Origin: an uncultured Gammaproteobacteria bacterium
GTDB lineage: Bacteria; Patescibacteriota; Microgenomatia; Daviesbacterales; UBA10151
Assembly (NCBI GenBank): GCA_964406775.1
Contig: CAYOSW010000004.1
Span: 7,392-71,391 of the forward strand
Direction of reading: 5' to 3'
DNA: 64,000 nucleotides
Shown here: piece after piece, positions 1 through 64,000 of the stretch
Numbering within the stretch: position 1 is the stretch's first letter
Layout: each line of letters starts with the position of its first letter
Program-made: the position numbers and the translations under genes
Notes under the pieces: model-generated
Told to the model about the DNA's origin: nothing
The model's input: the letters and a program-made list of their open reading frames with translations, nothing else
Database searches by the model: none

Positions 1-14
1 ATTTATAATTCTTT

Positions 15-1634
15 TCATTTCTGCTTACCTAAAACAGGTTTTGTATTTAAGTCTTTAACATATTCCGGCTTTATTTCATATATGTCAGCAAAAGGATATT
101 TTTCTACAAGATTGTATTTAGAGAGCGCCTGAGTCTTCGAAACAGCCTTCCAGGTCGAATCATTATCATCATAAGTACGCATAATTATCCACCTGGCCCA
201 TCTGTCAGGAGAAGTTGTTCCCGATTCCCAATATTTACCCGTTCCTTCGTGAATGAATTTACTCATAGGCAGTCCCGAGGAAAAGATAATTGCATCGTGG
301 GAAGCTGCGGAAACTAAGACAAACCCTTCTTTGTCTTTGGCATTTTTATTTAACCATCCGGACACTTCACTGACATTTTTCTGTGACGATCCGACTCTGG
401 CATCATCGATTGTTACCGCATCATATGAAGAAAATTGGAAAAATAAGACAAACACTATCAGTCCGACAATTGCCAATCTATAGTTTTTAAGTTTATCAAT
501 TAGGAACCCTATGAAAATGGCGATTGACGGCATCATCATAATTCCATACCTCACATTAAACCAAACATCTCCCGATAAACCCTGGATGAATAAAACTGAA
601 TGACCCATATAAAGAGCAATTATATTGAAGATAAGTGGAGCAAGAAGTGCGCTTGAGGCAATTTTTATCCCTACTTTAACCTGCTTATCAATCCAAAGAG
701 CTACCATACCGAATAGACCGAGAATAGAAATGAAAGCATTACTGTTATAAGCCAGCGCGTATAGATAAAACTTTATGGAAAGTAAAATATTACCCTTTGT
801 AATTAAATTGCCTGAGCTTTCCAGTTGTAATTGCTGAGCGTGGGCGGAATACGGTCCGAAAGCGAAATACAAAGGATCCTTAAAAATCAGCTGATTCCAT
901 AAAAACCAGAGGAATAAACCTAATGACCCCAAAGTTGCGAAAAGAATATAAGTCCCTTCAATGTTTCTATATGATTTTAATTTATAACCTCCTGTTCGGA
1001 ATACTTCTAAAATTACGAGTCCGGAAACAAACATGAACAAAAACCAGCCGTCATAGCGGACTAATGTTGAAAGCATCACCCAAAAAGCCGACTTGATTAA
1101 ATTCAGAACCTGGCCGGTTTTGTGCCAAAGCATTAACTCGTAAACTCCGGCAGTCATAACCGCCAAAAGCAGCAGCTCAGTCATAGCAGTAGACTGAAGG
1201 TAAAGAATATTAATATTGGCAACAAATATCAGCACTCCAACAATTCTTCCCAGCAAGTTCACTCCTATTTGCTCCAAAAATCTGTAGATTAACGCACCCG
1301 TCGCTATAAAAGAAATCATCGAAACTATGGCTCCCGATAATCCCGAATGCCACATAAAATCATTCCAGATGGTTGGCAACATTAAAATATGAGGTAAAGG
1401 CAGCCAGACAGAACCTAGCTGAGCAGCGCCTGGTTTTAGTCCCTCAACTACTCTTCTTCCGATATCCAAATGGGATCTGGCATCGTTATATGACAGCCCC
1501 AGACCGCTGAAGTAATAAACAATAAAGCTGTATGCCGATATGAATATCAATAAATAAACTACCAGAAGCAGGATATGCTTATTCAAGGGCTTAAAAAAGT
1601 TAAACCAATTTTTATTGATTGAGATATTAAACAT
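15..1634 (-). CDS. Polytopic membrane glycosyltransferase, GT-C fold (phospholipid carrier-dependent glycosyltransferase, ArnT/PMT-like) with C-terminal soluble domain
   Basis: 539 aa with more than 10 predicted TM helices in the N-terminal 400 aa, followed by a hydrophilic C-terminal domain. It sits at the end of a glycosyltransferase operon on the same strand. No catalytic motif was verified. Confidence 0.45.
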   Translation of the reverse strand: MFNISINKNWFNFFKPLNKHILLLVVYLLIFISAYSFIVYYFSGLGLSYNDARSHLDIGRRVVEGLKPGAAQLGSVWLPLPHILMLPTIWNDFMWHSGLSGAIVSMISFIATGALIYRFLEQIGVNLLGRIVGVLIFVANINILYLQSTAMTELLLLAVMTAGVYELMLWHKTGQVLNLIKSAFWVMLSTLVRYDGWFLFMFVSGLVILEVFRTGGYKLKSYRNIEGTYILFATLGSLGLFLWFLWNQLIFKDPLYFAFGPYSAHAQQLQLESSGNLITKGNILLSIKFYLYALAYNSNAFISILGLFGMVALWIDKQVKVGIKIASSALLAPLIFNIIALYMGHSVLFIQGLSGDVWFNVRYGIMMMPSIAIFIGFLIDKLKNYRLAIVGLIVFVLFFQFSSYDAVTIDDARVGSSQKNVSEVSGWLNKNAKDKEGFVLVSAASHDAIIFSSGLPMSKFIHEGTGKYWESGTTSPDRWARWIIMRTYDDNDSTWKAVSKTQALSKYNLVEKYPFADIYEIKPEYVKDLNTKPVLGKQK

Positions 1635-3213
1635 TTTTTACCTTTCCTCTATCCAGTAAAAGTATTGAGTACAAGATGAAAGACATAAATATAATGCTTC
1701 CGGAAACAAGCCAATAAAAATTAGCAGCGGTTAAAACATTCCTCAGATACTCGCGGTAAACAAAAGATTTAGATCCGCTGTTTATTAAGAAATCTATATT
1801 TCGTTCATATGTATATTTCTGGACTTTACCGCTTAATTTTTCTAAATTCAGAACCTCATTTTTTGGAGGATTGGCACTAGAAGTTAATGCTCCTAATGTA
1901 TTTACTAATATTGAATAAATAAGAACTATCAAAAAAGCCAATAAAATAAAATAATTTCTCTTAAAGCGGGAGAGAGCAACCCCGATTAAAACTGCGAGCA
2001 GTGCATAACTCGGAATTAAATATCTTGAACCGAAAGCCCAGCCTCCGTAAGGATCTCCCCACATTGAGTAAAGAAGCACGTTAGCTCCTATGATAGAAAT
2101 TAATAGAGCAGCTATTTCCGGACGTGTTTTATTTAACACGAATAATCCTAAAATTCCGAAAAGTACAACCGGTGTAAAAAATATAATTCCCCTGTCCTCG
2201 CTTATAAAATGAGTATAAAATCCGTTAATTAAATTTCTGGTTTTAAAGAAGCCGACCGCCTCTTTCTTATCTTTTTTAGGATCTTCCAGAGGTACCTTAT
2301 CTTTCTCCTCCAATGGCTTATCTATTCCCAATTGTTTGTATATGTCCTTCTTCTCTAAAGGCTTACCTTGTTCATCAATACCCTTAACCCCCTGTACGGT
2401 ACCTCCCAACTGAAAGGGATTGCCGTAAGAAATTTTGTTAAACCAAAGAAAAAATAATAACGGAAGTACTGCTCCTAAGAAAGTGAGGACATAAATTAAA
2501 TTTATACCTATATTAATTTTTCTTTCATTTTTATGAACCGAGATAAATCTGCCTAATGCAAATACCGCTATCGGCAGCATAAAGAATAAGTTCGGATTAT
2601 CGATAACGATTGAGGATGCACATAAAAACCATATTAAACAAAGGGACCAAAAATTTTTCCATTTTAATAATGCATAAATACTCAGCAGAATTAAAAATGA
2701 CGAGATATGATGCTGATATAAATTAACAGCGTATGCGTATGCCGGAGTAGCAAACAAGAAAGTGAGCGCCCCTAAGCCTGATGCTGCTGCATTTGCTCCC
2801 AATTTTGAAGCTATCTTATATATAAGGAAGGCGTTGATTAGTGCAAATAATGCTATAACCGAATATGTGCCTATCTGAGCTAAGTTAAACATTCTACCCA
2901 GAAGGTATCCCGGCATAACAATATATGAAACACCCGGTGCGAACAGTGAAACATATTTCCCGTTAATCAGACCTAAATCCGGAGTAGCAAATCTGGCAAT
3001 AGGCAGAGTAAACACCGGAGTATGATTTTCCAATATTGAATAAGTCAAAGCATACCTCCCTCTTTCAGGAGATAACTCTAAAGGACCACCTTCAGTAAAA
3101 ACATAATCATTTAGGTTTTTCTCAGTTTGATTACCAGAAATGCCCCTTATACTAATTCCGAGTGTGAAAATAATAAAAATAGAAATGAGAAAAATATAAA
3201 ATTTCTTTAGCAT
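1627..3213 (-). CDS. GT-C family membrane glycosyltransferase (ArnT / GT39 / GT83-like, paralogous to the downstream gene)
   Basis: 528 aa, multi-TM with a charged periplasmic loop (KPLEEKDKVPLEDPKKDKKE). Its start overlaps the stop of the preceding gene by 8 nt. The architecture is typical of polyprenyl-phosphate-sugar dependent transferases. Confidence 0.5.
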   Translation of the reverse strand: MLKKFYIFLISIFIIFTLGISIRGISGNQTEKNLNDYVFTEGGPLELSPERGRYALTYSILENHTPVFTLPIARFATPDLGLINGKYVSLFAPGVSYIVMPGYLLGRMFNLAQIGTYSVIALFALINAFLIYKIASKLGANAAASGLGALTFLFATPAYAYAVNLYQHHISSFLILLSIYALLKWKNFWSLCLIWFLCASSIVIDNPNLFFMLPIAVFALGRFISVHKNERKINIGINLIYVLTFLGAVLPLLFFLWFNKISYGNPFQLGGTVQGVKGIDEQGKPLEKKDIYKQLGIDKPLEEKDKVPLEDPKKDKKEAVGFFKTRNLINGFYTHFISEDRGIIFFTPVVLFGILGLFVLNKTRPEIAALLISIIGANVLLYSMWGDPYGGWAFGSRYLIPSYALLAVLIGVALSRFKRNYFILLAFLIVLIYSILVNTLGALTSSANPPKNEVLNLEKLSGKVQKYTYERNIDFLINSGSKSFVYREYLRNVLTAANFYWLVSGSIIFMSFILYSILLLDRGKVKNV

Positions 3214-3214
3214 A

Positions 3215-4111
3215 TTAAGCAGTCACCTTCTTTGTTGAACTATCTATCTCCCATAAAACATTCAATATTTTTTTAGAATCAAGTCGAAAAATCTTTGTAT
3301 AAATATTTACTCCAATATAAAAAATCATCTTTATTGGATCTCTAAAAAGCTCTTCTATCAGAACACTTAAAATTATTCTTGTTGGTATTCTGTATTCCTT
3401 TTCTAATCTCCCATAATATTTTTCCATCTCCAATTTTGAAAGTTGGAATCTACTGCTTTTTCTTAAATGCTCTTTCATATTTTGGGGATTTTTGAATAAT
3501 ACATAGGCTTGAGGAAAATACCTGTAAATTCCATTTAGTTTCCTGTTTTGAAAATAGAAGTACGCGTCGTTTGTGGATATTGAATCCCGAATATCAAATT
3601 TTCTAACCCAATTTGTCCGAAAAGCCATAAATCTTCCTACAACAGCCAGGTAATTATCTCCCCTATCCCAATTTACTGCGATTTTGCTCACGATATCTGT
3701 TCCTTTATTCAAAATACTTTCAAAAAAATTTGTTGCCTTGACCGGTTTATTTAAAATACTCAGCATTGTTATTTCGGGGTGCTTAACAAACTGACTAATT
3801 ACTTTTTTTAATGTAGTTTTAGAGAAAAGCACATCATCTTGAGTTAAAATCAATAGATCTGTGTTTGTAAGCTCAATAATTTGTTTTCTTTTTTTTGCCT
3901 GGCTACTTTCAACTAAATTCTCATAAAATTCTACTTTAAGTTTACGTAATTGCTTTTTTACAAACTCGCTCAGAGGAACCCTATCGGCTATAAGGATAAT
4001 TTTGAATTTAGTTATTTTTTCAGAAGCCCTAATTGATTTAATAGTGTCAATTATCGACTCGCCACCATAACAAGTAGCAATGCCGACTGTTAAAGATAGT
4101 TTTTTATTCAT
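3215..4111 (-). CDS. Glycosyltransferase family 2 (GT-A fold)
   Basis: N-terminus LSLTVGIATCYGGESI... is a typical GT2 Rossmann start, followed by a D-rich segment (ILTQDD). The gene is translationally coupled (ATGA overlap) to its neighbours. Confidence 0.7.
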   Translation of the reverse strand: MNKKLSLTVGIATCYGGESIIDTIKSIRASEKITKFKIILIADRVPLSEFVKKQLRKLKVEFYENLVESSQAKKRKQIIELTNTDLLILTQDDVLFSKTTLKKVISQFVKHPEITMLSILNKPVKATNFFESILNKGTDIVSKIAVNWDRGDNYLAVVGRFMAFRTNWVRKFDIRDSISTNDAYFYFQNRKLNGIYRYFPQAYVLFKNPQNMKEHLRKSSRFQLSKLEMEKYYGRLEKEYRIPTRIILSVLIEELFRDPIKMIFYIGVNIYTKIFRLDSKKILNVLWEIDSSTKKVTA

Positions 4112-5388
4112 TTAAAAAGCCTTTCTTGATCCTTCCATAACTCAAATGAAAGTCTGTCTATTGGAAGATCAACATCATTAAAAGTTATAGCTTCATCCAT
4201 TTTTATATCTCTTTTTAAAACTGCTCCGTCTGTTAGACCCTGCGGAATTAAATTTTCTTTACGGGCTGTTTTACGGTTTTCTAAAACTCCATAAACAGTA
4301 AATCCTCCAATTCCATCAAGAACTTCTCCTTTTTTCAGGTCTTTTTTCGCAAGAGCAATAACCTCACAAACCGGAGCACCTATAGGGGCAAGCGAAGCGT
4401 CCTTAAAAATTACTGTCTGAGCAACCGTAATCGGTGCTTCTATCGGACTTAAGTGGCAGTGAGTATAAAAAGTATAAAAAGGTCCGTCTCCCATCTTATA
4501 ACATTTCATATATCTTCTTTTGATGGGGTTTTTTGAGTAGGCTATTACAAAAACTCCGAAAGAAGGTTCTGCACCGAGAATATAATCTGTCAATCCTGTT
4601 TTTAACATTTGTTTTTTATCAAATAAGTTAACTGCTTCTTCAACGCGCGAGGCTTTTAAGCCCAACATTCCTCTTTTAGCTACAGGGAATCCTGTGGCAT
4701 TAGCGATAGTTGCCATTTCAAAAGCAATTTTAGATCCGTCAGCGAATGAGGTAATCATCTTCGGTCTCTGCCAATGAGCCTTGGCAAAAGCGGCTTGAGT
4801 AATAGGAGTACGTCTTGCATCAATTAAACTTTTAATATTTCCAACCATTACCGGTTTGAATCCCATCTGCTTTACATATCTGAATATTCTCATTAATACA
4901 GCCGGCTGATCTCCTTCAGCCTGGGAAAACATAACACCGGCTTTATCGGCATACTTTTTAATTATCGGGCCGAGAGTCGCGTCAAGTTCGGCATTAACCA
5001 AAATCAGATGTTTTTTATTTTTTATTGCAGATATTGAGACCCGTGACCCGAATTCAACCTCACCGGTAGCTTCGACAATTACATCAATATTTTTAGAGTT
5101 AGTTAACAGTTCAAAGTCAGAGGTTATAGCCAATGTTCCGGATTTAATAAGCTTTTCAATTTGATCCTGAGATTTAACTTCTTTGTATTTCTTTACTTTC
5201 AAAAGCTTTAAGCCTTTTTCAATATTTTTAACTGTTCTGTTAGAAATTGCGGACAATCTCATTCCGGAAATACCCTCTAAAACCTGCATCCCAAATCCCT
5301 GACCTGCAAACCCAAAACCAACTAAGCCGATACGTATTGGCTTTCCGTTTTTCTCCAATTTTTCCAATGCTTTATCAATTATTATCAT
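4108..5388 (-). CDS. Predicted NAD(P)-binding dehydrogenase, homoserine-dehydrogenase-like with SAF domain (COG4091-like), probable sugar-nucleotide oxidoreductase
   Basis: N-terminal Rossmann motif IRIGLVGFGFAGQG and a C-terminal SAF-like region. It is embedded in the CDP-sugar gene block. Confidence 0.5.
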   Translation of the reverse strand: MIIIDKALEKLEKNGKPIRIGLVGFGFAGQGFGMQVLEGISGMRLSAISNRTVKNIEKGLKLLKVKKYKEVKSQDQIEKLIKSGTLAITSDFELLTNSKNIDVIVEATGEVEFGSRVSISAIKNKKHLILVNAELDATLGPIIKKYADKAGVMFSQAEGDQPAVLMRIFRYVKQMGFKPVMVGNIKSLIDARRTPITQAAFAKAHWQRPKMITSFADGSKIAFEMATIANATGFPVAKRGMLGLKASRVEEAVNLFDKKQMLKTGLTDYILGAEPSFGVFVIAYSKNPIKRRYMKCYKMGDGPFYTFYTHCHLSPIEAPITVAQTVIFKDASLAPIGAPVCEVIALAKKDLKKGEVLDGIGGFTVYGVLENRKTARKENLIPQGLTDGAVLKRDIKMDEAITFNDVDLPIDRLSFELWKDQERLFK

Positions 5389-5915
5389 TATTTATAAGCC
5401 TCCCAGGCTTTATCTTTTTCGGAGACTATCTCAACATTAATCGGCCAGTTAACTTTAAAAGACGGATCATCAAATCTTATTCCTCTTTCAAATTCTGCTG
5501 TAAAAGGCTGGTCCGAAAAATTTATGAATTCCGTATTATCTTCCAAAGTTAAAATTGCGTGGCCGCAATTGGGCGGAGTTAAAAGCATTTTGTAGTCACC
5601 GGCTTTTAATTCAAATCCTTCAATCTCTCCGTAAGTTGGTGAATCCTTCCGTAAATCAATTACCAGCTCGTATATTGATCCGCTTGTAACCCTGGTTAAT
5701 TTATACTCTGCAAAAGGAGGGACTTGATAATGGATCCCTCTCATTGTTCCTTTTTTCTCTGTAAAAGAAACATATCCCTGAATGACATTAAAAATTATTC
5801 CCCTCTCTTTAAATTTTTCGGTATCAAAAGTCCTCGCCAGAAACCCCCGGTCATCCGCTTTTTTCTCAAGTTCTATAATGAAACAATCCTTGATCTTAGT
5901 TTGAATAAATTTCAT
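5388..5915 (-). CDS. NDP-4-dehydro-6-deoxyhexose 3,5-epimerase (RmlC/RfbC-like cupin)
   Basis: 175 aa cupin. MKFIQTKIKDCFIIELEKKADDRGFLARTF matches the RmlC N-terminal consensus. Confidence 0.7.
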   Translation of the reverse strand: MKFIQTKIKDCFIIELEKKADDRGFLARTFDTEKFKERGIIFNVIQGYVSFTEKKGTMRGIHYQVPPFAEYKLTRVTSGSIYELVIDLRKDSPTYGEIEGFELKAGDYKMLLTPPNCGHAILTLEDNTEFINFSDQPFTAEFERGIRFDDPSFKVNWPINVEIVSEKDKAWEAYK

Positions 5916-5917
5916 AG

Positions 5918-6973
5918 TTATATTTTCCAGAAAAAATTTTTGTCAATTTGTTTAGTTTTAACCAGATGCTCTATCTCCTTAAGTCTGGTATAAGCTCTGG
6001 ATTCGAAAGTCTCTTTATCTAGTGCAATTGACTCAAAAACTTTTTTTAGATCTTTTACACCTTCCTGAACTGTCCGTTTTAACACCAGTTTTGGAAAAGT
6101 CCTTTTAATTTTTTCGAATGAAACTCTATAAGAGCGGGTGTCTCCATCAGGTTTTCCGAATGAAACTTTGCAACCCGGAAGAACTTTTCCGATTATTTCT
6201 GCAACCTCACGTACTTTATAATTTCCATCTGTATTTCCTACATTAAAAACCTGATTCTGTACTAAGTTTTTCGGTGCTTCCAGAACTGCCAGAAATGCTT
6301 CGCAAACATCAAGGATGTGAACAAGCGGCCTCCAAGGTGTTCCGTCAGAGGACATCCTAATTTCTTTCTCAGTCCAGGCTATGCCTGACAAATTATTAAC
6401 GACTAAATCAAATCTCATTCTCGGAGAAGGTCCGAATACTGTTGCGTTCCGCATATAAGCTACTGTAAAGAAAGGATCGGCCAATTTTTGAAGATCCTGT
6501 TCGACCAATAATTTACATTTAGCATATGCAGTTTGAGGAAAAACCTCCGATGTCTCATCTACCATTCCATCTTTTGCTATACCGTAAATGGAACAGGATG
6601 AGGAATAGATAAATCTTTTTACACCGGCTTTTTTAGCAAGCTTCGCAAGTCTGACTATTGCAGTGTGGTTGATATCGTATGTATTTTTAGGATCCTGATT
6701 TCCTAAAGGATCGTTGGATAAATCTGCAAGCGAAATAACAGCATCAAAACCTTTTAAATCCGTAAGAGTTATTTCTCTGGTATCCTTTGTTATTACTTTC
6801 GGGGAAAATTTTACTCCGTTATATAGCCAGCCTTCCCGGTAAAAACCGGAATCAATTCCCGTCACGTCGTGACCGCGCTTCATAAACACCTGAGCCATCT
6901 GAGTTCCGATATACCCGTCAATTCCTGTAATTATTACTTTCATTTTTTTACCAGACTTTCCAGGGCGCTTCAC
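5918..6973 (-). CDS. NAD-dependent epimerase/dehydratase (extended SDR), candidate CDP-sugar 4,6-dehydratase/epimerase/reductase
   Basis: MKVIITGIDGYIGTQ (TGxxGxxG) and YAKCK (YxxxK) motifs. It lies between the cytidylyltransferase and the RmlC-like epimerase. Confidence 0.7.
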   Translation of the reverse strand: MKRPGKSGKKMKVIITGIDGYIGTQMAQVFMKRGHDVTGIDSGFYREGWLYNGVKFSPKVITKDTREITLTDLKGFDAVISLADLSNDPLGNQDPKNTYDINHTAIVRLAKLAKKAGVKRFIYSSSCSIYGIAKDGMVDETSEVFPQTAYAKCKLLVEQDLQKLADPFFTVAYMRNATVFGPSPRMRFDLVVNNLSGIAWTEKEIRMSSDGTPWRPLVHILDVCEAFLAVLEAPKNLVQNQVFNVGNTDGNYKVREVAEIIGKVLPGCKVSFGKPDGDTRSYRVSFEKIKRTFPKLVLKRTVQEGVKDLKKVFESIALDKETFESRAYTRLKEIEHLVKTKQIDKNFFWKI

Positions 6974-7745
6974 CCTTATCCCAAAGTTTTTCTAAAACCA
7001 TTTTGTCTCTTAGAGTATCCATACATTGCCAAAAACCGTTATGCTTGAAGGCAGCGAGCTGTCCTTCTTTTGCCAGTTTCCTCAATGGCTCCTGTTCCCA
7101 GATAGTTTTGTCCCCTTCAAGATATTTGAAGATTTCCGGTTCCAAAACAAAGAATCCTCCATTGATGAATGCCCCTGCCTCACCTTCTGCTTTTTCTCTG
7201 AATTGAGGTACTTTTGTTTCGCCTTTTCCTAGGTTGATTACTCCGAAACGGCCCGGGTGTTCAATCGCTGTTACCGTTGCTAAAACTTTTTGTTTTTTGT
7301 GAAAGCTTAAGAGTTTTTTTATATCTACATCCGAAACCCCGTCACCATACGTTAAGAAAAAAGGCTCATCTCCGATATATTTTTGCGCCCTCTTTATTCT
7401 TCCTCCGGTTAAAGTATCTTCCCCTGTTTCGACTAATGTTACTTTCCAGGGTTCTGCACCATTTTTATGAACTTGCATCGTGTGATTACCCATATCAAAA
7501 GTTACATCGGCATTATGGAGCGAGTAATTGGCAAAATACTCCTTAATTACGTGAGATTTATAACCGCATAAAATTACAAAATCGTTAAATCCGTGAGCGG
7601 AAAAAATTTTCATTATATGCCAAAGTATCGGCTTACTGCCGATCTCAGCCATAGGTTTCGGTTTTATTGATGTTTCTTCGGAAAGTCTGGTACCAAACCC
7701 CCCTGCTAAAATCACTACTTTCATAAGTTTCTTGTTTATAGTCAA
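6948..7745 (-). CDS. rfbF: Glucose-1-phosphate cytidylyltransferase
   Basis: MKVVILAGGFGTRLSEETSIKPKPMAEIGSKPILWHIMKIFSAHGFNDFVILCGYK is a near-canonical RfbF N-terminus. The protein is about 265 aa. Confidence 0.8.
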   Translation of the reverse strand: MTINKKLMKVVILAGGFGTRLSEETSIKPKPMAEIGSKPILWHIMKIFSAHGFNDFVILCGYKSHVIKEYFANYSLHNADVTFDMGNHTMQVHKNGAEPWKVTLVETGEDTLTGGRIKRAQKYIGDEPFFLTYGDGVSDVDIKKLLSFHKKQKVLATVTAIEHPGRFGVINLGKGETKVPQFREKAEGEAGAFINGGFFVLEPEIFKYLEGDKTIWEQEPLRKLAKEGQLAAFKHNGFWQCMDTLRDKMVLEKLWDKGEAPWKVW

Positions 7746-7763
7746 TAACTATAAGTTATTATA

Positions 7764-8723
7764 TTAAATTTTGCCTTTCTTCGCAACCGGAAAATCTGCT
7801 AAGTGCAAATCTTTTGAGGTTGACGAAATCTCCCAGGTTGAAGATATTTCCTTATAGAAGATGCCTTTAATTCTTATCCAAGCCGATAAAATCAGATAAA
7901 GGATGGTATATGCCGGATTCTTCAAAAAACCACAAACCATACCTTTTAATACGAGAATGGGATTTATTCCGAAAAACATTGAGGAACTGCCGTATTGCTG
8001 TTTGACAAATTCCTCGCCGAATTCTTTATAAAATTTACTCTGGGACTGAAGGAATCTTATACTCTGCTTCTGGTGATCAGAGATTGTTTCAGGTAATTTG
8101 ATATAACACTCAGTTGCGGCAAGTTTAAACTTAAAGCCTCTTTGTTTACATAATAAATAAACATATGCATCTTCCCCAACACTCTCCTTAAATTTAATTT
8201 TTTTGTAAAACTTTTTTGAAAATGCTCTTGCTGCTCCGTGACAGAAATAAATATTATCCCCTTTCTCAATTTCTCTGAAAACGAAATCCTTAATAACAAA
8301 TCCTGCAGCCAGGATTTTCTCGATTATTTTTTTGGGAGTATACGGTTTTACTCTGGGAGAGGTAAGGTCAGCCTCGCCTTTAATAAGAGGATGTATCAAT
8401 TTAGAAATAAAATCTCTTTCTTGAATATAAATATCTGCATTTAACAACACGAATATATCACTATTTGATAATTCAAAAAGCTGATTTTCCCTGCCGGCCA
8501 CACCTATCCTGTTCTTGTTATTTACCACCTGGATCAATGGGTTTCTGAGCTTTTCGGCTGTCTCAACAGTTTTGTCTTTGCTGTTGTCGGAAGTCACTAT
8601 AATTTTTTCAAGTTTGAACCCCTCAAACTTTTGGTTTAACAATTGCTTCAGTAAAAACCCGATATTTTTTTCTTCGTTATATGCAGGTATCCCTATAGTT
8701 ACACTCGGTTTATTCATTTTCAT
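7764..8723 (-). CDS. Glycosyltransferase family 2
   Basis: SVTIGIPAYNEEKNIGFLLKQLL is a GT2 start, and there is a DxD-like segment. Confidence 0.7.
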   Translation of the reverse strand: MKMNKPSVTIGIPAYNEEKNIGFLLKQLLNQKFEGFKLEKIIVTSDNSKDKTVETAEKLRNPLIQVVNNKNRIGVAGRENQLFELSNSDIFVLLNADIYIQERDFISKLIHPLIKGEADLTSPRVKPYTPKKIIEKILAAGFVIKDFVFREIEKGDNIYFCHGAARAFSKKFYKKIKFKESVGEDAYVYLLCKQRGFKFKLAATECYIKLPETISDHQKQSIRFLQSQSKFYKEFGEEFVKQQYGSSSMFFGINPILVLKGMVCGFLKNPAYTILYLILSAWIRIKGIFYKEISSTWEISSTSKDLHLADFPVAKKGKI

Positions 8724-8728
8724 AATTT

Positions 8729-9631
8729 TTATAGTTTTTTAGTACTTAATGCCAGATTCCAGGTTTTGAAATTTGTCTTTTCTTTCAGTAACAAAAAGTT
8801 ATTTATATACAGTTTGAAAAAAAGGGCCTCGATGGGGAATCTCAAAAATACTTTTAATAAACTTATCCAATACTCTTTTTCAGGTATTCTCCATTCTTCA
8901 GCTGCAAGGCTCTTAAACTGATCCTCTGTTATTAATTGAGACTTTCTCACTCTTAATTCCTGACTTCTAAAGTCATCTACCGTTTCAGGGAGTCTGAAAT
9001 AAACTGACGCATTTCTTGCGAATTTATATAAATTCTTTTCTTGAAGATTTCTTAAATATATGTAGATATCAACATTTCCAACAGAATTTCTATCGAGCCT
9101 TAACTTGCCGGCAAAGCTTCTCGACATCGCCATTATTTTTCCGTCATTAGTAAAACGGGTCTCTCCATTTTTGTAATTTAATCTCAAAGGCTTGAATGCT
9201 AAATAGCTTGTATATATACATCTGCCGATGAAAGTTTTGGGCTTCAAGGCGCAAATATTGCCGGAAACAAGTCCGACTTTTTTATCTTCCAGGAGGGGGT
9301 TTACCAGATTCTCAATAACCGATTTTGAGGTAATTTTTATGTCATCGTTTAACGAAACAAATATTTCTCCCCTGCTTTCTTCTATTAATTTTTGCAAACC
9401 GAATGCGTAGCCTTTATTTTTTTTACCCTCAATTAATCTGATCTTTTTATTTCTTACTTTTTTTACTTCGCTAACTGTATTATCTGTGCAGGCATCAGCA
9501 TATACCAATATCTCTTCAACCAAGATATTTCTTTCTTTTTGTACGCTTAACGAACGCAATAATCTGCCTATATTCCCTTCTGCCTGATAAGCCGGTATGC
9601 CGATTGATATTTCAGTTCTGAGATTTTTCAT
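8729..9631 (-). CDS. Glycosyltransferase family 2
   Basis: ISIGIPAYQAEGNIGRLLRSL is a GT2 start. The protein is 300 aa. Confidence 0.7.
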   Translation of the reverse strand: MKNLRTEISIGIPAYQAEGNIGRLLRSLSVQKERNILVEEILVYADACTDNTVSEVKKVRNKKIRLIEGKKNKGYAFGLQKLIEESRGEIFVSLNDDIKITSKSVIENLVNPLLEDKKVGLVSGNICALKPKTFIGRCIYTSYLAFKPLRLNYKNGETRFTNDGKIMAMSRSFAGKLRLDRNSVGNVDIYIYLRNLQEKNLYKFARNASVYFRLPETVDDFRSQELRVRKSQLITEDQFKSLAAEEWRIPEKEYWISLLKVFLRFPIEALFFKLYINNFLLLKEKTNFKTWNLALSTKKL

Positions 9632-9634
9632 AAA

Positions 9635-10630
9635 TTAATAATTCACTCCGAAATTTAAAAAGTCCGTAAACTTATCTATTTTTTCTCTGGTGAAATCCTT
9701 TCCGGTTAAACCGTGAGTTGCCGAATTAACAGCTAAACCTTTAAAGAGTTTTTTAAAATTCTTGTCTGACCGATAAATCTTTTTCAGTCTTCTCATCAGA
9801 TGAGTTGTTATATCCCCTTCTTTCCACAAATAGCGTAAAGTGGTTATGTTTTCATATAGTCCTAAGGTCCGGGCGCAAAGCTGAAAATCTATCAGAAAGA
9901 TCCGTTTTTTTCTGTCGACAATAATATTTCTGAAGTGCAGATCCCTATGGATAAGACGGTTAGAATTTTCGGACAAAAGAACGGGGATTGATTGCAAAAA
10001 AATAGGAACGCCTCTCAGCAATGATCTGAATACCCTAGGGTGTGTAAGCAAAGCCTTGGTCAGCAAAAAGGGATAGAGAATAATATAGTTAACAGAAGAT
10101 CTTCTTGAAATGCTCCTTAATTCCTCTTCTGTAAGTTTAGATCCGAGATAGTCCAAAAAAGCAGTAACTTTAAAGTAAATTCCGGTTTTTTCAGAACTCG
10201 AAAGATTTTCGGCAATTGTGCCGTCAATATATTTAATCAGAATTACTAAACTGTTCTCAGTCTCTTTAGAAGCAACAATTGAAGGAATCTTAATTTTTAA
10301 AAATTCTTCCGGCAATGATTTTGAATTCCTATCTAATACATTATTAAGAATTTCATATAATTTAAATTCATTCTTTAATGCATAGTAATTAAAATCTTTG
10401 AATTCACCGCTCCAGATTTTACCGACTGCTTTTTTTCCTTTTTGATCCGCGTACATTCCCAAATTAAAAGCCTTAACAGTCCCAATCTTCTCAATTGAGG
10501 ACTTTAATTTATAATTGCCCACTTTAACAGGTAACTTTGTTTCAACTTTTCTCCGCAATCTGCCATAAACTAGCGACTTAAGATAAACATAGATTAATCT
10601 GGAAAGAGTTAAAGAGCCGGAATTTTTCAT
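9635..10630 (-). CDS. Protein-kinase-like fold phosphotransferase (LPS/Kdo-kinase or aminoglycoside-phosphotransferase-like), possible glycan kinase
   Basis: HRDLHFRNIIV (HRD catalytic loop) followed by IFLIDFQL (DFG-like). It has no TM segment and is embedded among GT genes. Confidence 0.45.
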   Translation of the reverse strand: MKNSGSLTLSRLIYVYLKSLVYGRLRRKVETKLPVKVGNYKLKSSIEKIGTVKAFNLGMYADQKGKKAVGKIWSGEFKDFNYYALKNEFKLYEILNNVLDRNSKSLPEEFLKIKIPSIVASKETENSLVILIKYIDGTIAENLSSSEKTGIYFKVTAFLDYLGSKLTEEELRSISRRSSVNYIILYPFLLTKALLTHPRVFRSLLRGVPIFLQSIPVLLSENSNRLIHRDLHFRNIIVDRKKRIFLIDFQLCARTLGLYENITTLRYLWKEGDITTHLMRRLKKIYRSDKNFKKLFKGLAVNSATHGLTGKDFTREKIDKFTDFLNFGVNY

Positions 10631-10632
10631 AG

Positions 10633-13600
10633 TTATTTTGCAAAAACCTCCTGGCCTAATAAAGGATAGTTCTTGGGGTGAATCTCCTCATTAATTAACC
10701 TTAAAAATTTTTGTTTACTTAAATCCCAACTGAAATTCAATGACCATACAAACGCTTCCTCAGATAATTCTCTTCTTAGTTTTGTATCTGAGATAATTTT
10801 TAATAACGCATCTGCAAACGCATTGATATTTTTTGGAGCAACCAAAATTCCGGTTTTCCCATTAACTATTGAGTCTCTAAGTCCGTTTACATCCGAAGCT
10901 ATTACCGGTGTCATACAAGCGTTTGCTTCGATTACAGTCATACCCCAGCCTTCAATCATTGAGGGCTGAACCATCACCCAGCTTTCTGTTAATAATTTAT
11001 GTTTCTCTGAATCGTTTACCCTACCCAAAAAGTGAACTGCATGTCCGATCTGCAACTGAGAAACCAATTTTTTTAATTTAACAGAGCTCTCTCCCGATCC
11101 TGCTATAGCAAAAAGCGCGTTGGGATATTTTTGCAGAATCTGCGCAAAAGCTTTAATCGCAACATCGATATTTTTGTACGGCTGCAGTCTTCCCAGATAC
11201 AGAACTTGAGGATTGGCAGTTTTTGTCAGTTTAGACGGCGTCGAAATATTTATTCCGGGATTGATAATTTCTATTTGTTTAAAATTGTCTTTTGCGAGTT
11301 TGATTATTTCAGCTTTTGATGACTGGGAAACCGTTATTACCTTTTGATTTTTGTAAACAAGCGGCATAAGTTTACCTTCTAAAAAGGATGCCAAAACCGC
11401 CAGAGGCAGAGGAAGATGGTTTCTGAATACTTCCTGGTGGATATGGTGTATTAATAAGAATTTCGGTTTTTTTACAAAAAGGGGTGTAAAGAAGGGGATT
11501 CCATTTTCAGAATCAATAACAACATCATATTTTCCTCTGAGTCTTAACATATAGTAAAGAGCTGCCCAGAAATAAACCATATAAAATCCCCCTCTTCGGA
11601 TTATTTGTATTCCGTCAATGACTTCATAGCGGGGACTATGGCCGTCACTGCCGGAGAAAACCGTAACTTGGAATCCGGCATCTACGCATTTTTTTGCTAT
11701 TTCGTGGATATATGATTCTGCACCCCCGGCCCATTTATGCTTTATGTCTCTCCAGTTAAATATCAATATTCTTTTTTGACCTTCTTTTACAGATACCGTT
11801 ATCTTTCCTTTATCCGATAAAGGCGAAAAAACAAGATCGAAGAGATCCAAAAATGCCCTTTCGGAAAGCCAGATATAATTTCTCAGGATATGCAAAAACC
11901 CCATCAAAGCAAAATTAAATGCACTTACTAAAAACATTATCCAAACGATTTGTGTTAAATTTTCGTGGAATATTGAAAGCAGAATTATTTGACCTACAGA
12001 TGCGGCAAATCCCACAACAACAAACAAGTGATTTTCTCTGGCCTGAAAGTATGAGATTACGGGCTGAGCGACGGTAAATAAAATAATTCCGGCGATGTAG
12101 ACAGGAATTAAATCCAGCACCGAGTATATCTTTGCACCGAAAAATATCGGCAGAATAACCGGTCCGAATAGAACCAGACCTAAGCCGGCCGATACTGTGA
12201 GCGATACAGTTAAGCCGAATAGAATAACAAATGTCCTGCTGCTTTTTTTATCTGCTCCTTCATTTCTTGCAACCAGCGGAAGCATTAGAGGTGCAAGCAG
12301 GGAACCGAAAAAGAACACCATTTTCCCGGGAAGAGAGAGCAGTCCGTATTGACCTGCTTCGAACGGACTTAAAAAGTGTTTTACCAAAACAACATCAAGA
12401 CCAAGAAAGGCAATATTTGTAATCCCGATTAGCAGCGAAGAAATATAAAAAGGCAGATTAAATTTAGCATGAGAGATCTGCATTTTTTTAACGGAAGGTT
12501 TACCGCTTAAAATCGAATTTAAAACAAGAGCGACAGTCATAGAAACCGGAATGGCAACGTAAACAAGATCACTCATTCCGGATTCGGTAAGCAGAATAAT
12601 CATTGATAGTTTTATTAATGCTTCAATCACTCCTACAAGAGCTATCTTGCTGAAGGACAGAGTTCCCTTCAAAAACCCCGAGAAATTAGCTCCGATTATC
12701 GCAATCAGCCAAACAGGACTGAAAATAAGGAATGGGATTGTCGAGTTTGTATTAAAGAATTTCTCCAGAAAAGGAATTGAAACTAACCAGATTAACATCA
12801 ATCCGATACCGGTAAACATTGACTTATTTACAAACTGGTCCAGATATCCTCTTGCCTGATCTTTGGAATATTTGCCGTACAGAAAAGCAATTTTTTGCGT
12901 AATTGTTGCCGAAAGTGCACCTAAAGGAATTGTCGAAATAAACAGAAAACTTGTAAAAAGATTCAGGTTGCCGTAATCCTCAAAAGTAAGTTTTCTTCCC
13001 AGATATGCATTGATAAAAAAATTACAGAAATTACTTATAAGCGATGCAAAAACCAGGGTAGAGGCTCCGAAGTAAACTTTCCTGAAACCTATTGAATCCG
13101 CTAATCTTTCCGTCAGTCTTTTTCCTATACCCGGTCTGGTAGTAGGGGAAACTGCAGCCGAGATAATGATGTCTGAGGTCTTCTCCTCAATTTCAGGCTG
13201 TTTAGCCAAATGAAGACCGTGGATTGTTTTCTCCCAGTAATGAGGTTTAACAATCAGCTGATAAAGTGCCATAACTGCCGCAACGGAACCCATTAACCAA
13301 TAGATAGGCACCAAGAATACGTATTTCATTAGCGCCCAATGATCTCTTTTTGCCGCACCGATCATATAGTTATAGATATATAAAAAGTTGCCTGCGATTA
13401 AAGAAAATACCGCGAAGTAAAAAACTACCGACGGAAAAAGAGATTCGATAAATGCCGAGGTGTATTGGTAATAAGCAAAGTAAGCAAATGTCGTGGCCCA
13501 AAGGACAGGATTGATTAACATAAACGAAATCCGGGCGCCAATGATTAATTGAAAAACAAACGCGTGCCACCCGTGATCTCTCACAAGCTCAACAGGTTTA

Positions 13601-15345
13601 CGCATATGGACTAAATAAGTCTGCATATATCCTTTAAGCCAGCGAGACCTTTGTCTTATCCAGTTTTTAACGTTACTGTTAGCTTCCTCAAGCGTTATAG
13701 AATCGATAATCGCGGTTTTATAACCCTTCTTAAAAAGTCTCACCCCTAAATCGCAATCCTCAGTAACATTAAAAGGATCCCAGCCTTCCAGCTCAATTAA
13801 GGTTTTAGTTCTAAAGTGGTTACTGGTTCCTCCTAAAGGAATAACCGTGTCGATTGATTGGAGTCCGGTTAACATCACATCAAACCAAAGTGAATATTCG
13901 GCCGTAAAGAAACGGGTTAATAAATTCTGATGAGGGTTAAAATAATTTAATTTTGCCTGGAGACAAACTATATTGGGCTTCGATTTCTTAAACGCCAGAT
14001 ATGCTTTTTTAAGCTGATCGGGTTCGGGAATATCCTCCGCATCGTAAACTACCAAGTATTCACCCTGCGCAAAATTTAATCCGTAGTTACAGGCTTTCGG
14101 CTTTGTTTTAGGCTCGCTTTCCGGAACAATAACCGTCGAGACATATTTAGGGAGACTCATCGCTTTAACAGCATCTATACTTATTTGGTCGTCTTCCTCG
14201 AGAAGCAGTTTTACATCCAGTTTATTTTTCGGATAATCAAGATTTGCTATAGCCTCTAAAAAGTGCGGAACAATATGTGCCTCCCTGTAAAGAGGACAGA
14301 GAATCGTATAAATAGGTAGACCCTCATCCTTAAGAGAAGTAAGCTCTTCCGCTGTAGAAGTAATTTCCGGCGGAAAATGCAGGCTTTTTAAAACAACATA
14401 TAGATTAAATAAAACATCAATAAAATACACAAAACTTAATATTCCGATAATTGAGATAAGCGTTGTAATGGGGCTTAAAATAATACCGATCTCTAAGATA
14501 ATTACCCCCAAAAGAATCACCAAAATCTGGCTTAAATGAAAAACTTCGAGAGCGGAGTGCTCCGGCTTTAGAGTCGTATGGGTTTTCAGCCATTTCCTGT
14601 TATGAATGAATCCCGCTCCAGCCATTGTATCGGAGGTTACCGGTTTAATCAGATAAGTTTTTCGTTTCGAAAGTTTTAATTTTAGGGCATTTTTACCGAT
14701 TTCTGCTGAAGTTTTAATGAGGTTAACTTTGGAGTGGCCGCCCGTCCGTTTATCAAAAGTAATATCTACACCGGCGATTTTAAATCCTAAATTACGAGCG
14801 GTATTCAGAAGAGCTAGATCGAGCGTCCAGGGAGTAAGTTCTTTTTCATCAATATAATCCAAAATTTCTTTACGGAATAGTTTCAAACCGGATTGCACAT
14901 CTACTTTAAATCCGTGAAGAAGTCTCCCGAAGCTGAAATTAAAAATCCTTGAGACTGTTTTCCTTAAAAATGAGGCCTGAAAACCTTTGCGGTTGGCAAC
15001 AACAACACCGTTTTCCTGAGCCTTAAAGTACATTTCCGAAATTGACTCGGGCGGATATTGTAAATCGGCATCCAACATAACTACATATTCGGATTTTGAA
15101 TGTTTTGCTCCTTCCAAAATTGAATACGCCTTGCCTGGTTTGCCTTTTTTTGTGTAGATCTCGATGGGATAACTCTCTTGCAGAAGATTAAGCACTTCCA
15201 ATGTTTTATCTGTTGAATGGTCGTCAACAAAAATCATTTTGTAGGCAATTTTTGCGTCAAGCATTGACTTGTTTATCCTCTGAATGAGGGGATAAATATT
15301 GGTTTCCTCGTTTTTAACAGGAATAATGATATCGAGATTTCTCAT
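10633..15345 (-). CDS. Giant four-domain glycan assembly protein: N-terminal GT2 (Dpm1/GtrB-like polyprenyl-phosphate glycosyltransferase), processive QxxRW-type GT2 synthase, polytopic flippase-like membrane domain, C-terminal GT4
   Basis: 1570 aa. Residues 1-230: NLDIIIPVKNEETNIYPLIQRI...FVDDHSTDKT (GT2). Residues ~330-610: second GT2 with YDAED (DxD) and QRSRWLKGY (QxxRW), then TM helices. Residues ~740-1160: about 10-12 hydrophobic helices. Residues ~1180-1570: GT4 with EGWGMTVIEANACMTPVIASD (E-x7-E). Confidence 0.75.
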   Translation of the reverse strand: MRNLDIIIPVKNEETNIYPLIQRINKSMLDAKIAYKMIFVDDHSTDKTLEVLNLLQESYPIEIYTKKGKPGKAYSILEGAKHSKSEYVVMLDADLQYPPESISEMYFKAQENGVVVANRKGFQASFLRKTVSRIFNFSFGRLLHGFKVDVQSGLKLFRKEILDYIDEKELTPWTLDLALLNTARNLGFKIAGVDITFDKRTGGHSKVNLIKTSAEIGKNALKLKLSKRKTYLIKPVTSDTMAGAGFIHNRKWLKTHTTLKPEHSALEVFHLSQILVILLGVIILEIGIILSPITTLISIIGILSFVYFIDVLFNLYVVLKSLHFPPEITSTAEELTSLKDEGLPIYTILCPLYREAHIVPHFLEAIANLDYPKNKLDVKLLLEEDDQISIDAVKAMSLPKYVSTVIVPESEPKTKPKACNYGLNFAQGEYLVVYDAEDIPEPDQLKKAYLAFKKSKPNIVCLQAKLNYFNPHQNLLTRFFTAEYSLWFDVMLTGLQSIDTVIPLGGTSNHFRTKTLIELEGWDPFNVTEDCDLGVRLFKKGYKTAIIDSITLEEANSNVKNWIRQRSRWLKGYMQTYLVHMRKPVELVRDHGWHAFVFQLIIGARISFMLINPVLWATTFAYFAYYQYTSAFIESLFPSVVFYFAVFSLIAGNFLYIYNYMIGAAKRDHWALMKYVFLVPIYWLMGSVAAVMALYQLIVKPHYWEKTIHGLHLAKQPEIEEKTSDIIISAAVSPTTRPGIGKRLTERLADSIGFRKVYFGASTLVFASLISNFCNFFINAYLGRKLTFEDYGNLNLFTSFLFISTIPLGALSATITQKIAFLYGKYSKDQARGYLDQFVNKSMFTGIGLMLIWLVSIPFLEKFFNTNSTIPFLIFSPVWLIAIIGANFSGFLKGTLSFSKIALVGVIEALIKLSMIILLTESGMSDLVYVAIPVSMTVALVLNSILSGKPSVKKMQISHAKFNLPFYISSLLIGITNIAFLGLDVVLVKHFLSPFEAGQYGLLSLPGKMVFFFGSLLAPLMLPLVARNEGADKKSSRTFVILFGLTVSLTVSAGLGLVLFGPVILPIFFGAKIYSVLDLIPVYIAGIILFTVAQPVISYFQARENHLFVVVGFAASVGQIILLSIFHENLTQIVWIMFLVSAFNFALMGFLHILRNYIWLSERAFLDLFDLVFSPLSDKGKITVSVKEGQKRILIFNWRDIKHKWAGGAESYIHEIAKKCVDAGFQVTVFSGSDGHSPRYEVIDGIQIIRRGGFYMVYFWAALYYMLRLRGKYDVVIDSENGIPFFTPLFVKKPKFLLIHHIHQEVFRNHLPLPLAVLASFLEGKLMPLVYKNQKVITVSQSSKAEIIKLAKDNFKQIEIINPGINISTPSKLTKTANPQVLYLGRLQPYKNIDVAIKAFAQILQKYPNALFAIAGSGESSVKLKKLVSQLQIGHAVHFLGRVNDSEKHKLLTESWVMVQPSMIEGWGMTVIEANACMTPVIASDVNGLRDSIVNGKTGILVAPKNINAFADALLKIISDTKLRRELSEEAFVWSLNFSWDLSKQKFLRLINEEIHPKNYPLLGQEVFAK

Positions 15346-15519
15346 TTTAGGCCCATAAAATCCGAAACTATATATAGATCAAAAATTATGAAGGCCTATA
15401 ATAACATACTCTATTATAAATTTCTAGCTTATAGTTGTTGAAATTAAATTTTTAAAAGTTTGAGTAAAAATTTTGACGAAGTCGCAAGCTTCGCTTTAGA
15501 CCTGAGTCGCAAGCTCTGC

Positions 15520-16473
15520 TTAATTGTTCAGTTTGGAGAAGGAGTAGTCGAGCATAACCTTTGCATCATCCCGCCGGTTAACGGCACCGAGTAAAACACC
15601 GAGCACTTCCTTACCGTTTTGACGGGCGAGAGTCACAAGCGTTAATCCCGCCTCAGGCGTATATCCGGTTTTTAAACCGAGCACACCGGGATAAGTTGTC
15701 AGAAGATTAATTCCCGAATACATATCATAATCCTGGTGATCGGTTGTCTTTTCTATGAAGACGTGAGGCTGGGAAGAAATATTGATAATTTCCGGCCAGG
15801 TTTTAATCAAGTATCTACTCATTAAGGCTACATCCAACGCCGTTGAATATTGGCAGGGAGCTCGGCCTTTGCACTTTTCCGGTTCTTCCTCAAGACCAGT
15901 CGGGTTTACAAACACCGTATCCCCCATTCCTAGTTGAGCCGCTTTGGAGTTCATTAGTCCAATAAACTCCTCCCGTCTACCGGTCGTGCCCTCTGAGATT
16001 GCCTCAGCAGCATCATTAGCAGAAACCAGAAAAATCCCGTCCAGAAGATTTCTTAAAGTATGTTTTTCTCCCGCCAATAAATACATCTTATCCGGCTCAG
16101 TTTCTGAGGCCCGTACAGAGATTTTGTAGATATCCTCCTGAGTTTTGTGTTCAAGAGCAATAATTGTCGTCATTATCTTCGTTAATGAGGCTATAGAGTA
16201 CTTTTCTTGTGCATTTTTTGAGTATAAAACTTGTCCTGTTGAGGTTTCAACAAAGAAGGCTCCGGAGGCTGTTATTTCCGGTGCATCCGGGAATTCCGTA
16301 TTTCTACCTTTTTCATATTTGGGAAACCAGGCGTTTGTAGAAATCTGAGTTTTCGAAATACCCAAAACGGGTGAAGCTAAACCGGCACTCTTAAATAGCT
16401 CCGAAGATTTAACAATCACAAACGACCCCAAAAAGACGATTAGGAGTAAGATGGCAGAGAGTTTAAGCTTCAT
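15520..16473 (-). CDS. dacA: D-alanyl-D-alanine carboxypeptidase (serine-type, PBP5/6-like)
   Basis: SLTK (SxxK), SANDAA (SxN) and KTGYT (KTG) motifs, plus an N-terminal signal/TM segment. Confidence 0.8.
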   Translation of the reverse strand: MKLKLSAILLLIVFLGSFVIVKSSELFKSAGLASPVLGISKTQISTNAWFPKYEKGRNTEFPDAPEITASGAFFVETSTGQVLYSKNAQEKYSIASLTKIMTTIIALEHKTQEDIYKISVRASETEPDKMYLLAGEKHTLRNLLDGIFLVSANDAAEAISEGTTGRREEFIGLMNSKAAQLGMGDTVFVNPTGLEEEPEKCKGRAPCQYSTALDVALMSRYLIKTWPEIINISSQPHVFIEKTTDHQDYDMYSGINLLTTYPGVLGLKTGYTPEAGLTLVTLARQNGKEVLGVLLGAVNRRDDAKVMLDYSFSKLNN

Positions 16474-16475
16474 AA

Positions 16476-17561
16476 CTACTGGCGTCCGGCATCCTTAGGC
16501 GGAGTAAGAAGCAGATTCGGTATCTGAATTGAAAAACTGTCGTGTTTGTTTAATATTTTTTCTTTAAGAATTATCGATGGATTTGGTGTTCCCCAAAAAT
16601 TCGGGCCGAATATAAAACTTCCGTTACATCCGCTCGTAAAACTGACTTGTCCAAGAATGATATTGTCCCTTATTTTTACGGCGCTGTCGCAGGCTATACT
16701 GATTAGACTATTACCGGAGAAATAATTACGGGCAATTAAGCCTTCCTGGAGTTGGCCTCCGGAAATAAAATCAATGACTGTGCGCTTAGGCATCTCAAAG
16801 CTGTTACGGGTAATAAAAGGCACGGAAATTCTTCTTGCATCGACCCTAATTCCGTCACCGTCAAGATTTTGGAATAAATTATTATCTATCTCCGGACTTG
16901 CCCTGTATACCAAAACCGATTGTCTTAACCCGCTTCCGAAATTACTGTTATAAATTCTGGGTTTCCCCCGGTCCATACATAGAGAGCATTCCCCAGTATC
17001 CGAGAACTTGGAGTTTGAGATGTCAGTATTACCGCCTATCTCAAATTTCCTATAATCTGAAAAAAATCCGTTGTTTATATTCCCTTTTCTGATCTTAATT
17101 ACATTAATGTCATAAGGGCTCGGATCGACAGAGTCGGATTTAAACACCGCAGGATTTGCAGAGGTACCTTGAACAACTAAATTATTCAGATGAATCTGAA
17201 TTTTTTCTCCTTCATCCCAAAAAGGCTCCCCTGGAGCAACCCCCCGGGAGAACAGGCCTGTATTTACCCCGCTTTTTTGGTGCCAGGGAAGAAAATCCAT
17301 ATTCGATTTATCGCCGGTAATAGCAACTTTTACTAAAGTTCCAGGCATTACTATTATTGTCGTGTCTGCCGGAGAAAAGATGTCTCCTGTTACGGAAATT
17401 TCGCCTTCCCAAACCTGATCCGATAAGATCAGACCATAGACCTCTGTATCCTTAATGTGCTGAACCGGCAAAATTCTCGGCACTCCGAAAAAAAAGGCTA
17501 AACCCAGAAAAAGGGTCGACGAGGCAATAATCAGAACTTTAAAAAACCAGTGGAGTTTCAT
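16476..17561 (-). CDS. Secreted/membrane-anchored right-handed beta-helix repeat protein (possible polysaccharide-active enzyme)
   Basis: N-terminal TM/signal segment. Repetitive G/N/S-rich segments are consistent with parallel beta-helix repeats. First gene of the minus-strand glycan operon. Confidence 0.4.
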   Translation of the reverse strand: MKLHWFFKVLIIASSTLFLGLAFFFGVPRILPVQHIKDTEVYGLILSDQVWEGEISVTGDIFSPADTTIIVMPGTLVKVAITGDKSNMDFLPWHQKSGVNTGLFSRGVAPGEPFWDEGEKIQIHLNNLVVQGTSANPAVFKSDSVDPSPYDINVIKIRKGNINNGFFSDYRKFEIGGNTDISNSKFSDTGECSLCMDRGKPRIYNSNFGSGLRQSVLVYRASPEIDNNLFQNLDGDGIRVDARRISVPFITRNSFEMPKRTVIDFISGGQLQEGLIARNYFSGNSLISIACDSAVKIRDNIILGQVSFTSGCNGSFIFGPNFWGTPNPSIILKEKILNKHDSFSIQIPNLLLTPPKDAGRQ

Positions 17562-17577
17562 CAGAAAATCTCAAGTA

Positions 17578-18315
17578 TTGACTTATTATCTTAGCATACC
17601 CAACAATAGAGATATGGTCCGTTTCCTGCCAATACTGCTCATTATAGGTGCAATCGTCGCGCTTCTTAACTATACACCCGTAAAAAGAGAGCTCGCTTAT
17701 AAATTGGGGATTTCCGGGGATAAAACTACTTCCTGCTGTGACCCGAATAACCTCTCTAAAACCGGAGACTTTGACGAGACAGCCAATATCGCAATTTATA
17801 ATAACGAGACAATTGATTATCCTAAAACTTCACTTGCCCAGGCTATTAAGAACATCGCCATTAAGGAAACCAAGGTTCTCGGAACGACTAATGCCTCAGG
17901 ACAGGAAAAATGGATAGATGTGTCTCTGGACGAACAGAAGTTAAGAGCCTATGAGGGCGATACTGTGGTTATGGAATTTCCCATATCTTCCGGAAAATGG
18001 GGACCGACGCCTAAAGGTGAGTTTAATATCTGGTATAAAACCCGCGCCCAGGTTATGAGCGGAGGCTCAAAAGAACTCGGAACATATTATTACCTACCTA
18101 ACGTCCCGAACAATATGTTTTTCTATCAGGGATATGCTATTCACGGAGCGTATTGGCATAATAACTTCGGTCAACCAATGAGTCACGGATGTGTAAATGC
18201 GCCGCTTGCTCAGGTTGCAGAGCTTTTTGAATGGACTGGACCCGTTCTTCCTGCGGGCACTAACGCTTTAAGAGCCAGTTCGGATAATCCTGGAACCCGC
18301 GTAAACGTACATTAG
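17578..18315 (+). CDS. L,D-transpeptidase (YkuD domain)
   Basis: YAIHGAYWHNNFGQPMSHGCVNAP is the catalytic His / SHGC Cys motif. N-terminal TM anchor. The true start is possibly the internal Met (MVRFLPILL). Confidence 0.8.
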   Translation: MTYYLSIPNNRDMVRFLPILLIIGAIVALLNYTPVKRELAYKLGISGDKTTSCCDPNNLSKTGDFDETANIAIYNNETIDYPKTSLAQAIKNIAIKETKVLGTTNASGQEKWIDVSLDEQKLRAYEGDTVVMEFPISSGKWGPTPKGEFNIWYKTRAQVMSGGSKELGTYYYLPNVPNNMFFYQGYAIHGAYWHNNFGQPMSHGCVNAPLAQVAELFEWTGPVLPAGTNALRASSDNPGTRVNVH

Positions 18316-18998
18316 TCTTTTAAGACTGTAGTTTTTAAATTAACTCCATCGTACTTAAACTCAAAAGTTACTTTTGAATCAAGGTTATTCTTAATATAAA
18401 GGTTTTGATTTGCAGAAGCTGCAACCGAATCCGGGCTTGCATAAACCGCAACTCCGTACTCCTTCGGTATTTCCGGAATCGGATAAAAGTCGTGGTTTGA
18501 AGGAGCAATAGATTCCAATCCCGCATCAAGAGCAGCCCAGTGAATTAACGAAGCTAAATGGCAAACACCCATTCCGTATAATCCACCTTCAAATTTATAT
18601 CCGTCTCCGGCACCGAAGTTCGTATGAGCCGTAACAGTAACATTATCCTTATATTCATCGGCAATAATATCGTGGTAAGCGAATCTTTGTCCCGGTTCAA
18701 GGCTGAAAGTCATAGTAAAAGGCTGATCTAAAGCTTCCCAATTGATGTCTTTTGAGGATTTAACCTTACCAGAAAGATAGGCTAAATTAAGTAAAATGTT
18801 GTCTTTGTAGACGTTTTCAGGCAGATCATAACCATATCTCTTATCAAGAGATATTGATCTTGAAGAAAGCTCAGTTTGTGCGTGAGCCTGCACCTTGAGC
18901 TCAGCTGAGCTCGTAGGCTGAATCTGTGCTTCGGAAAGCATTAAAGTCGAGGCTGTAAGTAATGAAACAAAGGCAGTTTGTATCATAATTGAACTCAA
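18312..18998 (-). CDS. VanW-like domain protein (secreted)
   Basis: GGLYGMGVCHLASLIHWAALDAGL ... YGVAVYASPDS resembles the VanW core (G-x-C-Q/H-x-S-x-L-x-x-A-x-L-x-AGL). N-terminal signal peptide. Confidence 0.55.
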   Translation of the reverse strand: MSSIMIQTAFVSLLTASTLMLSEAQIQPTSSAELKVQAHAQTELSSRSISLDKRYGYDLPENVYKDNILLNLAYLSGKVKSSKDINWEALDQPFTMTFSLEPGQRFAYHDIIADEYKDNVTVTAHTNFGAGDGYKFEGGLYGMGVCHLASLIHWAALDAGLESIAPSNHDFYPIPEIPKEYGVAVYASPDSVAASANQNLYIKNNLDSKVTFEFKYDGVNLKTTVLKD

Positions 18999-19048
18999 TA
19001 CTATAGCATACTATGGGTTAATAATCAAATCTATAGGCTCTCTTTTTC

Positions 19049-20770
19049 TTGATCCTGGACATTGAAATCCGAGCCTGTTACGATAAAAATATGGGGATTG
19101 CCGACCAAATTAAGAGTATTATCAAAGGCGAGGTTGTAGATGATGACGAAGTACTCGAAACATACTCAAAAGATGCCTCTATCTTTAAGGTAAAACCTCA
19201 GGCAGTAGTATTCCCCCAGGATGCTCAGGATATCGCAAATCTCGTAAAATTCTGCACGGATTACCCAGGATATTCCCTCACCCCGAGAGCAGCGGCAACC
19301 TGTATGTCAGGCGGAGCGATCAACGATTCAATCATTCTCGATATGACGCGTCACTTTAATAAGGTGGTGAGTGTAACCGAAGTCTCGGCCATTACTCAGC
19401 CCGGTGTTTTCTACCGGGATTTTGAAAAAGAGACCTTAAAAAAGGGTGTCCTCCTCCCCTGCTATACGTCGTCGCGTGAACTGAATACAGTAGGGGGGAT
19501 GGTCGGAAATAACTCGGCAGGAGAAAAATCTCTTTCTTATGGTCAAACTGAAAAATATGTTTCACGCTTAAAGGCGGTCCTATCTGATGGTAAAGAGTAT
19601 GAATTTTATCCAATAGATAAACAGAGCTTGAGTAAAAAAAGTCTGCAAAATGATTTCGAGGGTAGTTTATACAAACAAATTTCCGAACTGGTTTTCAAAA
19701 ATGAGGCTACTATTAGGGACGCTGAGCCTAAAACGAGCAAAAATTCAACCGGTTATTATCTTTGGAAGGTTTGGGACGGCCAAATGTTTGATATGACAAA
19801 GCTCATTGTCGGCTCTCAGGGAACATTAGGCATCGTTACTCAAATAGAATTCAAGCTTGTTAAGCCTAAAACCAGCACGGCAATGCTTGAGATAGAAATG
19901 CCTAATCTAGATAACCTTGATAAAATCGTATCCAGGGTTTTGGAATTTCTACCGGAGAGTTTTGAGTGTTTTGATGATGCTACCTTAAAAACATCCTTAA
20001 AATACCTCCCGGACATTGAAAAGGAGTTCAAAAAAATACACGGAATGGCGGTTTATTACCGTTTTTTCCCTGAATTTGTTGAAATGCTCATAGGAAAGCT
20101 GCCTAAATTGGTGTTAATTGCCGAATTCACAGCTGAAGATCCGGAGCAAGCAAAGCTGCAGGCTGAAAAAGCTCTCGGGGGAATCGCCGAATTTAATGTT
20201 AAGTCTCGGGTTGTTCTCTCGAATGAGGAAGAAAAATACTGGATAATAAGAAGAAACAGTTTTAACATCTTAAGACACCATTCAGGGCATAAATTACGCA
20301 CGGCACCGTTTATAGACGATATTATTATCAACCCTTCTGTTTTGCCTGCCTTCCTTCCCCGCCTGAAAACAGTTCTTGATAAATATAAAGGCAAAATTAT
20401 CTATACGCTTGCCGGACATATCGGCAACGGAAATTTCCATATTATCCCCTTAATGGATCTTTCAAACCCCGAAATAGTCGGCGTAATACCCGAATTATCG
20501 CGGGAAGTGTTTGATTTAGTCTTGGAATATAAGGGATCAATTGCGGCCGAACATAACGACGGAATGGTCCGGGGTATTTACCTTGAAAAGATGTTCGGCG
20601 CAAGGATGGTTGAGCTGTTTAAGGATGTAAAACAAATTTTTGATCCCAGAAATATCTTTAATCCGCATAAAAAAACGAATGCGACGATTGAATTTAATAA
20701 TGAGCATATAGATACCGGACTGACATTTAAAAAAGTAGAGGATTACTCTAACGTACCTAATTCAAAATGA
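19049..20770 (+). CDS. FAD-linked oxidase (GlcD / D-lactate dehydrogenase-like, PCMH-type FAD-binding domain)
   Basis: About 570 aa with an N-terminal FAD-binding region and the C-terminal FAD-oxidase fold. The start may be the internal MGIADQ (~19094). Confidence 0.7.
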   Translation: MILDIEIRACYDKNMGIADQIKSIIKGEVVDDDEVLETYSKDASIFKVKPQAVVFPQDAQDIANLVKFCTDYPGYSLTPRAAATCMSGGAINDSIILDMTRHFNKVVSVTEVSAITQPGVFYRDFEKETLKKGVLLPCYTSSRELNTVGGMVGNNSAGEKSLSYGQTEKYVSRLKAVLSDGKEYEFYPIDKQSLSKKSLQNDFEGSLYKQISELVFKNEATIRDAEPKTSKNSTGYYLWKVWDGQMFDMTKLIVGSQGTLGIVTQIEFKLVKPKTSTAMLEIEMPNLDNLDKIVSRVLEFLPESFECFDDATLKTSLKYLPDIEKEFKKIHGMAVYYRFFPEFVEMLIGKLPKLVLIAEFTAEDPEQAKLQAEKALGGIAEFNVKSRVVLSNEEEKYWIIRRNSFNILRHHSGHKLRTAPFIDDIIINPSVLPAFLPRLKTVLDKYKGKIIYTLAGHIGNGNFHIIPLMDLSNPEIVGVIPELSREVFDLVLEYKGSIAAEHNDGMVRGIYLEKMFGARMVELFKDVKQIFDPRNIFNPHKKTNATIEFNNEHIDTGLTFKKVEDYSNVPNSK

Positions 20771-21324
20771 AAACAAAAATCCCTCCTCAGGCTAAAATGG
20801 CTTTTAAAGGCAAGATTTTTGATGTTTATCAGTGGGAGCAGGAGCTATACGATAATTCAACAGCAATATTTGAGTCACTAAAAAGATCCGATACGGTAAC
20901 GGTAATCCCTGTTACAAGCGAGGGTAAAATTATGCTTATTGAAGAAGAACAGCCTCAAATCCCCCTGCATTTAAAAAATATTGCCGGAAAAGTAGACCCA
21001 GGAGAGGAGCCTGAGGAAACGGCCAGAAGAGAGCTCCTTGAGGAAACTGGTTATGATTGCGGGGAACTTAAGCTTTGGTACGAGCAAAATTTAGTTTATA
21101 AAATCGATTGGACTGTTTATACATATGTTGCAAAAAACTGCAAAAAAGTAGCGGATCAAAACCTCGAGGCAGGAGAAAGAATTACACCGATTCTGCTCGA
21201 TTTTGACGGATTCATAGAAAAAGTGACGGCAGAAGATTTCCCCAATCTGGCATTAAAAGTCAAAGTTCTTGAAGCCAAATTAGACCCCGGAAAAATGAAA
21301 GAGCTCAAAACTCTTTTGCAGTGA
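20767..21324 (+). CDS. NUDIX hydrolase
   Basis: Nudix box GKVDPGEEPEETARRELLEETGY. ATGA overlap with the upstream gene. Confidence 0.75.
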   Translation: MKTKIPPQAKMAFKGKIFDVYQWEQELYDNSTAIFESLKRSDTVTVIPVTSEGKIMLIEEEQPQIPLHLKNIAGKVDPGEEPEETARRELLEETGYDCGELKLWYEQNLVYKIDWTVYTYVAKNCKKVADQNLEAGERITPILLDFDGFIEKVTAEDFPNLALKVKVLEAKLDPGKMKELKTLLQ

Positions 21325-22294
21325 TATTTTTATTTTCCTTTAATTTTTCTTGCATTTTATTTGAGCTTAATAAGCCTGCCTGAGCTCCTATTTGCTCAAC
21401 AACCGAAGCCGAATTAGCCGCCCCCCAGCGCATAGCCTCGCTTAAGTCATATCCGCCTGCAAGCCCAGCTAAGGTCCCGGTTGCATACGCATCCCCCGCA
21501 CCTGTCATCTCAACCAGTTTTGCCGGAAAAGGCTCCAATTTATAATATTTCTCCCCGTCAAAGCCGAACGACCCTTTACCTCCGTCTGTTATCACAACGT
21601 TTTTCGGTCCCAAAGCCCCGATCCCGGAGAGCAGTTTCTTAATCGGTACAGGAACTTTTAGCTCGTGACCCAAAAAATGTATGGCTTCTTCAACATTCAC
21701 TATAAAAAAATCGGCAGAGGACAGTATACGGTGCTGTTTTTTGGCACCCAGCTTGACCTGAAATGTGCCGGGTTGGTAGGCAAGCTTTGCGCCTGTTCTC
21801 TCTATGTAATTTAACAACTGGTTTATTACCGGAGTCTCGGTATAATTTGGAGCCATAGAGGTCAGATAAATCCATCTGGATTTCTCAAGATCGGGAAGTT
21901 CGAATTTAAAAGGCTGGTGATGAACCAAAATTGTTCTCTCGCCTTTAAAAGTCAGAACAATATTGTGGTTTGAGGGAAAATCATCAGTCTCCATAACATA
22001 TCTTATATCCACACCCTCTTTTTTTAATTTGGCCTTAATTCTATCGTCATTTTGATCATCATCTTTATACCCGACATTGGTATAAATAGCGGATTTAAGA
22101 CCCAGGCGGGATGCTCCGACTGCATTATTTGCGGCATTCCCCGCCACAACCGAAATTCCATCCTCAACAGGAATTTTCTGACCATACCGCAGACCTATAT
22201 ATATCTCTTTGCCTTCACTGAAAATTCTAGCATCATCTAGGGGAATATATGTATCGATAACCGTGTCTCCTATTGAAATCAGATCGTAGGTCAT
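21305..22294 (-). CDS. PfkB-family carbohydrate kinase (ribokinase-like)
   Basis: C-terminal TGAGDAYATGTLAGL matches the PfkB signature 2. Confidence 0.75.
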   Translation of the reverse strand: MTYDLISIGDTVIDTYIPLDDARIFSEGKEIYIGLRYGQKIPVEDGISVVAGNAANNAVGASRLGLKSAIYTNVGYKDDDQNDDRIKAKLKKEGVDIRYVMETDDFPSNHNIVLTFKGERTILVHHQPFKFELPDLEKSRWIYLTSMAPNYTETPVINQLLNYIERTGAKLAYQPGTFQVKLGAKKQHRILSSADFFIVNVEEAIHFLGHELKVPVPIKKLLSGIGALGPKNVVITDGGKGSFGFDGEKYYKLEPFPAKLVEMTGAGDAYATGTLAGLAGGYDLSEAMRWGAANSASVVEQIGAQAGLLSSNKMQEKLKENKNITAKEF

Positions 22295-22297
22295 ACT

Positions 22298-23536
22298 CTA
22301 AGGATAGCGCATTTTTGCCTCAGATGGGGAGAGAACTTCTTTAATTGAATGATCATCATTTATTATGACTACCTGTTCCGTCCCGCTGTCCATAGCCAGA
22401 TTTTTAATTTGGATCCCGGGATGAACCGACCGCCAAAAGTAGTAAACAAATTCTTTAATTTGTTCGGGAGTCATACCTTTACCTTTTGCTCTTAAAACCT
22501 CCTCAGCCTGATCCCGCCACTTTAACGAGATTTGATAATCAGGCACATATAAAACATTCATAAATTCAATTAATTCCCAAAGCGGTGTATAAGTATTAAG
22601 TTTTTTATTTATGAATTTAGCAAACGCTCTCGCCTCTTCGGTCTCAAGCGCCGGAAGGCCAGAATCAAAAACCGTCTCATTTGTCACTTCTCTTGCTCCG
22701 ACCATCCATCCGTCATAAAAAATATAGTCCGGTTTTTGCCAAACAACCCTCCAGCCGCGGGGCAGTTCCTTCTTGTCTACAGCGATTTCGTCCTGTCCGC
22801 CGACAAAATAAACCGCTCCGCTGTCTTTTCCTAAAATTGTAATCTGGTTTTGACCGGGAGTATTTAAAAAAGCAATTAATTCATCTGGTAAGAAACCGGA
22901 AAGTACTGGCAAAAAAGAACCCATATCTGAGGGCAGATCCAAATTCCTTCCGGCAAATTCCGAAGCCAGTATTTTTAGGGCAGGAACTTTTTGAAGCTGT
23001 TTATTAATCATCAGTTCAGCCTCTTCAACTTTGGCGATAACCTTCAGATCATCGACAGGATTAATCCAGGCCAGTCTATCCCCGTCACCGCTCTGGATCC
23101 CCTTATCATATCCCGACACCAGCACAGGCTCATCGGTATAGTTAATCAGGTCATTCAAATTTTTAACAGCCAATGGAACATCGTGAGTAACACCTCTTCT
23201 TATGAATCTCGGATCGGAATTCCGCAGACTGGTAAGTTCTTTATGAGTAATATAGTGGTCGTCTATTGAGAGACTGACTGAAGACTTTTTATAAAACCCC
23301 AGCAGTATTTCCAAAATCTCCCCCTGGGTTGTTTTACCGGCTCCCTGGATCGCTGATACCCCAACTACCAGTCCCTTTCCTGAGCCGATTTCTTCTTTCA
23401 GCTTCAATAACTTTTGGACATAAGGTAAATAATAGAGTTCAAGATCTTTTTTTAAAGAATCCGATAAAATTTCCGGTCTTTTTTCGAGCAGAGGTTCAAA
23501 AATTCCGAAATCGGAATCAATATTAAAGTCCATCAC
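22298..23536 (-). CDS. P-loop kinase, D-glycerate 3-kinase (GLYK)-like family
   Basis: Walker A GVSAIQGAGKTT resembles the GxSxPQGxGKTT motif of plant-type glycerate kinases. The C-terminal half is unassigned. Confidence 0.4.
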   Translation of the reverse strand: MMDFNIDSDFGIFEPLLEKRPEILSDSLKKDLELYYLPYVQKLLKLKEEIGSGKGLVVGVSAIQGAGKTTQGEILEILLGFYKKSSVSLSIDDHYITHKELTSLRNSDPRFIRRGVTHDVPLAVKNLNDLINYTDEPVLVSGYDKGIQSGDGDRLAWINPVDDLKVIAKVEEAELMINKQLQKVPALKILASEFAGRNLDLPSDMGSFLPVLSGFLPDELIAFLNTPGQNQITILGKDSGAVYFVGGQDEIAVDKKELPRGWRVVWQKPDYIFYDGWMVGAREVTNETVFDSGLPALETEEARAFAKFINKKLNTYTPLWELIEFMNVLYVPDYQISLKWRDQAEEVLRAKGKGMTPEQIKEFVYYFWRSVHPGIQIKNLAMDSGTEQVVIINDDHSIKEVLSPSEAKMRYP

Positions 23537-23578
23537 TCTAATATTTATATCATAAAGTTATGATGAAGGTTTGAAAGA

Positions 23579-24346
23579 TTATTGAAGAAGAGAATCGATT
23601 TCAGATTTGAATGCGGCGTATGGCTGAGCTCCGACAACTAATTTTCCTTCAACTTCCGATCCTGTTGATTTGGCGATTATAAAACTGGGGGTACCGGAAG
23701 CTCCGGCATTTCCGGCATCAGCTAAGTCTTTGGCAACTTCATCCTTATATTTTTCAGTGTCCACACAAGTTTTAAAATTATCTACATTTAATCCTTGCTG
23801 TCCAGCAAAAGTATTGAGCTGATCCTTAGTCAAACCGGTTCCGTTCGAGGTAGTATTTTCAAACATAGTATCGTGCAGTTTCCAGTAAGCTTTGTCACCA
23901 CCCTGCTCTCTTGCGCAGTTAGCTGCAATTGCCTCGGTTGTAGCCATAGGATCGTGGAAAGATAAAGGAAGATCGCGGAAAACAATTTTTACTTTTCCGG
24001 TATCAACATAGTCCTTGGTCAGCTGAACGTGAGTTTGATCGTAGTGTCTTTTGCAGAAAGGGCATTCGTAATCCGAGAATTCAACAATCGTAACCGGAGC
24101 ATTAGGATCACCCAAAACAGGATCATCATCAAGCGAAACCTTGACCGGTCCTGTAGGCTCTTCCGGAGCCGCCGCTATCGGGGCTGATGAGGCTGCAGCA
24201 GCAGGTCCTGTACCTGTTGTGCCCGTATTAAATCCTTTGATCTTTACGGCTCCGCCGCTAACCAAAATTGCTATGGAAATAAGGAAGGAGCCTATTAAAA
24301 TTGCTATTGGGGTTGTAACTAAAGGGTTATTCTTTTCCGTTTCCAT
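23579..24346 (-). CDS. DsbA-family thiol:disulfide oxidoreductase (membrane-anchored)
   Basis: N-terminal TM helix, Ala/Pro-rich linker, and the thioredoxin-fold active site YECPFCKRH (CxxC). Confidence 0.7.
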   Translation of the reverse strand: METEKNNPLVTTPIAILIGSFLISIAILVSGGAVKIKGFNTGTTGTGPAAAASSAPIAAAPEEPTGPVKVSLDDDPVLGDPNAPVTIVEFSDYECPFCKRHYDQTHVQLTKDYVDTGKVKIVFRDLPLSFHDPMATTEAIAANCAREQGGDKAYWKLHDTMFENTTSNGTGLTKDQLNTFAGQQGLNVDNFKTCVDTEKYKDEVAKDLADAGNAGASGTPSFIIAKSTGSEVEGKLVVGAQPYAAFKSEIDSLLQ

Positions 24347-24437
24347 AATTATAAGTTGTTTACCGATATTACAGAATCTTCATAACTTTGTAAACCCCGA
24401 ATAAATGTCCGGAGCGTGCCTGCGCCTTGCAAAGTGA

Positions 24438-24650
24438 TTAAGCAGTTTTTACCTGATAACCGGTTTTCTTGATACTCTCAATTAAAACTTCTTCCTGTAT
24501 CTTACTCTCGTCAAACTCTATCTCTGTAAGCTGTTTAGCATAGCTGGTTTTTGATGATTTTACTCCGCTTAAATCCTCCAGATCAAAATCAATATTCATC
24601 GCACAAGCTGTGCAATTCATACCTGAAATTTTAAAAATAACTTTTTTCAT
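24438..24650 (-). CDS. copZ: Copper chaperone CopZ (HMA domain)
   Basis: 70 aa. The GMNCTACA MxCxxC motif is typical of heavy-metal-associated domains. Confidence 0.8.
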   Translation of the reverse strand: MKKVIFKISGMNCTACAMNIDFDLEDLSGVKSSKTSYAKQLTEIEFDESKIQEEVLIESIKKTGYQVKTA

Positions 24651-24652
24651 AG

Positions 24653-25693
24653 TTAAATTACCTCAATCGTTCCCGTATACATCCCCATAGAACACGTAAA
24701 AGCAATTTTCCCTTTTTCCATAGGAGTAAAGGTTAAAACTTCGGTGGTATTGGGCTGGACGTTTTTGCCGATTTTTAAGGAAGGGATCCGGAAAGCAGCT
24801 GCACAATTATAGGCATCTTTTGATACCAGACTCAGGTTAACGGGCACTCCCTGTTTTACTTTAAGATATGTCGGCGAATATCCTTTTGAATTAATCTCAA
24901 TTGTGGCATTTTGGACCCCGTTTTCAACTAACGCCTCCCCGCCGGGAGTTTCCTGGACCGATCCTCCTAATGATATTTCAATAGGAGAGTTCGCATATAA
25001 ATTCTGGAGCGAAAAAGAGGATCCGGAAACGACCAGAGCGCCGTTTAATGAAGTTATCCCGAGGTAAATAACAAGAATTGCCGCCAGTCTTAAGAATCTT
25101 CCGCGAAACTTATCGCCTAAAACCGAAGTTAGGGTTCCGAGTCCGAAAAACAGGGGAGAGGTGCCGAGAATAAAGAAAAACATAATTAACATTCCGTAAA
25201 AAGCACTCCCTGAGGAAATTGCGAGCGCCTCCATTGCAAGTGTGGTACCGCAGGGGATAAAAACAGTCATTGCACCGAGCAGGGCAGGCGCAAAGATATC
25301 TTTTGACTTGGATTGATTTTTGACAAGCCTTGTCAAAAATCTCGGGGGCTGAAAAACTACATACCTAAAAAAAGGATGCACATTCAATAGATTAAACCCG
25401 ACCGCTATCATATAAATTCCCGCGATTCCCTGCATCCAGATCTGGACACTCTGGCTGATATTTAACAGTCCTCCGAAAGCGCCTAGAACAAATCCTAAGA
25501 GGGAATAGGTGATTAGTTTTGAGACGACAAATGCGCCCACAGGCCAGAGGGAATTTTTGATATTTTTTTTAGACTCGATCTCTTTTTCTTCCCTAGCGGC
25601 AATAATTGAGGCTAACAATCCCCCCTGAACGGCAAGACAGGTTAGACCGCCCACAGTCAGGCCCGTTAAAAATATCACCCAAAGATTGGTCAT
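24653..25693 (-). CDS. Integral membrane protein (putative metal permease) with C-terminal cupredoxin-like Cys/Met domain
   Basis: About 230 aa with 6-8 TM helices, then a roughly 110-aa soluble C-terminal domain ending KIAFTCSMGMYTGTIEVI. This resembles a cupredoxin C-terminal strand (F-x-C...GM-x-G). Located between copA and copZ. Confidence 0.35.
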   Translation of the reverse strand: MTNLWVIFLTGLTVGGLTCLAVQGGLLASIIAAREEKEIESKKNIKNSLWPVGAFVVSKLITYSLLGFVLGAFGGLLNISQSVQIWMQGIAGIYMIAVGFNLLNVHPFFRYVVFQPPRFLTRLVKNQSKSKDIFAPALLGAMTVFIPCGTTLAMEALAISSGSAFYGMLIMFFFILGTSPLFFGLGTLTSVLGDKFRGRFLRLAAILVIYLGITSLNGALVVSGSSFSLQNLYANSPIEISLGGSVQETPGGEALVENGVQNATIEINSKGYSPTYLKVKQGVPVNLSLVSKDAYNCAAAFRIPSLKIGKNVQPNTTEVLTFTPMEKGKIAFTCSMGMYTGTIEVI

Positions 25694-27919
25694 TTAAATT
25701 TTTATCCTCTTTAGTAAAAGTGAATTACTTACAACTGAGATTGAGCTGAGAGCCATAGCTGCTGAGGCAAAGATCGGATTCATAAGTATTCCCCAAAACG
25801 GAAATAAAACTCCCATAGCTACGGGAATCAGGACTACATTATAACCGAATGCCCAGAATAAATTCATCTTTATCGTACTCATTGTTTGCTTTGAAAGTTC
25901 AATTGATGAGGCAACAGAACCGAGATCCTTATTAATCAGAGTTATTCCTGCAGCTTCAATAGCCACATCTGTCCCCGTACCCATAGCAATTCCTACATCG
26001 GAAGCGGCAAGAGCAGGCGCATCATTAATCCCGTCACCTACCATAGCCACTATTTTTCCTTCACCCTGAATCTTTTTAACTTCCGATTCTTTATCACCCG
26101 GCAATACCTCTGCCAAAACCCGGCTGATGCCCGCCTGTTTAGCTATTGCCTCCGCAGCACGCCTGTTATCTCCGGTTATCATCACAACTTCAATTTTTTT
26201 ATCCTGCAGGGCTTTAACTCCATCTCTTGCCGAGGGCTTCAGAGTGTCTGCAACCGCAATCAAACCTAAGATTGTCTTACCTTCAGCCAGCACCATAACT
26301 GTTTTCCCTTGACTTTCAAAATCTTCTATCTCTGGGTTAAATTTTGATAAATCAATATTTTCCTTCTCCATCAATTTCGTGTTTCCCAATTTGTAAAACT
26401 GATCTTTAATTATTCCTTCAATTCCAAAGCCTGGTATGGCTTTAAAGTTTCTTACTTCGCTCAGTTTTGAATCATTAAATCTATAGCTCTCTGCTTCTCG
26501 CAAAATAGCTTCAGCCAATGAGTGTTCCGATCCTTTCTCTAATGAGGCTGCAAGATAAAAGAAATCTGCTGACTTCATTTTAGAAGCAAATATTTTGTGA
26601 TCTGTAACTTTCGGTTTACCTATTGTTAGTGTTCCTGTTTTATCAAAGATCACCGTATTAACTTTGTGCGCAATTTCCAGGCTTTGAGCATCCTTTATTA
26701 AAATTCCCCTCTCTGCAGCTTTTCCGGTTCCAACCATTATTGCAGTCGGGGTGGCCAGCCCCATAGCACAGGGGCAAGCGACTACCAGCACACTTATCAA
26801 GCTTATTAGCCCGCCCACATAATCTCCTGCAATAAAAAGCCAGCCTGCAAAAGTCAAAACAGCAATAACCAGTACGGACGGAACAAAATAAGCGGAGACC
26901 TGATCAGCTAATTTTTGAATAGGCGCCTTTGACCCCTGGGCATCCTGAACAAGCTGAATAATTTGCGCCAGCATTGTTTCCGAGCCCACTCTTGTCGCTC
27001 TCATAATAAGGCTTCCTGATTTATTCATTGAAGCACCGATTACAGCATCCCCCTTCCGTTTATCAACCGGAATACTTTCTCCCGTCACTAAAGATTCATC
27101 AACAGACGACTCCCCTTCGGTAATTACGCCGTCAACCGGAATTTTTTCGCCCGGGCGGACTCTAATTAGATTGCCGTGAACGACCTGCTCAATCGGAATA
27201 TCAGCTTCTTTACCGTCTATAATCACCCGGGCAGTTTTAGCCTGCAATCCGATTAATTTTTTGATTGCATCCGAAGTATGTGATTTAGCCCTCGCCTCTA
27301 AAAATTTCCCCAGAGTGATTAATCCGATAACTACAATCGTTACGTCATAATAATTATGTTCGGTGTTTAAATATGGAGCGAGCGATTCTTCGAAAGCTGT
27401 AACTATAAAACTATAGATGAAAGCTACCGATGTACCAATCCCAACCAATGCATCCATATCAGCTCTGCCGTGTCTGATAAATCTCCACATTCCGGCAAGA
27501 TACGGTCTACCCACGGTAAAAAGCATATAAGTCGCAAGCAGAGGTAAGAGATGATGAAAAAATTCTTCGGTAATATTATTCAAAGGCAGAAAAATCTCCC
27601 AAAACATAATTAAAAAGGCAATAGAAACAGCGGAGATCGAAACAAAAACCTGTCCCCTTAAATTTTCAGGATTCTGCATATGATCGTGCCCGGACATTTC
27701 TTTATGAGAGGTGTCCATTACCAATTCGTAACCCGCATTTTTAACTGCCTCAGCCATCTTTTCTTCTGAGGTATGTCCTTTATATTTAATGGTAGCCTTA
27801 TTTGTGGCTATATTTACCGTCGCGTCGTCAACACCCTCTACCTTCCTTAAAGTTCTCTCTATTACATTAACGCAGGAGGCACAGTGCATTCCCCTAACCT
27901 CAAAAGTTTTCTTAGTCAT
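25694..27919 (-). CDS. copA: Copper-translocating P1B-type ATPase
   Basis: N-terminal [14 protein letters not shown] motif [18 protein letters not shown] phosphorylation site, and GDGINDAP hinge. Confidence 0.9.
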
Positions 27920-27921
27920 AG

Positions 27922-28194
27922 CTATTTATTTATCCTTTTAAACAAGGTCACAATTTCGGTCACAGCCTTTTCCTTCTCGTTTTCTATCTGGTGCGCAACG
28001 TGAGTTTCCAGATGCCTTTCCAGTAATAATGTATCCAGACTTTTTAGTGAATTTTGGATTGCCAGGCTCTGGTTTAAAAGATCGATACAATACTCGTTGT
28101 TTTCGATCATTTTCTGCAGGCCTTCAAGCTGGCCTTTAATAATGTTTAGGCGTTTATTTGCGGCCACTTTTACGTCTTCGTAATGTGATTTCAT
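27922..28194 (-). CDS. csoR: CsoR/RcnR-family metal-sensing transcriptional repressor
   Basis: 90 aa all-helical DUF156-type protein with Cys (YCIDLL) and His (HLETHVAH) ligand positions. It sits directly upstream of copA. Confidence 0.8.
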
Positions 28195-28204
28195 AGAGTA
28201 AATG

Positions 28205-28223
28205 TATACCCTAGGGGGGTATA
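28205..28223 (-). promoter_or_regulatory. CsoR operator (GC-rich pseudo-palindrome TATACCCTAGGGGGGTATA) within the csoR-copA promoter spacer
   Basis: An inverted repeat ATACCC...GGGTAT lies 10 bp upstream of the csoR ATG. On the minus strand it sits between a TTGACA -35 (28224-28229 as RC, i.e. the complement of plus-strand tgtcaa at these coordinates) and a TATACA/ATACAT -10. It is nearly identical to the B. subtilis-type CsoR box (TACCCTACGGGGGTA). Confidence 0.6.
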
Positions 28224-28385
28224 TGTCAAGCGGATGGTTTTGATTTGTAGAATCTATTAATTAGAAATTCTGTGTATCTGAATAAAAACATAAACGCCAT
28301 TTGAATTCCCTGGATTATAAAAGCCACAAGAAACATCAGCATAGAAAATAAAAAATCCAGAGGAAGGGCTACAGCCTGGCAGAGG

Positions 28386-29372
28386 TTACACATTCTTTTT
28401 TCTTCTTAGTACTTCTAAAACCGCTTTTTTTATATTCTCCTGGGTTAATCCGAATTTTTTTAGTAGCTCTGCGGGTGTTCCGCTCTCACCGAAGGTGTCT
28501 TCTATTCCGATTCTTTTAATCGGAACCGGGAATGACTCCGAAACAGCCTCTGCAACCGCACCTCCCAACCCTCCGTTTATCTGATGCTCCTCAGCTGTCA
28601 CTATTGCACCTGTTTCCTCAGCTGCATTCAGAATTGTTTTAGTATCTAAAGGTTTAATTGTGTGGTTATTTATTACCCGAACACTTATATTATCCTTTTC
28701 CAGTTCTTTAGCGACTTTTAACGCCATATAAACCATCTGTCCGCAGGCAATTATCGTTACGTCCTTTCCCTGCATTAAGACTTCAGCTTTACCGACTTCA
28801 AAAGGCGAGTTTTCACTTGTGATTGTCGGAACTTTATCGCGGGATAATCTTAAATAGGAAGGTTTACCATTTTTGGCGATGGCCAGAGTGGCTTTTTTAG
28901 CCTCAATCCAATCCGCAGGGACAACAACAACCATATTCGGGAGAACCCGCATCATAGCTATGTCCTCAAGCGCCTGGTGCGTTGCTCCGTCAGGACCGAC
29001 CGAAATTCCGGAGTGTGATCCGACAATTTTTACCGGCTGATTGTTATAGCAGATGGTTGTTCTGATCTGCTCCCAATTTCTTCCGGGTGAAAAAGTGGCA
29101 TAAGACGAGGTAAAAGGGATTTTTCCTTCGTGAGCCATACCGGAGGCAACCGTTACTAAGTTTTGTTCGGCAACTCCGATTTCTATAAACCGCTCGGGAA
29201 ACTTTTTCTTAAAAGCCTCCATCCTGGTTGATTCGGTAAGATCAGCACAAAGCCCAACCACATTAGGATTTTCCTCCCCGGCAATAACCAACCCCTCCCC
29301 GAACCCATCCCTCGAGGGTTTCATTTCAATATCCTCATCAAATAATTTAGGATTTAGGGTAATATTTGTCAT
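28386..29372 (-). CDS. Transketolase, C-terminal subunit (pyrimidine-binding + C-terminal domains)
   Basis: 328 aa that aligns to the C-terminal half of transketolase. The partner N-terminal subunit is 300 bp upstream. Confidence 0.85.
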   Translation of the reverse strand: MTNITLNPKLFDEDIEMKPSRDGFGEGLVIAGEENPNVVGLCADLTESTRMEAFKKKFPERFIEIGVAEQNLVTVASGMAHEGKIPFTSSYATFSPGRNWEQIRTTICYNNQPVKIVGSHSGISVGPDGATHQALEDIAMMRVLPNMVVVVPADWIEAKKATLAIAKNGKPSYLRLSRDKVPTITSENSPFEVGKAEVLMQGKDVTIIACGQMVYMALKVAKELEKDNISVRVINNHTIKPLDTKTILNAAEETGAIVTAEEHQINGGLGGAVAEAVSESFPVPIKRIGIEDTFGESGTPAELLKKFGLTQENIKKAVLEVLRRKKNV

Positions 29373-29373
29373 A

Positions 29374-29664
29374 TTATCTTTTTACATAATTTCTCAAAAA
29401 CCTTCTGTTGATCATAAAGAATAATATAAAAGGAACGATGATAGTAAAGATTTTTAGTATTGGTTGTAAAACAGATGGAATAAAGCAATGACTAAAATCC
29501 AGTTCAGGATTTATAACTACACCAAGACCAGGTAATGGACAAACAAGAACAACATTCTGAAGATTGCTTAACACTAAAAATTGATTATAAAGTAAATCCA
29601 CTGAAAGAAGTAAAAACCAAGTAAAAATAATACTTAAAAGTATTGATAAGATATTTATTGCCAT
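29374..29664 (-). CDS. Hypothetical small hydrophobic protein (96 aa) encoded in an AT-rich spacer between the transketolase halves
   Basis: Two or three predicted TM helices and no SD. The DNA is much more AT-rich than its flanks. Coding status is uncertain. Confidence 0.25.
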   Translation of the reverse strand: MAINILSILLSIIFTWFLLLSVDLLYNQFLVLSNLQNVVLVCPLPGLGVVINPELDFSHCFIPSVLQPILKIFTIIVPFILFFMINRRFLRNYVKR

Positions 29665-29674
29665 AAAATTTAGA

Positions 29675-30562
29675 TTATTCCTTGATACTTTTTATTTTTT
29701 TCTCTAACTCTTCTAACTGTTTCAACGCTTCTTTTGCTTGTTCTCCTTTTGCAGGAGCTCCTTCAATGTCCATCCCGTCCGGTGGTGCACCGTGCCATTC
29801 ATATCTATTTTCCATATAGGAAACTCCTTTTCCGGGGATTGTGTTAGCAATAATCATTGTCGGTTTATCGTATATAACTTTGGCATCCTCGCAGGCATTA
29901 ATTATTTCATCAAAACTGTGACCGTTAATTTCAATTACATTCCAATTAAACGCCCGGTATTTATCGGCAACCGGATCAAGCTTCATAATATCCTCCGTGT
30001 GCCCGTCAATCTGCATATTATTGCGGTCCATTATCACTGTCAGATTTCCCAATTTATAATTGGCGGCAAACATAATTGCTTCCCAGGTATTACCTTCCTG
30101 ATGTTCGCCGTCCGAAGTCACGCAGTAAACACGCCAGGGCTTCTTATCCCGAATCCCGACTAAAGCCATCCCCGCAGCTTGGGATAAACCTGAGCCCAAC
30201 GGACCGGAAGTTGTTTCAAGGCCCGGCAGAGCCTCTCTGTGCGGATGACCCTGCAAGCGGGTTCCAAGTTTGCGCAAAGTCTTCAGCTCATCAACCGGAA
30301 AAAATCCCCTGCGCGCCATAGCCGAATACATAACAGGGCAAATATGTCCGCAGGATAAAACAAACCTATCCCTCTCATCCCAACCGGGTTTTTCCGGATT
30401 TATATTTAAAATTTTGAAGAAAAGAGCGGTAAAAACATCAGCCATCCCCAGAGGTCCGCCTGAATGACCCGAGCCGGCTTCAACCAGCATCTTAATAATA
30501 TCCCGGCGGATTTCATTTGCCTGAAGTTCCAAATCCTTGAATTCGTGCGGGGACAGCTGCAT
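29675..30562 (-). CDS. Transketolase, N-terminal subunit (TPP-binding)
   Basis: The GHSGGPLGMADVF TPP-binding motif. 295 aa. Confidence 0.85.
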   Translation of the reverse strand: MQLSPHEFKDLELQANEIRRDIIKMLVEAGSGHSGGPLGMADVFTALFFKILNINPEKPGWDERDRFVLSCGHICPVMYSAMARRGFFPVDELKTLRKLGTRLQGHPHREALPGLETTSGPLGSGLSQAAGMALVGIRDKKPWRVYCVTSDGEHQEGNTWEAIMFAANYKLGNLTVIMDRNNMQIDGHTEDIMKLDPVADKYRAFNWNVIEINGHSFDEIINACEDAKVIYDKPTMIIANTIPGKGVSYMENRYEWHGAPPDGMDIEGAPAKGEQAKEALKQLEELEKKIKSIKE

Positions 30563-30598
30563 AAATTTAGTGTATCACGTAGTGAAAAAGTTACAAAG

Positions 30599-31270
30599 CT
30601 ATATCGAAAAACCGTCAGTGGAAACCTTGAGATGGCCGTCGTGGTCACCGTGATCAATCTCGCACTCAAAGTCGTATATAGCCTGTAAAACATCTTCCGG
30701 ATTATCTACAATCTTATAGACCTTGAGCTCCTCGGGCCGCATTAACATATTTTCTTTGAAAACTTCGATAATCTTATGCCAAAACTTGCCGTATAAAATT
30801 AACGGCTTGTGATGACCGAAATAAAGACGGGCCAATCCCCAAGCCATACCGAACTCCGAAATCGTTCCGGTCCCGCCTTTAAAAATCACATAAATCTGAC
30901 CCTGCTTCATCAGGGTTAAGGTTCTTTCAACATAGGTGTTAGTTTTAATTTCCTTATCGAGTAAGTTTTTGGGGTCTTTGCCCTCGAAGTTTTTCATATC
31001 CTTAGGATATAAAGTTACGCCTATGACTTTTCCCCCGCCTTCTTTTGCCCCGAGGGAGGCTGCCAGCATTACTCCGGGACCTCCGCCGTCAACAACCGTA
31101 TAACCGGCTTCAGCTAATCTTTTTGAAACTTTGAAAACATCGCGGAATAAATCATCTTTATTATCCGTGTTAGCGTGGCCGAAGATGGCTATGTTTTTAA
31201 TTCTTTCGGCACGCAATTCACACTTTCTGCGTGCTTTAAATAATCTCCCAAATTTTTTCAACATTTTCAT
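30599..31270 (-). CDS. LOG-family / TIGR00730 Rossmann-fold nucleotide-binding protein (cytokinin riboside 5'-monophosphate phosphoribohydrolase-like)
   Basis: VVDGGGPGVMLAASLGAKEGGGKVIGV is the LOG GGGxGxM core. It carries a C-terminal His/Asp-rich tail (HGDHDGH). Confidence 0.65.
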   Translation of the reverse strand: MKMLKKFGRLFKARRKCELRAERIKNIAIFGHANTDNKDDLFRDVFKVSKRLAEAGYTVVDGGGPGVMLAASLGAKEGGGKVIGVTLYPKDMKNFEGKDPKNLLDKEIKTNTYVERTLTLMKQGQIYVIFKGGTGTISEFGMAWGLARLYFGHHKPLILYGKFWHKIIEVFKENMLMRPEELKVYKIVDNPEDVLQAIYDFECEIDHGDHDGHLKVSTDGFSI

Positions 31271-31874
31271 CTAAATCCCCGTTTAAAAGAAAAGATCCGA
31301 TAACCAGTTGATCAACTCCCGCTTCAACTAAATCTTTTGCGTTTGTATCCCTTACCGACCCATCAACGGAAATGTTTACATTCCAGTCTTTGGATTTTAA
31401 TTTCTTAACTCTATCTATTGTAGCAGGAATAAAGGGCTGACCCTGAAAACCGGGAATTATACCCATAACCAGAATCTGATCAATCTTATCTTTAAAAGGC
31501 TCAAGCGCTTCAAGAGCTGTCGTATCATTGATGGCAATTCCGGCTTCCATACCTGCATCTTTTACCGCATCGATCACCTCATTCATCTCATCTTTACACT
31601 CAAAATGAAAAATAACTCTATCAAAGCCTGCGTCTTTTAACTTTTTAACCCACTCCAAAGGATGGGAAACCATCAAATGAGCTTCCTTTTTGAGATTTAT
31701 CTCCACTTTTCCGACCTCCTCGGGACTAATAGTTTCGTTCGGGACAAAGTCGTTATCGGCAAAATCTATATGCACCCAGCCTTCCTGAAAGGAATGCGAA
31801 TTTTTAAGTCTTTCAATATGGGTTTTAAATTCCCCGATTGTTTTATCGAGGATTGCCGGAACTATCAGGATCAT
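31236..31874 (-). CDS. rpe: Ribulose-phosphate 3-epimerase
   Basis: ILIVPAILDK...VHIDFADNDFVPN...HLMV are the conserved Rpe segments. ATGA overlap with rpiB. Confidence 0.85.
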   Translation of the reverse strand: MILIVPAILDKTIGEFKTHIERLKNSHSFQEGWVHIDFADNDFVPNETISPEEVGKVEINLKKEAHLMVSHPLEWVKKLKDAGFDRVIFHFECKDEMNEVIDAVKDAGMEAGIAINDTTALEALEPFKDKIDQILVMGIIPGFQGQPFIPATIDRVKKLKSKDWNVNISVDGSVRDTNAKDLVEAGVDQLVIGSFLLNGDLDENVEKIWEII

Positions 31875-32386
31875 TTGTATAAATTTTCTTCAATTTTCTT
31901 AATCTTTTCAATCCTTCTTTCGTGTCTCTCATCTCCGGAATATCTAGAGTCCAGAAACAGCTTCACTGCGCGGGCTGCATCCTCCTCCGATAAAAACCTT
32001 GCACCCAAAGAAAGCATATTGGAATTGTTGTGCTCCCGGGTTAATCTGAGCATTTCAAAAGGATCATCGCTCGTTGTACCGGTAATATCGGTTGCGACCG
32101 GCGGAATCATCGGACCATAAAAGAGTGCGCATCTGACATTTTTAAACTTATTCGCAACTATTGCCTCCCCCTGACCTGATCCTCCGAAGACGATTCCGAA
32201 ACTTTCCGGGTTTTCCGAAACCTTGGCTGCCGCTTTTGAGATTAAATCAGGATAATCGTCGTTCTTATCAAATTCGAGGGCTCCGCAATCCTCAACGTCG
32301 TGTCCCTCGCTCCTTAAAAAATCAGCGATTTTATTTTTCAACTCAAAGCCTGCGTGATCAGTTCCGAGATAAATCTTCATACGCAT
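31871..32386 (-). CDS. rpiB: Ribose-5-phosphate isomerase B
   Basis: MRMKIYLGTDHAGFELKNKIADFLRSEGHDVEDCGA is the RpiB N-terminus. The ORF-track start at 32479 is probably an upstream in-frame extension, with the likely true start at the MRMK Met. Roughly 25-30 aa C-terminal extension. Confidence 0.8.
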   Translation of the reverse strand: MRMKIYLGTDHAGFELKNKIADFLRSEGHDVEDCGALEFDKNDDYPDLISKAAAKVSENPESFGIVFGGSGQGEAIVANKFKNVRCALFYGPMIPPVATDITGTTSDDPFEMLRLTREHNNSNMLSLGARFLSEEDAARAVKLFLDSRYSGDERHERRIEKIKKIEENLYK

Positions 32387-32594
32387 AGCGTATAGTTTAC
32401 AGCTTTGGAAATCAAGGGATGAACTACTTTGATCCAGTTGAAGAAAGCCTGAATTTTTGCTTATAATGATGATGCTCAAACTAAAAAGTGGGTTTTCGAG
32501 AATACCGGCTACGTGCCGGTTTTTTCGTGATTTATACTCATTAATTAATAACCTATAGTTTGATATTCTCTCTCGCCCTTGTTATAATTTCCGG

Positions 32595-33557
32595 ATGGCT
32601 GTTGCAGGCGTAGAGACCGAATATCATTTTAATACTCACGATGCGCTTAGAAAACTTTTGAGAGGTGTTTCACCTACTACAGTGTTTGTCCATCCTATTT
32701 TTCCAGATAAATTGCCCTGCCTCTCAGAAGAAGATCTCAAAGTCGGTCGCCTCAGTAAGAATGCTGATATTAAAAAAGCTATGGTTGGAGTTTTGCAAAG
32801 TGCGGCCTCAGCAGATATCGCCCACGCTTTTTTGCACACCTCAATACCGGCTTCAAGTCAAAGAGGAAGATACTCTCCTGGCATAAAAGCAACTGTAAAT
32901 TTAATTGATGCTTGCATATTCCCACAGTTTGAAGAAACTGTTCGGCCTGCTTTTTATGGAGTTTTAGATGCTTATCATTCAGGCTCCATACAGGCACCTC
33001 TCCTTGACCGTTTGATAGCAATTTACGGACCTCTCCTTGAACCGGCTCCTTCTGTAACAAGAATGGAGGTTGGTGCTAAATTCAGCAGAAACCGCAAAAC
33101 TTTGGATCTTTATACGAAGGATTACACACACATTCTTGCAGATTTGTTTGAAATCGAAAGCAAGAAGAGACCAGATGTATCAGAGTTATCAGATCTAATA
33201 GAGCACTCGACTTCAATTATAGGTGCGATGGCAGTTCGTAGTACCCAATTCTTATTGACTGCGTCTTTTGTCTTAACAGGCGATACAAGACCAACCGTCA
33301 ACCCATATAATCCAACCAATTTTCAGTTAACTCGCCGTCCCGACGGTAAACTTTCCGGCAAAATCCGCAGAAATGTCCGGGAAAAATTTGAGTCTGAATA
33401 TCCGAACACCTTAAGATTGGCTCCTCGAGATGAACCCTTTCTCGTCACAGGCTGTCCTGCAGCCTCCGACTTGATTGAGCTTGTACTTCAACGATATGCA
33501 CAAGCTGTACGAAATAATGCCGAGGGCAACTACAACACCTACAAAACAGTAGAATGA
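32595..33557 (+). CDS. Hypothetical protein (320 aa, no recognizable domain)
   Basis: Long ORF with no TM segments. An extended -10 (TGTTATAAT, 32580-32588) ends only 6 nt before the ATG, so it is a candidate leaderless mRNA. Confidence 0.5.
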   Translation: MAVAGVETEYHFNTHDALRKLLRGVSPTTVFVHPIFPDKLPCLSEEDLKVGRLSKNADIKKAMVGVLQSAASADIAHAFLHTSIPASSQRGRYSPGIKATVNLIDACIFPQFEETVRPAFYGVLDAYHSGSIQAPLLDRLIAIYGPLLEPAPSVTRMEVGAKFSRNRKTLDLYTKDYTHILADLFEIESKKRPDVSELSDLIEHSTSIIGAMAVRSTQFLLTASFVLTGDTRPTVNPYNPTNFQLTRRPDGKLSGKIRRNVREKFESEYPNTLRLAPRDEPFLVTGCPAASDLIELVLQRYAQAVRNNAEGNYNTYKTVE

Positions 33558-33618
33558 TTGCCCTGAATATCTACTGGACATTTTAATTCAAACGTTCTAG
33601 TATGGGGTTTCTTCGGTT

Positions 33619-35034
33619 TTGCATATGGACTTGCCCAAGAATCTCACTTTTGTTGATATTGAAACCACAGGTGGCTCGGTAACCGCCGACCGGATTATTG
33701 AAATCGGAATTTTAAAAGTCCGCGACAATAAACTTGAAAAAACTTACCAGACTTTTTTAAATCCCGACCGTCCGCTTCCGGGAGAAATCCAACTTTTAAC
33801 CGGGATTAACCCTTCGGATTTAGAAAAAGCTCCTTCTTTTTTTGATATTAAAGACGATCTGCAGGAGTATTTTAATGAATCGGTGTTTGTGGCGCATAAC
33901 GCCAGGTTTGATTACGGATTTTTAAAGCAGGAATTTTTGCGTTACGGGGTAAAATTTACTCCCCGCCAGCTTTGCACAGTAAAGCTTTCAAGATTACTTT
34001 TCCCCGAGCACAGACACCATAATTTAGACAGCATTATTGAGAGATTCCGGTTTGATATCCAAAACCGTCACCGGGCTTTTTCGGACGCCAAAATTCTGTG
34101 GGATTTTTATCAGGAAATTCAAAATCTTTTTCCGCCGGAAAAATTAGTTCAAACTGTGAGCCATATCTTAAAAAAGCCCAACACTCCGCCGGGCTTAAAA
34201 ACTTTCGACCTCTCCCATCTTCCCGAATCGCCGGGAGTTTATATTTTTTACGGAAAATCCGGTGTTCCTCTTTACGTAGGAAAATCGAAAAATATCCGAG
34301 AGCGGGTTTTTAATCATTTTTCATTGAGTGCCGGCAATTCGCTGGAGATGAAAATCTATAATCAGGTAGAGAGTGTTGAGTTCGTCGAAACAGCCGGAGA
34401 GCTTGGCGCATTTCTAAAAGAATCGGAAATGATAAAAAAGTTAATGCCTCTATATAACCGTATGCTGCGGAATAAGGAGAAACTCACAGTTGCCAGGAAA
34501 GATTTAATTGACGGAATTTTTACAATAAAGCTTGAGGAAAGTGATTTCATAGGTTCTGATTCACTCAGCGAAATTATGGGAGTTTTTAAAAATAAAAGGA
34601 CAGCCCGAGAAAATTTAGTGGCTCTTGCTAAAGAATTTAATCTTTGCGACAGATTTTTGGATTTGGAAAAAACAAAAAGTTCCTGCTTTAATTACCGCCT
34701 GGGTAAATGTTCCGGTATATGCGCAGGGAAAGAGAATACAGCTAAATATAATCTGAGATTTATTGAGGCTTTTATAAGTTCCAAAATAAAATCCTGGCCC
34801 TATAAGGGGCCTATTATAATAAAGGAAGTGAGTGAAAACTCCGGTAAAGAGGAACAATTCTTGGCGGATAATTGGTGCATTATTCAAAAACACGAAGGCG
34901 ACAACGATATCATAAAAGATCTGGAGTTTGACCTCGATGCATATAAAATTTTAAAAAGATTCCTCTTTAAAAATCCCAACCAAATAGTACTAAAAAATTA
35001 CGGGGAGGCCGTTTTTTCACCCGACCTCCCCTGA
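33619..35034 (+). CDS. DnaQ-like 3'-5' exonuclease fused to GIY-YIG nuclease (Cho / UvrC-homolog-like)
   Basis: N-terminus FVDIETTG...VAHNARFDYGFL carries the DEDDh exo I/II motifs. The mid-region GVYIFYGKSGVPLYVGKSKNIRERVFNHF is the GIY-YIG motif. The architecture matches mycobacterial Cho. Confidence 0.7.
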   Translation: MHMDLPKNLTFVDIETTGGSVTADRIIEIGILKVRDNKLEKTYQTFLNPDRPLPGEIQLLTGINPSDLEKAPSFFDIKDDLQEYFNESVFVAHNARFDYGFLKQEFLRYGVKFTPRQLCTVKLSRLLFPEHRHHNLDSIIERFRFDIQNRHRAFSDAKILWDFYQEIQNLFPPEKLVQTVSHILKKPNTPPGLKTFDLSHLPESPGVYIFYGKSGVPLYVGKSKNIRERVFNHFSLSAGNSLEMKIYNQVESVEFVETAGELGAFLKESEMIKKLMPLYNRMLRNKEKLTVARKDLIDGIFTIKLEESDFIGSDSLSEIMGVFKNKRTARENLVALAKEFNLCDRFLDLEKTKSSCFNYRLGKCSGICAGKENTAKYNLRFIEAFISSKIKSWPYKGPIIIKEVSENSGKEEQFLADNWCIIQKHEGDNDIIKDLEFDLDAYKILKRFLFKNPNQIVLKNYGEAVFSPDLP

Positions 35035-35042
35035 AGTACATC

Positions 35043-35354
35043 TCATTTTAATCTCCTTCTTACTGCTTTAAGCAGCTGGGGGTTTACGTAAACTCCCCTT
35101 TTTTCAAAATCCTGATATGCCCAGCCTAAAACGTCTTTGGCATATTTCTGATCATTTGTTGCCAAAGTATGAGCAAATCCAGACAATTCTCTAAGCAATC
35201 CGGATTGTCCGACTATCTTGGCAAGTCTCGCCCTATCGTGAGGCCTGTCGATGCTCGCCATAGCCATCCGCATTGAAGTTTCGGTTACAGCTGTTTTCCA
35301 ATGTTCCGTGGATACAAACGCGACATCCTGTCTTCTTTGTTGTTCAACTACCAT
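35043..35354 (-). CDS. Hypothetical protein (103 aa), co-operonic with the ATP-grasp ligase
   Basis: A strong SD (AAAGGAGGTG) lies 6 nt upstream of the ATG. It is 2 nt downstream of the ATP-grasp stop. Basic C-terminus, no known motif. Confidence 0.45.
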   Translation of the reverse strand: MVVEQQRRQDVAFVSTEHWKTAVTETSMRMAMASIDRPHDRARLAKIVGQSGLLRELSGFAHTLATNDQKYAKDVLGWAYQDFEKRGVYVNPQLLKAVRRRLK

Positions 35355-35356
35355 TA

Positions 35357-36328
35357 TTATTCACCTCCTTTCAAAACTTTTTTGTATTCCTCAATAAAAA
35401 AATCGGCCAGCATTCCCCAACCGTCAATCCCGTACTCCTGCTTGAAAGAAGAGCGTAAAATCGAAAGGGCGTTAATGTCATAAACGAACCAATCTCCTTT
35501 TTGATCAACCAAATATTCAACACCTCCGCATTCCAGTCCGGCTTTTTGCACTGTTTTTTCTATGGCTTTTACAATTCCAGAAGGAATATCCCGAAAAAGT
35601 TCAAAGCGGACTGAGTCTCCGGGATTTGCAACACAATACCCGATTTCATTTTTCGCTTCGCCTCTCTCTATATCACAGGAGTCCGAAGGACATAAATTAA
35701 AAGTTCCCGGGGTAAAAACTTTCATCGCATAAATAACTTTTCCGTTAATAGTTTCTACCCTGATGATGTTATTTTCTTTCGGCTGTATAAATTCTTGAAG
35801 AATCAATAAATTATCAGTAGGCATAATTAAAGATTTGTCACCAATCGCATCAGCAAGAGACCGCTTTGACGTAAATTTTTGAATCCCCACCCCCGAACCT
35901 CCCAAATTAGGTTTGATGACTACCGGGAAAGTAAGTGAATCGATATTTTTTAGAATCCCGGATAATGAATTAACTATCACCGACTTTGGCTGAGGAATAC
36001 CCCAACTCCTTAGTAGCGACAACTGAAATGCCTTGTTTGTCTCAAGAATGACTGCCCTGGAACCGTTTATCACTCTTTTTCCTAAAGATTCCAAATATAG
36101 GATGTAATTTAATGTGAATGAGAAAGCCGATGAGTGATTACGGTTTCCCGCACTTGGACTTAAACGGTTTACAAAAAAAGGATATTTTATACCTGAAGTT
36201 GCATCGTATGCGGATGATGAGATATCCATCCTTTCATAGGAAATGTTTCTTCCGGAAAATTCCTGATATAGGGCGTCCAGCCAGAATGGATGTTCGTCTA
36301 AAATAATAATCGGTTGTTTATTGCTCAT
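35357..36328 (-). CDS. ATP-grasp ligase (RimK/LysX-like fold)
   Basis: VVIKPNLGGSGVGIQKF is the RimK-type P-loop-like segment. C-terminal GGVEYLVDQKGDWFVYDINALS is the Mg/ATP-binding region. SD GAGGAT upstream of the ATG. Confidence 0.7.
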   Translation of the reverse strand: MSNKQPIIILDEHPFWLDALYQEFSGRNISYERMDISSSAYDATSGIKYPFFVNRLSPSAGNRNHSSAFSFTLNYILYLESLGKRVINGSRAVILETNKAFQLSLLRSWGIPQPKSVIVNSLSGILKNIDSLTFPVVIKPNLGGSGVGIQKFTSKRSLADAIGDKSLIMPTDNLLILQEFIQPKENNIIRVETINGKVIYAMKVFTPGTFNLCPSDSCDIERGEAKNEIGYCVANPGDSVRFELFRDIPSGIVKAIEKTVQKAGLECGGVEYLVDQKGDWFVYDINALSILRSSFKQEYGIDGWGMLADFFIEEYKKVLKGGE

Positions 36329-36355
36329 TTTTTATCCTCACAAAATTTGGCCACT

Positions 36356-36600
36356 AAAAAAGCCCTTGCTTGCTTACTAGTTTCCTAATAAACAAACAAG
36401 GGCCTTCAAAAGGCGGTTCCACCTTGCTTCATCCGTTACCGGATCTCATTCCCTGACTCCTCCTCGCTGTGCTCTGAGTAAACTTTAAAGTCCACATCGA
36501 ACGAAGTGAGATGACATCAGTTTGTAATATTTTACAGTTTTACTTCTGTAATCCATTTTTGGATTCAGCTCCCGGATCGCAACTCCAGTCAAACGCTTGT
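36356..36600 (-). promoter_or_regulatory. T-box riboswitch leader (promoter, Stem III, T-box antiterminator, intrinsic terminator) upstream of the ATP-grasp operon
   Basis: On the minus strand, TTGACA (-35) is followed 17 nt later by ATATAA (-10). Stem III hairpin AUCCG-GUAA-CGGAU. T-box core GCAAGGUGGAACCGCC (plus-strand coordinates 36412-36427) matches the consensus AGGGUGGNACCGCG. Antiterminator: A1 CAAGG/CCUUG, 7-nt bulge UGGAACC, A2 GCC-UUUUGAA-GGC. Competing terminator: a 19-bp stem (three G-U wobbles) with GAAA loop and U6, plus-strand coordinates 36356-36404. Confidence 0.7.
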
Positions 36601-36719
36601 AAGTGTTTTATATCAAACTTTAGGCTCGGATGTCAACTATCCCTATTTTTTGAATGCTGATAGAAAACTCCACATCGTAATTATTTGGAATATACATAAT
36701 TTGCAGTAAAATACCGAAT

Positions 36720-36923
36720 ATGAACGAGATAGTAAAAAATTATGTGCAGAACTTCAGGACTGCCAGAAAAATGACTCAAGAAGATCTTGCACGGACCATA
36801 GGAGTAACTAGACAAACAATTATCGCAATTGAAAAGGGTAACTACACACCATCAGTCTTGTTAGCGTTAAAAATTGCCAAGTTCTTTAAGTCTTCTGTTG
36901 AAAAAATATTTAGATTAGAATAG
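36720..36923 (+). CDS. XRE-family helix-turn-helix transcriptional regulator
   Basis: 67 aa. MTQEDLARTIGVTRQTIIAIEKGNYTPSVLLALKIAKFF is a canonical Cro/C1 HTH. Confidence 0.85.
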   Translation: MNEIVKNYVQNFRTARKMTQEDLARTIGVTRQTIIAIEKGNYTPSVLLALKIAKFFKSSVEKIFRLE

Positions 36924-36930
36924 ACATACT

Positions 36931-37284
36931 ATGCTCACTGAAACATTAACACTAATAATTATTTTCATTATTGCAATTATTTTTTTGAATCCGGGCCATC
37001 TGGCAATGCCTGATACAATCAATTCAATTTTAATATTCGGGTTTATTTTAGCGTTCCTAATCTTTGCTGCATTCATTATTCGCGAAAAATCATCCGACGA
37101 GAGAGAGTCTTTACATATACTAAAAGCCGGCCGGCTATCCTACTTAACGGGGGTGGGGGTATTAGTTTTGGGAATAATTTTCCAGGCACTTAAACACGAG
37201 GTAGATCCCTGGTTAGTCTTGGCAATATGTGCTATGACCCTATCAAAGATAATCTCTAGAATATATTCAAGATTCAAACTCTGA
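36931..37284 (+). CDS. Small polytopic membrane protein, conserved partner of XRE-type regulators (DUF2178-like arrangement)
   Basis: 117 aa with 3-4 TM helices. Starts 8 nt after the HTH gene stop. Confidence 0.45.
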   Translation: MLTETLTLIIIFIIAIIFLNPGHLAMPDTINSILIFGFILAFLIFAAFIIREKSSDERESLHILKAGRLSYLTGVGVLVLGIIFQALKHEVDPWLVLAICAMTLSKIISRIYSRFKL

Positions 37285-37364
37285 GTCATTTTAGCCTTAG
37301 GATGTAAAGCGTACTTGACATTATGTTTCCAGCGGGGCTAGAATAATTTCAAGGGGGTGAGTTT

Positions 37365-37919
37365 ATGAAATATGCAAGCATAGGAATTGTTGTTTTAGTT
37401 ATTTTAGCGATCGGAGGATTCTATCTTTACTTTCAAAATCAAACAGCTTCCGACTCTATGATGAAGCAGGACGAAGTTATGATGGAGCAGTCCGGTGATT
37501 CAATGGAGAAAACAGATTCTATGATGGATAAAGCTTCAGGAACCGATTCCGGAGCTATGATGGGAGATAAGGCATCAGCAGATAATATGATGTCCGGGGG
37601 AGGCTATCAGCCGTTCTCTCAAAGCGCTTTCGACAGCGCCAAAGGTGATAAAAGAGTTTTATTCTTCTTTGCCAACTGGTGTCCGACCTGTAAGCCTATC
37701 GATGCAGAATTGAGTGCAAATGCAGCTAAAATACCCGAAGGAATTGAAATATTCAGAGTTAACTATAATGATACAGACACCGATGCAGCAGATAAGGAAC
37801 TTGCTGCAAAGTATGGTATTACATATCAGCACACGTTTGTTCAAGTTGATGCTTCAGGAGGCGAAATCGCTAAATGGAACGGTGGCGGACTGGACAAGAT
37901 AGTTTCGATGGTTAAATGA
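37365..37919 (+). CDS. Membrane-anchored thioredoxin-like protein with methionine-rich (putative Cu(I)-binding) linker
   Basis: N-terminal TM helix, then a Met-rich low-complexity region (MMKQDEVMMEQSGDSMEKTDSMMDKASGTDSGAMMGDKASADNMMSGG), then a thioredoxin active site FFANWCPTCK. Confidence 0.7.
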   Translation: MKYASIGIVVLVILAIGGFYLYFQNQTASDSMMKQDEVMMEQSGDSMEKTDSMMDKASGTDSGAMMGDKASADNMMSGGGYQPFSQSAFDSAKGDKRVLFFFANWCPTCKPIDAELSANAAKIPEGIEIFRVNYNDTDTDAADKELAAKYGITYQHTFVQVDASGGEIAKWNGGGLDKIVSMVK

Positions 37920-37923
37920 TAGT

Positions 37924-39705
37924 ATGGAACAAGGACAGGTAAAACTGTCTTTGTTTTTCACTATGATTCTACTAATAATTTTCGCATTTCTGGCAGGAAT
38001 CGTCACAATTCTTTCGCCCTGCATTCTGCCGATACTTCCGATAATTTTATCCTCGGGCTTCGGTACAGTCCAAACAGGAAAGGGAAGGCCTCTTGGCGTT
38101 ATCACCGGCTTCATTTTAAGTTTTACTTTTTTCACCCTATTTCTCTCAACAATAGTCGGCGCTATCGGAATCCCGGCAGATTATTTAAGACTTTTTTCCG
38201 TTGCAGTAATTGCTCTTTTTGGAGTATCTATGCTTATCCCGAAATTCCAAATATTTTTAGAAATTTTGTTCTCAAAACTGTCGCAATTTTTACCCCAATC
38301 CCAAAATAGTACCGGCTTCGGCGGAGGAATAATAATCGGACTATCTCTCGGACTATTATGGACTCCTTGTGTGGGACCTATACTTGCATCAGTAATTTCT
38401 CTGGCCATTACGGGCGCTGTGACACTTGATGCATTCTTCATTACTTTAGCGTATTCCTTGGGAACTGCAATCCCGATGTTCTTTATAATGATTGCCGGCC
38501 AAACTGCTCTGCGTAGAGCTCCCTGGCTTTTAAATAACGCCTCAAAAATTCAACAGGGTTTCGGAATTCTAATGATACTTACGGCAATAGCCATTTTCTT
38601 TAATTTTGACCGCAATTTTCAAACATTCATCCTCAATACTTTTCCCAATTACGGAACCGGTTTGACAAAATTTGAAGATAATCCCCAAATTCAAAACGCT
38701 TTACAGAAGCTGTCGGGGGAAACAGTAGAGGAAGAGAATGTCGGGAAAGCTATGTTCGACCTGGCTCCAAAAGGAGATCCGGCTCCGGAGATTATTCCCG
38801 GCGGAGAGTGGTTTAACAGCCCCCCCTTAACTATGAAGAGCTTGCGGGGGAAAGTTGTTTTAATAGATTTTTGGACATACTCCTGTATCAATTGCCAGCG
38901 GACTTTGCCCTATTTAAAATCTTGGTGGGAAAAGTACAAGGATAAAGGATTGGTAATTATCGGTGTTCATTCCCCTGAATTTGAATTTGAAAAAAATCCC
39001 AAAAATGTTGAAAAAGCTATCGCCGATTTTGGGTTAACTTATCCGGTAGTGCAAGACAATGATTTCTCCACTTGGCGCGCCTATAAAAACCGTTTCTGGC
39101 CGGCTAAATATTTAATAGACAAAGATGGCAATATTAGGTATACCCACTTTGGAGAAGGAGCTTATGATGAGACTGAAAAAGTTATTCAGGAACTCTTAGC
39201 AGAGACAGGTTCTGATGTCACTCAAACCCAAATTAGTAATCCAACATATGAAAATTATGCTAAAACTCCTGAACTCTATCTTGGGTATTGGAGGATTGAA
39301 GCTTTATCGTCACCTGAATTTATCGTCAAAGATGCCGGCGCTTTGTATACCTCTTCTCTTACTCCGCCTGCTAACAAATTTGGGTTATCAGGTGAGTGGG
39401 ATGTTATGGAGCAATACTCTAATCCAAAAAAAGATTCGTTATTGTTTTTGAATTTTGACGCTAAAGAAGTTTTTTTAGTTATGCGGTCAAAGGATGGAAA
39501 AACCGCTGGCAAAGTCAAAATATATTTGGATAACAAACCTGTTTCCGAAGCCGATTCAGCTGGAGTTGATGTTAAAGACAGCGTTGTTACAGTAACCGGC
39601 GACACTCTCTATAAATTAATCAATCTCCCCACCCCCGGCCGTCATATTTTAAAACTGGAATTTTTGGATAGTAACACTGAAGTTTATGCTTTTACTTTTG
39701 GCTAG
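37924..39705 (+). CDS. CcdA/DsbD-type thiol-disulfide transporter fused to TlpA/redoxin-like thioredoxin domain
   Basis: N-terminus LAGIVTILSPCILPILPIILS is the CcdA signature with Cys, followed by 6 TM helices. Mid-region FWTYSCINCQRTLPYL is the redoxin CxxC. A C-terminal region of about 180 aa has unknown fold. Confidence 0.8.
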   Translation: MEQGQVKLSLFFTMILLIIFAFLAGIVTILSPCILPILPIILSSGFGTVQTGKGRPLGVITGFILSFTFFTLFLSTIVGAIGIPADYLRLFSVAVIALFGVSMLIPKFQIFLEILFSKLSQFLPQSQNSTGFGGGIIIGLSLGLLWTPCVGPILASVISLAITGAVTLDAFFITLAYSLGTAIPMFFIMIAGQTALRRAPWLLNNASKIQQGFGILMILTAIAIFFNFDRNFQTFILNTFPNYGTGLTKFEDNPQIQNALQKLSGETVEEENVGKAMFDLAPKGDPAPEIIPGGEWFNSPPLTMKSLRGKVVLIDFWTYSCINCQRTLPYLKSWWEKYKDKGLVIIGVHSPEFEFEKNPKNVEKAIADFGLTYPVVQDNDFSTWRAYKNRFWPAKYLIDKDGNIRYTHFGEGAYDETEKVIQELLAETGSDVTQTQISNPTYENYAKTPELYLGYWRIEALSSPEFIVKDAGALYTSSLTPPANKFGLSGEWDVMEQYSNPKKDSLLFLNFDAKEVFLVMRSKDGKTAGKVKIYLDNKPVSEADSAGVDVKDSVVTVTGDTLYKLINLPTPGRHILKLEFLDSNTEVYAFTFG

Positions 39706-39755
39706 CTCGCCCCTTTTCAGCTATTTTTAAGCATCCGGAGTATAATTCATAGCTA

Positions 39756-40415
39756 ATGAGAATTCTTGTTGTGGAGGATGAACATAAAATCGCTACGTCC
39801 TTAAAAAAAGGTTTGGAACAGGAAAGTTACGCTGTTGACCTGGCTTTTACAGGTACTGAAGGATACGACTTAGCAGCAAGCGAAAATTACGATTTAATAA
39901 TTCTGGATGTCATGCTTCCGGGAATTTCCGGAATAGAAATTTGTGCAAAATTGCGGGGAGCAAATATTCACACGCCGATACTAATGCTGACCGCCCGGGG
40001 ACAAACAGGCGATAAAGTCCAGGGACTTAATTCAGGGGCTGACGATTATTTAACTAAGCCTTTTGCTTTTGAGGAATTGCTTGCAAGAATTAAAGCACTC
40101 TCCAGAAGACCTACAAAAACTACCGGATCGGTCTATAACGTAGCGGATTTAAAATTGGACACTATTACTTATGACGTAAAGCGTGGGGATAAAAAAATTA
40201 ACCTGTCTTCAAAAGAATTTTCTCTTTTGGAATATCTGATGCGCAATAAAAATACGGTTATAAGTAAGGATCAAATCATTGAACACGTTTGGGATTACGA
40301 TTCGGATATTTTACCTAATACGGTTGAGGTATTTGTCGGATATTTACGGAATAAGCTCGGAAAACCGGATTTAATTACAACGGTAAGAGGGTTTGGATAT
40401 AAGATAGAGGGATAA
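39756..40415 (+). CDS. OmpR-family response regulator
   Basis: MRILVVEDE...DLIILDVMLPG receiver domain plus a C-terminal winged-helix (KLDTITYDVKRGDKKINLSSKEFSLLEYLM). Confidence 0.9.
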   Translation: MRILVVEDEHKIATSLKKGLEQESYAVDLAFTGTEGYDLAASENYDLIILDVMLPGISGIEICAKLRGANIHTPILMLTARGQTGDKVQGLNSGADDYLTKPFAFEELLARIKALSRRPTKTTGSVYNVADLKLDTITYDVKRGDKKINLSSKEFSLLEYLMRNKNTVISKDQIIEHVWDYDSDILPNTVEVFVGYLRNKLGKPDLITTVRGFGYKIEG

Positions 40416-40416
40416 T

Positions 40417-41448
40417 ATGTTTGACAGGGCAAGACTTAAACTTACCGGATTTTATTTACTGATTATTATGTTAATCAGTATCTCTTTCAGCTTTTTCATT
40501 TACAGATTTTTAACATCTGAAATAAACCGCGCGTTGAATATGGAAAAACTTCACCAGATGGGAGTTTATTACCCCGCAAAGAGATTTATTTTTTTTAACG
40601 ACAATGACACCGTTACAAAAGGAATTGTAATCACTCCCCCGAGCACAGAGATACTCGAGGAAGCAAAACAAAGAATTCTCTATATCCTGATTGCTGTTAA
40701 TCTGGGAATTTTCTGTTTGTCCGGAGCAGCCGGATATTTCCTTGCCGGAAGAACTTTAAGACCGATCAAACAAATGGTTGATGAGCAGAACCGTTTTATT
40801 ACCGACGCTTCCCACGAGCTCCGAACTCCTCTTACATCTTTAAAATCGGAGATCGAAGTAAATTTAAGGGACAAAAAATTAACTCTTTCAGACGCCAGAA
40901 AAATTCTGGAAAGCAATCTTGAGGAAGTTAATAATCTTCAATATTTATCCGACAATCTAATTAAACTCGCTCAAACTCGTAAACCGAACGGATTACAGCT
41001 CAGTAGAGTGTTTGTTCTAAATATCGCAAAATTAAGTATAAAGAAGGTTGAGAAGTTGGCTGCAAAAAAGAAAATAGATATAAAAAGTGATATTGACGAT
41101 ATAGTTCTTAAAGGAGATCCTCAAAGCCTAACCGAATTATTCGTTATCTTTTTAGATAATGCAATAAAATATTCACCTGAAAAATCTCAAATAGACTTTA
41201 ATGTAAAAAGATCGCGCGGCAATGCCGTTATCGAAATTATTGACCGTGGAATTGGCATAGAAGAAAAAGATATGCCATTGCTTTTTGAAAGATTTTACCG
41301 GGCAGACCAGGCACGAAGTAAGGACGGATTCGGACTCGGACTCTCTATTGCAAAAGATATAGTCGATAAACACGACGGATCTATTGAGGTAAAGAGCAAA
41401 ATTAATAGAGGAACAACTTTTAAAATCAAACTGCCTCTAAAACACTGA
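40417..41448 (+). CDS. Sensor histidine kinase (HisKA + HATPase_c)
   Basis: Two TM helices, H-box DASHELRTPLTSL, and G-boxes DRGIGIEEKD / GFGLGLSIAKDIV. ATGTTTGA overlap with the response-regulator stop. Confidence 0.85.
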   Translation: MFDRARLKLTGFYLLIIMLISISFSFFIYRFLTSEINRALNMEKLHQMGVYYPAKRFIFFNDNDTVTKGIVITPPSTEILEEAKQRILYILIAVNLGIFCLSGAAGYFLAGRTLRPIKQMVDEQNRFITDASHELRTPLTSLKSEIEVNLRDKKLTLSDARKILESNLEEVNNLQYLSDNLIKLAQTRKPNGLQLSRVFVLNIAKLSIKKVEKLAAKKKIDIKSDIDDIVLKGDPQSLTELFVIFLDNAIKYSPEKSQIDFNVKRSRGNAVIEIIDRGIGIEEKDMPLLFERFYRADQARSKDGFGLGLSIAKDIVDKHDGSIEVKSKINRGTTFKIKLPLKH

Positions 41449-41510
41449 TAGTCTTAAGCTTTCCTTCAGATTAAATTGATAAATTATCTTTAAAGATTGG
41501 GGGTGATTAA

Positions 41511-41996
41511 ATGTTTAAGAAAAAAGTGTTTTTTCCTATTTTAGCTTTGGCGATAATAGGGACAGCAGTTGCCACGAGCGGTTTTGTATCGGCTCAGGAC
41601 ACTAGCGGACCGAATTCTTTAGTCTCGGCAATAGCTCAGAAATTCAATCTTAACGAGTCCGATGTTCAATCGGTTTTCGATGAACAAAGAGCAAAACACC
41701 GGGAAGAAATGAAGGCGAATTTGGAGCAGAAGCTTACAAAAGCAGTTGCAGACGGAAAGATAACAGAAGCTCAGAAAGCGGCAATACTGGCTAAAATTAC
41801 AGCGAATCAGGCTGACAAACCCGATTTCGGAGAGTTTAAAAACTTAACTCCGGAACAGAGGAAAGCCAAGATGGATGAGAAGAGAACCGAGATGGAAAAT
41901 TGGGCTAAAGAAAACGGGCTGACGCTCGATACACTTCACGACCTGATTGGAGGTCCAGGCAGGTTTGGAAAAGGGATGATGTTTAAGCTGCATTAA
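41511..41996 (+). CDS. Secreted LTXXQ-motif protein (CpxP/Spy/ZraP-like periplasmic stress protein)
   Basis: Signal peptide. Helical and charged, with ITEAQ and LTPEQ (LTXXQ-like) motifs. It lies immediately downstream of the two-component system. Confidence 0.45.
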   Translation: MFKKKVFFPILALAIIGTAVATSGFVSAQDTSGPNSLVSAIAQKFNLNESDVQSVFDEQRAKHREEMKANLEQKLTKAVADGKITEAQKAAILAKITANQADKPDFGEFKNLTPEQRKAKMDEKRTEMENWAKENGLTLDTLHDLIGGPGRFGKGMMFKLH

Positions 41997-42007
41997 TCTT
42001 TTCTACT

Positions 42008-42040
42008 CAGCTCCCGGCTCGAGACGGGAGCTGTTTTGTT
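42008..42040 (+). terminator. Rho-independent terminator
   Basis: CAGCUCCCGGCUCGAGACGGGAGCUG is a perfect 11-bp stem, followed by UUUUGUUG. Confidence 0.6.
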
Positions 42041-42120
42041 GTACAATACCTTTTCACTGCTCAGTATTCTGCTCAAATAAATTTCAGCTTGCTTTCAGTT
42101 TTATAGGATAAATTATATTT

Positions 42121-43395
42121 ATGCCGGATCCGATTTTGGGCAAAGTTAAAAACATATTCAGGAATAGATTAGTCACAGCTATTATTTTGATTGCGCTAAT
42201 CGGCGGAGGCTATTTGGTTTATAAAAACTATTTCGTATCGGAGCAAGAAATTGCATATCAATCGGCAGTGGCTGAAAGAGGTACTTTGGTTTCATCAATT
42301 TCCGCTTCCGGAAAAATCACCCAGGGAAATAGTTTGAATATTACCTCGCAGGCAACGGGGGTTGTCAGTAAACTCTACTTCAAAAACGGCGATACCGTTA
42401 CAAAAGGGCAAACCATCGCCGAAATCACTCCGGATTTAAATTCGGCTCAAAACCAAGCACAAGCTTGGGCTGCTTATGTCAGCACCTCAAACAATTTAAA
42501 AAATTCGGAAAACAATGTCCGCAATACTCAGGCCTCACTTGATAAAACACTGGATGACATACATTTATTCCAATACGGAAACGGCGGATTTGCCAATGTC
42601 GGAACAGGAAACGAAACAATGGAGCAGCGCGAAGCAAGGACTAGCAAAGAAGTTGCCCTAAATAACGCTCAGAATAATTTAATTTCGGCTCAGGCCCAAA
42701 TCGCATCAAGCTGGCTTGCATACCAGCAGGCTTCGACCATCATAACCGCGCCTTTTGACGGCATCGTCAGCGCGATGACAATTTCCGAAGGTTCAACAAT
42801 CACCGCCGGCTCGTCTAACGCAACAACCACCCCGTCGCAAACATTGGGTGCCTTAATTTTGCCTAATGCCCGGCTTCAGGCAAGCGTTAATTTGACTGAG
42901 ATTGACGTAACAAAAGTTAACGCCGGACAAAAAGTAACTCTCACTATGGATGCATTTCCCGGAAAAACTTTCACTGGAAAAGTTTTAAGTATCAACACCA
43001 ACGGATCGGTCTCGTCAGGGGTCACAACATATCCCGCGGTTATCGAATTTGACACCGAAGCCCAAGGCGTTTACCCCAATATGGCGGTTAGCGCGACAAT
43101 TATTACTGCGGTTAAAGATAACGTAATTTTAGTTCCAAGCGCGGCCGTTACCAAATCCGGAGATCAATCTTCGGTCAAAGTTTTAAAAAGCGGACAGCCT
43201 GAAACCGTCAATGTCGAAACAGGAGATACAAACGATACTCAAACCGAAATAGTTTCAGGCGTTAACGATGGCGATGAAATTATAACCGGCTCAACAGGAA
43301 CTACCTCAACGACTTCAAATTCAACCTCCCCGTTTGGCGGATTAGGAGGAAGAACAGGGGGAGGAGCGGGGCGCGCGGTCTTTATTGGCAGATGA
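42121..43395 (+). CDS. Efflux transporter periplasmic adaptor (membrane fusion protein, MacA/HlyD-like)
   Basis: N-terminal TM, coiled-coil and lipoyl/beta-barrel-like regions. Gly/Thr-rich C-terminal tail. Upstream of MacB-like ABC genes. Confidence 0.75.
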   Translation: MPDPILGKVKNIFRNRLVTAIILIALIGGGYLVYKNYFVSEQEIAYQSAVAERGTLVSSISASGKITQGNSLNITSQATGVVSKLYFKNGDTVTKGQTIAEITPDLNSAQNQAQAWAAYVSTSNNLKNSENNVRNTQASLDKTLDDIHLFQYGNGGFANVGTGNETMEQREARTSKEVALNNAQNNLISAQAQIASSWLAYQQASTIITAPFDGIVSAMTISEGSTITAGSSNATTTPSQTLGALILPNARLQASVNLTEIDVTKVNAGQKVTLTMDAFPGKTFTGKVLSINTNGSVSSGVTTYPAVIEFDTEAQGVYPNMAVSATIITAVKDNVILVPSAAVTKSGDQSSVKVLKSGQPETVNVETGDTNDTQTEIVSGVNDGDEIITGSTGTTSTTSNSTSPFGGLGGRTGGGAGRAVFIGR

Positions 43396-43398
43396 TAT

Positions 43399-44103
43399 AT
43401 GATTCAGCTCAAAAACATATCCAAGATTTACCAAACAGGCAGTGTTGAAGTAAAAGCGCTGGATAATATCTCTTTTGAAATAAAAAAAGGCGAATTTGTT
43501 GCAATAATGGGTCCTTCGGGATCGGGAAAATCGACATTAATGCATATCTTAGGCGCTCTTGACTCCCCCACTTCCGGAGAATATTTTCTGGATGGCGGAA
43601 ATGTCAGCCTCCTAAAAGATGACGAGTTAGCTGAAATCCGCAATAAAAAAATAGGTTTCATTTTCCAAGCTTTTAATCTCCTCCCCCGGCGCTCGGCTTT
43701 GAAAAATGTAATGCTGCCGATGATTTATGCCGGCATCCCCAAAAAAGACCGTGAACAAACAGCCAGAAAATATCTGGAAATGGTCGGGCTTGGCAACAGA
43801 CTCGACAATACTTCTAACCAACTTTCCGGAGGACAGCAGCAAAGGGTAGCAATCGCCCGAGCACTAACTTTAAATCCTTCCATCCTATTGGCAGATGAAC
43901 CGACCGGTAACATTGCCTCAAATCAGGCTCAGGAAATAATGAAAATTTTTGAAGAATTAAATAATCAGGGACATACCGTCGTTATGATCACCCACGAACC
44001 CGATATTGCCGAACACGCCAAAAGAATTATTTTCATCCGCGACGGAAAAATAGAAAAAGATGCAAGTTCTCATAAACGAAAGAGGTCACTTGGAATACAC
44101 TGA
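43399..44103 (+). CDS. ABC transporter ATP-binding protein (MacB/LolD-like)
   Basis: Walker [10 protein letters not shown], signature [15 protein letters not shown], Walker B ILLADEPT. Confidence 0.9.
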
Positions 44104-45313
44104 AATTTTATCGGAGGCCGTCGGGACATTAACAGTTAATAAATTAAGAACCGGGCTAGCAACTCTCGGAATAGTCATCGGTATCGGTTCCGTTATCGCC
44201 TTAATTTCCTTAGGTCAGGCAAGCTCGCAAGCGATCCAATCACAGATCCAATCTTTAGGATCCAATCTTTTAACCGTCCAGCCGGGAGGACAATCGCAAG
44301 GCGCAGTTAGAGGCGCGGCGGGAGGAGGTTCAACTTTAACTTTAGCCGATGCCAACGCAATCAAAACTTCCCCTCAAATTACAACAGTTTCAAACGTTTC
44401 CCCTGAATTTTCCAGCCGCTCTCAAGTAACAACCGGGAGTTCAAACACCAACACCCAAATTATCGGCGTTACTCCCGAATATGCACTAATCAGAAAAACC
44501 GAAATGGAAAGCGGAAATTTTATAACCGAGTCAAATGTTAATTCCTTATCAAAAGTCGCGGTCTTAGGGCCGCAAGTCGTAGCCGATCTTTTCGGTGAAG
44601 GCGCAAATCCTCTCGGTCAAAGCATCAGGATTAATGGCCAGACTCTAACGGTGATTGGCGTAACAACCTCAAAAGGAGGTACCGGATTCCAAAATCAGGA
44701 TGATATTATTTGGGTTCCCCTCTCCACCGCGCAAAAGCAGCTATTCGGTTCGGATTATTTATCATCGATCGCGGTTGAGGCAAAGTCTGCCGACAAGATG
44801 GTCGACGCCCAAAACGAAGTGGGATATTTGCTTTTATCCCGTCATAAAATCGCGGACCCTGCGGACCGGGATTTCTTTATCTTTAATCAGCAGGATTTAT
44901 TAAATACAGTTTCCCAAACCACCGGAACTTTTACAACTCTTCTTGCCGGAGTTGCGGCAATTTCGTTACTAGTCGGCGGAATCGGAATTATGAATATTAT
45001 GCTCGTAACCGTAACAGAAAGAACCCGGGAAATCGGACTCAGAAAAGCTCTCGGCGCCAAGAAAAAAATAATCGTCACCCAATTTTTAGTTGAAGCGATA
45101 ATTTTAACTTTTGCGGGAGGGATAATCGGCGTCGGAGTCGGAATACTTGCCTCTTATTTAATAGCAACTTTTACCGGCTCGCCTTTTGTTGTTTCGATAC
45201 AATCGATCGCTCTTGCCTTCGCCGTTTCTGCAGGGATAGGTATTTTATTCGGCTGGTACCCCGCCCGCCGCGCTGCTAATTTACAACCGATAGAAGCTCT
45301 GAGATACGAGTAG
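44060..45313 (+). CDS. ABC transporter permease, FtsX/MacB-type (4 TM + periplasmic domain)
   Basis: N-terminal TM (LATLGIVIGIGSVIALISLG), a large periplasmic domain, and a C-terminal 3-TM bundle. The true start is probably the TTG at about 44090 after SD AAAGAGG. The ORF-track start at 44060 overlaps the ATPase gene. Confidence 0.8.
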   Translation: MQVLINERGHLEYTEILSEAVGTLTVNKLRTGLATLGIVIGIGSVIALISLGQASSQAIQSQIQSLGSNLLTVQPGGQSQGAVRGAAGGGSTLTLADANAIKTSPQITTVSNVSPEFSSRSQVTTGSSNTNTQIIGVTPEYALIRKTEMESGNFITESNVNSLSKVAVLGPQVVADLFGEGANPLGQSIRINGQTLTVIGVTTSKGGTGFQNQDDIIWVPLSTAQKQLFGSDYLSSIAVEAKSADKMVDAQNEVGYLLLSRHKIADPADRDFFIFNQQDLLNTVSQTTGTFTTLLAGVAAISLLVGGIGIMNIMLVTVTERTREIGLRKALGAKKKIIVTQFLVEAIILTFAGGIIGVGVGILASYLIATFTGSPFVVSIQSIALAFAVSAGIGILFGWYPARRAANLQPIEALRYE

Positions 45314-45314
45314 C

Positions 45315-45776
45315 TTACGTGCGAGAGAAGTTGATTATGTATTTAGTTATAAACTTTACAAGGGCTTGGAATACATTCGCCCTATCAGCCATTTCGGAAT
45401 TAGAAACATCAAATGCAATTTCGTAAAGAACTGTCGGAGGTACGTCTAGCCATTTACCATTAAAACTTAAAAAAACTAACAGTGCCATCACAGCTACCCT
45501 TTTATTCCCATTTTTAAAAGGGTGATTTTTTATTAAAGAAAAGAATAGAATTGCTGCTTGCTCAGCCAACGAAGGGTAAAGAAACTTACCATCAAACATC
45601 TGCTTCGGAGCACCAAGCGAAGACTCTAATAAATTATTATCCCTTGTGGAGTAATCTGGAATGGGTTCTCCGTATGACATTAACTCTCTCGCCATATCGA
45701 AGCAAAGAAATTCGAAATCTTCTGACTCTATCCAATGGAAATTATGTTGCTGCAAGTCTTCTGAAAGTTTCTGCAT
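45315..45776 (-). CDS. doc: Doc (death-on-curing) / Fic-family toxin
   Basis: HPFKNGNKRVAV matches the Doc variant of the Fic motif, HxFx(D/N)GNKR. 153 aa. Confidence 0.8.
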   Translation of the reverse strand: MQKLSEDLQQHNFHWIESEDFEFLCFDMARELMSYGEPIPDYSTRDNNLLESSLGAPKQMFDGKFLYPSLAEQAAILFFSLIKNHPFKNGNKRVAVMALLVFLSFNGKWLDVPPTVLYEIAFDVSNSEMADRANVFQALVKFITKYIINFSRT

Positions 45777-45935
45777 ATTGTTTTATTCCGCGCTTAACAG
45801 CCTTTTTTATTATTCTAGCTTTTACTGGATTTTTAGTTTCGTACTGTTTATTTGTTGTCTTGTTCATACCCTTTATGATAACACATTATTGATAAGTTAT
45901 CTTTTAAGCATTTTCTCAGATTCCTACCTATATAA

Positions 45936-46407
45936 TATGTTGAAGATGAAAAAAGAAATTTTATATCCGGTTATTACTGCCGTTATTGTCGGTGCCGTCG
46001 CTTTTTATGGCGGGATGCATTACCAGCAATCAAAAAGAGCTGCCTTTTTTGCGGACGGAAAAGGCAACTTTAACTTCCAGGGGCAGGGTGGACGGATGAT
46101 GGGCGGGAACGGCAGCGGACAGGGCCGCGGAGGTATGATGGGATCCCGCCCAACCGTCGGAGAGGTAATTTCTTCGGATGATAAATCAATCACAGTCAAA
46201 TTAGATGACGGTTCAACTAAAATCGTTTTAATTTCGGAGAGTACAACGATTAATAAAACCGATCCCGGTTCAAAAGCTGATCTGAAAGAGGGAACTAAAG
46301 TTGCGGTTTTCGGTACCGACAATAACGGCACGGTTACCGCCCAAAGCATCCAACTCAATCCGCAAATCCGCACTTTCCAAAGCTCCCCCAGCGCTTCGCC
46401 CAAATAA
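45936..46407 (+). CDS. Membrane-anchored secreted protein with Gly/Met-rich linker and DUF5666-like beta domain
   Basis: The likely start is MLKMKKEILYP with a TM helix, then QGQGGRMMGGNGSGQGRGGMMG, then a repetitive beta-rich segment (SITVKLDDGSTKIVLISESTTINK...). The upstream part of the ORF-track frame is discounted. Confidence 0.4.
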
Positions 46408-46435
46408 TTAATTCCTCTACGGTGTTAAAATTAGA

Positions 46436-47620
46436 ATGATGAGACTTCTTCTTGTTGTAATTATCGTTTCGCTTTTGATAGTTGCCGGTGCAATTCATTA
46501 TTTTTACCCGACTCTTTACGGAATAATTCCCGATAAATCCGCAGATATTCCTAAACTGAATCTTCTCCCCAGCCCGGCCCCAACAGGCGGAGATGAAAAC
46601 GGAATCCCGGATGCCGATATTCCCGCAGAAACTATAGTTACTGAAGGACTCGACACTCCCTGGGCAATTGCTTTTTTACCCACCGGGGATATGTTGGTTA
46701 CGGAAAGAAAAGGAACTATCCGGTTAGTTACTAAAAACGGACAGCTAGGGGAAGATCCCGTCTCAACGATTGGAAGTGTAAAAGAAATCGGGGAAGGCGG
46801 ACTTTTAGGAATTGCGCTACATCCGGATTTTGAAAAAAATAATTATGTCTATCTCTACTACACTTTTTCCGCCGAAGGAGACAGCACTAAAAACAGGGTA
46901 GTCAGAATGAAGTATGACAATGGGAAATTAATTAATGAGGAAATAATTCTCGACAAAATCCCCGGAGCCTCTAATCACAACGGCGGAAGAATCAAATTCG
47001 GACCCGATAACTTCCTATATATAACAACCGGTGATGCTCAGGAACCATCTCAAGCTCAGGATAAAAATTCTCTTGCCGGAAAAATCTTAAGGGTGACTCC
47101 GGAAGGAAAACCCGCTCCGGACAATCCTTTTAATAACGAGGTCTATTCCTACGGTCACAGAAACCCGCAGGGAATTGCCTGGGGAAAATCCGGAATAATG
47201 TATGAAACGGAACACGGCCCATCAGGCGGGAGTTTGGGAACCGGTAACGACGAAGTCAATGTAATTAGACCGGGTGATAATTACGGCTGGCCCGTTATTC
47301 AGGGAGATCAGACTAAAGAAGGAATGGTTACACCGAGTAATAATTCTACTCCGTCAGTTGCCTGGGCTCCCGGTGGACTGGCTGTTATCGATAATAAACT
47401 ATACTTCGGAGGTTTACGCGGGCAAGCCTTATATTTGCAGTACCCTGAGGACGAAAGCTTAATTTTTAAAGAGTATTTTAAGGGAAAGTACGGAAGGATC
47501 AGAGAAGTTATTCTCGGACCGGACAATATGCTTTATATAGCCACAAGCAACCGCGACGGAAGAGGAATGCCCAATAAAACCGATGACCGGATAATTAGAA
47601 TCAATCCTTCAAAGCTCTGA
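46436..47620 (+). CDS. PQQ-dependent soluble sugar (glucose/sorbosone) dehydrogenase-like beta-propeller
   Basis: LDTPWAIAFLPTGDMLVTERKGTIRLV and later HNGGRIKFGPD and YSYGHRNPQG segments are typical of the GSDH family. N-terminal TM/signal. Confidence 0.7.
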   Translation: MMRLLLVVIIVSLLIVAGAIHYFYPTLYGIIPDKSADIPKLNLLPSPAPTGGDENGIPDADIPAETIVTEGLDTPWAIAFLPTGDMLVTERKGTIRLVTKNGQLGEDPVSTIGSVKEIGEGGLLGIALHPDFEKNNYVYLYYTFSAEGDSTKNRVVRMKYDNGKLINEEIILDKIPGASNHNGGRIKFGPDNFLYITTGDAQEPSQAQDKNSLAGKILRVTPEGKPAPDNPFNNEVYSYGHRNPQGIAWGKSGIMYETEHGPSGGSLGTGNDEVNVIRPGDNYGWPVIQGDQTKEGMVTPSNNSTPSVAWAPGGLAVIDNKLYFGGLRGQALYLQYPEDESLIFKEYFKGKYGRIREVILGPDNMLYIATSNRDGRGMPNKTDDRIIRINPSKL

Positions 47621-47694
47621 GACCTTGACCTATATTGATATATTTTTAGATTATTGACGGCTTACGTATTCCCCGTAGTATAAAACTATTATCA

Positions 47695-48729
47695 ATGCAA
47701 AAAGCTAACCTGCCCTGGCTTTTCATTCTCAATGTTTTCCTGCTTGTTGTCCTTTTCATCTCGCTTTCTAAACCCGCTTCAGTAAAATCGGCACTTGCTG
47801 AGCATATTGTTATTTCCGAGGTTCAGATTGGCGGAGAATCCGCGAATGACGAGTTTGTTGAGCTTTATAATCCGACCGGTTCGGATTTGGATTTAACCGG
47901 CTGGAGACTTGCCAGAAAAACTTCCGGTACGTCATCTGCAAACCTTGTGACAACTATGAGCGGATCCATCCCCGCTCACGGATATTTCTTAGTTACTCCT
48001 CCGACAGGCTATACCGGTGCGGTACCGGCAGATTTAGTTTACTCCCCTGCCGGAACCAGAATCTCCGCCGACAATACTGTTTATCTTTACGGAAGCGATA
48101 GTGCAACTCTGGTTGATAAGGTAGCTATCGGCGATGGTGCGACTGACGGGGAAGGAAACCCCGCGCCTCTGCCGGGAGCGGGACAAAGCATAGAGCGAAA
48201 AGCTAAAACTTCTTCGACTTCAGAATCGATGGAATCGGGCGACGCAAACCAGGGTAACGGCGAGGACACAGACAACAATTCTGACGACTTCATTTTAAAG
48301 AGCGTCTCCGGACCTCAGGATTCAACATCTTCCGCAGAAATCCTCAGTGCCTCGCCTAGTCCGTCATCATCAGAGAGTGCCTCTCCTTCGGTTGAGCCTT
48401 CCGAAGAACCATCCGCCTCCCCGTCCGCATCTCCGAGTGCGGAACCGTCCGAATCTCCGAGTCCTTCTGCCTCAGCCAGCGCAACCCCAACTCCTTCTGC
48501 CTCCCCTAGCACAGCACCAAGCTCCTCTCCTTCGGCTCAACCCTCATCAAGCCCCAGTATGAGTCCCAGCGCTTCGTCATCTGCATCTCCAAGTACAAGT
48601 CCTCAACCGTCTCCTACTCCGAATCCGGGAAGGCCAAAATTGGTCTGCAAATTTGAGCCGATAAAAGTCAAGTTCGGTAAATTCGAGTTTACACTTTATA
48701 ATTTCTCCTGCCGGTGGACTAATTCTTAA
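47695..48729 (+). CDS. Secreted lamin-tail-domain (LTD) protein with long Ser/Pro/Ala-rich repeat region
   Basis: Signal peptide. The LTD core is HIVISEVQIGGESANDEFVELYNPTGSDLDLTGWRLARK. About 100 aa of SPSASPS-type low complexity follows, then a short Cys-containing C-terminus. Confidence 0.6.
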   Translation: MQKANLPWLFILNVFLLVVLFISLSKPASVKSALAEHIVISEVQIGGESANDEFVELYNPTGSDLDLTGWRLARKTSGTSSANLVTTMSGSIPAHGYFLVTPPTGYTGAVPADLVYSPAGTRISADNTVYLYGSDSATLVDKVAIGDGATDGEGNPAPLPGAGQSIERKAKTSSTSESMESGDANQGNGEDTDNNSDDFILKSVSGPQDSTSSAEILSASPSPSSSESASPSVEPSEEPSASPSASPSAEPSESPSPSASASATPTPSASPSTAPSSSPSAQPSSSPSMSPSASSSASPSTSPQPSPTPNPGRPKLVCKFEPIKVKFGKFEFTLYNFSCRWTNS

Positions 48730-48749
48730 AGATCAAATATTATTCACGA

Positions 48750-49658
48750 ATGTTAAGGGAAGCGGGCTCTAATTGGGACTATAGATCCACCAGAATACAG
48801 GCGTACGGCATATTGGATAATCAGATTCAGAGCGAAGGAGGAATCTGGATTCCAAAAGGAGCACGAACCCACGCCTTAGGAAGGGTTGCTAGTCTTGAGC
48901 AACAGCTTAATCTGGCCAAGCGGGACCTACTGGTTGCAGAACTGGCAAGATATTACAGAGTAGCTTTTTGGGGAGGAACTAAACTAGGACCGGAAACAGA
49001 AGAGTATAAAGCCCAAACCGATTTAGCAAAGACAGTCACACTCGTTAGAGCTGTCGAAAATGCAGATAAGATACACGGCGGAGGAATAGATATCATAACC
49101 GGTGGCGGTCCGGGCTTGATGGAGGCTGCAAACAAAGGAGTACGGGAAGCAATTAACGATAGTTTGTCCAACGGAGACAGGATAATTACCGCAACAAGTC
49201 ACGGAGTTCTAATTACATCACTTCCGAATCAATCTGACAAAAATGAATTTGTTACTCACACTACTTTACATCACGAATTCGGAAGCCGTCTTGAAATGTT
49301 TCTGCTTAAAGCACACGGTGTTTTTGTGGGCGAAGGAGGTTTAGGCAGCGCACTGGAGCTCTTCTTTGCAATGCAGCTTAAACAGGTCGGACATATAGAA
49401 CCTGAGTACCCGATTATAGCCCACCCTCATTGGGAGCCGATTTTAAAAGCCGCCAAAGATCAAATGTATACCGGACGCGCAGAAAAACAACTCCCACTGC
49501 TAATTAGTGATACCGATTTAAATCTGGTTAAAATTGAAGGCGACCAAGCTGAGATCACCAGAATATTTGCAAACGGTTACGACAGGTGGTATGACAAATA
49601 CCATCGGCACTTTCATTTAACTGAACCCACTGACGGCATTAGCCCTATGGGCAATTAA
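48750..49658 (+). CDS. LOG-family / TIGR00730 Rossmann-fold protein (second paralog, with N-terminal extension)
   Basis: IITGGGPGLMEAANKGVREA matches the LOG GGGxGxME motif. The N-terminal ~100 aa are unassigned. Confidence 0.55.
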   Translation: MLREAGSNWDYRSTRIQAYGILDNQIQSEGGIWIPKGARTHALGRVASLEQQLNLAKRDLLVAELARYYRVAFWGGTKLGPETEEYKAQTDLAKTVTLVRAVENADKIHGGGIDIITGGGPGLMEAANKGVREAINDSLSNGDRIITATSHGVLITSLPNQSDKNEFVTHTTLHHEFGSRLEMFLLKAHGVFVGEGGLGSALELFFAMQLKQVGHIEPEYPIIAHPHWEPILKAAKDQMYTGRAEKQLPLLISDTDLNLVKIEGDQAEITRIFANGYDRWYDKYHRHFHLTEPTDGISPMGN

Positions 49659-49660
49659 AA

Positions 49661-49831
49661 CCCCTGAGTGAATTTATAAGCAACCCAAATCCCGGCCAAA
49701 CCTCCCGCTGCATTCCCGATAATTGAAGTAAAGGAAAGAAAGTCCGCTCCGAAGAGGACGGGCACATAACCTCCGATTAATGATCCGATAACCATTCCTA
49801 TAATAACCAACGTTTTACGGGACATATTAAT
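49661..49831 (-). CDS. Small membrane protein (56 aa, below ORF-track threshold)
   Basis: Translates as MSRKTLVIIGMVIGSLIGGYVPVLFGADFLSFTSIIGNAAGGLAGIWVAYKFTQGF. The ATG overlaps the stop of the upstream membrane-protein gene. Confidence 0.3.
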
Positions 49832-50429
49832 TTTTCTTTTTTCCTAAGCGGTTACCCAACCAAATCAAAACAACCCCCACAAAACCCAGGAAAGATAGGA
49901 GCATAGCTACATTTATAAAAACTTTTAAGTAACTCCCTGAAGTAACCGGATTTAAAAACGGGTAAGGATACCAATGAACAAACGGGCCGCGGATCAGAGT
50001 ATATGCGGAGAATATTACTGGGAAGACGAGCCACTGAAGAACAATCTTGTATTCAAGCTTCTTACCCGAGGGAAATAATACCCAACCTAAAAATGAGGCT
50101 ATGGGCATAACGCCGTGGAGCGTTAAATTCACCCAGGGGTCAAGAGCCAGGGAATGTGCATTAACCAGAATTGACCAGTAAATAATTCCGGTTATTGTCA
50201 TATACAAAACCGCTGCTCCATATATCCAATCCAAGGTTTTTGAAGTTTTCCTAACTCCGGAAAATCCGAAGTATAAAAAAATTGCAGAGATGGTAATGTT
50301 GCTGAGAACCGTAAAGTAACTGAAAAAAATCACAATAACGTTCAGGGATAGAAGAAAGGCCGCAGTTAAAGCAGCAGTGTCGAGTATTCCGAAAAAAAGA
50401 AAGTAGAGCCTGGGAAAACTTCTTGGCAT
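49827..50429 (-). CDS. Polytopic membrane protein, function unknown
   Basis: 200 aa with about 6 TM helices. Basic C-terminus. Confidence 0.5.
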   Translation of the reverse strand: MPRSFPRLYFLFFGILDTAALTAAFLLSLNVIVIFFSYFTVLSNITISAIFLYFGFSGVRKTSKTLDWIYGAAVLYMTITGIIYWSILVNAHSLALDPWVNLTLHGVMPIASFLGWVLFPSGKKLEYKIVLQWLVFPVIFSAYTLIRGPFVHWYPYPFLNPVTSGSYLKVFINVAMLLSFLGFVGVVLIWLGNRLGKKKN

Positions 50430-50505
50430 AAATTAACTATTCCACAAGCGTGGCGCTTAATCAATATAATTGACAAACCTTTTTTTCTAATCTACCCTTA
50501 ACACA

Positions 50506-50904
50506 ATGGGTGAAGAAAATACTGTAGGACTACTTCCGACAATGGGTTTTGCTCTGGTTTTGAGCATTATAGTCATCGTTTCTATTTGGAAGATTTTTGA
50601 AAAAGCCGGGAAACCGGGGTGGGCCGCCATTATCCCGATTTATAATATGTACGTTTTGCTAAAAATTGTCGGCCGGCCGGGGTGGTGGTTAATATTATTC
50701 TTCATCCCTATAGCCAATATTATTGTACCGTTCATAGTCGCCATTGATTTAGCTAAGGCGTTTAAAAGAAGTACACTATTTGGAATAGTACTTCTCGGGC
50801 TATTTTCATTTATAGGATATATGGTTCTCGGATTCGGCAAGTCTGTTTACACCAATGCGTCCTCAACCCCGGGTCAAACACCGCAACCAGCCCCTCAAAG
50901 TTAG
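50506..50904 (+). CDS. Small membrane protein (DUF5684-like)
   Basis: 3-4 TM helices. The WKIFEKAGKPGWAAIIPIYNMY segment is typical of this family. Confidence 0.45.
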   Translation: MGEENTVGLLPTMGFALVLSIIVIVSIWKIFEKAGKPGWAAIIPIYNMYVLLKIVGRPGWWLILFFIPIANIIVPFIVAIDLAKAFKRSTLFGIVLLGLFSFIGYMVLGFGKSVYTNASSTPGQTPQPAPQS

Positions 50905-50929
50905 GCCCTTCTCCTGTTATACTTAATTT

Positions 50930-51691
50930 ATGCCCGCTTATGGATCCGGAAAAAGGCGTAAAAAAATTTTTACAGCCTTAGTCATTTGCCTCATTTTACT
51001 GTCGGTATTTTATCTTAACAGGTCTTATGCCAGAATTTTTGAATATACGAATCAATTTCCCGTTTCGAAAATTCAAGCTTCATATACTTTAACGGAAGGT
51101 CAGGGCTCAGAGGTACTTAAATACACAGCTCTGGGGGACAGTCTGACTTACGGATTCGGCGCCCCGGACTATCAAAACACGTATCCTTTCGTTTTCGCTA
51201 AAAAATTTCTAAACAAATACAAGTCGGTTGAGGTAAGCAATCTTGCCCGGCCCGGAGCCGTTTCTCAAGATGTAGTCACCTTTCAGTTACCTGAGGCTTT
51301 AGAGATAAATCCCGGATTTGTCACTTTGATGATTGGCACAAACGACGTACACGACTATGTCGGTGAAAAAGATTTTCAGCTTACTGTAGAAAAAATTGTG
51401 GATAGTCTTCAGGCAAATACGCAAGCCGGAATTCTACTGATAAATATTCCCTATCTTGGGACAGATTCTTTAATATTGCCGCCGTTTAATTATTTTATGG
51501 ACTACAGAATAAAAAGATACAATAAAATATTGCTTGAAATAGCAAAATCCAAAAAGATAAAATACTTTGATCTGTACACTTCATCTTTCAAAAACTTTAA
51601 AGATAATCAGGATATTTATTATTCTTACGACGGCTTTCATCCGTCCTCAGCCGGGTATATTTTTTGGGGAGATTTAATTAATGCTGATTAG
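50930..51691 (+). CDS. SGNH/GDSL hydrolase
   Basis: Block I ALGDSLTYG, block III MIGTNDV, block V DGFHPS. N-terminal TM anchor. Confidence 0.75.
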   Translation: MPAYGSGKRRKKIFTALVICLILLSVFYLNRSYARIFEYTNQFPVSKIQASYTLTEGQGSEVLKYTALGDSLTYGFGAPDYQNTYPFVFAKKFLNKYKSVEVSNLARPGAVSQDVVTFQLPEALEINPGFVTLMIGTNDVHDYVGEKDFQLTVEKIVDSLQANTQAGILLINIPYLGTDSLILPPFNYFMDYRIKRYNKILLEIAKSKKIKYFDLYTSSFKNFKDNQDIYYSYDGFHPSSAGYIFWGDLINAD

Positions 51692-52772
51692 TATCCCAGA
51701 TCCCTACTTTCAAACCTCCGTCTTTTCAATAATTCTACTTCTGGCAGTTCTAATTACAGCCCAAAAAGATAAAAAACCGCACGAAATGAATATTGAGCAT
51801 ACTAATCAACTCAAAGGTGTTGCCATATTAATGGTTATTTTTTCCCACATCGGTTATTTCCTCGATTCGGGAAGATCCTTTCTTTATCCTCTTTCGGTCG
51901 CCGGAGGAGTCGGGGTAAATATCTTTCTTTTTCTTTCCGGATTCGGACTTACGATATCGGCTTTAAAATCTCATCACTCTGTTCTAGGTTTTTACTGGAA
52001 AAGATTATCCAGGATTTTCCTGCCAATGTGGCTCATTCTGGTTACATTCTTAACAATGGATTGTTTTTTTCTGAAGATCAAATATTCCCAAGAAACTTTA
52101 ACACATTTATTTTTTGGATTTGTCCCTTATGCCGATATATATTTGAGTTTTAATTCTCCGCTTTGGTATTTCACACTGATACTTTTTTATTATATGATAT
52201 TCCCTCTCGTATTCTGGAAAAAAGCACCGATTCTTTCTGCCGCTCTAATTTTAATTATCAGCGTTTTTGTTTTAAGACAAAATTTACCGGTCGTACCGGA
52301 TGTTTTAAAACTTTATAAACTTCACTTCATCGCGTTTCCTATCGGTATAACTTTTGCCATTCTCCAGAATTCAAAATACCGTTTAACAAGTTTAATTAAG
52401 GGCGTTAATCCCTTTTTACGGTATGTCCTGGTGTTCTTTTTAGTCTTATCCATAAGTTATACAGCAATACATTCGGGCGTAGGAGAAAAAACAACAATTG
52501 AACAATCAATCAGTTTAATAACTATGGCCTCGTTTATTTTTATAGTTTTGCTTTTTCCTTATCACTCAAAAGTTCTGGGAATTTTTGGGGTCTATTCCTA
52601 CGAGATTTATCTTATACAATGGCCGGTTTTATACCGCTATGATTTTCTGTATAAATATTTTCCTGCCGGAATCGCTACGGTGCTTTATCTTATTTTCTTT
52701 ATCGGTGTAAGTTTCCTGATCAAAAAAGCCGTTGATTCAATTTTCAGTATCCACTCCAGGAGAGAAAAGTAA
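51681..52772 (+). CDS. Acyltransferase family 3 (OatA/OafA-like membrane O-acyltransferase)
   Basis: N-terminus QLKGVAILMVIFSHIGYF is the AT3 motif. About 10 TM helices. 11-nt overlap with the SGNH gene. Confidence 0.8.
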   Translation: MLISIPDPYFQTSVFSIILLLAVLITAQKDKKPHEMNIEHTNQLKGVAILMVIFSHIGYFLDSGRSFLYPLSVAGGVGVNIFLFLSGFGLTISALKSHHSVLGFYWKRLSRIFLPMWLILVTFLTMDCFFLKIKYSQETLTHLFFGFVPYADIYLSFNSPLWYFTLILFYYMIFPLVFWKKAPILSAALILIISVFVLRQNLPVVPDVLKLYKLHFIAFPIGITFAILQNSKYRLTSLIKGVNPFLRYVLVFFLVLSISYTAIHSGVGEKTTIEQSISLITMASFIFIVLLFPYHSKVLGIFGVYSYEIYLIQWPVLYRYDFLYKYFPAGIATVLYLIFFIGVSFLIKKAVDSIFSIHSRREK

Positions 52773-52848
52773 TGTAAGGTTTGCTGGCGTACAAAAACGC
52801 TATTCGAACATACTATCAGACAACACAAGGTCAATTTAATATTCGGAA

Positions 52849-53388
52849 CTATCTATAAAAGAGACTAGTTGTATAAATAGTATTTGCATCGTCTTGTTTA
52901 TTGCTAACGAGGTAAAAATCAGTAAAAACTAATTCTTTGCAATCAGAAAGTTCATCGATAACCTTTTGTTGATGCTCTTTTGGAACAAACCAAACAACTT
53001 TTGTATACGGCGTTGCTACGGTATTGTCTCCAGCTCTTTCTCTAACAAATGCAACTAGATCTTCCGTCTGTTCTAATCCAAACTCAATCGCAATATGTTC
53101 TGCACCAGCCATTGTGACTTCATCTTTTATAAAAACCTTTTTAGTACGCAATTTAACAGGAAGAAAACGTTTCAAATCGTGCAAAAGATCAAGTTGATCC
53201 CGAACATCTCGGATTGAAGCATCGTGTATGAATGTTAAAGTTAAATGTCTAAAAACGTCGTATCCAGATATGGGATTAGGCTTTTTGCTGTATTTTTTCT
53301 CCAAATTGTCGAAGAATGCTTCCTGATCTTTGGAGAGGCGACCAAATATCCCAAGTGCTTTTATTGTATTTGAAGATAATTCAAGCAT
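52849..53388 (-). CDS. Hypothetical protein (179 aa); weak 2H-phosphoesterase-like HxTx motif
   Basis: A single HLTLTF (H-x-T-x) motif. The second motif is not conserved. Part of the three-gene islet next to tRNA-Gln. Confidence 0.35.
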   Translation of the reverse strand: MLELSSNTIKALGIFGRLSKDQEAFFDNLEKKYSKKPNPISGYDVFRHLTLTFIHDASIRDVRDQLDLLHDLKRFLPVKLRTKKVFIKDEVTMAGAEHIAIEFGLEQTEDLVAFVRERAGDNTVATPYTKVVWFVPKEHQQKVIDELSDCKELVFTDFYLVSNKQDDANTIYTTSLFYR

Positions 53389-53423
53389 ACTCCTATTCTA
53401 GCATTTTAATTACTTGCTAGTAT

Positions 53424-53990
53424 CTAATGTTCATCGTTTTTTAATTTTTCTTTAATTATTCGATCTTTTCTCTTTATCTCCATTACTTCCTTGTAGATTT
53501 TATCAATGAGAGCTTGTGGAACTTGTTGAGGAAGACCTGTCTTTAGTTTTTCAGCAAATGCAATAGCTTTTTTTGCTCTATCTTGTAGTTGTTCAGGTAA
53601 TTGCTCAAGAGTTAAATGGTGAGCTTCTTTAGTATATCCATATTTGCTATATTTTGCAAAAAATTCATTGATATCTTTGACGTTCTTGCTACTACCAGTG
53701 GGATTTCTTGTATACAAAACAAACTCTTTGTCAGCTCTGCCAACATTGATAATGAAATCTTGTTTGAAAATAGGAGTTTTGATCTCGTGATGATATGTGT
53801 AAACTCCAATAACTTCATCTCCATTTGTAGGATATGAAGTAACTATCATTGCAGGAGAGACAAATTTTTCTGGGTAAATATTTTTTAGTGCTTTAAAAAA
53901 ATCTAGATGCGTTTTACACCAAGTGACTAATTCCTCTGAAAATGGCTGTAGTTCAAGTATCACTTCTTCCAGTGTAATTTTCTTGTTCAT
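53424..53990 (-). CDS. Hypothetical protein (188 aa)
   Basis: Intact ORF with no recognizable motif. Charged helical C-terminus. Confidence 0.35.
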   Translation of the reverse strand: MNKKITLEEVILELQPFSEELVTWCKTHLDFFKALKNIYPEKFVSPAMIVTSYPTNGDEVIGVYTYHHEIKTPIFKQDFIINVGRADKEFVLYTRNPTGSSKNVKDINEFFAKYSKYGYTKEAHHLTLEQLPEQLQDRAKKAIAFAEKLKTGLPQQVPQALIDKIYKEVMEIKRKDRIIKEKLKNDEH

Positions 53991-54014
53991 AAATACTTAT
54001 TTATTCATTTCAAA

Positions 54015-54572
54015 TTAACGATGGCGAGGTGCTGGATGGGTATAAATGTTTTTATGTAATGGAATAATTTCTAATGAAATACTTTTTATTGCTGTTATTA
54101 CCTGAGAAATTAGAATTAGAGCAGATGCGGTAAGTACTACCCACCAAACAATCGTCCAAATATTGGATCTCCACCAAGTATTTTTCAAAAACTTCGTCTC
54201 AGTTAATACGCGACCAGCTAAAATGCCTTCTCTATTAATCTTTACACTTGGTTGCTTAGGATCAGGTGCGTCTCCTACTTCTCCAAACCCATAAACTGGA
54301 AGACTTTCTAAAATATGGCGTGCACTACCTTGTATTCGTTCCTTTTCTTTTTCAGTAATAAATTTTTCTTCGACACAGTATTCTAAAGCATTCTTTACAT
54401 GGTTTATTCCTATGAAAGATCCGAGATGTTGGTGGTGGATACTTGCTCCCCAAACCAAAACTGCCTTGACACCACTCCAAAGCGTTTTTTCTCCTTTTTC
54501 ACTCTCAAACTCCATTAATTGTTGAAGAATGTCGAATTTTTTAAATGATGTAGGTGTAAATGGTAAATTCAC
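54015..54572 (-). CDS. Hypothetical protein with C-terminal TM helix (185 aa)
   Basis: GTG start. Soluble N-terminal domain plus a single C-terminal TM (IWTIVWWVVLTASALILISQVI). The start abuts the tRNA-repeat region. Confidence 0.35.
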   Translation of the reverse strand: MNLPFTPTSFKKFDILQQLMEFESEKGEKTLWSGVKAVLVWGASIHHQHLGSFIGINHVKNALEYCVEEKFITEKEKERIQGSARHILESLPVYGFGEVGDAPDPKQPSVKINREGILAGRVLTETKFLKNTWWRSNIWTIVWWVVLTASALILISQVITAIKSISLEIIPLHKNIYTHPAPRHR

Positions 54573-54772
54573 AAATGTTATTAGCTCATCCTTTCAAAAA
54601 TTGGTTCGAACCTAATGATAAAAGATAGGTTATTGTCGTTATACCCGCATAAACCATTCACTATTATTAGTGGAATGCAGGAAAAAATAGAGATTTTACT
54701 GGACGCATTCGAACCCGAAGAATTGCTTGATTTATCAACCTATTCGGATACTTCTAACCCTGTTATTCCGAG

Positions 54773-54791
54773 TTTGCTGCGGATCAGGGAT
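54773..54791 (-). repeat. 19-bp direct repeat identical to the 3' end of tRNA-Gln plus flank (tttgctgcggatcagggat)
   Basis: Exact second copy of 54893-54911. The sequence after it diverges and does not fold as a tRNA. Confidence 0.55.
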
Positions 54792-54897
54792 GAACACGAT
54801 TCGCCTGCGGCGAATTCCGAACCAAATCAAAGATTTAATCCGAATCCTTCCGTCCCAAAAGAAAATTTCCGCTTCAAGCGAAGCAAAATTTTCTTTG

Positions 54898-54969
54898 CTG
54901 CGGATCAGGGATTCGAACCCCAATAGACAGATCCAGAATCTGTCGTCCTACCATTAGACGAATCCGCAA
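54898..54969 (-). tRNA. tRNA-Gln (anticodon CUG)
   Basis: The reverse complement folds as a cloverleaf: acceptor UGCGGAU/AUCCGCA (U1-A72), D-loop AAUGGUA, anticodon stem ACAGA/UCUGU with loop UUCUGGA (U33, CUG), T-loop UUCGAAU, discriminator G73. CCA is not encoded. Confidence 0.8.
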
Positions 54970-54990
54970 TATATATTACTTACTAATCAG

Positions 54991-55032
54991 TTCCGTCTAA
55001 TGGGGCGTGTTGCATTAGACGATCCCGCAATA
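54991..55032 (-). repeat. Degenerate copy of the tRNA-Gln 5' end / D-arm (hairpin CGTCTAATG...CATTAGACG plus ATTGCGGG flank)
   Basis: CATTAGACGATCCCGCAATA differs at 2 of 20 positions from the genuine tRNA 5' region 54950-54970. Confidence 0.45.
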
Positions 55033-55082
55033 AGTTTACAAATTTTACCAGAAATCAGCTTTCCAAACAATTTAATCTGTCT

Positions 55083-55469
55083 ATGTTAAAAAAAGGCCGG
55101 CTTGTTTATAATCGCCTTAAACTTATGGTCGAAAGTGCACAACACCCGGCGCCCGAAAGAGATAATCCATTTATCTTACCCGGAGAGCTGCCTTCCTGGC
55201 CAAGAATCTCCCTACAACCGCTTCGGGCCTTTGCTGAATCTTTGGCTCAAAGACAATCAGCATTCAGAAAGAGAATCCCCGCATATTCAGGAAGAATAAT
55301 TCTAGTCAGCGGATTATTAATCGGCGGAGGAACGGCTGTCTGGAGTTATAGCGACGAATTGGGGACCTTAGGAAAAGATATAAGTGCCGGAATTGTAGAT
55401 TTTTTCGGACCCCAACCTATCTATTTTGTAAACTCGGATTTCGGGCAAAAAGTTGAACCTATGCCTTAA
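55083..55469 (+). CDS. Hypothetical protein (128 aa)
   Basis: ORF with one hydrophobic segment (IILVSGLLIGGGTAVW). No motif. Confidence 0.3.
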   Translation: MLKKGRLVYNRLKLMVESAQHPAPERDNPFILPGELPSWPRISLQPLRAFAESLAQRQSAFRKRIPAYSGRIILVSGLLIGGGTAVWSYSDELGTLGKDISAGIVDFFGPQPIYFVNSDFGQKVEPMP

Positions 55470-55502
55470 TGGTCCGGGATTTTTCTGATACAATCAGAAT
55501 TT

Positions 55503-56732
55503 GTGGTTAGCAATCTGAAAACATTTTCTTCGTTAAAATTCCCTGATTTTAGAAATTACTATTTCGGTACTTTGTTTTCAGAAGTAGGAACCCAAATGCA
55601 GGTCGTTGCCGTAAATTGGCAGATTTACGAGATTACCCGTTCAGCTGCCTCACTTGGATTCGTCGGATTATCCGCCTTTCTGGCAGTAATAATTTTTTCT
55701 CTTCCTTCCGGACTGATTGTTGATAAATTAAATAGAAAAAAAGTTTTGCTTTTTTCCCAGATATTCCCCTGTTTTGTAGCTCTGACTCTGACAATGATGA
55801 GCTATTTCCACACTATTAATCCGCTTGCTATATATATTCTGGTTTTCTTAAGTTTTGCCGCGCTGGCTTTTCAGGGACCGGCCCGCCAGTCGATAATCCC
55901 TCAGCTTGTTCCCAAGGAATATTTTGTCAATGCATTTTCCCTTCAGACTATTGGCCGTCAGGTTTCACTTATGCTTGGTCCCGCAATTGCCGGATTTGTA
56001 ATTGAGTTTTTAGGCGTTGAGGCAGTTTATGCTTTTAATTCAATTACTTTCATCATCTATGTTCTTTTACTTATCCCGATACATATTAAGCCGCATACAA
56101 TCGTAAACGAGGTTTCATATTCTTTCAAATCGCTCTGGGAAGGCATACATTTTGTACTGACTAATCAGATATTAATCTACACTATGGCTTTGGATTTTAT
56201 TGCCAATTTCTTCTCCTCCGCCACAACTCTTCTTCCCATTTTTGCAAAAGATATTTTTATGATCGGCCCCAAAGGACTGGGGCTTTTGTACAGCGCTCCC
56301 GCGATCGGATCAACGATTGCGGGTTTAGTTATTGCCTCCGTCCATAAAATTAAAAACCAGGGCCTCTGGATTTTAGCCGGCGTCACTTTATACGGCGCGG
56401 CAACAGCCGCTTTCGGATTATCGGGTTCTTTTCTTGCGGCCATTATCTTCCTTTGCTTTGTCGGTGTAGGAGATATGATATCGGCAATCTTCCGGACCAC
56501 AATGCGCCAGATTCTTACGCCTGATCATTTGAAAGGCAGAATGATTGGCGTCAATATGATCTTTGTTCAGGGCGGACCTATGGCGGGAGAGGCGGAAGCC
56601 GGATTTGTCGCTCAATTCTTCGGGGCTCCGTTCTCAGTCGTCTCGGGCGGAATAATAACTGTTGCCTTAACGCTTCTTATAGCCTGGAAGGTTCCGAAGT
56701 TGAGAAAATACCAATCTCCTGTAATAATATAG
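55503..56732 (+). CDS. MFS transporter
   Basis: GTG start. 12 TM helices. The D-K-x-N-R-K-K loop between TM2 and TM3 (IVDKLNRKK) is typical of MFS. Confidence 0.8.
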   Translation: MVSNLKTFSSLKFPDFRNYYFGTLFSEVGTQMQVVAVNWQIYEITRSAASLGFVGLSAFLAVIIFSLPSGLIVDKLNRKKVLLFSQIFPCFVALTLTMMSYFHTINPLAIYILVFLSFAALAFQGPARQSIIPQLVPKEYFVNAFSLQTIGRQVSLMLGPAIAGFVIEFLGVEAVYAFNSITFIIYVLLLIPIHIKPHTIVNEVSYSFKSLWEGIHFVLTNQILIYTMALDFIANFFSSATTLLPIFAKDIFMIGPKGLGLLYSAPAIGSTIAGLVIASVHKIKNQGLWILAGVTLYGAATAAFGLSGSFLAAIIFLCFVGVGDMISAIFRTTMRQILTPDHLKGRMIGVNMIFVQGGPMAGEAEAGFVAQFFGAPFSVVSGGIITVALTLLIAWKVPKLRKYQSPVII

Positions 56733-56734
56733 CT

Positions 56735-57061
56735 GTGAACGACCTGACTAAAAAGCATTGTGTTCCCTGTGAAAACGGTGAAGGAAAATTACCGATCGGT
56801 AAAATCAAAGAATATCTTCCTGTTGTTGAGGGGTGGTTTTTGATAGGTGATCAAATCAAAAGAGACTTTAAATTTAAAAATTTTAAAGAAGCTATGGAAT
56901 TTGTGAATAAAGTGGCCGATATCGCTGAATCGGAAGGTCATCACCCGGATATCTATATTTTCTATAACAAGGTCAGTCTGAATCTTTCCACTCACGCTGC
57001 TAAAGGACTTACCGAAAATGATTTTATCTTAGCTGCTAAAATTAATACCCTGGATGCTTAG
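56735..57061 (+). CDS. 4a-hydroxytetrahydrobiopterin dehydratase (PCD/DCoH)
   Basis: The EGHHPDI signature ([EDKH]-H-[HY]-P). 108 aa. Confidence 0.8.
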   Translation: MNDLTKKHCVPCENGEGKLPIGKIKEYLPVVEGWFLIGDQIKRDFKFKNFKEAMEFVNKVADIAESEGHHPDIYIFYNKVSLNLSTHAAKGLTENDFILAAKINTLDA

Positions 57062-58503
57062 TATCTAGGTTCCTCGGGATTTTTCAAATATTCTTCCAAT
57101 CCGGCAATTCTATTTTTCACTTCATCCTCCCCTAATATTTGTATTGATTCAAAAAGAGGGGGAGTTACCAGCTGTCCGGAAACCGCGACCCGGATCAGTT
57201 GAAACATATCCAAATTCGAAGTCCCCAGCTCAACAGCCAAAGCTTTAAAGGCTTCTTCAAATTCTTTTGAGTCCCAGGGGTTTTTTAACTGCCCCAATTT
57301 TTCTGAAATTTTCTGCAGTGCTGTTTTTTTATCCTGAATTTTCACTTTTTCAATTTGCGCCATATCATATTCCGGTTTTCCGAAAAAGAAATCCGTTAAT
57401 GGAATAAAATCAGAAAGTTTCTTAATCCGTTCCTTGATCAGCGGGACCAGTTTCACCAGGATTTCCGTATCCGGTATATTTTTGGCTATGTGATCAACTT
57501 CTTTGAGATATTTTTCCAGCCTGCCTGCCAATTCCTCATCCGTCATTTTTCTAATATATTCCCCATTTATCCAGTCCAGTTTTACCGGATCAAAAGCCGG
57601 ACCGACGGGAGAAAAATCTTTTAAATCAAGTTTCTCTATGAATTCATCAATCGGGAAAATTTCCTTTTGTTCCGGATGCGACCAACCCATCAGCGCAAGA
57701 TAATTTAAAATCGCCTCAGGCAAATATCCGTCTTTTAAATACCAGGAAACCCAAACCGGATTGCGCCTTTTTGACAATTTAGATTTATCCGAATTACGTA
57801 AAATCGGCAAATGAACAAAAACAGGCAATTCCCAACCGAAGGCTTTGTACAACAGCACGTGTTTCGGAGTTGAGGAAATCCACTCTTCTGCCCTTATAAC
57901 GTGGGAAATTTTCATTGAATAATCGTCTACTACGACACCAAGGTGGTACGTCGGAAAACCGTCGGATTTAAGTAAAACCTGGTCATCCAGTTCTTTGCTG
58001 TTTATCGTAATCTTGCCTCTGATTAAGTCATCGAATGTTATGTCTTCATTTTCCGGAACTTTTAACCTGATTACAAATTTTTCCCCTGTTGCATTAGCGT
58101 CACAATATTCGCGGTGTTTCTTCTTAGTTCTTGAGGCCATCTCTTCGTTCCTGATTTTCTCCAGCTTTTCTTTGGAGCAAAAACATTTATATGCGAGATC
58201 CAGAGTTATCAGTTCCTGTGCGTAACCCTGATATAACTCCAGTCTTTCCGATTGTCTGTAAGGCTCAAAAGGTCCTCCGACTTCAGGACTTTCATCAGGT
58301 TTTAAACCGAAGGCGGCAATTGAAGCTAAAATAGTTTTCTCGGCGCCTTCAACATACCTTTCACGGTCCGTATCTTCAATCCGCACTACGAATTTACCAT
58401 TATTTTTCCTTGCAAACGCCCAATTTATTAAAGCTGTATAAAGATTACCTATATGTAAATCTTCGCCTGTTGGGGAAGGCGCAATTCTGGTTCTAACTTC
58501 CAT
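57058..58503 (-). CDS. gltX: Glutamyl-tRNA synthetase
   Basis: RIAPSPTGEDLHIGN (HIGH-type) and KLSKR (KMSKS). The likely start is the internal Met (MEVRTRIAPSPTG). The ORF-track start at 58548 adds 15 aa and abuts the divergent gene start (CATATG). Confidence 0.85.
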   Translation of the reverse strand: MEVRTRIAPSPTGEDLHIGNLYTALINWAFARKNNGKFVVRIEDTDRERYVEGAEKTILASIAAFGLKPDESPEVGGPFEPYRQSERLELYQGYAQELITLDLAYKCFCSKEKLEKIRNEEMASRTKKKHREYCDANATGEKFVIRLKVPENEDITFDDLIRGKITINSKELDDQVLLKSDGFPTYHLGVVVDDYSMKISHVIRAEEWISSTPKHVLLYKAFGWELPVFVHLPILRNSDKSKLSKRRNPVWVSWYLKDGYLPEAILNYLALMGWSHPEQKEIFPIDEFIEKLDLKDFSPVGPAFDPVKLDWINGEYIRKMTDEELAGRLEKYLKEVDHIAKNIPDTEILVKLVPLIKERIKKLSDFIPLTDFFFGKPEYDMAQIEKVKIQDKKTALQKISEKLGQLKNPWDSKEFEEAFKALAVELGTSNLDMFQLIRVAVSGQLVTPPLFESIQILGEDEVKNRIAGLEEYLKNPEEPRY

Positions 58504-58548
58504 ATGATCTGAAGTATAATATAACTTGCAGGCTATACGCCATACCAT

Positions 58549-59583
58549 ATGACCCTAACCGAAGCTGCCGCTTTTACCAAGAAGGGAATGATCGTTACTG
58601 CGATCACCCTATTCATAATTTTTGCTACCTGGGGAATCTGGCATTATTACTATAATTACATCTATCTGCCGAGCCTACCTCCTGTTGAAGAGGCACCGAC
58701 GTTAGCCTTCGGACCGCTACCCAAGCTCAAGTTTCCCGACTCAACTGTTGCCTCATCCAATTTTTCTTATTCTATGGATACAGATACCGGATCTCTGCCT
58801 ACTGATACACCTAAATTATTCAAGATTTATTCCGTCGCTCAACTGGCTACCGATTTATTGGCTTTGGACCGCGCAAAAAAACTCGCTAAAGACCTTGAGT
58901 TTAATCAGACACCTCAATCTCTTTCGGCGACCCAATATAAGTTTATTGATGATAAAAACGGCGGGGAATTAATTGTGGATCTGGATACGGGTAATTTTAA
59001 ATTCCGAAGGAGCACCGCCACACCGAGCGCCCAAAGCTCCGAGCGCATAGAGGATTTTATAGACGAGGATGGCCAGGCCCGTCAATTTAGGGCATATTTA
59101 ACCAGCAGAGGACTCCTTAAAGATCAGTTAAAAACCGGGCGTACATCAGTCGTTTATAATAACCCCGTCAAAAAGGACAGTACTCTGGTGACGATCAATC
59201 TCTGGCAGGACAGCATTGAGGACGTACCTATTGTCACTCCTAAATTTAAAGAAGGCTTAATTAAAACTGTCGGGACCAGCAGCCGGGATTCGGATAAAAA
59301 ATATATCCTGATGGACTATACCTTCTGGCCGATTGATTTGCAGAATTTCGGAACCTATCCGATTAAAACTGTGGAGGAGGCTTTTGAGGAGCTAAAAAAC
59401 GGCGACGGATTTGTAGCTCTTGAACCCAGATCAGGAAGTGCCTCAATAACCAAGGTTTATATCGGTTATTATCTTTCAGAGGAATATGCTAATTATCTGC
59501 AGCCCGTATTTGTATTTGAGGGACCTGAGTTCGCGGGACTTGTACCGGCTGTAAAAAGTGAATTTGTCGAAAACGCTAATTAA
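58549..59583 (+). CDS. Membrane-anchored hypothetical protein (344 aa)
   Basis: N-terminal TM (IVTAITLFIIFATWGIW) and a large extracytoplasmic domain with no known motif. The true start is possibly the internal Met at about 58588. Confidence 0.45.
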   Translation: MTLTEAAAFTKKGMIVTAITLFIIFATWGIWHYYYNYIYLPSLPPVEEAPTLAFGPLPKLKFPDSTVASSNFSYSMDTDTGSLPTDTPKLFKIYSVAQLATDLLALDRAKKLAKDLEFNQTPQSLSATQYKFIDDKNGGELIVDLDTGNFKFRRSTATPSAQSSERIEDFIDEDGQARQFRAYLTSRGLLKDQLKTGRTSVVYNNPVKKDSTLVTINLWQDSIEDVPIVTPKFKEGLIKTVGTSSRDSDKKYILMDYTFWPIDLQNFGTYPIKTVEEAFEELKNGDGFVALEPRSGSASITKVYIGYYLSEEYANYLQPVFVFEGPEFAGLVPAVKSEFVENAN

Positions 59584-60562
59584 CTACCCAGGTGTAATTC
59601 TCGTAGATCCAGTCAAGCAGGTTTTTTGTTTCACCGAACCTGTCCTTGCTGTTTAACATAACCGTTAAAACCGTATGCCCGTTTTTCTCGGAAAGTCCGA
59701 CCAGACTCTCCCCCGCCATCTCGGTAGTCCCGGTTTTTATACCGATAACACCGTCTTCACCTAAAAGCTTATTCAAATTCTTCAGAACATGAGTCTGGGA
59801 ACGGTCTATTGAGGTAACTTGTGTTTCTTTTGTTGAAAAAACTTTACCTAAACGGACATTTGCCATAGCTTCTTTTCCGATTTGCAGTAAATCATAAGCC
59901 GAGGAATAGTGAGTTGCGCTATCAAAACCTGCAGGATTATCAAAATGTGTATTCTCAAGGCCCAATTCCGCCACTTTCTGATTCATTTTTGAGATAAAGG
60001 CATCAAATCCTCCCGGATAATTTAAAGCGATCGTAAAAGCCGCATCATTACCGGAATTTAACATCATACCGTAAAGCAGACTCCTGAAAGTCATAACTTC
60101 CCCGGCCTTAAGACCCATATTCGAACCGCCGACCAAAGCATCCGCCGGAACCGTGAGTAGGTCGCTGTTGTTAAAATGCTCTATGGCAACTATAGCCGTC
60201 ATTATTTTTGTTGTTGAAGCCGGAGCCATTCTGGAATTCATATTTTTTTGATAAAGCATTTTCCCGGTTTCGGTATCGTATGCGGTAACGGCCTTTGCAC
60301 TGAGTTCAGGTTCGGCTATATTTTTTGAGGCTATTTGAACTTGAGGCTTTTGAGGGGCAATTGTTTCTGCAAGAACACTCCCCTGAAACGGCATTACCTG
60401 AGGAGGTAAATTTTGCGAGGAAGCTCGGCTTTCAACTAAATCCAAAGCTCTCGGCCCGGTAAGCAAAAATATAATTGAACCTGCAACAAGCAGAATAACA
60501 AAGGCCAGAATTCTGATTTTGCGCTTGCCGGATTTTGATGTCAGAAAGGGAGGCAGTTTCAT
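59576..60562 (-). CDS. D-alanyl-D-alanine carboxypeptidase (second PBP5-like paralog)
   Basis: STTK (SxxK), SGND (SxN) and KTGTT motifs. N-terminal TM anchor. Confidence 0.8.
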   Translation of the reverse strand: MKLPPFLTSKSGKRKIRILAFVILLVAGSIIFLLTGPRALDLVESRASSQNLPPQVMPFQGSVLAETIAPQKPQVQIASKNIAEPELSAKAVTAYDTETGKMLYQKNMNSRMAPASTTKIMTAIVAIEHFNNSDLLTVPADALVGGSNMGLKAGEVMTFRSLLYGMMLNSGNDAAFTIALNYPGGFDAFISKMNQKVAELGLENTHFDNPAGFDSATHYSSAYDLLQIGKEAMANVRLGKVFSTKETQVTSIDRSQTHVLKNLNKLLGEDGVIGIKTGTTEMAGESLVGLSEKNGHTVLTVMLNSKDRFGETKNLLDWIYENYTWVVN

Positions 60563-60566
60563 TAAA

Positions 60567-61886
60567 TTACTTCAAGGTTGATAAACGGACATCCACCCTT
60601 TCCATATCGCGGGGGAAAAGCGATGCCTGCCTGATGTTGGCAAGCTTGAGTAAATTCATTGTCATCCTCTCAAGTCCGAAAGAAAATCCACCCTCAGGAG
60701 GCATTCCGAATCTGAATGCCTGCAGATACATTTCAAACTGGGACGGGTTCATTCCTCTTTCTTTTATTGTTTCTACCAATTGGTCGTAATCGCTGATTCT
60801 CTGGCTTCCCGACAAAATTTCCAGACCTCGGAATAATAAATCATAACTTAAGCTGTATTCCGGATTTTCAGGATCAGGCATTGTATAAAAAGCACGTTTT
60901 TTAGTGGGGAAGTGGGTTATGGTAACGAGATCTGAACCGTGCTCTTTATTTGCCCATTTGCAGATATCAACTTCATCCTGGGGAGTTAAGTCTTTCTCTT
61001 TACGGTTATCCCTTCCGAATTCTTTATAAATTACTTCCTGGGCTTCCCTTAAAGTCAGGCGCGGGATTTTCCCGAAGGCAACCGGCTCCACATTAAATTC
61101 TTTTAATTCTTCCGGACAATTTTCCTCCGCATATTTCAAAACTTCTGTTCCCACTTTCTCGAGCATATCGAGTAGTTCTTCGAAATTAACAAATCCGAAT
61201 TCACAATCCATTTGAGTTGAAACGGATAAATGCCTCGTTGTGACCGAAGGTTCAGCCCGGTAAGCGTGAGCGATCGTAAAAACTCTTTCGAAAACAGGCA
61301 CCAGCATTTGTTTATATAGTTGCGGAGACTGAGTCATTGTCGCCTGGTGACCGTAATAATCAACTTTAAAGACCTCCGCGCCTCCTTCGGTTGAACCTAC
61401 TGCAATTTCCGGAACAACAATCTCCACACAATCCAGCTCTTTGGAAACCTTTCTGAATCCTTCGAGAATTGCCGATTGGACTTTAAAAATTGCCCTTACC
61501 TGCGGATGACGCAATGTCAGTGATCTGAAATCCAAAAGGGTAGGAAGCTGGAGTTCTAAATCCTTCATAGCAAGATCAAAAGGTAGTTCTGCAGCTTTCG
61601 ATATAACCTTAACGGTTTCGGATTGAAGCTCGATCTTACCCGTAGCTAAGTTAGGATTTATCAGTTTTTCCGGCCGGCCTGCAACTTTTCCGGTGATCTC
61701 AACTACATCCTGAGGTCTGATATCGCCTAAATTTTCTTTTGTGCAAAAAACCTGGATAATTCCGGTTCTATCAGCCACATCAAGAAAACCGATCTTGCCG
61801 TGATCGCGCCTGACCTGGACCCATCCGGATACCGTTACTGTTTCTCCGACCTTGTCATTGCAGTCTAAAATCAATGTTCTTTTCAT
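60567..61886 (-). CDS. aspS: Class IIb aminoacyl-tRNA synthetase, probable archaeal/eukaryal-type aspartyl-tRNA synthetase (AsnRS not excluded)
   Basis: N-terminal OB anticodon-binding domain. Motif 2 YRAEPSVTTRHLSVSTQMDCEF and motif 3 GGFSFGLERMTMNL...FPRD. At 439 aa the length fits a non-discriminating archaeal-type AspRS. Confidence 0.7.
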   Translation of the reverse strand: MKRTLILDCNDKVGETVTVSGWVQVRRDHGKIGFLDVADRTGIIQVFCTKENLGDIRPQDVVEITGKVAGRPEKLINPNLATGKIELQSETVKVISKAAELPFDLAMKDLELQLPTLLDFRSLTLRHPQVRAIFKVQSAILEGFRKVSKELDCVEIVVPEIAVGSTEGGAEVFKVDYYGHQATMTQSPQLYKQMLVPVFERVFTIAHAYRAEPSVTTRHLSVSTQMDCEFGFVNFEELLDMLEKVGTEVLKYAEENCPEELKEFNVEPVAFGKIPRLTLREAQEVIYKEFGRDNRKEKDLTPQDEVDICKWANKEHGSDLVTITHFPTKKRAFYTMPDPENPEYSLSYDLLFRGLEILSGSQRISDYDQLVETIKERGMNPSQFEMYLQAFRFGMPPEGGFSFGLERMTMNLLKLANIRQASLFPRDMERVDVRLSTLK

Positions 61887-61932
61887 AATGTGGAAATAAT
61901 AGCAAAACCGAGGCTGGCTTACAATCTTAGAG

Positions 61933-63015
61933 TTAGGAATTTTGGGCTTTGTTACGCAGATAATGATCCATAACTGTCAGGGCCGACATTGCATCAACTA
62001 CCGGAACCGCACGAGGAAGAACGCAGGGATCGTGACGCCCTGAAGCTTCCAGTTCGACTTCTTCCAGATTACGGTTAACCGTATGCTGTTTTTTCTTAAT
62101 TGTCGATACACTTTTAAAGGCCACCCTGAAGTAAATTGTTTCACCCGAGGAAATCCCGCCCAAGACCCCTCCCGCATTATTAGTCCTTGTCTTAATTTTT
62201 CCGTCACTGATCATAAACTCGTCATTGTGTTCACTGCCCGGTTTAACAACTCCGGCAAATCCCGAACCTATCTCAAACCCCTTAACCGCGTTTATCGATA
62301 ACATAGCTTTACCTAAATCGGCATTTAATTTATCGAATACAGGTTCACCTAAACCTGCGGGAACATTTTTAATTACACCCGTGATAACTCCACCGATTGA
62401 ATCTCCGTCATCCCTCATTTTCTCAACAAGGGATATCATTTTTAAAGCGGCTTTGTTATCCGGACAACGGATAATATTTGATTCAATTCCTTCAGCTGTA
62501 ACGGAGTTAAAATCGATATCAGTTTTTATATCTCCGACTTGAGAAACAAAGCTTAAAATTTCAATTCCCAGTTTTTCTTTCAGATATTTTTTAGCAATCG
62601 CACCGGCTGCAACTCTCGCCAGAGTTTCTCTTGCTGAAGCCCTTCCCGATCCCCGGAAATCCCTGATTCCGTATTTCATTTCATAAGTAAAATCCGCATG
62701 CGATGGCCTGAATGCGTCTTTTAAGTGGTCGTAGTCTTCGGGACGCATATCCTTGTTATATGCCAGCATTAATATAGGAGTACCGGTAGTTTTACCCTCA
62801 AAATACCCCGACAGGATTTTAATCTCGTCTTCCTCTTTTCTGGGAGAAGTAATCGATGATTGACCGGGTTTTCTTCTATCCAATTCTTTTTGAATTTCCG
62901 CTTCGGTTATTTCAATTCCCGGAGGACAACCGTCAACCACGCAACCCACACAGCCTCCGTGAGACTCTCCGAATGTTGTTACTTTAAATAATTGTCCAAA
63001 CGTATTACCCGCCAT
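61933..63015 (-). CDS. aroC: Chorismate synthase
   Basis: [33 protein letters not shown] is the canonical AroC N-terminus. Confidence 0.9.
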
Positions 63016-63691
63016 TTTTTAAAATCTCCAATATCTTTTCTAATTCACTTCTCGTCATCTGTCCCGGAGCTGATTCTCCCTGACTTTCTGCCGGGGCAAA
63101 GTTAAATTCATTACCCCATAAAGCCGAATATATTCTTACAATCCTCCCCTCTTTACCCATACCGCTAATCAGGAATTTTTTATTTTCCTTTTTAAGCTTA
63201 ATAAGAAGAGTCAGTAATTTTACCCCATCTTCCTCTTCTTTACAAAAACAGGAAAACTTAAAGATTGTCGGATTATATGCTTCCATTTTAGAAACCAGAT
63301 CCTGTAGATCGGACAAATCCGAAGTACTTTCATAATTATGATAGGAAACAATCAGTTTATTATTTAACTTTTCATTTTTTATAAAATCCAAATCTTCTTT
63401 TTGATCATTTATATCAAGATCTAAAAAATTTGCGGACGTTTCCAATAATTTTATTATCTTTTCTCTTTCTTCTTTTTTAAGATCCGATTTTTTCAGATCT
63501 TTTTTTCTGAATAAAAAGAGTAGCTTGTCCGGGTAAAGATCTGAAATCTTCCAGACAAAATCAAAATCCAAATCCTGAATGTAAGAAAGCCAGATCTCAT
63601 AAAAATCATATTCCGGATTGCCGGAGATAACCGCAAGAACTTCGTCCTTTGAATTTTGAATAACAGGTAAACAGTATTTAAACTCAGTCAT
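63005..63691 (-). CDS. aroD: 3-dehydroquinate dehydratase, type I
   Basis: C-terminal [16 protein letters not shown]...SAPGQ is the catalytic Lys region and conserved APGQ tail. Confidence 0.7.
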
Positions 63692-64000
63692 CTAGTAATA
63701 CCTCCTCCATCTCTTTTATCGGCGCTTCAAACCCCGTATACATTTTAAATTGTTCTGCACCCTGGGATAAAAGCATCTCATAACCATACACAACTACCGC
63801 TCCCTGCTCTTTTGCATCCTGCAACAATTTAGTTTCCTTCGGCGAAAAGACTATATCCATAATGATTTGATCCCGTTTTAAAAACTTTTTATCAACCGGA
63901 CTTTCATCCGTATTCATTCCGACCGTAGTAGTATTGATGACAATATCCATTCCGGAAATTTCACCTATTGATTCCATCCCGCTAAAACTACAACCGAATT
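63684..64000 (-). CDS. aroE: Shikimate dehydrogenase, C-terminal part (gene continues beyond window end)
   Basis: DIVINTTTVGMNTDESP...AVVVYGYEMLLSQGAEQFKMYTG matches the AroE NADP-binding and C-terminal region. The N-terminus lies outside the window. Confidence 0.7.
   Translation of the reverse strand, partial: FGCSFSGMESIGEISGMDIVINTTTVGMNTDESPVDKKFLKRDQIIMDIVFSPKETKLLQDAKEQGAVVVYGYEMLLSQGAEQFKMYTGFEAPIKEMEEVLLDD

Follow-up and report, generated by a model that had tools for sequence, protein, structure and literature searches.

What does the block of glycan genes at 15..17561 make, and from which activated sugar? The block lies in a 64,000-nucleotide stretch of DNA (the window), whose ORF list shows it to be tiled by 13 co-directional minus-strand ORFs (Table 1). 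Plus-strand ORFs in this interval (89-101 aa) lie inside minus-strand genes. The first-pass annotation had placed all genes on the minus strand, with overlaps or tiny gaps, and probably in one operon; its domain assignments were present overall in our Pfam, NCBIfam and PDB searches. The strand was as described, and so was the spacing (8-nt overlap to 18-nt gap, with a nominal 26-nt overlap between rfbF and the GTG start of the short-chain dehydrogenase/reductase [SDR] gene), except for a single gap of 174 nt. Because this gap contains a terminator-like hairpin and a promoter-like site, both consensus matches no commoner in the region than in shuffled sequence, we consider it a probable operon boundary and no longer assign all 13 genes to one operon. 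The D,D-carboxypeptidase and 361-aa genes upstream of it probably form their own transcription unit, which leaves a predicted surface-glycan operon of 11 genes running from 15345 down to 15 (~15 kb).

The carboxypeptidase thus keeps its enzymatic assignment, but probably not its place in the glycan operon. The "beta-helix" label of the 361-aa protein was dropped, as Pfam and NCBIfam gave no match (DUF1565 only at E=0.038) and the PDB search was empty. Homologues of these two proteins were absent from all related loci fetched, few of which reach upstream of the giant gene. The closest homologues of the window's proteins are labelled Daviesbacteria, Levybacteria and other Patescibacteria; by these sequence affinities the source is a Microgenomates/Patescibacteria (candidate phyla radiation) bacterium, in keeping with the earlier view that a lineage with a reduced genome devotes a large locus to a surface glycan.

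Table 1. Genes and intergenic region of the block, in order of transcription.
Feature	Coordinates	Strand	Basis and remarks
361-aa secreted or anchored protein, fold unassigned	16476..17561	-	N-terminal hydrophobic segment (hydropathy)
S11 D,D-carboxypeptidase, 317 aa	15520..16473	-	Peptidase_S11 PF00768 181 bits; separate upstream unit probable
Intergenic region	15346..15519	-	terminator-like hairpin 15494-15476, promoter-like site 15441-15413
Giant four-module protein, 1570 aa, operon's first gene	10633..15345	-	Pfam, PDB, NCBIfam, hydropathy
Protein-kinase-like/APH-like protein, 331 aa, accessory	9635..10630	-	APH 27.1 bits
GT2, 300 aa	8729..9631	-	PF00535 59.4 bits
GT2, 319 aa, one C-terminal hydrophobic segment	7764..8723	-	PF00535 78.9 bits; hydropathy
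RfbF, glucose-1-phosphate cytidylyltransferase (to CDP-D-glucose)	6948..7745	-	TIGR02623 407.4 bits, cutoff 300.25, E=2.2e-122
Extended SDR, 351 aa	5918..6973	-	Epimerase 145 bits; true start likely Met11, ~6943
RmlC-like cupin, 175 aa	5388..5915	-	PF00908 166 bits; TIGR01221 135.6, cutoff 155.75 not reached
DRL-family (DLO1-type) NAD(P) oxidoreductase with SAF domain, 426 aa	4108..5388	-	PF21135 152.6 bits
Divergent GT2, 298 aa	3215..4111	-	PF00535 22.6 bits, just under cutoff 23.3
Polytopic GT-C-fold transferase, 528 aa, unannotated family	1627..3213	-	structure prediction and fold search
Polytopic GT-C-fold transferase, 539 aa, second unannotated family	15..1634	-	structure prediction and fold search

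The giant protein opens with a polyprenyl-phosphate glycosyltransferase-like GT2 module (residues ~3-290, TM ~274-292). Its PDB matches over residues 2-213 are DPMS 5MLZ, ArnC and GtrB 5EKP (E about 1e-15), bearing out the GtrB-like domain proposed earlier, and the NCBIfam ArnC profile spans residues 3-290. A processive synthase-type GT2 module follows (346-642; motifs DAED, TED and QRSRW; TMs 597-694), with BcsA as the PDB match for residues 338-584. The third module is a polytopic block (~760-1151) with at least 8 TM segments by hydropathy, for which we found no significant family match, flippase families included (Polysacc_synt E=1.4), and no PDB match. The last is a GT4 module (1207-1550), matched by GT4 enzymes in the PDB over 1206-1559. 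The original tally of four GT2 was therefore an undercount: there are three GT2 genes plus the giant protein's two GT2 and one GT4 domains. In the adjacent kinase-like protein the catalytic loop alone matches (residues ~205-265, HRDLHFRN...IDF; Pfam APH, and weakly Kdo-kinase and Bud32).

Neither polytopic protein matches Pfam. Their sole sequence-level match is a putative glycosyltransferase model from Leptospira LA_3751/LA_3752, far under cutoff; NF047440 gave 54 bits on the 528-aa protein (cutoff 200), whose 1196 homologues are all annotated as hypothetical. Its AF2 model (pLDDT 87.7, pTM 0.90) had GT-C proteins as its top 22 Foldseek matches in the PDB, ArnT 5EZM among them (E=4.4e-5). The first outer loop of each protein holds invariant acidic residues, D51 for the 539-aa enzyme and E46 and D79 for the 528-aa one, and the 539-aa protein, whose gene is the last visible before the window edge, has a conserved C-terminal extracytoplasmic domain. 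On predicted structure, then, both proteins have the GT-C fold, as had been proposed, while neither is by sequence a member of ArnT (GT83) or PMT (GT39), the enzymes to which they had been likened: they share the polytopic fold and acidic loop residue with ArnT, PMT and STT3/PglB (GT66), but at 8-14% identity and with no family HMM match.

We assessed conservation in 80 metagenome loci anchored on a homologue of the 539-aa protein, with denominators that differ per gene. The 528-type gene immediately preceded the 539-type gene in 66/66 loci, and the giant gene lay within 10 kb of the pair in 30/37; among annotated examples of related loci (L003, L005 and L086), the first two have giant-protein orthologues of 1570-1581 aa. 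A gene for a membrane-anchored protein of ~337 aa followed the pair in 62 of 66 loci; such downstream core genes are known from the relatives, their position falling outside the window. Gene content in the interval from the giant gene to the GT-C pair differs from genome to genome. The kinase-like gene was found in 16 of 37 loci, and the glycan phosphorylation suggested for its product in the annotation stays hypothetical. These comparisons show that the predicted core, a giant four-module glycosyltransferase with two adjacent GT-C transferases, is conserved across the Microgenomates lineage.

A polyprenyl-phosphate GT2 and a GT-C enzyme also share one locus in GtrA/GtrB/GtrC-type and CsbB/GtcA/YfhO systems (PMC8035078, PMC11127046). 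With the GT-C fold in the two polytopic proteins and a polyprenyl-phosphate GT2-like N-terminus in the giant protein, the Gtr-type resemblance suggested earlier, with its three-component logic, is reasonable. The window departs from these systems in that its charging GT2 is fused, within the 1570-aa protein, to a synthase-type GT2, the polytopic block and a GT4, its two GT-C genes belong to unannotated families and are always paired, and no GtrA-family flippase gene was found in the locus. It is possible, though less probable, that the GT-C pair and the charging module carry out protein O-glycosylation instead of decorating a polysaccharide, with the Ser/Gly-rich sortase-anchored protein of related loci as target. 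After the GT-C pair, 43/60 loci encode an LPXTG-like protein whose linker is rich in Ser and Gly, and 32/54 a sortase; the giant N-terminal module matches streptococcal PgfS (62 bits), and a GT-C-based system acting on Ser/Thr-rich regions of proteins is described for streptococci (PMC12041528). However, unlike PMT and STT3, the window pair has no detected MIR domains and no WWDYG-type oligosaccharyltransferase motif, nor PMT domains (no Pfam matches), the processive synthase-type GT2 with its QRSRW motif speaks for polymer synthesis, the gene for the putative target is beyond the window, and fold similarity does not reveal the acceptor type.

As proposed in the first-pass annotation, rfbF encodes a genuine CDP-glucose-forming enzyme: its product scores beyond the TIGR02623 equivalog cutoff. 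The annotation further derived a CDP-6-deoxyhexose from it, and this we could not uphold, since the only SDR lacks the residue couple of 4,6-dehydratases. All 4,6-dehydratases described to date need an Asp-Lys (or Asp-Glu, or Glu) couple (PMC8987622). In our alignment, the motifs SSCS[VI]YG and YAxCK are invariant in the SDR family, against TSDKCYEN in RfbG, such that every member has Cys-Ser (SSCS) in place of the Asp-Lys couple (TSDK). The SDR has no TIGR02622 match and reaches only 28 bits on the dTDP-glucose dehydratase model, and tblastn (E<=1e-3) found no RfbG in the window. Among 83 related loci, 29 carry this SDR, 22 carry RfbG and none carries both. An unconventional dehydratase would explain such mutual exclusivity equally well, and the conserved Cys that replaces Asp may itself be catalytic. 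With SSCS for TSDK, no TIGR02622 match and no co-occurrence with RfbG, the SDR is probably not a CDP-glucose 4,6-dehydratase. Its best PDB match is 6VO6 (E=5.7e-30, ~30% identity), which we take to be Cj1427, a C4-dehydrogenase that acts without dehydration. From the missing motif, this similarity and the mutual exclusivity with RfbG, we infer that the SDR is a CDP-glucose C4-dehydrogenase, oxidizing without 4,6-dehydration.

Aligned to 7PVI and 3RYK, the RmlC-like cupin keeps His62, Lys72 and Asp168, with Asn132 replacing the catalytic Tyr that is retained in 67/73 DRL-linked homologues; lacking this acid, epimerization in the window may be partial, different or absent. The "COG4091-like dehydrogenase" of the annotation is indeed an oxidoreductase, more precisely a DLO1-type relative of DXR-II, sharing its family and fold (PF21135 plus SAF; PMC3847144, 3UPY) and the conserved DGSK..E core. 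No function assigned to the DLO clades turned up in searches of the open-access literature. Its strong similarity to Brucella DXR-II 3UPY (241 bits, E=1.8e-70) might point to a genuine DXR-II supplying MEP for synthesis of the polyprenyl carrier, but we regard this as very improbable: the phosphonate/phosphate anchors are changed (T229 to Ile, K191 to Asn), Ile at 229 fits the DLO1 signature (Ile/Leu/Val), and the DLO proteins tested did not complement dxr (PMC3847144). Its genomic context is moreover sugar-nucleotide metabolism. Among 80 genome loci, an RmlC-like gene ends at most 200 nt directly upstream of the DRL gene in 62, across more than 10 phyla, and RfbF (at least 45% identity) is nearby in 57. 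In loci L028 and L058, four-gene RfbF-RfbG-RmlC-DRL cassettes lead directly into glycosyltransferases with no other reductase; as the sole reductase candidate there, the DRL homologue is presumably a sugar-nucleotide 4-ketoreductase. DRL relatives are reductoisomerases, and more than simple reduction is possible.

The DRL enzyme is fused to a 298-type GT2 (56% identity) in P0019, and DRL is present in 7/8 related loci with a homologue (at least 40%) of the 298-aa GT2, suggesting that this GT2 transfers the cassette's CDP-sugar. Misassembly or a frameshift could also account for the P0019 fusion; in the window, the DRL and GT2 genes have a 4-nt overlap.

The proposed logic of C4 oxidation without dehydration, RmlC-type epimerization and reduction is that of the C. 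jejuni heptose pathway, with Cj1427 as C4-dehydrogenase, Cj1430 as 3,5-epimerase and Cj1428 as C4-reductase (PMC10680097). The window differs in its substrate, which would be CDP-glucose rather than GDP-heptose, in an SDR with ~30% identity to 6VO6, in a cupin without the Tyr acid and in a DRL-fold rather than SDR reductase; Cj1427 also features 2-oxoglutarate ping-pong recycling. An RfbF-first order, continued by a 4-keto-forming SDR, an RmlC-type cupin or epimerase and then a reductase, is shared with the classical rfbF-rfbG CDP-deoxyhexose pathways and with that of C. jejuni HS:41 for CDP-6-deoxy-L-altrose/CDP-D-fucose, ordered cytidylyltransferase, 4,6-dehydratase, 3,5-epimerase and C4-reductase (PMC12369002). 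By this analogy the SDR would be a non-canonical CDP-glucose 4,6-dehydratase, with the cupin and DRL enzymes completing a CDP-6-deoxyhexose. The SDR does fill the exact slot of bona fide RfbG in the 22 sister loci (483-512 bits on TIGR02622), and the invariant Cys beside its catalytic Ser might act as acid. The orthologous Levybacteria locus carries a sugar C-methyltransferase, a type of enzyme whose usual substrates are 4-keto-6-deoxy sugars. We nonetheless judge this route unlikely, given the family-wide loss of the dehydratase couple, the failure to match TIGR02622, the missing RfbG and the non-dehydrating nearest solved relative; the window also differs from these pathways in its non-SDR reductase and in having no pyranose/furanose mutase. 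The 6-deoxy route is real, by its gene content, in the RfbG-carrying relatives, and probably not in this window; 3,6-dideoxyhexoses are excluded by the lack of an RfbH/E1-type 3-dehydrase in the locus. It is less probable still that the roles are swapped, with DRL oxidizing CDP-glucose and the SDR as terminal reductase, or that the SDR is a CDP-glucose 4-/2-epimerase apart from the RmlC-DRL step. The SDR has an SSS-x-x-YG motif like GalE-type epimerases, GalE is its top NCBIfam match (96 bits), and SDR-class CDP-glucose 2-epimerases exist (PMC7851689). Yet DRL in RfbG-type cassettes must act after the 4-keto sugar forms, the strict exclusion of RfbG is not expected of a simple epimerase, and RmlC-type enzymes depend on a 4-keto substrate, for which the operon has no other supplier.

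We therefore favor, at a probability of roughly 0.55, a model in which the 11-gene Microgenomates operon builds a cell-envelope glycan, with a wall polymer or a sortase-anchored protein as candidate acceptor, by combining its core machinery with a cassette for a CDP-hexose still bearing its 6-hydroxyl. The synthase-type GT2 and GT4 modules of the giant protein would make the backbone, its N-terminal module would charge polyprenyl phosphate with sugar, its polytopic module may flip lipid-linked intermediates, and the two GT-C enzymes would transfer polyprenyl-linked sugar on the membrane's outer face. RfbF forms CDP-D-glucose, the SSCS-type SDR would oxidize C4 as Cj1427 does, the atypical cupin may rearrange stereocenters beside the keto group, and the DLO1-type enzyme would reduce it. 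The product is most likely a CDP-hexose with its 6-OH kept, added to the glycan by the adjacent 298-aa GT2. The cassette is an accessory module of the conserved core, carried by ~17% of loci (DRL in 9/52 of the 539-anchored loci), and depends on an uncharacterized DXR-II relative.

The region from 17561 down to 15 holds 13 consecutive minus-strand open reading frames (ORFs) in the window ORF listing, and at most junctions neighbouring genes overlap or lie no more than 18 nt apart, the single exception being a 174-nt gap ahead of the gene for a 1,570-aa protein (the giant protein). This gap contains a terminator-like hairpin with a T-run behind it and a promoter-like site, although shuffled sequence yields such sites at least as often as the region itself. 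No homologue of the two genes before the gap, for a D,D-carboxypeptidase and a 361-aa protein, was found in the related loci that we fetched, few of which reach upstream of the giant gene; in one that does, L003 from Levybacteria, the upstream DNA carries unrelated genes. Based on the gap with its candidate sites and the absence of both genes from related loci, we read the region as a putative 11-gene glycan operon (15..15345) with a separate two-gene unit ahead of it. The first-pass annotation had described a probable single operon over 15-17561, which fits the tight, co-directional run of 11 genes, while the carboxypeptidase/361-aa unit is probably split off by the gap. The window edge truncates the locus right after the 539-aa gene.

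The carboxypeptidase itself was correctly named at first pass, as its Peptidase S11 domain scores 181.4 bits (Pfam gathering cutoff, 27.6). The only beta-helix-type match of the 361-aa protein is DUF1565 (E=0.038, below its cutoff), and searches of PDB and NCBIfam returned no match for it. A peptidoglycan-remodelling neighborhood (15520-18998) adjoins the glycan operon. Further along, a housekeeping context includes a transketolase split into separate genes for its N-terminal and C-terminal parts, and the window contains one tRNA gene.

Features of the glycan locus, its surroundings and related loci (window positions unless a related locus is named)
Feature	Position	Strand	Remark
539-aa polytopic protein	15..1634	-	GT-C pair
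528-aa polytopic protein	1627..3213	-	GT-C pair
298-aa protein		-	divergent GT2; between DRL homologue and 528-aa gene
DRL homologue, 426 aa	4108..5388	-	overlaps 298-aa GT2 gene by 4 nt (4108-4111)
RmlC-like cupin, 175 aa	5388..5915	-
SDR, 351 aa	5918-6973	-	longest ORF; GTG start, 26-nt overlap with rfbF
RfbF	6948..7745	-
300-aa and 319-aa proteins		-	GT2 genes; downstream of kinase-like gene in transcription order
Giant gene, 1,570 aa	10633-15345	-	C-terminal module is GT4
174-nt gap	between 10633-15345 and 15520-16473	-	giant gene/D,D-carboxypeptidase
Promoter-like site, 10/12	15441-15413		consensus match; inside the gap
Terminator-like hairpin, then T-run	15494-15476		consensus match; inside the gap
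S11 D,D-carboxypeptidase	15520-16473	-
YkuD L,D-transpeptidase	17578-18315	+
VanW-domain protein	18312-18998
Thioredoxin/DsbA-like protein, DsbD-cupredoxin fusion, heavy-metal P-type ATPase, split transketolase	23579-30562		housekeeping context
tRNA-Gln	54897-54968		sole tRNA in the window
Membrane-anchored ~337-aa protein, LPXTG-type protein, sortase	L003 17133-18889; L005 11669-13972; L086 15372-17526		past the GT-C pair; the window ends before this point
DRL homologue-GT2 fusion P0019, 730 aa	L086 7286-9478
Cassette of Gloeobacter morelensis	L002 4970-11308
Cassette of Levybacteria	L003 6245-11859

Four genes of the operon form a sugar-nucleotide cassette. The cytidylyltransferase gene is rfbF, as first annotated (glucose-1-phosphate cytidylyltransferase): its product matches TIGR02623 at 407.4 bits, against an equivalog cutoff of 300.25, over profile positions 1-255 of 255. 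Judged by its sequence, the SDR of the cassette is not RfbG. TIGR02622 (RfbG), on which the true RfbG proteins of sister loci reach 483-512 bits, was absent among the 23 NCBIfam families listed for it; its top NCBIfam match was GalE (96 bits), and its top solved relative was PDB 6VO6 (E=5.7e-30), which we take to be Cj1427. Cj1427 is a C4-dehydrogenase that forms a 4-keto sugar without dehydration (PMC10680097), and 4,6-dehydratases need Asp-Lys, Asp-Glu or Glu as acid/base next to the catalytic Ser/Thr (reviewed in PMC8987622). In an alignment of ~37 SDR-family members with 8 RfbG proteins, SS-C-S was invariant in the SDR family versus TS-D-K in RfbG, and neither the window SDR nor any of 35+ family members had the Asp-Lys couple after the catalytic Ser/Thr. 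Extended-SDR features are conserved (TGIDGYIG of the Rossmann fold, SSS, YAKCK; PF01370, 145 bits). The true start of the SDR is probably near 6943, since homologue alignments begin at Met11 (MKVIITG).

The DRL homologue, a COG4091-type oxidoreductase, matches Brucella DXR-II (3UPY) at E=1.8e-70. DXR-II anchors its substrate through Thr229 and Lys191/Lys193 (PMC3847144); aligned to 3UPY, the window protein keeps Lys193, but Thr229 is replaced by Ile and Lys191 by Asn. The uncharacterised DLO1 clade is marked by Ile, Leu or Val at position 229, and those of its members that were tested fail to complement dxr (PMC3847144). We reject a true DXR-II role because of these anchor residues together with the genomic context. 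In the open-access literature, we found no paper assigning a function to DLO proteins since they were described in 2013.

RmlC enzymes use a His base with an Asp partner, a Lys and a Tyr acid. The RmlC-like protein of the window carries PF00908 (166 bits) and retains His62, Lys72 and Asp168, but Asn132 occupies the catalytic-Tyr column, where PDB 7PVI and 3RYK have Tyr. Its TIGR01221 score of 135.6 bits lies below the equivalog cutoff of 155.75. Among 73 DRL-linked RmlC-like homologues, 67 keep the Tyr, which is missing only in the window and four close Microgenomates loci (5/73), all of which have the SSCS-type SDR. The window protein also has Phe138 in place of a second conserved Tyr.

A profile search of species-representative genomes with the DRL homologue returned at least 591 loci, and the best 80 of these were analysed, with gene presence scored by tblastn using the window proteins. 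They span Patescibacteria, Cyanobacteria, Chloroflexota, Actinomycetota, Bacteroidota, Planctomycetota, Acidobacteriota, Desulfobacterota, Pseudomonadota and others. An RmlC-like gene lies on the same strand as DRL in 76 of these best 80 loci and ends within 200 nt of the DRL start in 62, and RfbF is present at ≥45% identity in 57. Sister cassettes occur in cultured carriers, including Pontibacter, Polaromonas, Gloeobacter and Fontivita. We surveyed the slot between RfbF and RmlC in 83 loci (the 80 genome loci plus the related loci L002, L003 and L005). It is occupied by the SSCS-type SDR (≥45% identity) in 29 and by bona fide RfbG (483-512 bits on TIGR02622) in 22, and no locus holds both; seven further loci have SDR relatives at 31-38% identity with the same SSCS motif.

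This alternation bears on what the SDR does. An enzyme that takes the place of RfbG could be an unconventional 4,6-dehydratase, a reading that we consider unlikely; the motifs of the SDR indicate instead that it most likely leaves the 6-hydroxyl in place. The CDP-6-deoxyhexose that was originally proposed is thus not supported by an SDR with SS-C-S and no TIGR02622 match. By parsimony, the SSCS-type SDR would supply the 4-keto substrate in the window cassette. As for the next step, compact RfbF-RfbG-RmlC-DRL cassettes (L028, L058), directly followed by glycosyltransferases, contain no other reductase, which argues that DRL is the 4-ketoreductase. In a more far-reaching reading, to which we give a probability of about 0.25, the RmlC-like/DLO1 pair would mark a widespread, uncharacterised sugar-nucleotide branch that spans more than 10 phyla, with at least 591 genome loci. 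Here a DXR-II relative with a homoserine-dehydrogenase fold would replace the usual SDR 4-ketoreductase or might even rearrange the sugar skeleton. There would be two entries to it, RfbG leading to 6-deoxy sugars and the SSCS-type C4-dehydrogenase keeping the 6-hydroxyl. In Microgenomates, the branch would provide a rare CDP-activated hexose, possibly an L-hexose, to a lineage-specific system of the envelope centred on two new GT-C families, a giant transferase of four modules and a sortase-anchored protein.

Some cassettes carry additional genes. That of Gloeobacter morelensis has an FAD oxidoreductase (DAO) between RfbF and the SDR, two tandem DRL paralogues, and Wzc/Wza/Wzy-type export genes after the cassette. 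The Levybacteria cassette includes an inositol-monophosphatase-like gene, found again in L086, along with two methyltransferases, one of them a sugar C-methyltransferase (Methyltransf_13/14); this gene content suggests that a methylated version of the product is made.

The N-terminal GT2 domain of the giant protein has DPMS (5MLZ, E=6.3e-16), ArnC (9BHC, 3.2e-15) and GtrB (5EKP, 8.5e-15) as PDB relatives, with a transmembrane (TM) helix at 274-292 behind it by hydropathy. In its GT2-A domain, membrane helices and similarities, this module resembles polyprenyl-phosphate glycosyltransferases; it is not an ArnC equivalog, as the ArnC profile spans residues 3-290 at 74 bits against a cutoff of 529 (NCBIfam). 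The second GT2, with motifs YDAEDIP, NVTEDCD and IRQRSRW followed by TMs 597-694, has the features of a processive membrane GT2 synthase of the BcsA/PgaC type, with BcsA among its PDB matches and a PgaC profile match of 92 bits, below cutoff. The polytopic block (~760-1151) has no significant family match; a flippase role is unsupported, with Polysacc_synt at E=1.4 and no PDB match at E<=10. No ORF in 15..17561 matched a GtrA-family flippase in Pfam. The 331-aa kinase-like protein has the catalytic loop HRDLHFRN and the metal-binding-Asp motif IDF, and matches APH at 27.1 bits (Pfam cutoff, 23.2) over ~60 residues. Its matches to PDB entries and PADLOC models run through the catalytic loop only, and we draw no defence-system reading from them.

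The two polytopic proteins had been called ArnT/PMT-like GT-C transferases, and here the GT-C fold stood, with likeness to ArnT/PMT at fold level only. AlphaFold models were built from 42-sequence alignments. The 528-aa model (pLDDT 87.7, pTM 0.90) retrieved GT-C enzymes as all of its top 22 Foldseek matches in PDB (ArnT 5EZM at E=4.4e-5, ALG12, EmbA/B, Pmt4, STT3, AftB, ALG9); GT-C enzymes also led the list for the 539-aa model (pLDDT 72.5), whose first outer loop is poorly modelled (EL1 pLDDT <50). The predicted folds support placing both proteins in the GT-C superfamily. The 539-aa family has an invariant D51 in YNDARSH just past TM1, and the first outer loop of the 528-aa family has a nearly invariant E46 and an invariant D79. 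Neither protein matched any Pfam family even at E<=10, including PMT, PMT_2 and related families, and in NCBIfam only a Leptospira putative-GT model appeared, far below threshold. Sequence models thus place neither protein in ArnT (GT83) or PMT (GT39). Homologues of the pair among the matches listed are all unnamed or "hypothetical", and BLASTP and hhalign detected no real homology between the two families.

L003, L005 and L086 share a common frame: after the giant gene come variable genes, then a gene for a ~297-aa GT2, three genes of 509-517, 541-552 and 325-341 aa, one of ~190-213 aa and finally a sortase gene. We counted components in 80 metagenome loci, each anchored on its homologue of the 539-aa protein, with eligible loci as denominators. 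The 528-type gene lies directly upstream of the 539-type in 66/66, a ~337-aa gene lies downstream in 62/66, and the giant gene lies within 10 kb in 30/37; an LPXTG-like protein is present in 43/60, a sortase in 32/54, the kinase-like gene in 16/37, DRL in 9/52 and RfbF in 4/43. The ~200-aa downstream protein of relatives combines a signal peptide and a Ser/Gly-rich linker with LA[SP]TG, a TM helix and a basic tail. Neither Pfam nor PDB gave a match for the ~337-aa protein of related loci, and a glycoside hydrolase identity based on its GEFG motif was dropped for lack of such support. In the same position, other genomes have other modules: L003 has methyltransferases and the inositol-phosphatase-like gene, and L005 an acetyltransferase, a Wzx-type flippase and a deacetylase. 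These counts, and the other modules at the same place, argue that the sugar cassette is an accessory module that can be swapped, attached to a core that is conserved and specific to the lineage. G+C is 0.34-0.39 over the variable part of the operon (window 1-12000) versus 0.40-0.47 in most of the remaining window, which fits a module that can be swapped, possibly through horizontal exchange.

Eight loci contain a homologue of the 298-aa GT2 at ≥40% identity, and seven of them have DRL. In L086, DRL is fused to a GT2 half 56% identical to the window enzyme; since these two genes have a 4-nt overlap in the window, the fusion may be genuine or may reflect an assembly error of one base. This co-occurrence, with the fusion, makes the 298-aa GT2 the likely user of the cassette product. 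Three MAG contigs titled "uncultured Gammaproteobacteria" (L007, L008, L041) carry a Microgenomates-type locus (giant gene at 48-50% and 539-aa homologue at 64-75% identity), and their labels are probably wrong. In L041, the Microgenomates core occurs together with a true RfbG.

The enzyme families present, the identity of RfbF, the gene-linkage patterns and the GT-C fold of both polytopic proteins are established, and a mechanism can be proposed from them. The cassette would convert CDP-glucose through a 4-keto intermediate to a CDP-hexose, which the 298-aa GT2 would add to a glycan built and extended by the cytoplasmic modules of the giant protein and the small GT2 enzymes. The N-terminal module of the giant protein would load a sugar onto polyprenyl phosphate, and the GT-C pair would use lipid-linked sugar at the outer face of the membrane. 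Such a system would work like three-component Gtr/CsbB-YfhO glycosylation, but the window locus has no GtrA-type flippase and its GT-C proteins fall outside the described families. The cassette follows a logic like that of Cj1427/Cj1430/Cj1428 and also resembles the CDP-6-deoxy pathway of C. jejuni HS:41 (PMC12369002); it differs in its DRL-fold reductase and, in the window, its Tyr-less cupin. No paper on this Patescibacteria locus, on Patescibacteria GT-C systems or on COG4091 in glycan clusters was found in the open-access literature.

A locus of this type is in itself unsurprising; the concrete leads lie in the RmlC-DLO pairing, in the alternation of RfbG with the SSCS-type SDR and in two GT-C families that lack annotation. 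A CDP-hexose pathway that bypasses 4,6-dehydration is probable, and for the DLO relatives of DXR-II we propose a function as sugar-nucleotide 4-ketoreductases. Bacteria of the candidate phyla radiation are mostly uncultured and their envelopes poorly known; this locus, two of whose core enzymes, the GT-C pair, come from families without any annotation, ranks among the larger conserved gene sets that they devote to the chemistry of their surface.

Follow-up and report, generated by a model that had tools for sequence, protein, structure and literature searches.

A Patescibacteria copper-efflux operon with a DsbD_2-cupredoxin fusion gene between copA and copZ and a candidate CsoR operator in its promoter spacer

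What might a 346-aa membrane protein ending in a cupredoxin domain do between the Cu(I) pump and the copper chaperone of a copper operon, and how is such an operon controlled? We addressed this question for one locus in a 64 kb window, the whole stretch of DNA analyzed, whose numbering is used throughout. Four minus-strand genes follow one another with junctions of 0–2 nt: csoR (27922–28194; 90 aa, a CsoR/RcnR-family repressor), copA (25694–27919; 741 aa, a P1B-1 Cu(I)-exporting ATPase with one N-terminal HMA domain), the gene of the 346-aa fusion protein (24653–25693, with its stop codon at 24653–24655; DsbD_2 plus Cupredoxin_1) and copZ (24438–24650; 70 aa, a cytoplasmic HMA copper chaperone). 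In particular, copA starts 2 nt past the csoR stop. A gap of 91 nt separates copZ from a further minus-strand gene (23579–24346) encoding a DsbA-like thiol-disulfide oxidoreductase of 255 aa. Every gene assignment is backed by Pfam and NCBIfam profile matches, and all sequence features reported in a first-pass annotation of this DNA were found where it had placed them. The locus is a copper-efflux/detoxification operon of a Patescibacteria (CPR) bacterium.

The repressor, the pump and the chaperone could each be assigned from profiles and motifs. CsoR matched PF02583 with 78.4 bits (cut-off 22.8), and its nearest solved relatives are CsoRs (E 2e-13 to 1.5e-9). CopA matched TIGR01511 with 623.6 bits (cut-off 397) as well as the Pfam families E1-E2_ATPase, Hydrolase and HMA. 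Its translation carries CPC, N-x6-YN-x4-P and P-x6-M-x2-SS-x5-N, the transmembrane motifs that define the P1B-1 group. CopZ matched PF00403 with 50.3 bits (cut-off 24.8) and fell below the cut-offs of the NCBIfam equivalog CopZ models; it has the MxCxxC motif of an HMA chaperone, as GMNCTAC at residues 10–16, soon after the start and without a signal peptide.

We then considered the control region. A promoter scan returned TTGACA-17-TACATT as the top match in the region (10/12 positions), with the −35 hexamer at 28224–28229 and the −10 hexamer at 28201–28206, both on the minus strand. The candidate CsoR operator TATACCCTAGGGGGGTATA (28205–28223, 19 bp, unstranded) fills the space between them. 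Read on the coding strand, it is a 7-bp inverted repeat (TATACCC, GGGTATA) around a 5-bp centre (CCCTA) that spans the 17-nt spacer and extends over the first two −10 bases, thereby joining a G/C tract and TAC...GTA inverted-repeat flanks to promoter overlap. The box, TATACCCCCCTAGGGTATA, agrees fully with the CsoR-box consensus TATACCCnnnnnGGGTATA in the literature (PMC5057107) and with the TAC-N9-GTA rule, a pattern needed for binding by Streptomyces lividans CsoR (PMC3902906). The operator scan that had been proposed for this DNA, run on the 64 kb window, found one copy only, even with 3 mismatches allowed (about 0.01 chance matches expected). The placement of the box in the spacer is conserved in six relatives (L001, L007, L024, L026, L033 and L065), all with TTGACA directly 5′ of it, and the distance from −10 to ATG is 6–7 nt in all six, though the bases between differ. 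The sequence data thus support the 19-bp box as a CsoR operator in the −35/−10 spacer, and the first-pass proposal to this effect gains from the exact consensus fit, the uniqueness in the window and the retention in relatives. The TTGACA and the short gap to the ATG were also borne out; the −10 had been read as ATACAT, one base off TACATT, a difference that leaves the conclusion unchanged.

Only 6 nt (TACTCT) lie between the −10 hexamer (TACATT) and the csoR ATG. This spacing alone would place the cop transcription start on the ATG's A or no more than 1 nt away from it, and a start there would yield a leaderless mRNA; open reading frame inspection found no in-frame start codon upstream of the csoR ATG. 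A leaderless csoR transcript, as previously suggested, is most likely, in keeping with the spacing retained in the six relatives. Among 30 operon-leading genes in the window, eight show a −10-like hexamer exactly 6 nt upstream of their start codon; window-wide, such hexamers peak at exactly this distance and Shine-Dalgarno sites are few, and the source genome looks leaderless at many genes. By 5′-RACE, Mesorhizobium NreA has been reported to combine a spacer-located CsoR-family operator with a leaderless mRNA (PMC12724321), and Bradyrhizobium csoR to have a leaderless transcript (PMC5057107). Because published CsoR-family cases have both features and the genome looks widely leaderless, the regulatory part of the cop locus is real but ordinary, with neither the spacer operator nor the leaderless start being unusual.

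The 346-aa protein comprises a DsbD_2 domain (PF13386, residues 7–213, E 9e-34) followed by a Cupredoxin_1 domain (PF13473, residues 258–343, E 3e-15). The membrane domain (residues 1–223; 25025–25693, minus strand) has six helices in an AlphaFold2 model of moderate confidence (pLDDT 72), corresponding to the homologous six-helix core of DsbD and CcdA, and contains an invariant C19 in helix 1 and an invariant P147-C148 in helix 4. DsbD_TM was also matched in 14 of 55 extended relatives (best E 2.7e-13). Alignment to E. coli DsbD with hhalign gave 82% probability (E 1e-5) and put P147-C148 on the catalytic (Ser-)Pro-Cys; helix 1, which has Thr-Cys and not Pro-Cys, lies outside this match. The domain had earlier been called a permease, a label that is not established given its homology to the DsbD/CcdA electron-transfer domain.

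The C-terminal domain (residues 251–346; 24656–24943, minus strand), which ends in KIAFTCSMGMYTGTIEVI, has a cupredoxin fold closest to CupA, with family-profile comparison giving E 2.5e-17 to CupA and E 3e-14 to the CopA metal-binding domain (MBD). Residues C297 and C334-S-M336-G-M338 align with the CupA/CopA-MBD ligands Cys74, Cys111, Met113 and Met115. In a set of 40 sequences with 31–56% identity, C19, P147-C148, C297 and C334 never vary, and conservation of the methionines M336 and M338 is at least 90%. The earlier description of a cupredoxin that has Cys/Met ligands but lacks the His therefore agrees with the CupA match and the aligned invariant ligands, and the absent His, judged from this alignment, is no defect but the signature of a predicted CupA-type Cu(I) site (Cys, Cys-x-Met-x-Met). 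A predicted location of this domain outside the cytoplasm is strongly supported. Lys and Arg number about 11 in loops 1, 3 and 5 versus about 0.3 in the N-terminus and loops 2 and 4. In fifteen relatives an N-terminal HMA domain is attached through just one additional helix, and the linkers displayed carry basic residues toward the HMA domain.

The family is widespread. Among related loci, copZ immediately follows the fusion gene in 73 of 76 and copA immediately precedes it in 46 of 68, and a few (e.g., L037, L082 and L084) have the fusion-copZ pair without a nearby copA. HMA was the only extra fused domain found in 55 extended relatives (17 of them), none of which had a fused thioredoxin domain; one HMA-fused variant, in L087, occurs without a separate copZ. 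The gene had been described as not a standard cop component. This is correct of textbook systems; in this lineage, however, copA-fusion-copZ is the standard layout. Small CupA-like proteins exist separately in relatives (e.g., L004, 3415–3774); there is none in the window. A literature search found no published study of the 346-aa protein family, which is annotated as sulfite exporter.

The DsbA-like protein matched PF13462 (104.7 bits) and PF01323 (59.7 bits). It has an N-terminal hydrophobic segment that can serve as a membrane anchor, an Ala/Pro-rich linker, and a thioredoxin fold with a CPFC site (ECPFC) and the cis-Pro loop GTP (GTPSF). Its nearest solved structures are 4PWP/4PWO (deposited as DsbA, E 1e-18) and BdbD, within a range extending to E 9e-16, and ScsC-type copper-resistance proteins match more weakly (E 2e-7 to 9e-5). 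Homology to lipoproteins (NF041057) suggests that it resides on the outer face. Upstream of the gene is a promoter-like element, TTTACA-17-TAATAT (24366–24394, minus strand), whose scan match of 9/12 is not above chance by itself; the window shares GGTTTACAA and TGTAATATC with L007 and L009, with a spacer that varies. The box search of the 64 kb window found no CsoR box at this gene. In 7 of 80 related loci a DsbA-like gene adjoins the fusion gene or copZ within 150 nt, in several positions, and in L087 such genes occur twice, on both sides of the cluster; most related loci lack one. Because of the 91-nt gap and its own conserved promoter-like element, the gene is a neighbor and not a proven member of the CsoR-controlled transcript. 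Its first-pass description as membrane-anchored with a CPFC site is retained.

Taken together, we consider it probable that this is a CsoR-regulated copper-efflux locus in which the 346-aa protein forms a transmembrane cysteine relay between CopZ and the external CupA-like site. Apo-CsoR would bind the single box filling the −35/−10 spacer and block RNA polymerase; Cu(I) binding would release CsoR, allowing transcription to begin at the csoR ATG or one base away at most, and translation of the three genes behind csoR would be coupled over their 0–2-nt junctions. We infer from sequence that the cop operon responds to copper. CopZ would bind cytoplasmic Cu(I) and the P1B-1 ATPase CopA would pump Cu(I) out, with the 346-aa protein as an accessory part whose DsbD/CcdA-like domain is fused to an outward CupA-type Cu(I) site, permitting Cys-to-Cys transfer across the membrane between the cytoplasmic HMA protein CopZ and that site. 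In the version we prefer, tentatively and with a little less than even confidence, Cu(I) itself would pass outward from CopZ through the membrane cysteines to the external site, by analogy with the MerP-MerT-MerA mercury relay in reverse. Cu(I) released by CopA may be captured at the external CupA-like site as well. The exposed cysteines would have their redox state controlled by the DsbA-like protein, which apparently has a promoter of its own and an outer-face anchor. Counting against a Cu(I) relay, there is no obvious energy source, and DsbD/CcdA homologues carry electrons, not metals. We hold it possible, though rather doubtful, that the DsbD_2-cupredoxin protein and its HMA partner constitute a previously unrecognized copper-handling machine, that is, a cysteine relay moving Cu(I), or reducing power for a Cu(I) site, with the DsbA-like protein and without ATP. 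If true, the relay would be a standard copper-resistance component across Patescibacteria and Chloroflexota, and a DsbD/CcdA-fold domain would be able to take an HMA metallochaperone as its cytoplasmic partner.

The same protein could instead move electrons. In this somewhat unlikely reading, the membrane domain would work like DsbD, CcdA and ScsB, carrying electrons rather than copper from the cytoplasm to the outside and keeping the external CupA-like cysteines reduced, either to bind Cu(I) expelled by CopA or to reduce Cu(II); electrons may also go to the DsbA-like protein. The whole arrangement would then parallel Salmonella ScsB-ScsC-CueP, or the three modules of DsbD, but be dedicated to copper. 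The DsbD_2 match, the DsbD_TM matches among relatives, the alignment of P147-C148 with the DsbD catalytic Pro-Cys and the single invariant cysteine in each of helices 1 and 4 all favor electrons, as do the DsbA-like genes close by in some loci and flanking the cluster in L087, and the detectable homology of ScsC-type copper-resistance proteins to the DsbA-like protein. CupA cysteines reduce Cu(II) and then require a further reductant (PMC5646241). The DsbD/CcdA homology, the DsbA-like neighbors and Cu(II) reduction by CupA fit an electron relay at least as well as a Cu(I) relay. However, the near-universal partner is an HMA copper chaperone, the domains found fused to it in the 55 extended relatives are HMA and never thioredoxin, helix 1 lacks the Pro-Cys motif of DsbD/CcdA and falls outside the hhalign match, the DsbA-like protein is nearest to 4PWP/4PWO and Bacillus subtilis BdbD, not to reductases, and most loci have no DsbA-like gene. 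Transport in the opposite direction, with the external cupredoxin capturing copper and handing it inward to CopZ, or supply of copper to an extracellular or membrane cuproprotein, is very improbable. The architecture does mirror the mercury import relay MerP-MerT-NmerA, and some fusion-copZ pairs stand without a nearby copA; but in the window the gene, flanked by copA and copZ at 0–2-nt junctions, belongs to a CsoR-repressed operon and would therefore be induced by copper excess, copA is directly upstream in most loci, and CPR bacteria are not known for having many cuproenzymes. That the database names are right, making this a TauE/SafE exporter of sulfite or organosulfonate unrelated to copper, deserves almost no credence: beyond the source names on homologues, there was no TauE Pfam match at E ≤ 0.01 (only DsbD_2 and Cupredoxin_1 were reported), the protein has a CupA-type Cu(I) domain with conserved ligands, and its gene is set between copA and copZ across lineages. 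Domain and gene-context data contradict the TauE/SafE identity.

The ligand set of the repressor deserves attention. Alignment to solved CsoRs gives C36-H61-H65, a C-H-H type: of the x-Cys-His-Cys fingerprint (C36, H61 and C65 in Mycobacterium tuberculosis), C36 and H61 are present and position 65 is His. The first-pass annotation did not remark on this exchange of the second Cu(I)-ligand Cys for His. Because the His replaces Cys at the third ligand position, the metal selectivity of the repressor is not certain. The protein might sense another metal, such as Ni or Co, or several metals, C-H-H being nearer to RcnR than to canonical CsoR; RcnR uses a Cys-His-His ligand set. The substitution recurs in 11 of 42 related regulators, and the Ni sensor NreA has a similar operator layout. 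Nevertheless, we judge a non-copper sensor improbable, as all the regulated genes are copper-specific, the top NCBIfam match is the copper sensor RicR (56 bits versus 35 for RcnR), and His4 is not conserved within the C-H-H class of the 42-relative ligand survey. Moreover, Thermus thermophilus CsoR, with His at the same position, has been described as a bona fide repressor of a copper operon, copZ-csoR-copA (PMC10318464).

Compared with known systems, the regulatory part shares its 19-bp TATACCC-N5-GGGTATA box, with TAC-N9-GTA, with the CsoRs of S. lividans, Corynebacterium glutamicum and Bradyrhizobium and with Mesorhizobium NreA, where the operator likewise overlaps the core promoter; it differs in its CPR host and its C-H-H rather than C-H-C repressor, and is known here from sequence alone. 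T. thermophilus CsoR (TTHA1719, PDB 3AAI) has the same His in place of the second ligand Cys, but its overall similarity to the window CsoR is weak (phmmer E 5.8e-10, 42.7 bits) and its operator is a long G/C-rich pseudopalindrome, CCCCACCCCACCTGGGGTGGGG, whereas the window box is of the TATACCC type. The DsbA-like protein shares the CPFC motif with the 4PWP/4PWO chains, which together with B. subtilis BdbD we take to be housekeeping oxidases of Gram-positives, membrane-anchored on the outer face; unlike them, its gene recurs beside copper genes.

For the fusion protein, the external site is best compared with Streptococcus pneumoniae CupA and the N-terminal cupredoxin domain of S. pneumoniae CopA (PDB 4F2E, 2MRY and 4F2F), which have the same Cys...Cys-x-Met-x-Met Cu(I) ligands, and CupA too is encoded in a cop operon. 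However, CupA has one N-terminal membrane helix and is modeled on the cytoplasmic side feeding CopA, an arrangement not found in the fusion protein, whose cupredoxin follows a six-helix domain with a Cys pair and has a predicted external location; the window CopA has an ordinary HMA domain in place of the N-terminal cupredoxin. DsbD, CcdA and ScsB share the homologous membrane domain with cysteines in helices 1 and 4, and they and Salmonella Scs-CueP, a copper-tolerance system, resemble the window in having thioredoxin-fold partner genes nearby and a link to copper stress. The fusion protein differs in having an HMA chaperone as its apparent cytoplasmic partner, rather than thioredoxin, and a Cu(I)-binding cupredoxin as its external domain, not the alpha or gamma domain of DsbD. 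Finally, MerP-MerT-MerA follows the logic of the Cu(I)-relay reading, with an external metal-binding domain, membrane cysteines and an internal HMA domain, and differs in its unrelated membrane fold, its external HMA instead of a cupredoxin, and its import direction.

The first-pass annotation had read a copper operon with an additional membrane protein and a DsbA-like gene at 23579-28235, and we confirmed five minus-strand genes there, with their families backed by profile searches. csoR (28194..27922, 90 aa) matched PF02583, and copA (27919..25694, 741 aa), which has one HMA domain, scored 623.6 bits against TIGR01511, the copper-ATPase subfamily model (cut-off 397). The next gene (25693..24653) encodes a 346-aa membrane protein combining DsbD_2 (residues 7-213) with Cupredoxin_1 (residues 258-343). 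It is followed by copZ (24650..24438, 70 aa), an HMA protein by profile search, and by the DsbA-like gene (24346..23579, 255 aa), which matched the Thioredoxin_4 and DSBA profiles. From csoR to copZ the intergenic gaps are 2, 0 and 2 nt, and the DsbA-like gene lies 91 nt beyond copZ. Named homologues placed the organism within Patescibacteria, near Levy- and Daviesbacteria. A 55-aa ORF at 28226-28393 was dismissed as spurious, given its overlap with the promoter region and its lack of a Pfam match, and Rfam and tRNA scans of the window returned a single tRNA-Gln, far from the cop locus, and nothing else. Elsewhere in the window, the DsbA-like gene and a PfkB-family sugar kinase flank an ORF of 412 aa (22298-23536, minus strand) that has a Walker-A-like GAGKTT motif and no Pfam match at E <= 1e-3. 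A very hydrophobic 96-aa ORF with no Pfam match (29374-29664, minus strand) is wedged between split transketolase halves (29675-30562 and 28386-29372), and about 1 kb at 36329-37364 holds no ORF of at least 120 aa and no Rfam or tRNA match.

The C-terminal domain of the 346-aa protein matched the metal-binding domain of Streptococcus pneumoniae CopA (E 1e-8) and CupA (E 3e-7) in sequence searches, and a family profile gave 2.5e-17 for CupA and 3.3e-14 for the CopA domain. The N-terminal domain is, by profile comparison, homologous to the DsbD/CcdA membrane domain; DsbD_TM was also matched by 14 of 55 relatives. It has six helices, with an invariant C19 in helix 1 and an invariant P147-C148 in a kinked helix 4. 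In an hhalign comparison with E. coli DsbD (82% probability), P147-C148 fell on the catalytic Ser-Pro-Cys, while helix 1, which lacks a Pro-Cys motif, lay outside the alignment. Mean Lys+Arg counts were 2.9, 5.8 and 2.2 in loops 1, 3 and 5, against about 0.3 in total for the N-terminus and loops 2 and 4, so that the N-terminus and the cupredoxin domain are both predicted to lie outside. Longer relatives bear on the same point. An N-terminal HMA domain is present in 17/55 of them, and the 15 HMA-fused relatives that could be placed have one hydrophobic segment linking the HMA domain to helix 1, and in the linkers inspected the basic residues flank it on the side of the HMA domain; others carry a basic tail and one extra helix in place of the HMA domain. 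HMA domains are cytoplasmic, so the predicted arrangement starts with HMA on the inside, continues through one extra helix and the six helices and ends with cupredoxin outside, which would independently support the external placement.

We then examined how widespread this protein is and what surrounds it. At 50% identity, the family comprises 4394 clusters at E <= 1e-3, of which 377 reach E <= 1e-30, and no study of the protein turned up in literature searches on it, its domains and the copper genes of Patescibacteria. Gene context was counted in 80 loci on contigs chosen at one genome per species; most were from Patescibacteria, some from Chloroflexota and one from an Acidobacteriota. In this sample, copZ lay directly downstream of the fusion gene in 73 of 76 informative loci and copA directly upstream in 46 of 68. 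The protein had been described as an extra, non-standard cop component; this is true of textbook systems, but these counts make it a conserved copper-operon component in this lineage. Operons of relatives frequently include DUF305 proteins and a small CupA-like protein encoded by its own gene, both absent from the window operon. In two related loci, the stretch between csoR and copA encodes one or two DUF305/DUF4142 proteins as well as a separate CupA-like protein of 119 aa that has an N-terminal helix (L001, 2474-3662; L004, 2724-3774). Among loci L008-L086, this operon of a typically Patescibacteria-like kind occurs in many MAGs whose titles read 'uncultured Gammaproteobacteria' or 'Pseudomonadales', with proteins 45-62% identical to those of the window; the titles look like placeholder or wrong taxonomy.

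A DsbA-like gene lay within 150 nt in 7 of the 80 loci, at varying positions: it may follow copZ, separate copA from the fusion gene or immediately precede the fusion gene. Its recurrence beside the fusion gene argues for a functional link. In L087 (4268-10666), a distant relative of 606 aa with a fused HMA domain sits in the order DsbA-like gene, fusion, copA (a 929-aa copper ATPase), DsbA-like gene, in a cluster with no separate copZ; a two-component system lies upstream of it in place of csoR. Among solved structures, the 255-aa DsbA-like protein of the window was closest to chains 4PWP/4PWO, deposited as DsbA and sharing the CPFC motif, with Bacillus subtilis BdbD also close and ScsC-type copper-resistance proteins matching more weakly. 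Upstream of its gene lies a promoter-like element, GGTTTACAA-N12-TGTAATATC (24366-24394), both halves of which are kept in the copZ-DsbA intergenic regions of the window and two related loci (L007, L009) with a varying spacer. The window search found no CsoR box upstream of this gene, and the scanner found no terminator between it and copZ. Given these features, the gene is probably transcribed from a promoter of its own, perhaps with read-through from that of the cop operon. The 99-nt intergenic RNA folded no better than shuffled sequence (z 0.01).

The domains, ligands, topology and neighbours of the family point to copper handling on the external side of the membrane. The proposed mechanism is a Cys-to-Cys relay across the membrane, which would connect a cytoplasmic HMA CxxC with the external CupA-type site and work inside a CsoR-controlled Cu(I) efflux system. 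What would be relayed has two candidate answers. The near-constant HMA partner, the HMA fusions and the absence of thioredoxin fusions among the 55 relatives examined favour Cu(I) itself being handed outward, a reading we prefer tentatively, at somewhat short of an even chance. Alternatively, electrons might be passed across the membrane to keep the external cysteines reduced; we consider this somewhat less probable, with the DsbD homology of the membrane domain, the DsbA-like neighbours and the need of the CupA cysteines for a reductant, called unknown in the literature (PMC5646241), on its side. Sequence data cannot separate the two. That the protein is an importer is less likely, as is a role as a sulfite exporter, the label the family bears in the database; clusters of the HMA-fused relatives are named only 'sulfite exporter TauE/SafE family protein' or not at all.

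The regulatory interpretation of the first-pass annotation, a CsoR box within the promoter of an apparently leaderless csoR, proved right on box fit, promoter layout and conservation, although the design itself is already known. The coding strand 5' of csoR reads TTGACA-TATACCCCCCTAGGGTA-TACATT-TACTCT-ATG, and TTGACA/TACATT was the best sigma-70-type match of the region in a promoter scan. The 19-bp box (28205-28223) is an exact instance of the consensus TATACCCnnnnnGGGTATA reported for CsoR of Bradyrhizobium and Corynebacterium glutamicum (PMC5057107). It also contains the TAC-N9-GTA repeat needed for DNA binding by Streptomyces lividans CsoR and closely resembles the S. lividans copZA operators (PMC3902906). 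A genome scan for further operator copies had been proposed as a check; a search of the 64 kb window at up to 3 mismatches found this single occurrence, with 0.01 expected by chance. A scanner listed the box as terminator-like, which we rejected because the T-run is poor and the box lies inside a conserved promoter. Six loci had a CsoR 70-90% identical to the window protein and a readable start region (L001, L007, L024, L026, L033, L065). All have TTGACA followed directly by the box, a 17-nt spacer and a TAtnAT -10, with the ATG 6-7 nt past the -10 and differing intervening bases. Because this layout is shared and no in-frame start codon lies upstream of the csoR ATG, the csoR mRNA is most likely leaderless. 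A Shine-Dalgarno-like 4-mer precedes only 13 of 59 window genes, with a spacing of 9-13 nt that is unusually long. Thirty genes follow a gap of 20 nt or more, and eight of these carry a -10-like hexamer at exactly 6 nt upstream of the start codon (for example, starts at 30562, 32595, 48750, 50930 and 53388), a sharp single-offset peak. Leaderless mRNAs are thus probably common in this genome, and leaderless initiation looks habitual here, not peculiar to the cop operon.

The repressor has Cys36 and His61, with His65 replacing the second Cu(I)-ligand Cys of canonical CsoR, a point absent from the earlier reading. His also occupies this position in Thermus thermophilus CsoR, which has been validated as a copZ-csoR-copA repressor (PMC10318464). 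A non-copper sensor is less likely: the regulated genes are copper-specific, so we retain the reading of a putative copper sensor. His4 was not counted as an RcnR-like N-terminal ligand, since it is not conserved in the C-H-H class. Related regulators divided into C-H-H (11/42), which goes with a TATACCC box in the spacer, and C-H-C (31/42), most of which have an ATATCCC...GGGGATAT box downstream of the -10, abutting the ATG. This second CPR promoter design was seen in nine loci, all C-H-C (L004, L010, L015, L018, L019, L031, L041, L048, L058), where ATATCCC-N5-GGGGATAT directly abuts the csoR ATG, so that the implied leader, about 12 nt long, would consist of operator sequence; no Shine-Dalgarno site is present. 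The box resembles the Mesorhizobium NreA operator TATCC...GGATA.

The membrane protein, rather than the regulation, is the useful part of this finding: a conserved, unstudied and mis-annotated copper-operon component in this lineage. It is a candidate answer to what takes up Cu(I) outside single-membrane cells and to how the cysteines of a CupA-type site stay reduced, for which the CupA literature names no known reductant (PMC5646241), and in it the pairing of a DsbD-fold domain with a metallochaperone can be tested cleanly. The regulation contributes little, being a known CsoR operator and leaderless design extended to CPR bacteria: for NreA, a CsoR/RcnR-family repressor, 5'-RACE established an operator within the -35/-10 spacer together with a leaderless mRNA (PMC12724321), and leaderless csoR was shown in Bradyrhizobium (PMC5057107). 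The 346-aa protein joins a CupA-type Cu(I) site to a DsbD-fold membrane domain, known modules in a new topology: pneumococcal CupA has been modelled as feeding CopA from the cytoplasmic side, whereas here the cupredoxin domain is predicted to face outward.

Follow-up and report, generated by a model that had tools for sequence, protein, structure and literature searches.

A member of an undescribed and very rare protein family encoded between a candidate small RNA gene and a Cho-like nuclease gene in a Daviesbacteria genome

The described systems closest to the nuclease gene treated here are Cho of E. coli (YdjQ) and the actinobacterial PRK07883 fusions, a group of DEDD-exonuclease/Cho fusions of which Rv2191 of M. 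tuberculosis is an example; a literature search returned nothing useful on Rv2191. Leaderless mRNAs with extended -10 promoters have been described in Actinobacteria, Deinococcus, and others, and hypothetical families and unannotated RNAs are frequent in CPR genomes. To our knowledge, promoters and regulons in CPR bacteria are almost unstudied, and no relevant work on leaderless genes in CPR was found in the literature.

The window analyzed here is a stretch of 64,000 nucleotides, and the host of the interval under study was placed in the Daviesbacteria (Microgenomates, CPR) by nuclease identity and synteny. The interval is read, with a probability of about 0.6, as three independent transcription units, namely a small RNA gene, an open reading frame (orf320), and a Cho-like nuclease gene, orf320 being no partner of the nuclease (Table 1). 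Taken as a class, promoter-like sites were no more frequent in the region than expected (8 observed vs 10.1).

Table 1. Coordinates of the features of the interval, in positions of the window
Feature	Position	Strand	Remarks
Promoter-like site of the small upstream unit	32438..32467	+	TTGAAG-18-TATAAT; score 10/12
Candidate sRNA of ~52 nt ending in an intrinsic terminator	32474..32525	+	From sequence conservation and fold
orf320 promoter	32552..32588	+	Family motif CCTATAGTTTG (32552-32562) overlapping the -35 TTGATA (32560-32565); 17-nt spacer; TG-n-TATAAT (TG 32580-32581, -10 32583-32588)
orf320	32595..33557	+	320 aa; member of a rare uncharacterized family
Promoter-like site of the nuclease gene	33575..33603	+	TGGACA-17-TAGTAT; score 9/12
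DEDDh 3'-5' exonuclease fused to a GIY-YIG Cho-like endonuclease	33625..35034	+	469 aa
103-aa ORF (orf103)	35043..35354	-	Last gene of the ATP-grasp transcription unit; no family matches
Terminator-like hairpin and T-run	35078..35104	+	8-pair stem, tail CTTTTTT; inside orf103
RimK/LysX-like ATP-grasp ligase	35357..36328	-	Context only; behind orf103

Domain analyses of the nuclease bore out the first-pass annotation, which had described it as a Cho-like fusion of two nucleases. The N-terminal DEDDh domain matched PF00929 (RNase_T; E 1.7e-33, residues 9-158), the TIGR00573 score was 103.8 bits (cut-off 71.5), and the GIY-YIG model PF01541 reached 23.1 bits (cut-off 22.6). Comparison with NCBIfam gave E-values of 1e-68 for PRK07883 (DEDD exonuclease) and 9e-53 for PRK10545 (excinuclease Cho), the latter over model positions 27-284 of 289. 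Both scores lie below the equivalog cut-offs (231.8 vs 495 bits and 179.2 vs 367 bits, respectively), and the protein is a homolog with the PRK07883/PRK10545 architecture and not a curated equivalog. As in Cho and the PRK07883 fusions, an N-terminal DEDDh domain is joined to a GIY-YIG/UvrC-N-like domain, aligned to nearly the whole Cho model and without the C-terminal half of UvrC. The protein differs from PRK07883 in being shorter than the models (563-642 positions) and in its CPR host, and no canonical LexA/SOS box was found in 32387-33624 with GAAC-N4-GTTC and CTGT-N8-ACAG (<=1 mismatch), motifs that may not be those of a CPR host. This likeness applies to the neighbor nuclease only and not to orf320. 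By homology, the GIY-YIG domain of the enzyme would make the 3'-side nick in damaged DNA, and the 3'-5' exonuclease domain would do the trimming. Proteins with 79 and 73% identity to the nuclease are encoded in two Candidatus Daviesbacteria MAGs. The ortholog of the nuclease in L001, a fully syntenic relative at 92.7% DNA identity, adds UvrC_M and Cho_C (weak) matches, and the dN/dS between the two nucleases was 0.07.

Genomic context analyses revealed that the nuclease lies on the same strand as orf320, as annotated in the first pass, with its ATG 67 nt past the orf320 stop instead of the 60 bp given there; an in-frame TTG is found at 33619. Before the nuclease in L024, the -10 of its promoter-like site and the GG(T)TTTCTTCGG stretch behind it are likewise found; L023, which lacks orf320, has an TGTTAGAAT box in front of the nuclease. 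The nuclease would be the ancestral occupant of the locus, with its own promoter. At the other end, the 8-bp convergent gap to the ATP-grasp operon is indeed there (35035-35042), and the gene met across it is orf103, with the ATP-grasp gene behind. The terminator-like hairpin inside orf103 starts 44 nt past the nuclease stop. The dN/dS of orf103 against L001 was 0.10, and the corresponding site in L024, a genome without the ATP-grasp gene at this position, carries a 136-aa ORF of weak similarity to orf103.

Upstream of orf320, the hairpin with six T residues annotated before its promoter is present (ACCGGC-TACGT-GCCGGT, stem at 32504-32520, T6 at 32520-32525), about 5 nt to the left of the earlier estimate (~32510-32531), and is part of a separate conserved small unit. 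This unit is nearly invariant in L001/L002, L023, L024, and L030, where flanking coding DNA is just 65-73% identical, and in L030 it is found in an unrelated context; its -35 and -10 stay in place in L023, L024, and L030 but are separated by a spacer of variable sequence. The fold z-score was -3.1, and the pair closing the stem occurs as AU, CG, or GC, a covariation limited to one pair, among four independent copies only, with a score equaled by 35 of 500 shuffles. Conservation and fold thus point to the hairpin as the probable terminator of a separate, conserved, sRNA-like gene of Daviesbacteria. This gene would make from its own promoter an RNA of ~52 nt ending at the hairpin and T6, and the hairpin would therefore insulate the downstream genes. 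The unit resembles orphan or trans-acting bacterial sRNA genes in its own promoter, short conserved body, and intrinsic terminator, and differs from them in having no Rfam family match and no conserved target pairing found. Two candidate targets were rejected: pairing over 12 nt with codons 6-9 of the nuclease mRNA has no counterpart in L023 or L024, and the stronger pairing predicted with the 5' end of rpiB is not kept in L023.

In relation to orf320, comparison with L001 revealed 74 synonymous and 39 non-synonymous differences, and it is a genuine gene, since its dN/dS is 0.13, full-length homologs (310-342 aa) are found at identities down to 22%, and two AF2 models reach a pLDDT of 84 (84.4 with a pTM of 0.84 for the first), so that the lack of conservation that the first-pass annotation had allowed for does not apply. 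No domain had been detected in the 963-bp frame, in agreement with blank Pfam and NCBIfam searches, and PADLOC, PHROGs, and PDB sequences likewise gave no match. An exhaustive search among 1.84 billion representatives revealed 12 representative clusters, word-indexed searches with the orf320 protein and two profiles returned only close relatives or already known members, and no family member was found in GTDB species genomes and viral contigs by the peptide patterns used. The family is therefore undescribed, very rare, and confidently predicted to fold, without a significant sequence or structural relative. The family alignment (A2) contains seven invariant residues (K61, A70, D74, Y177, S205, C287, and P288), and the N-terminus is conserved across the family (residues 1-14, with an HFNT motif at residues 11-14).

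The promoter of orf320 is an 11/12 match, the best score within 31500-36500, and is separated from the ATG by six nucleotides (TTCCGG) without a Shine-Dalgarno sequence. A TATAAT-like box (5-6/6) was present 4-8 nt before the ATG in 10 of 10 independent family members, all of which share this layout and the lack of a Shine-Dalgarno sequence. The match is thus beyond chance, because family members elsewhere keep the same layout, and the start cannot lie far downstream, because the N-terminus is conserved; both results uphold the leaderless extended -10 arrangement proposed in the first-pass annotation. In addition, the motif C-C-T-A-T-A-G-T-T-T-G was found about 43 nt (40-47) before the ATG in eight of the ten members; the pattern C[CT][TC]ATAG[CT]T[TG], which was defined post hoc from the data it was counted in, had 6 background matches in 267 kb. 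Motif and leaderless start are kept at a protein identity of 22-35%. The sequence CCTATAGTTTGAT is a promoter motif site of the family. The motif also occurs upstream of a RelA_SpoT-like gene and a VanW-like gene; as CCTATAG, it is missing before the tRNA gene, and its reading as a general strong-promoter element was rejected on this ground.

Transcription of orf320 would proceed from this near-consensus extended -10 promoter and start at the A of the ATG, giving an mRNA that is probably leaderless, and expression may be controlled via the conserved CCTATAGTTTG site at the -35 region. The gene is like described leaderless bacterial mRNAs in the -10 lying 6 nt before the ATG, the TG extension, the lack of a Shine-Dalgarno sequence, and the conserved layout, and differs by the extra motif overlapping the -35, which the generic leaderless layout does not include, and by a start that is predicted from sequence. 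Leaderless-looking starts are frequent in this genome, and the layout is therefore not special to orf320.

In the two closest Daviesbacteria genomes (L023 and L024), the order rpe-rpiB-hairpin element-nuclease is kept and orf320 is missing from the syntenic slot, a result that favors the earlier suggestion of a horizontally acquired unit. Promoter and gene form a unit that was inserted between the nuclease gene and the small RNA gene in this lineage. This insertion, the extremely patchy distribution of the family, and the conservation of the promoter together with the gene in unrelated contexts would also suit a mobile accessory cassette (moron-like, defense or phage-derived) moving with its own promoter. 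We regard this as unlikely, since orf320 has no PADLOC or PHROG match and no relative in viral contigs by the patterns used, its G+C equals that of its flanks, and no integrase, transposase, or convincing direct or inverted repeats flank it. Moreover, a motif that also precedes RelA_SpoT-like and VanW-like genes is more in keeping with a host regulon than with the mark of a cassette.

Regarding function, the orf320 product is predicted to be a soluble, mostly helical, enzyme-like protein. Its only invariant cysteine, C287, caps the N-terminal end of the last long helix in the AF2 model, within a T-G-C-P-A motif directly before helix 290-310 in which C287-P288 is invariant and T285 and G286 are nearly so. 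The best guess is that C287 may be a reactive thiolate, acting as nucleophile, redox center, or axial ligand to a bound cofactor, a proposal based on a single invariant residue and on where it is predicted to lie. Structurally, the models came closest, if weakly, to the P450 fold, including the heme-free helper EryCII (PDB 2yjn_B), with about 180 residues superposed and likewise a Cys just before the last long helix. These similarities could indicate that orf320 has a cytochrome P450 fold in an extremely reduced and divergent form, in which C287 would serve as proximal thiolate ligand to heme or to a different cofactor and helix 290-310 would correspond to the L helix, a reading that we consider improbable. 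None of the 12 family members matched PF00067 at E<=10, and hhalign of the family against an alignment built from ten plasmid-borne P450 genes gave a non-significant probability of 1%; in the forced alignment, C287 does not fall on the heme Cys. From the Cys-pocket motif F-x-x-G-x-R/H-x-C-x-G, orf320 keeps only G-C and lacks both the conserved Phe at -7 and the basic residue at -2. The K-helix E-x-x-R and I-helix A/G-G-x-D/E-T motifs are not among the conserved columns of A2, and the weak hhalign match pairs an E-L-x-D of orf320 with E-x-x-R. Membership in the P450s by sequence was accordingly rejected, the profile-profile comparison being not significant and the Cys register unsupported. CPR bacteria are not expected to make heme, and no relevant work on P450s in CPR was found in the literature. 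A speculative reading, to which we give similarly little credence, is that the family may derive from the P450 architecture as a hitherto unseen, minimal form (~315 aa), or be an unrelated new fold converged on a Cys-before-helix cofactor pocket, with C287 as thiolate ligand or nucleophile and a small CCTATAGTTTG regulon.

The first-pass annotation had also proposed that orf320 is a repair-associated factor, which as a co-transcribed partner of the Cho-like nuclease would act with it on damaged DNA. The two genes share a strand and are separated by a short gap without a predicted terminator, so that co-transcription by read-through is possible, and the pair is kept in L001; this synteny says little, because the DNA of L001 differs by only about 7%. 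Farther away, each gene is found without the other, the nuclease in L023 and L024 and the orf320 homologs in nine other family contexts, which revealed no adjacent nuclease and no common neighbor. The nuclease also has its own conserved promoter-like site, and no LexA-type box was found in the segment searched. The partnership is thus largely refuted by the comparative data and very improbable, and the two genes appear to be neighbors by accident. Other neighbors of the family include Dus (two members), thiol-disulfide genes (three members), and a TrhO-like rhodanese (one member), none of them consistent across the family, and two adjacent 180-aa divergent genes near family members proved unrelated. 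Finally, the view that orf320 is a spurious ORF with a chance promoter match, for which the lack of a domain match and the lack of local enrichment of promoter-like sites could be cited, has a negligible probability and is already refuted by dN/dS, homologs, and fold prediction.

As a repair pair, the locus has no importance, the association of orf320 with the nuclease being apparently accidental. The units of the interval are mostly ordinary and hold no major surprise, with one undescribed protein family added; the points of small interest are this rare family, its promoter motif, and the candidate Daviesbacteria sRNA. The invariant cysteine of orf320 invites a simple biochemical test, and a conserved motif and leaderless start maintained at such low protein identity may offer a way into the control of transcription in these CPR organisms.

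The locus comprises a candidate small RNA gene, an inserted orphan gene (orf320) and an ancestral nuclease gene of known type. The nuclease shares 79% and 73% identity with its counterparts in two Candidatus Daviesbacteria MAGs (L023 and L024; Microgenomates, Patescibacteria/CPR). In both, rpe, rpiB, the intergenic hairpin element and the nuclease gene follow one another in that order, and orf320 is absent from the slot. Because both MAGs retain this order without orf320, the gene and its promoter form a lineage-specific insertion of ~1 kb, placed between the hairpin element and a promoter-like region of the nuclease that is recognisable in relatives. The suggestion, made as an alternative in the first-pass annotation, that orf320 is an acquired unit fits with the empty slot in these two MAGs. 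The G+C content of orf320 equals that of its flanks, and no repeats flank it. In L024, the slot held by orf320 in the window, 3' of the hairpin element and 5' of the nuclease, is occupied by a MITE-like insert of ~88 nt with terminal inverted repeats (CGTCATTGCGA...TCGCAATGACG). A split transketolase and SLOG genes lie 5' of rpe in that MAG.

Sequence comparison shows that orf320 is a gene. Between the window and L001, a syntenic metagenomic contig of 206 kb (DNA identity ~92.7%), it showed 74 synonymous and 39 non-synonymous differences (dN/dS 0.13), the ratios of other genes being 0.02-0.04 for rpe and rpiB and 0.20 for an ATP-grasp gene. A family of 12 proteins emerged when 1.84 billion cluster representatives were scanned exhaustively with HMMER; of these, 11 have 312-342 aa and match over most of their length, the remaining one being a 94-aa fragment. 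The family alignment revealed seven invariant residues (K61, A70, D74, Y177, S205, C287, and P288) and a T-G-C-P-A motif. The N-terminus is conserved as well (HFNT, residues 11-14), which excludes a start far downstream.

The feature travelling with the family is its promoter. In the window, the 11/12 match of the orf320 promoter was the top score within a 5-kb scan, and the 6 nt between the -10 element and the ATG contain no Shine-Dalgarno. This leaderless extended -10 layout, already described earlier for orf320, is kept among ten independent members: in each, a TATAAT-like hexamer (matching at 5-6 of 6 positions) ends 4-8 nt 5' of the ATG, and none has a Shine-Dalgarno before it. In one of the family, P0011, the annotated start probably lies 14 codons upstream of the true one, Met15 being preceded by TGTATAAT and 7 nt, which matches the leaderless layout of the family. 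A consensus C-C-T-A-T-A-G-T-T-T-G, overlapping the -35 hexamer, lies 40-47 nt 5' of the ATG in 8 of the 10 members; elsewhere the pattern occurred only 6 times in 267 kb of strand sequence, with a formal P of ~1e-26 that is optimistic because the pattern was defined post hoc. Such conservation of promoter DNA is notable since the family proteins are only 22-35% identical. The motif, as CCTATAG(A)TTTGAT with a -10 near the start codon, stands before two other genes in the same layout, one VanW-like (in the window) and one RelA_SpoT-like (on a different CPR contig); it was not found upstream of the window tRNA gene. This distribution suggests a regulator site or a specialised -35 element that would mark a small regulon or promoter class; alternatively, a cassette may move together with its promoter. 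Leaderless starts seem to be widespread in this genome: many first genes of the window lack a Shine-Dalgarno, and their start codon follows 6-9 nt behind a -10-like hexamer, so this arrangement characterises the genome and not orf320 alone. Part of the tRNA 5' end (TTGCGGGATCGTCTAATG) is duplicated ~60 nt 5' of that tRNA gene.

The G/C hairpin and T-run noted before the orf320 promoter are present, and belong to a candidate small RNA gene of ~52 nt with its own promoter and intrinsic terminator. Its body, (G)CTCAAACTAAAAAGTGGGTTTTCGAGAAT, is nearly invariant in L023, L024 and L030, whereas the adjoining coding DNA is merely 65-73% identical. The candidate is shared by Daviesbacteria and also occurs in one unrelated setting, the metagenomic contig L030. 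Hexamers of the -35 and -10 type stand at equal spacing before every copy, with variable spacer sequence, and the stem closes with A-U, C-G or G-C, depending on the copy (one covarying pair). Rfam gave no family match, and where the RNA was predicted to pair with the nuclease or rpiB mRNA at its 5' end, the pairing was not conserved. The region between rpiB and orf320 differs between the window and L001 at only ~3% of positions although dS is ~0.4, a conservation explained by the two promoters and the hairpin element.

Features of the locus and related sites (window positions unless a contig is named)
Feature	Position	Strand	Remark
Candidate small RNA gene (hairpin element) with promoter	32438-32525	+	near-invariant part 32474-32525
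Copies of hairpin element	L023:1790-1860; L024:4780-4860		
Copy of hairpin element	L030:2030-2110	-	
Hairpin ACCGGC-TACGT-GCCGGT	32504-32520	+	T-run to 32525
orf320 -35, TTGATA	32560-32565	+	then 17-nt spacer
orf320 extended -10, TG-n-TATAAT	32580-32588	+	
orf320	32595-33557	+	ATG at 32595; 320 codons
Nuclease gene	33625-35034	+	ATG to stop
orf103	35043-35354	-	
Terminator-like site	35078-35104	+	
ATP-grasp gene	35357-36328	-	
Strong terminator of leader	36355-36404	-	
T-box-like leader	36395-36602	-	
MITE-like insert	L024:4863-4950		
orf103 homolog	L024:6375-6785	-	
P0011 start region	L028:817-859		
VanW-like gene	18312-18998		
Motif of VanW-like gene	18999-19048	-	
Motif of RelA_SpoT-like gene	L004:~11258; L006:~4622	-	
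tRNA gene	54898-54968	-	
Partial tRNA duplicate	55010-55030	-	
Leaderless-looking first-in-operon starts	36720, 39756, 48750, 50930, 52849 (-), 55503, 56735		

The description of the nuclease as a two-nuclease Cho-like fusion was borne out by its RNase_T/DEDDh (E 1.7e-33) and GIY-YIG domains and by alignments with the excinuclease Cho model (E 9e-53, covering almost the whole model) and the PRK07883 'DEDD exonuclease' models (E 1e-68), all scores falling under the equivalog cut-offs. The 8-bp gap to convergent transcription is real; the facing gene is the 103-aa orf103, and the ATP-grasp gene lies behind it. A terminator-like site inside the orf103 coding region probably ends the nuclease transcript, and the transcription units would therefore overlap at their 3' ends. 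The ATP-grasp gene (RimK/LysX-like) looks like a second lineage-specific insertion: L024 lacks it at the syntenic position and has a weak homolog of orf103 there (27% identity, E 0.002). A weak T-box-like leader with a GGTGGAACCGC box precedes the ATP-grasp/orf103 operon (30.6 bits, the gathering score being 93, with E 3.8e-5 in a 421-nt search); Rfam did not recover it in the homologous L024 region, though a similar box is visible there.

Genomic contexts of nine further family members revealed no Cho-like nuclease adjoining an orf320 homolog (0/9), and window 32387-33624 contained no canonical LexA box; the proposal of a repair-associated factor paired with the nuclease is therefore unsupported. 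The neighbours were mutually unrelated, including FKBP with a TrhO-like rhodanese, Dus, peptidase M20 with a Trp repressor, Wzy_C with S1, and LigD_N with Zincin_1. Dus recurred in two contexts and thiol-disulfide oxidoreductases, a few genes away, in three, which is too loose as linkage. Two adjacent 180-aa divergent genes proved unrelated. The first-pass annotation is confirmed in its observation; its reading was right on the leaderless promoter, the Cho-like fusion and the acquired unit but erred on functional pairing.

AlphaFold2 models of the window protein and of a family member 22% identical to it, built from 12- and 13-sequence alignments, were confident (pLDDT 84.4 and 84.1; pTM 0.84 and 0.82) and showed mainly helices with one small beta hairpin, the invariant C287 directly preceding the last helix (290-310). 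A P450-like protein is an unlikely possibility: P450 is the nearest architecture, yet membership fails. Foldseek gave no significant neighbour (best E-value 0.17), P450s and EryCII merely dominating the weak tail; hhalign against an alignment of ten genuine P450s from plasmids gave a probability of 1%, and greedy alignment placed C287 off the heme cysteine. The family alignment shows neither the Cys-pocket nor the E-x-x-R or I-helix signature, and no member matched Pfam p450 even at E<=10. As a working proposal, C287 would serve as a reactive thiolate capping the N-terminus of a helix, in the role of nucleophile, redox centre or cofactor ligand, and K61, D74, Y177, and S205 may contribute to one site with it. 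The useful leads from this locus are an invariant-Cys family without significant relatives, a conserved promoter motif and a candidate small RNA.
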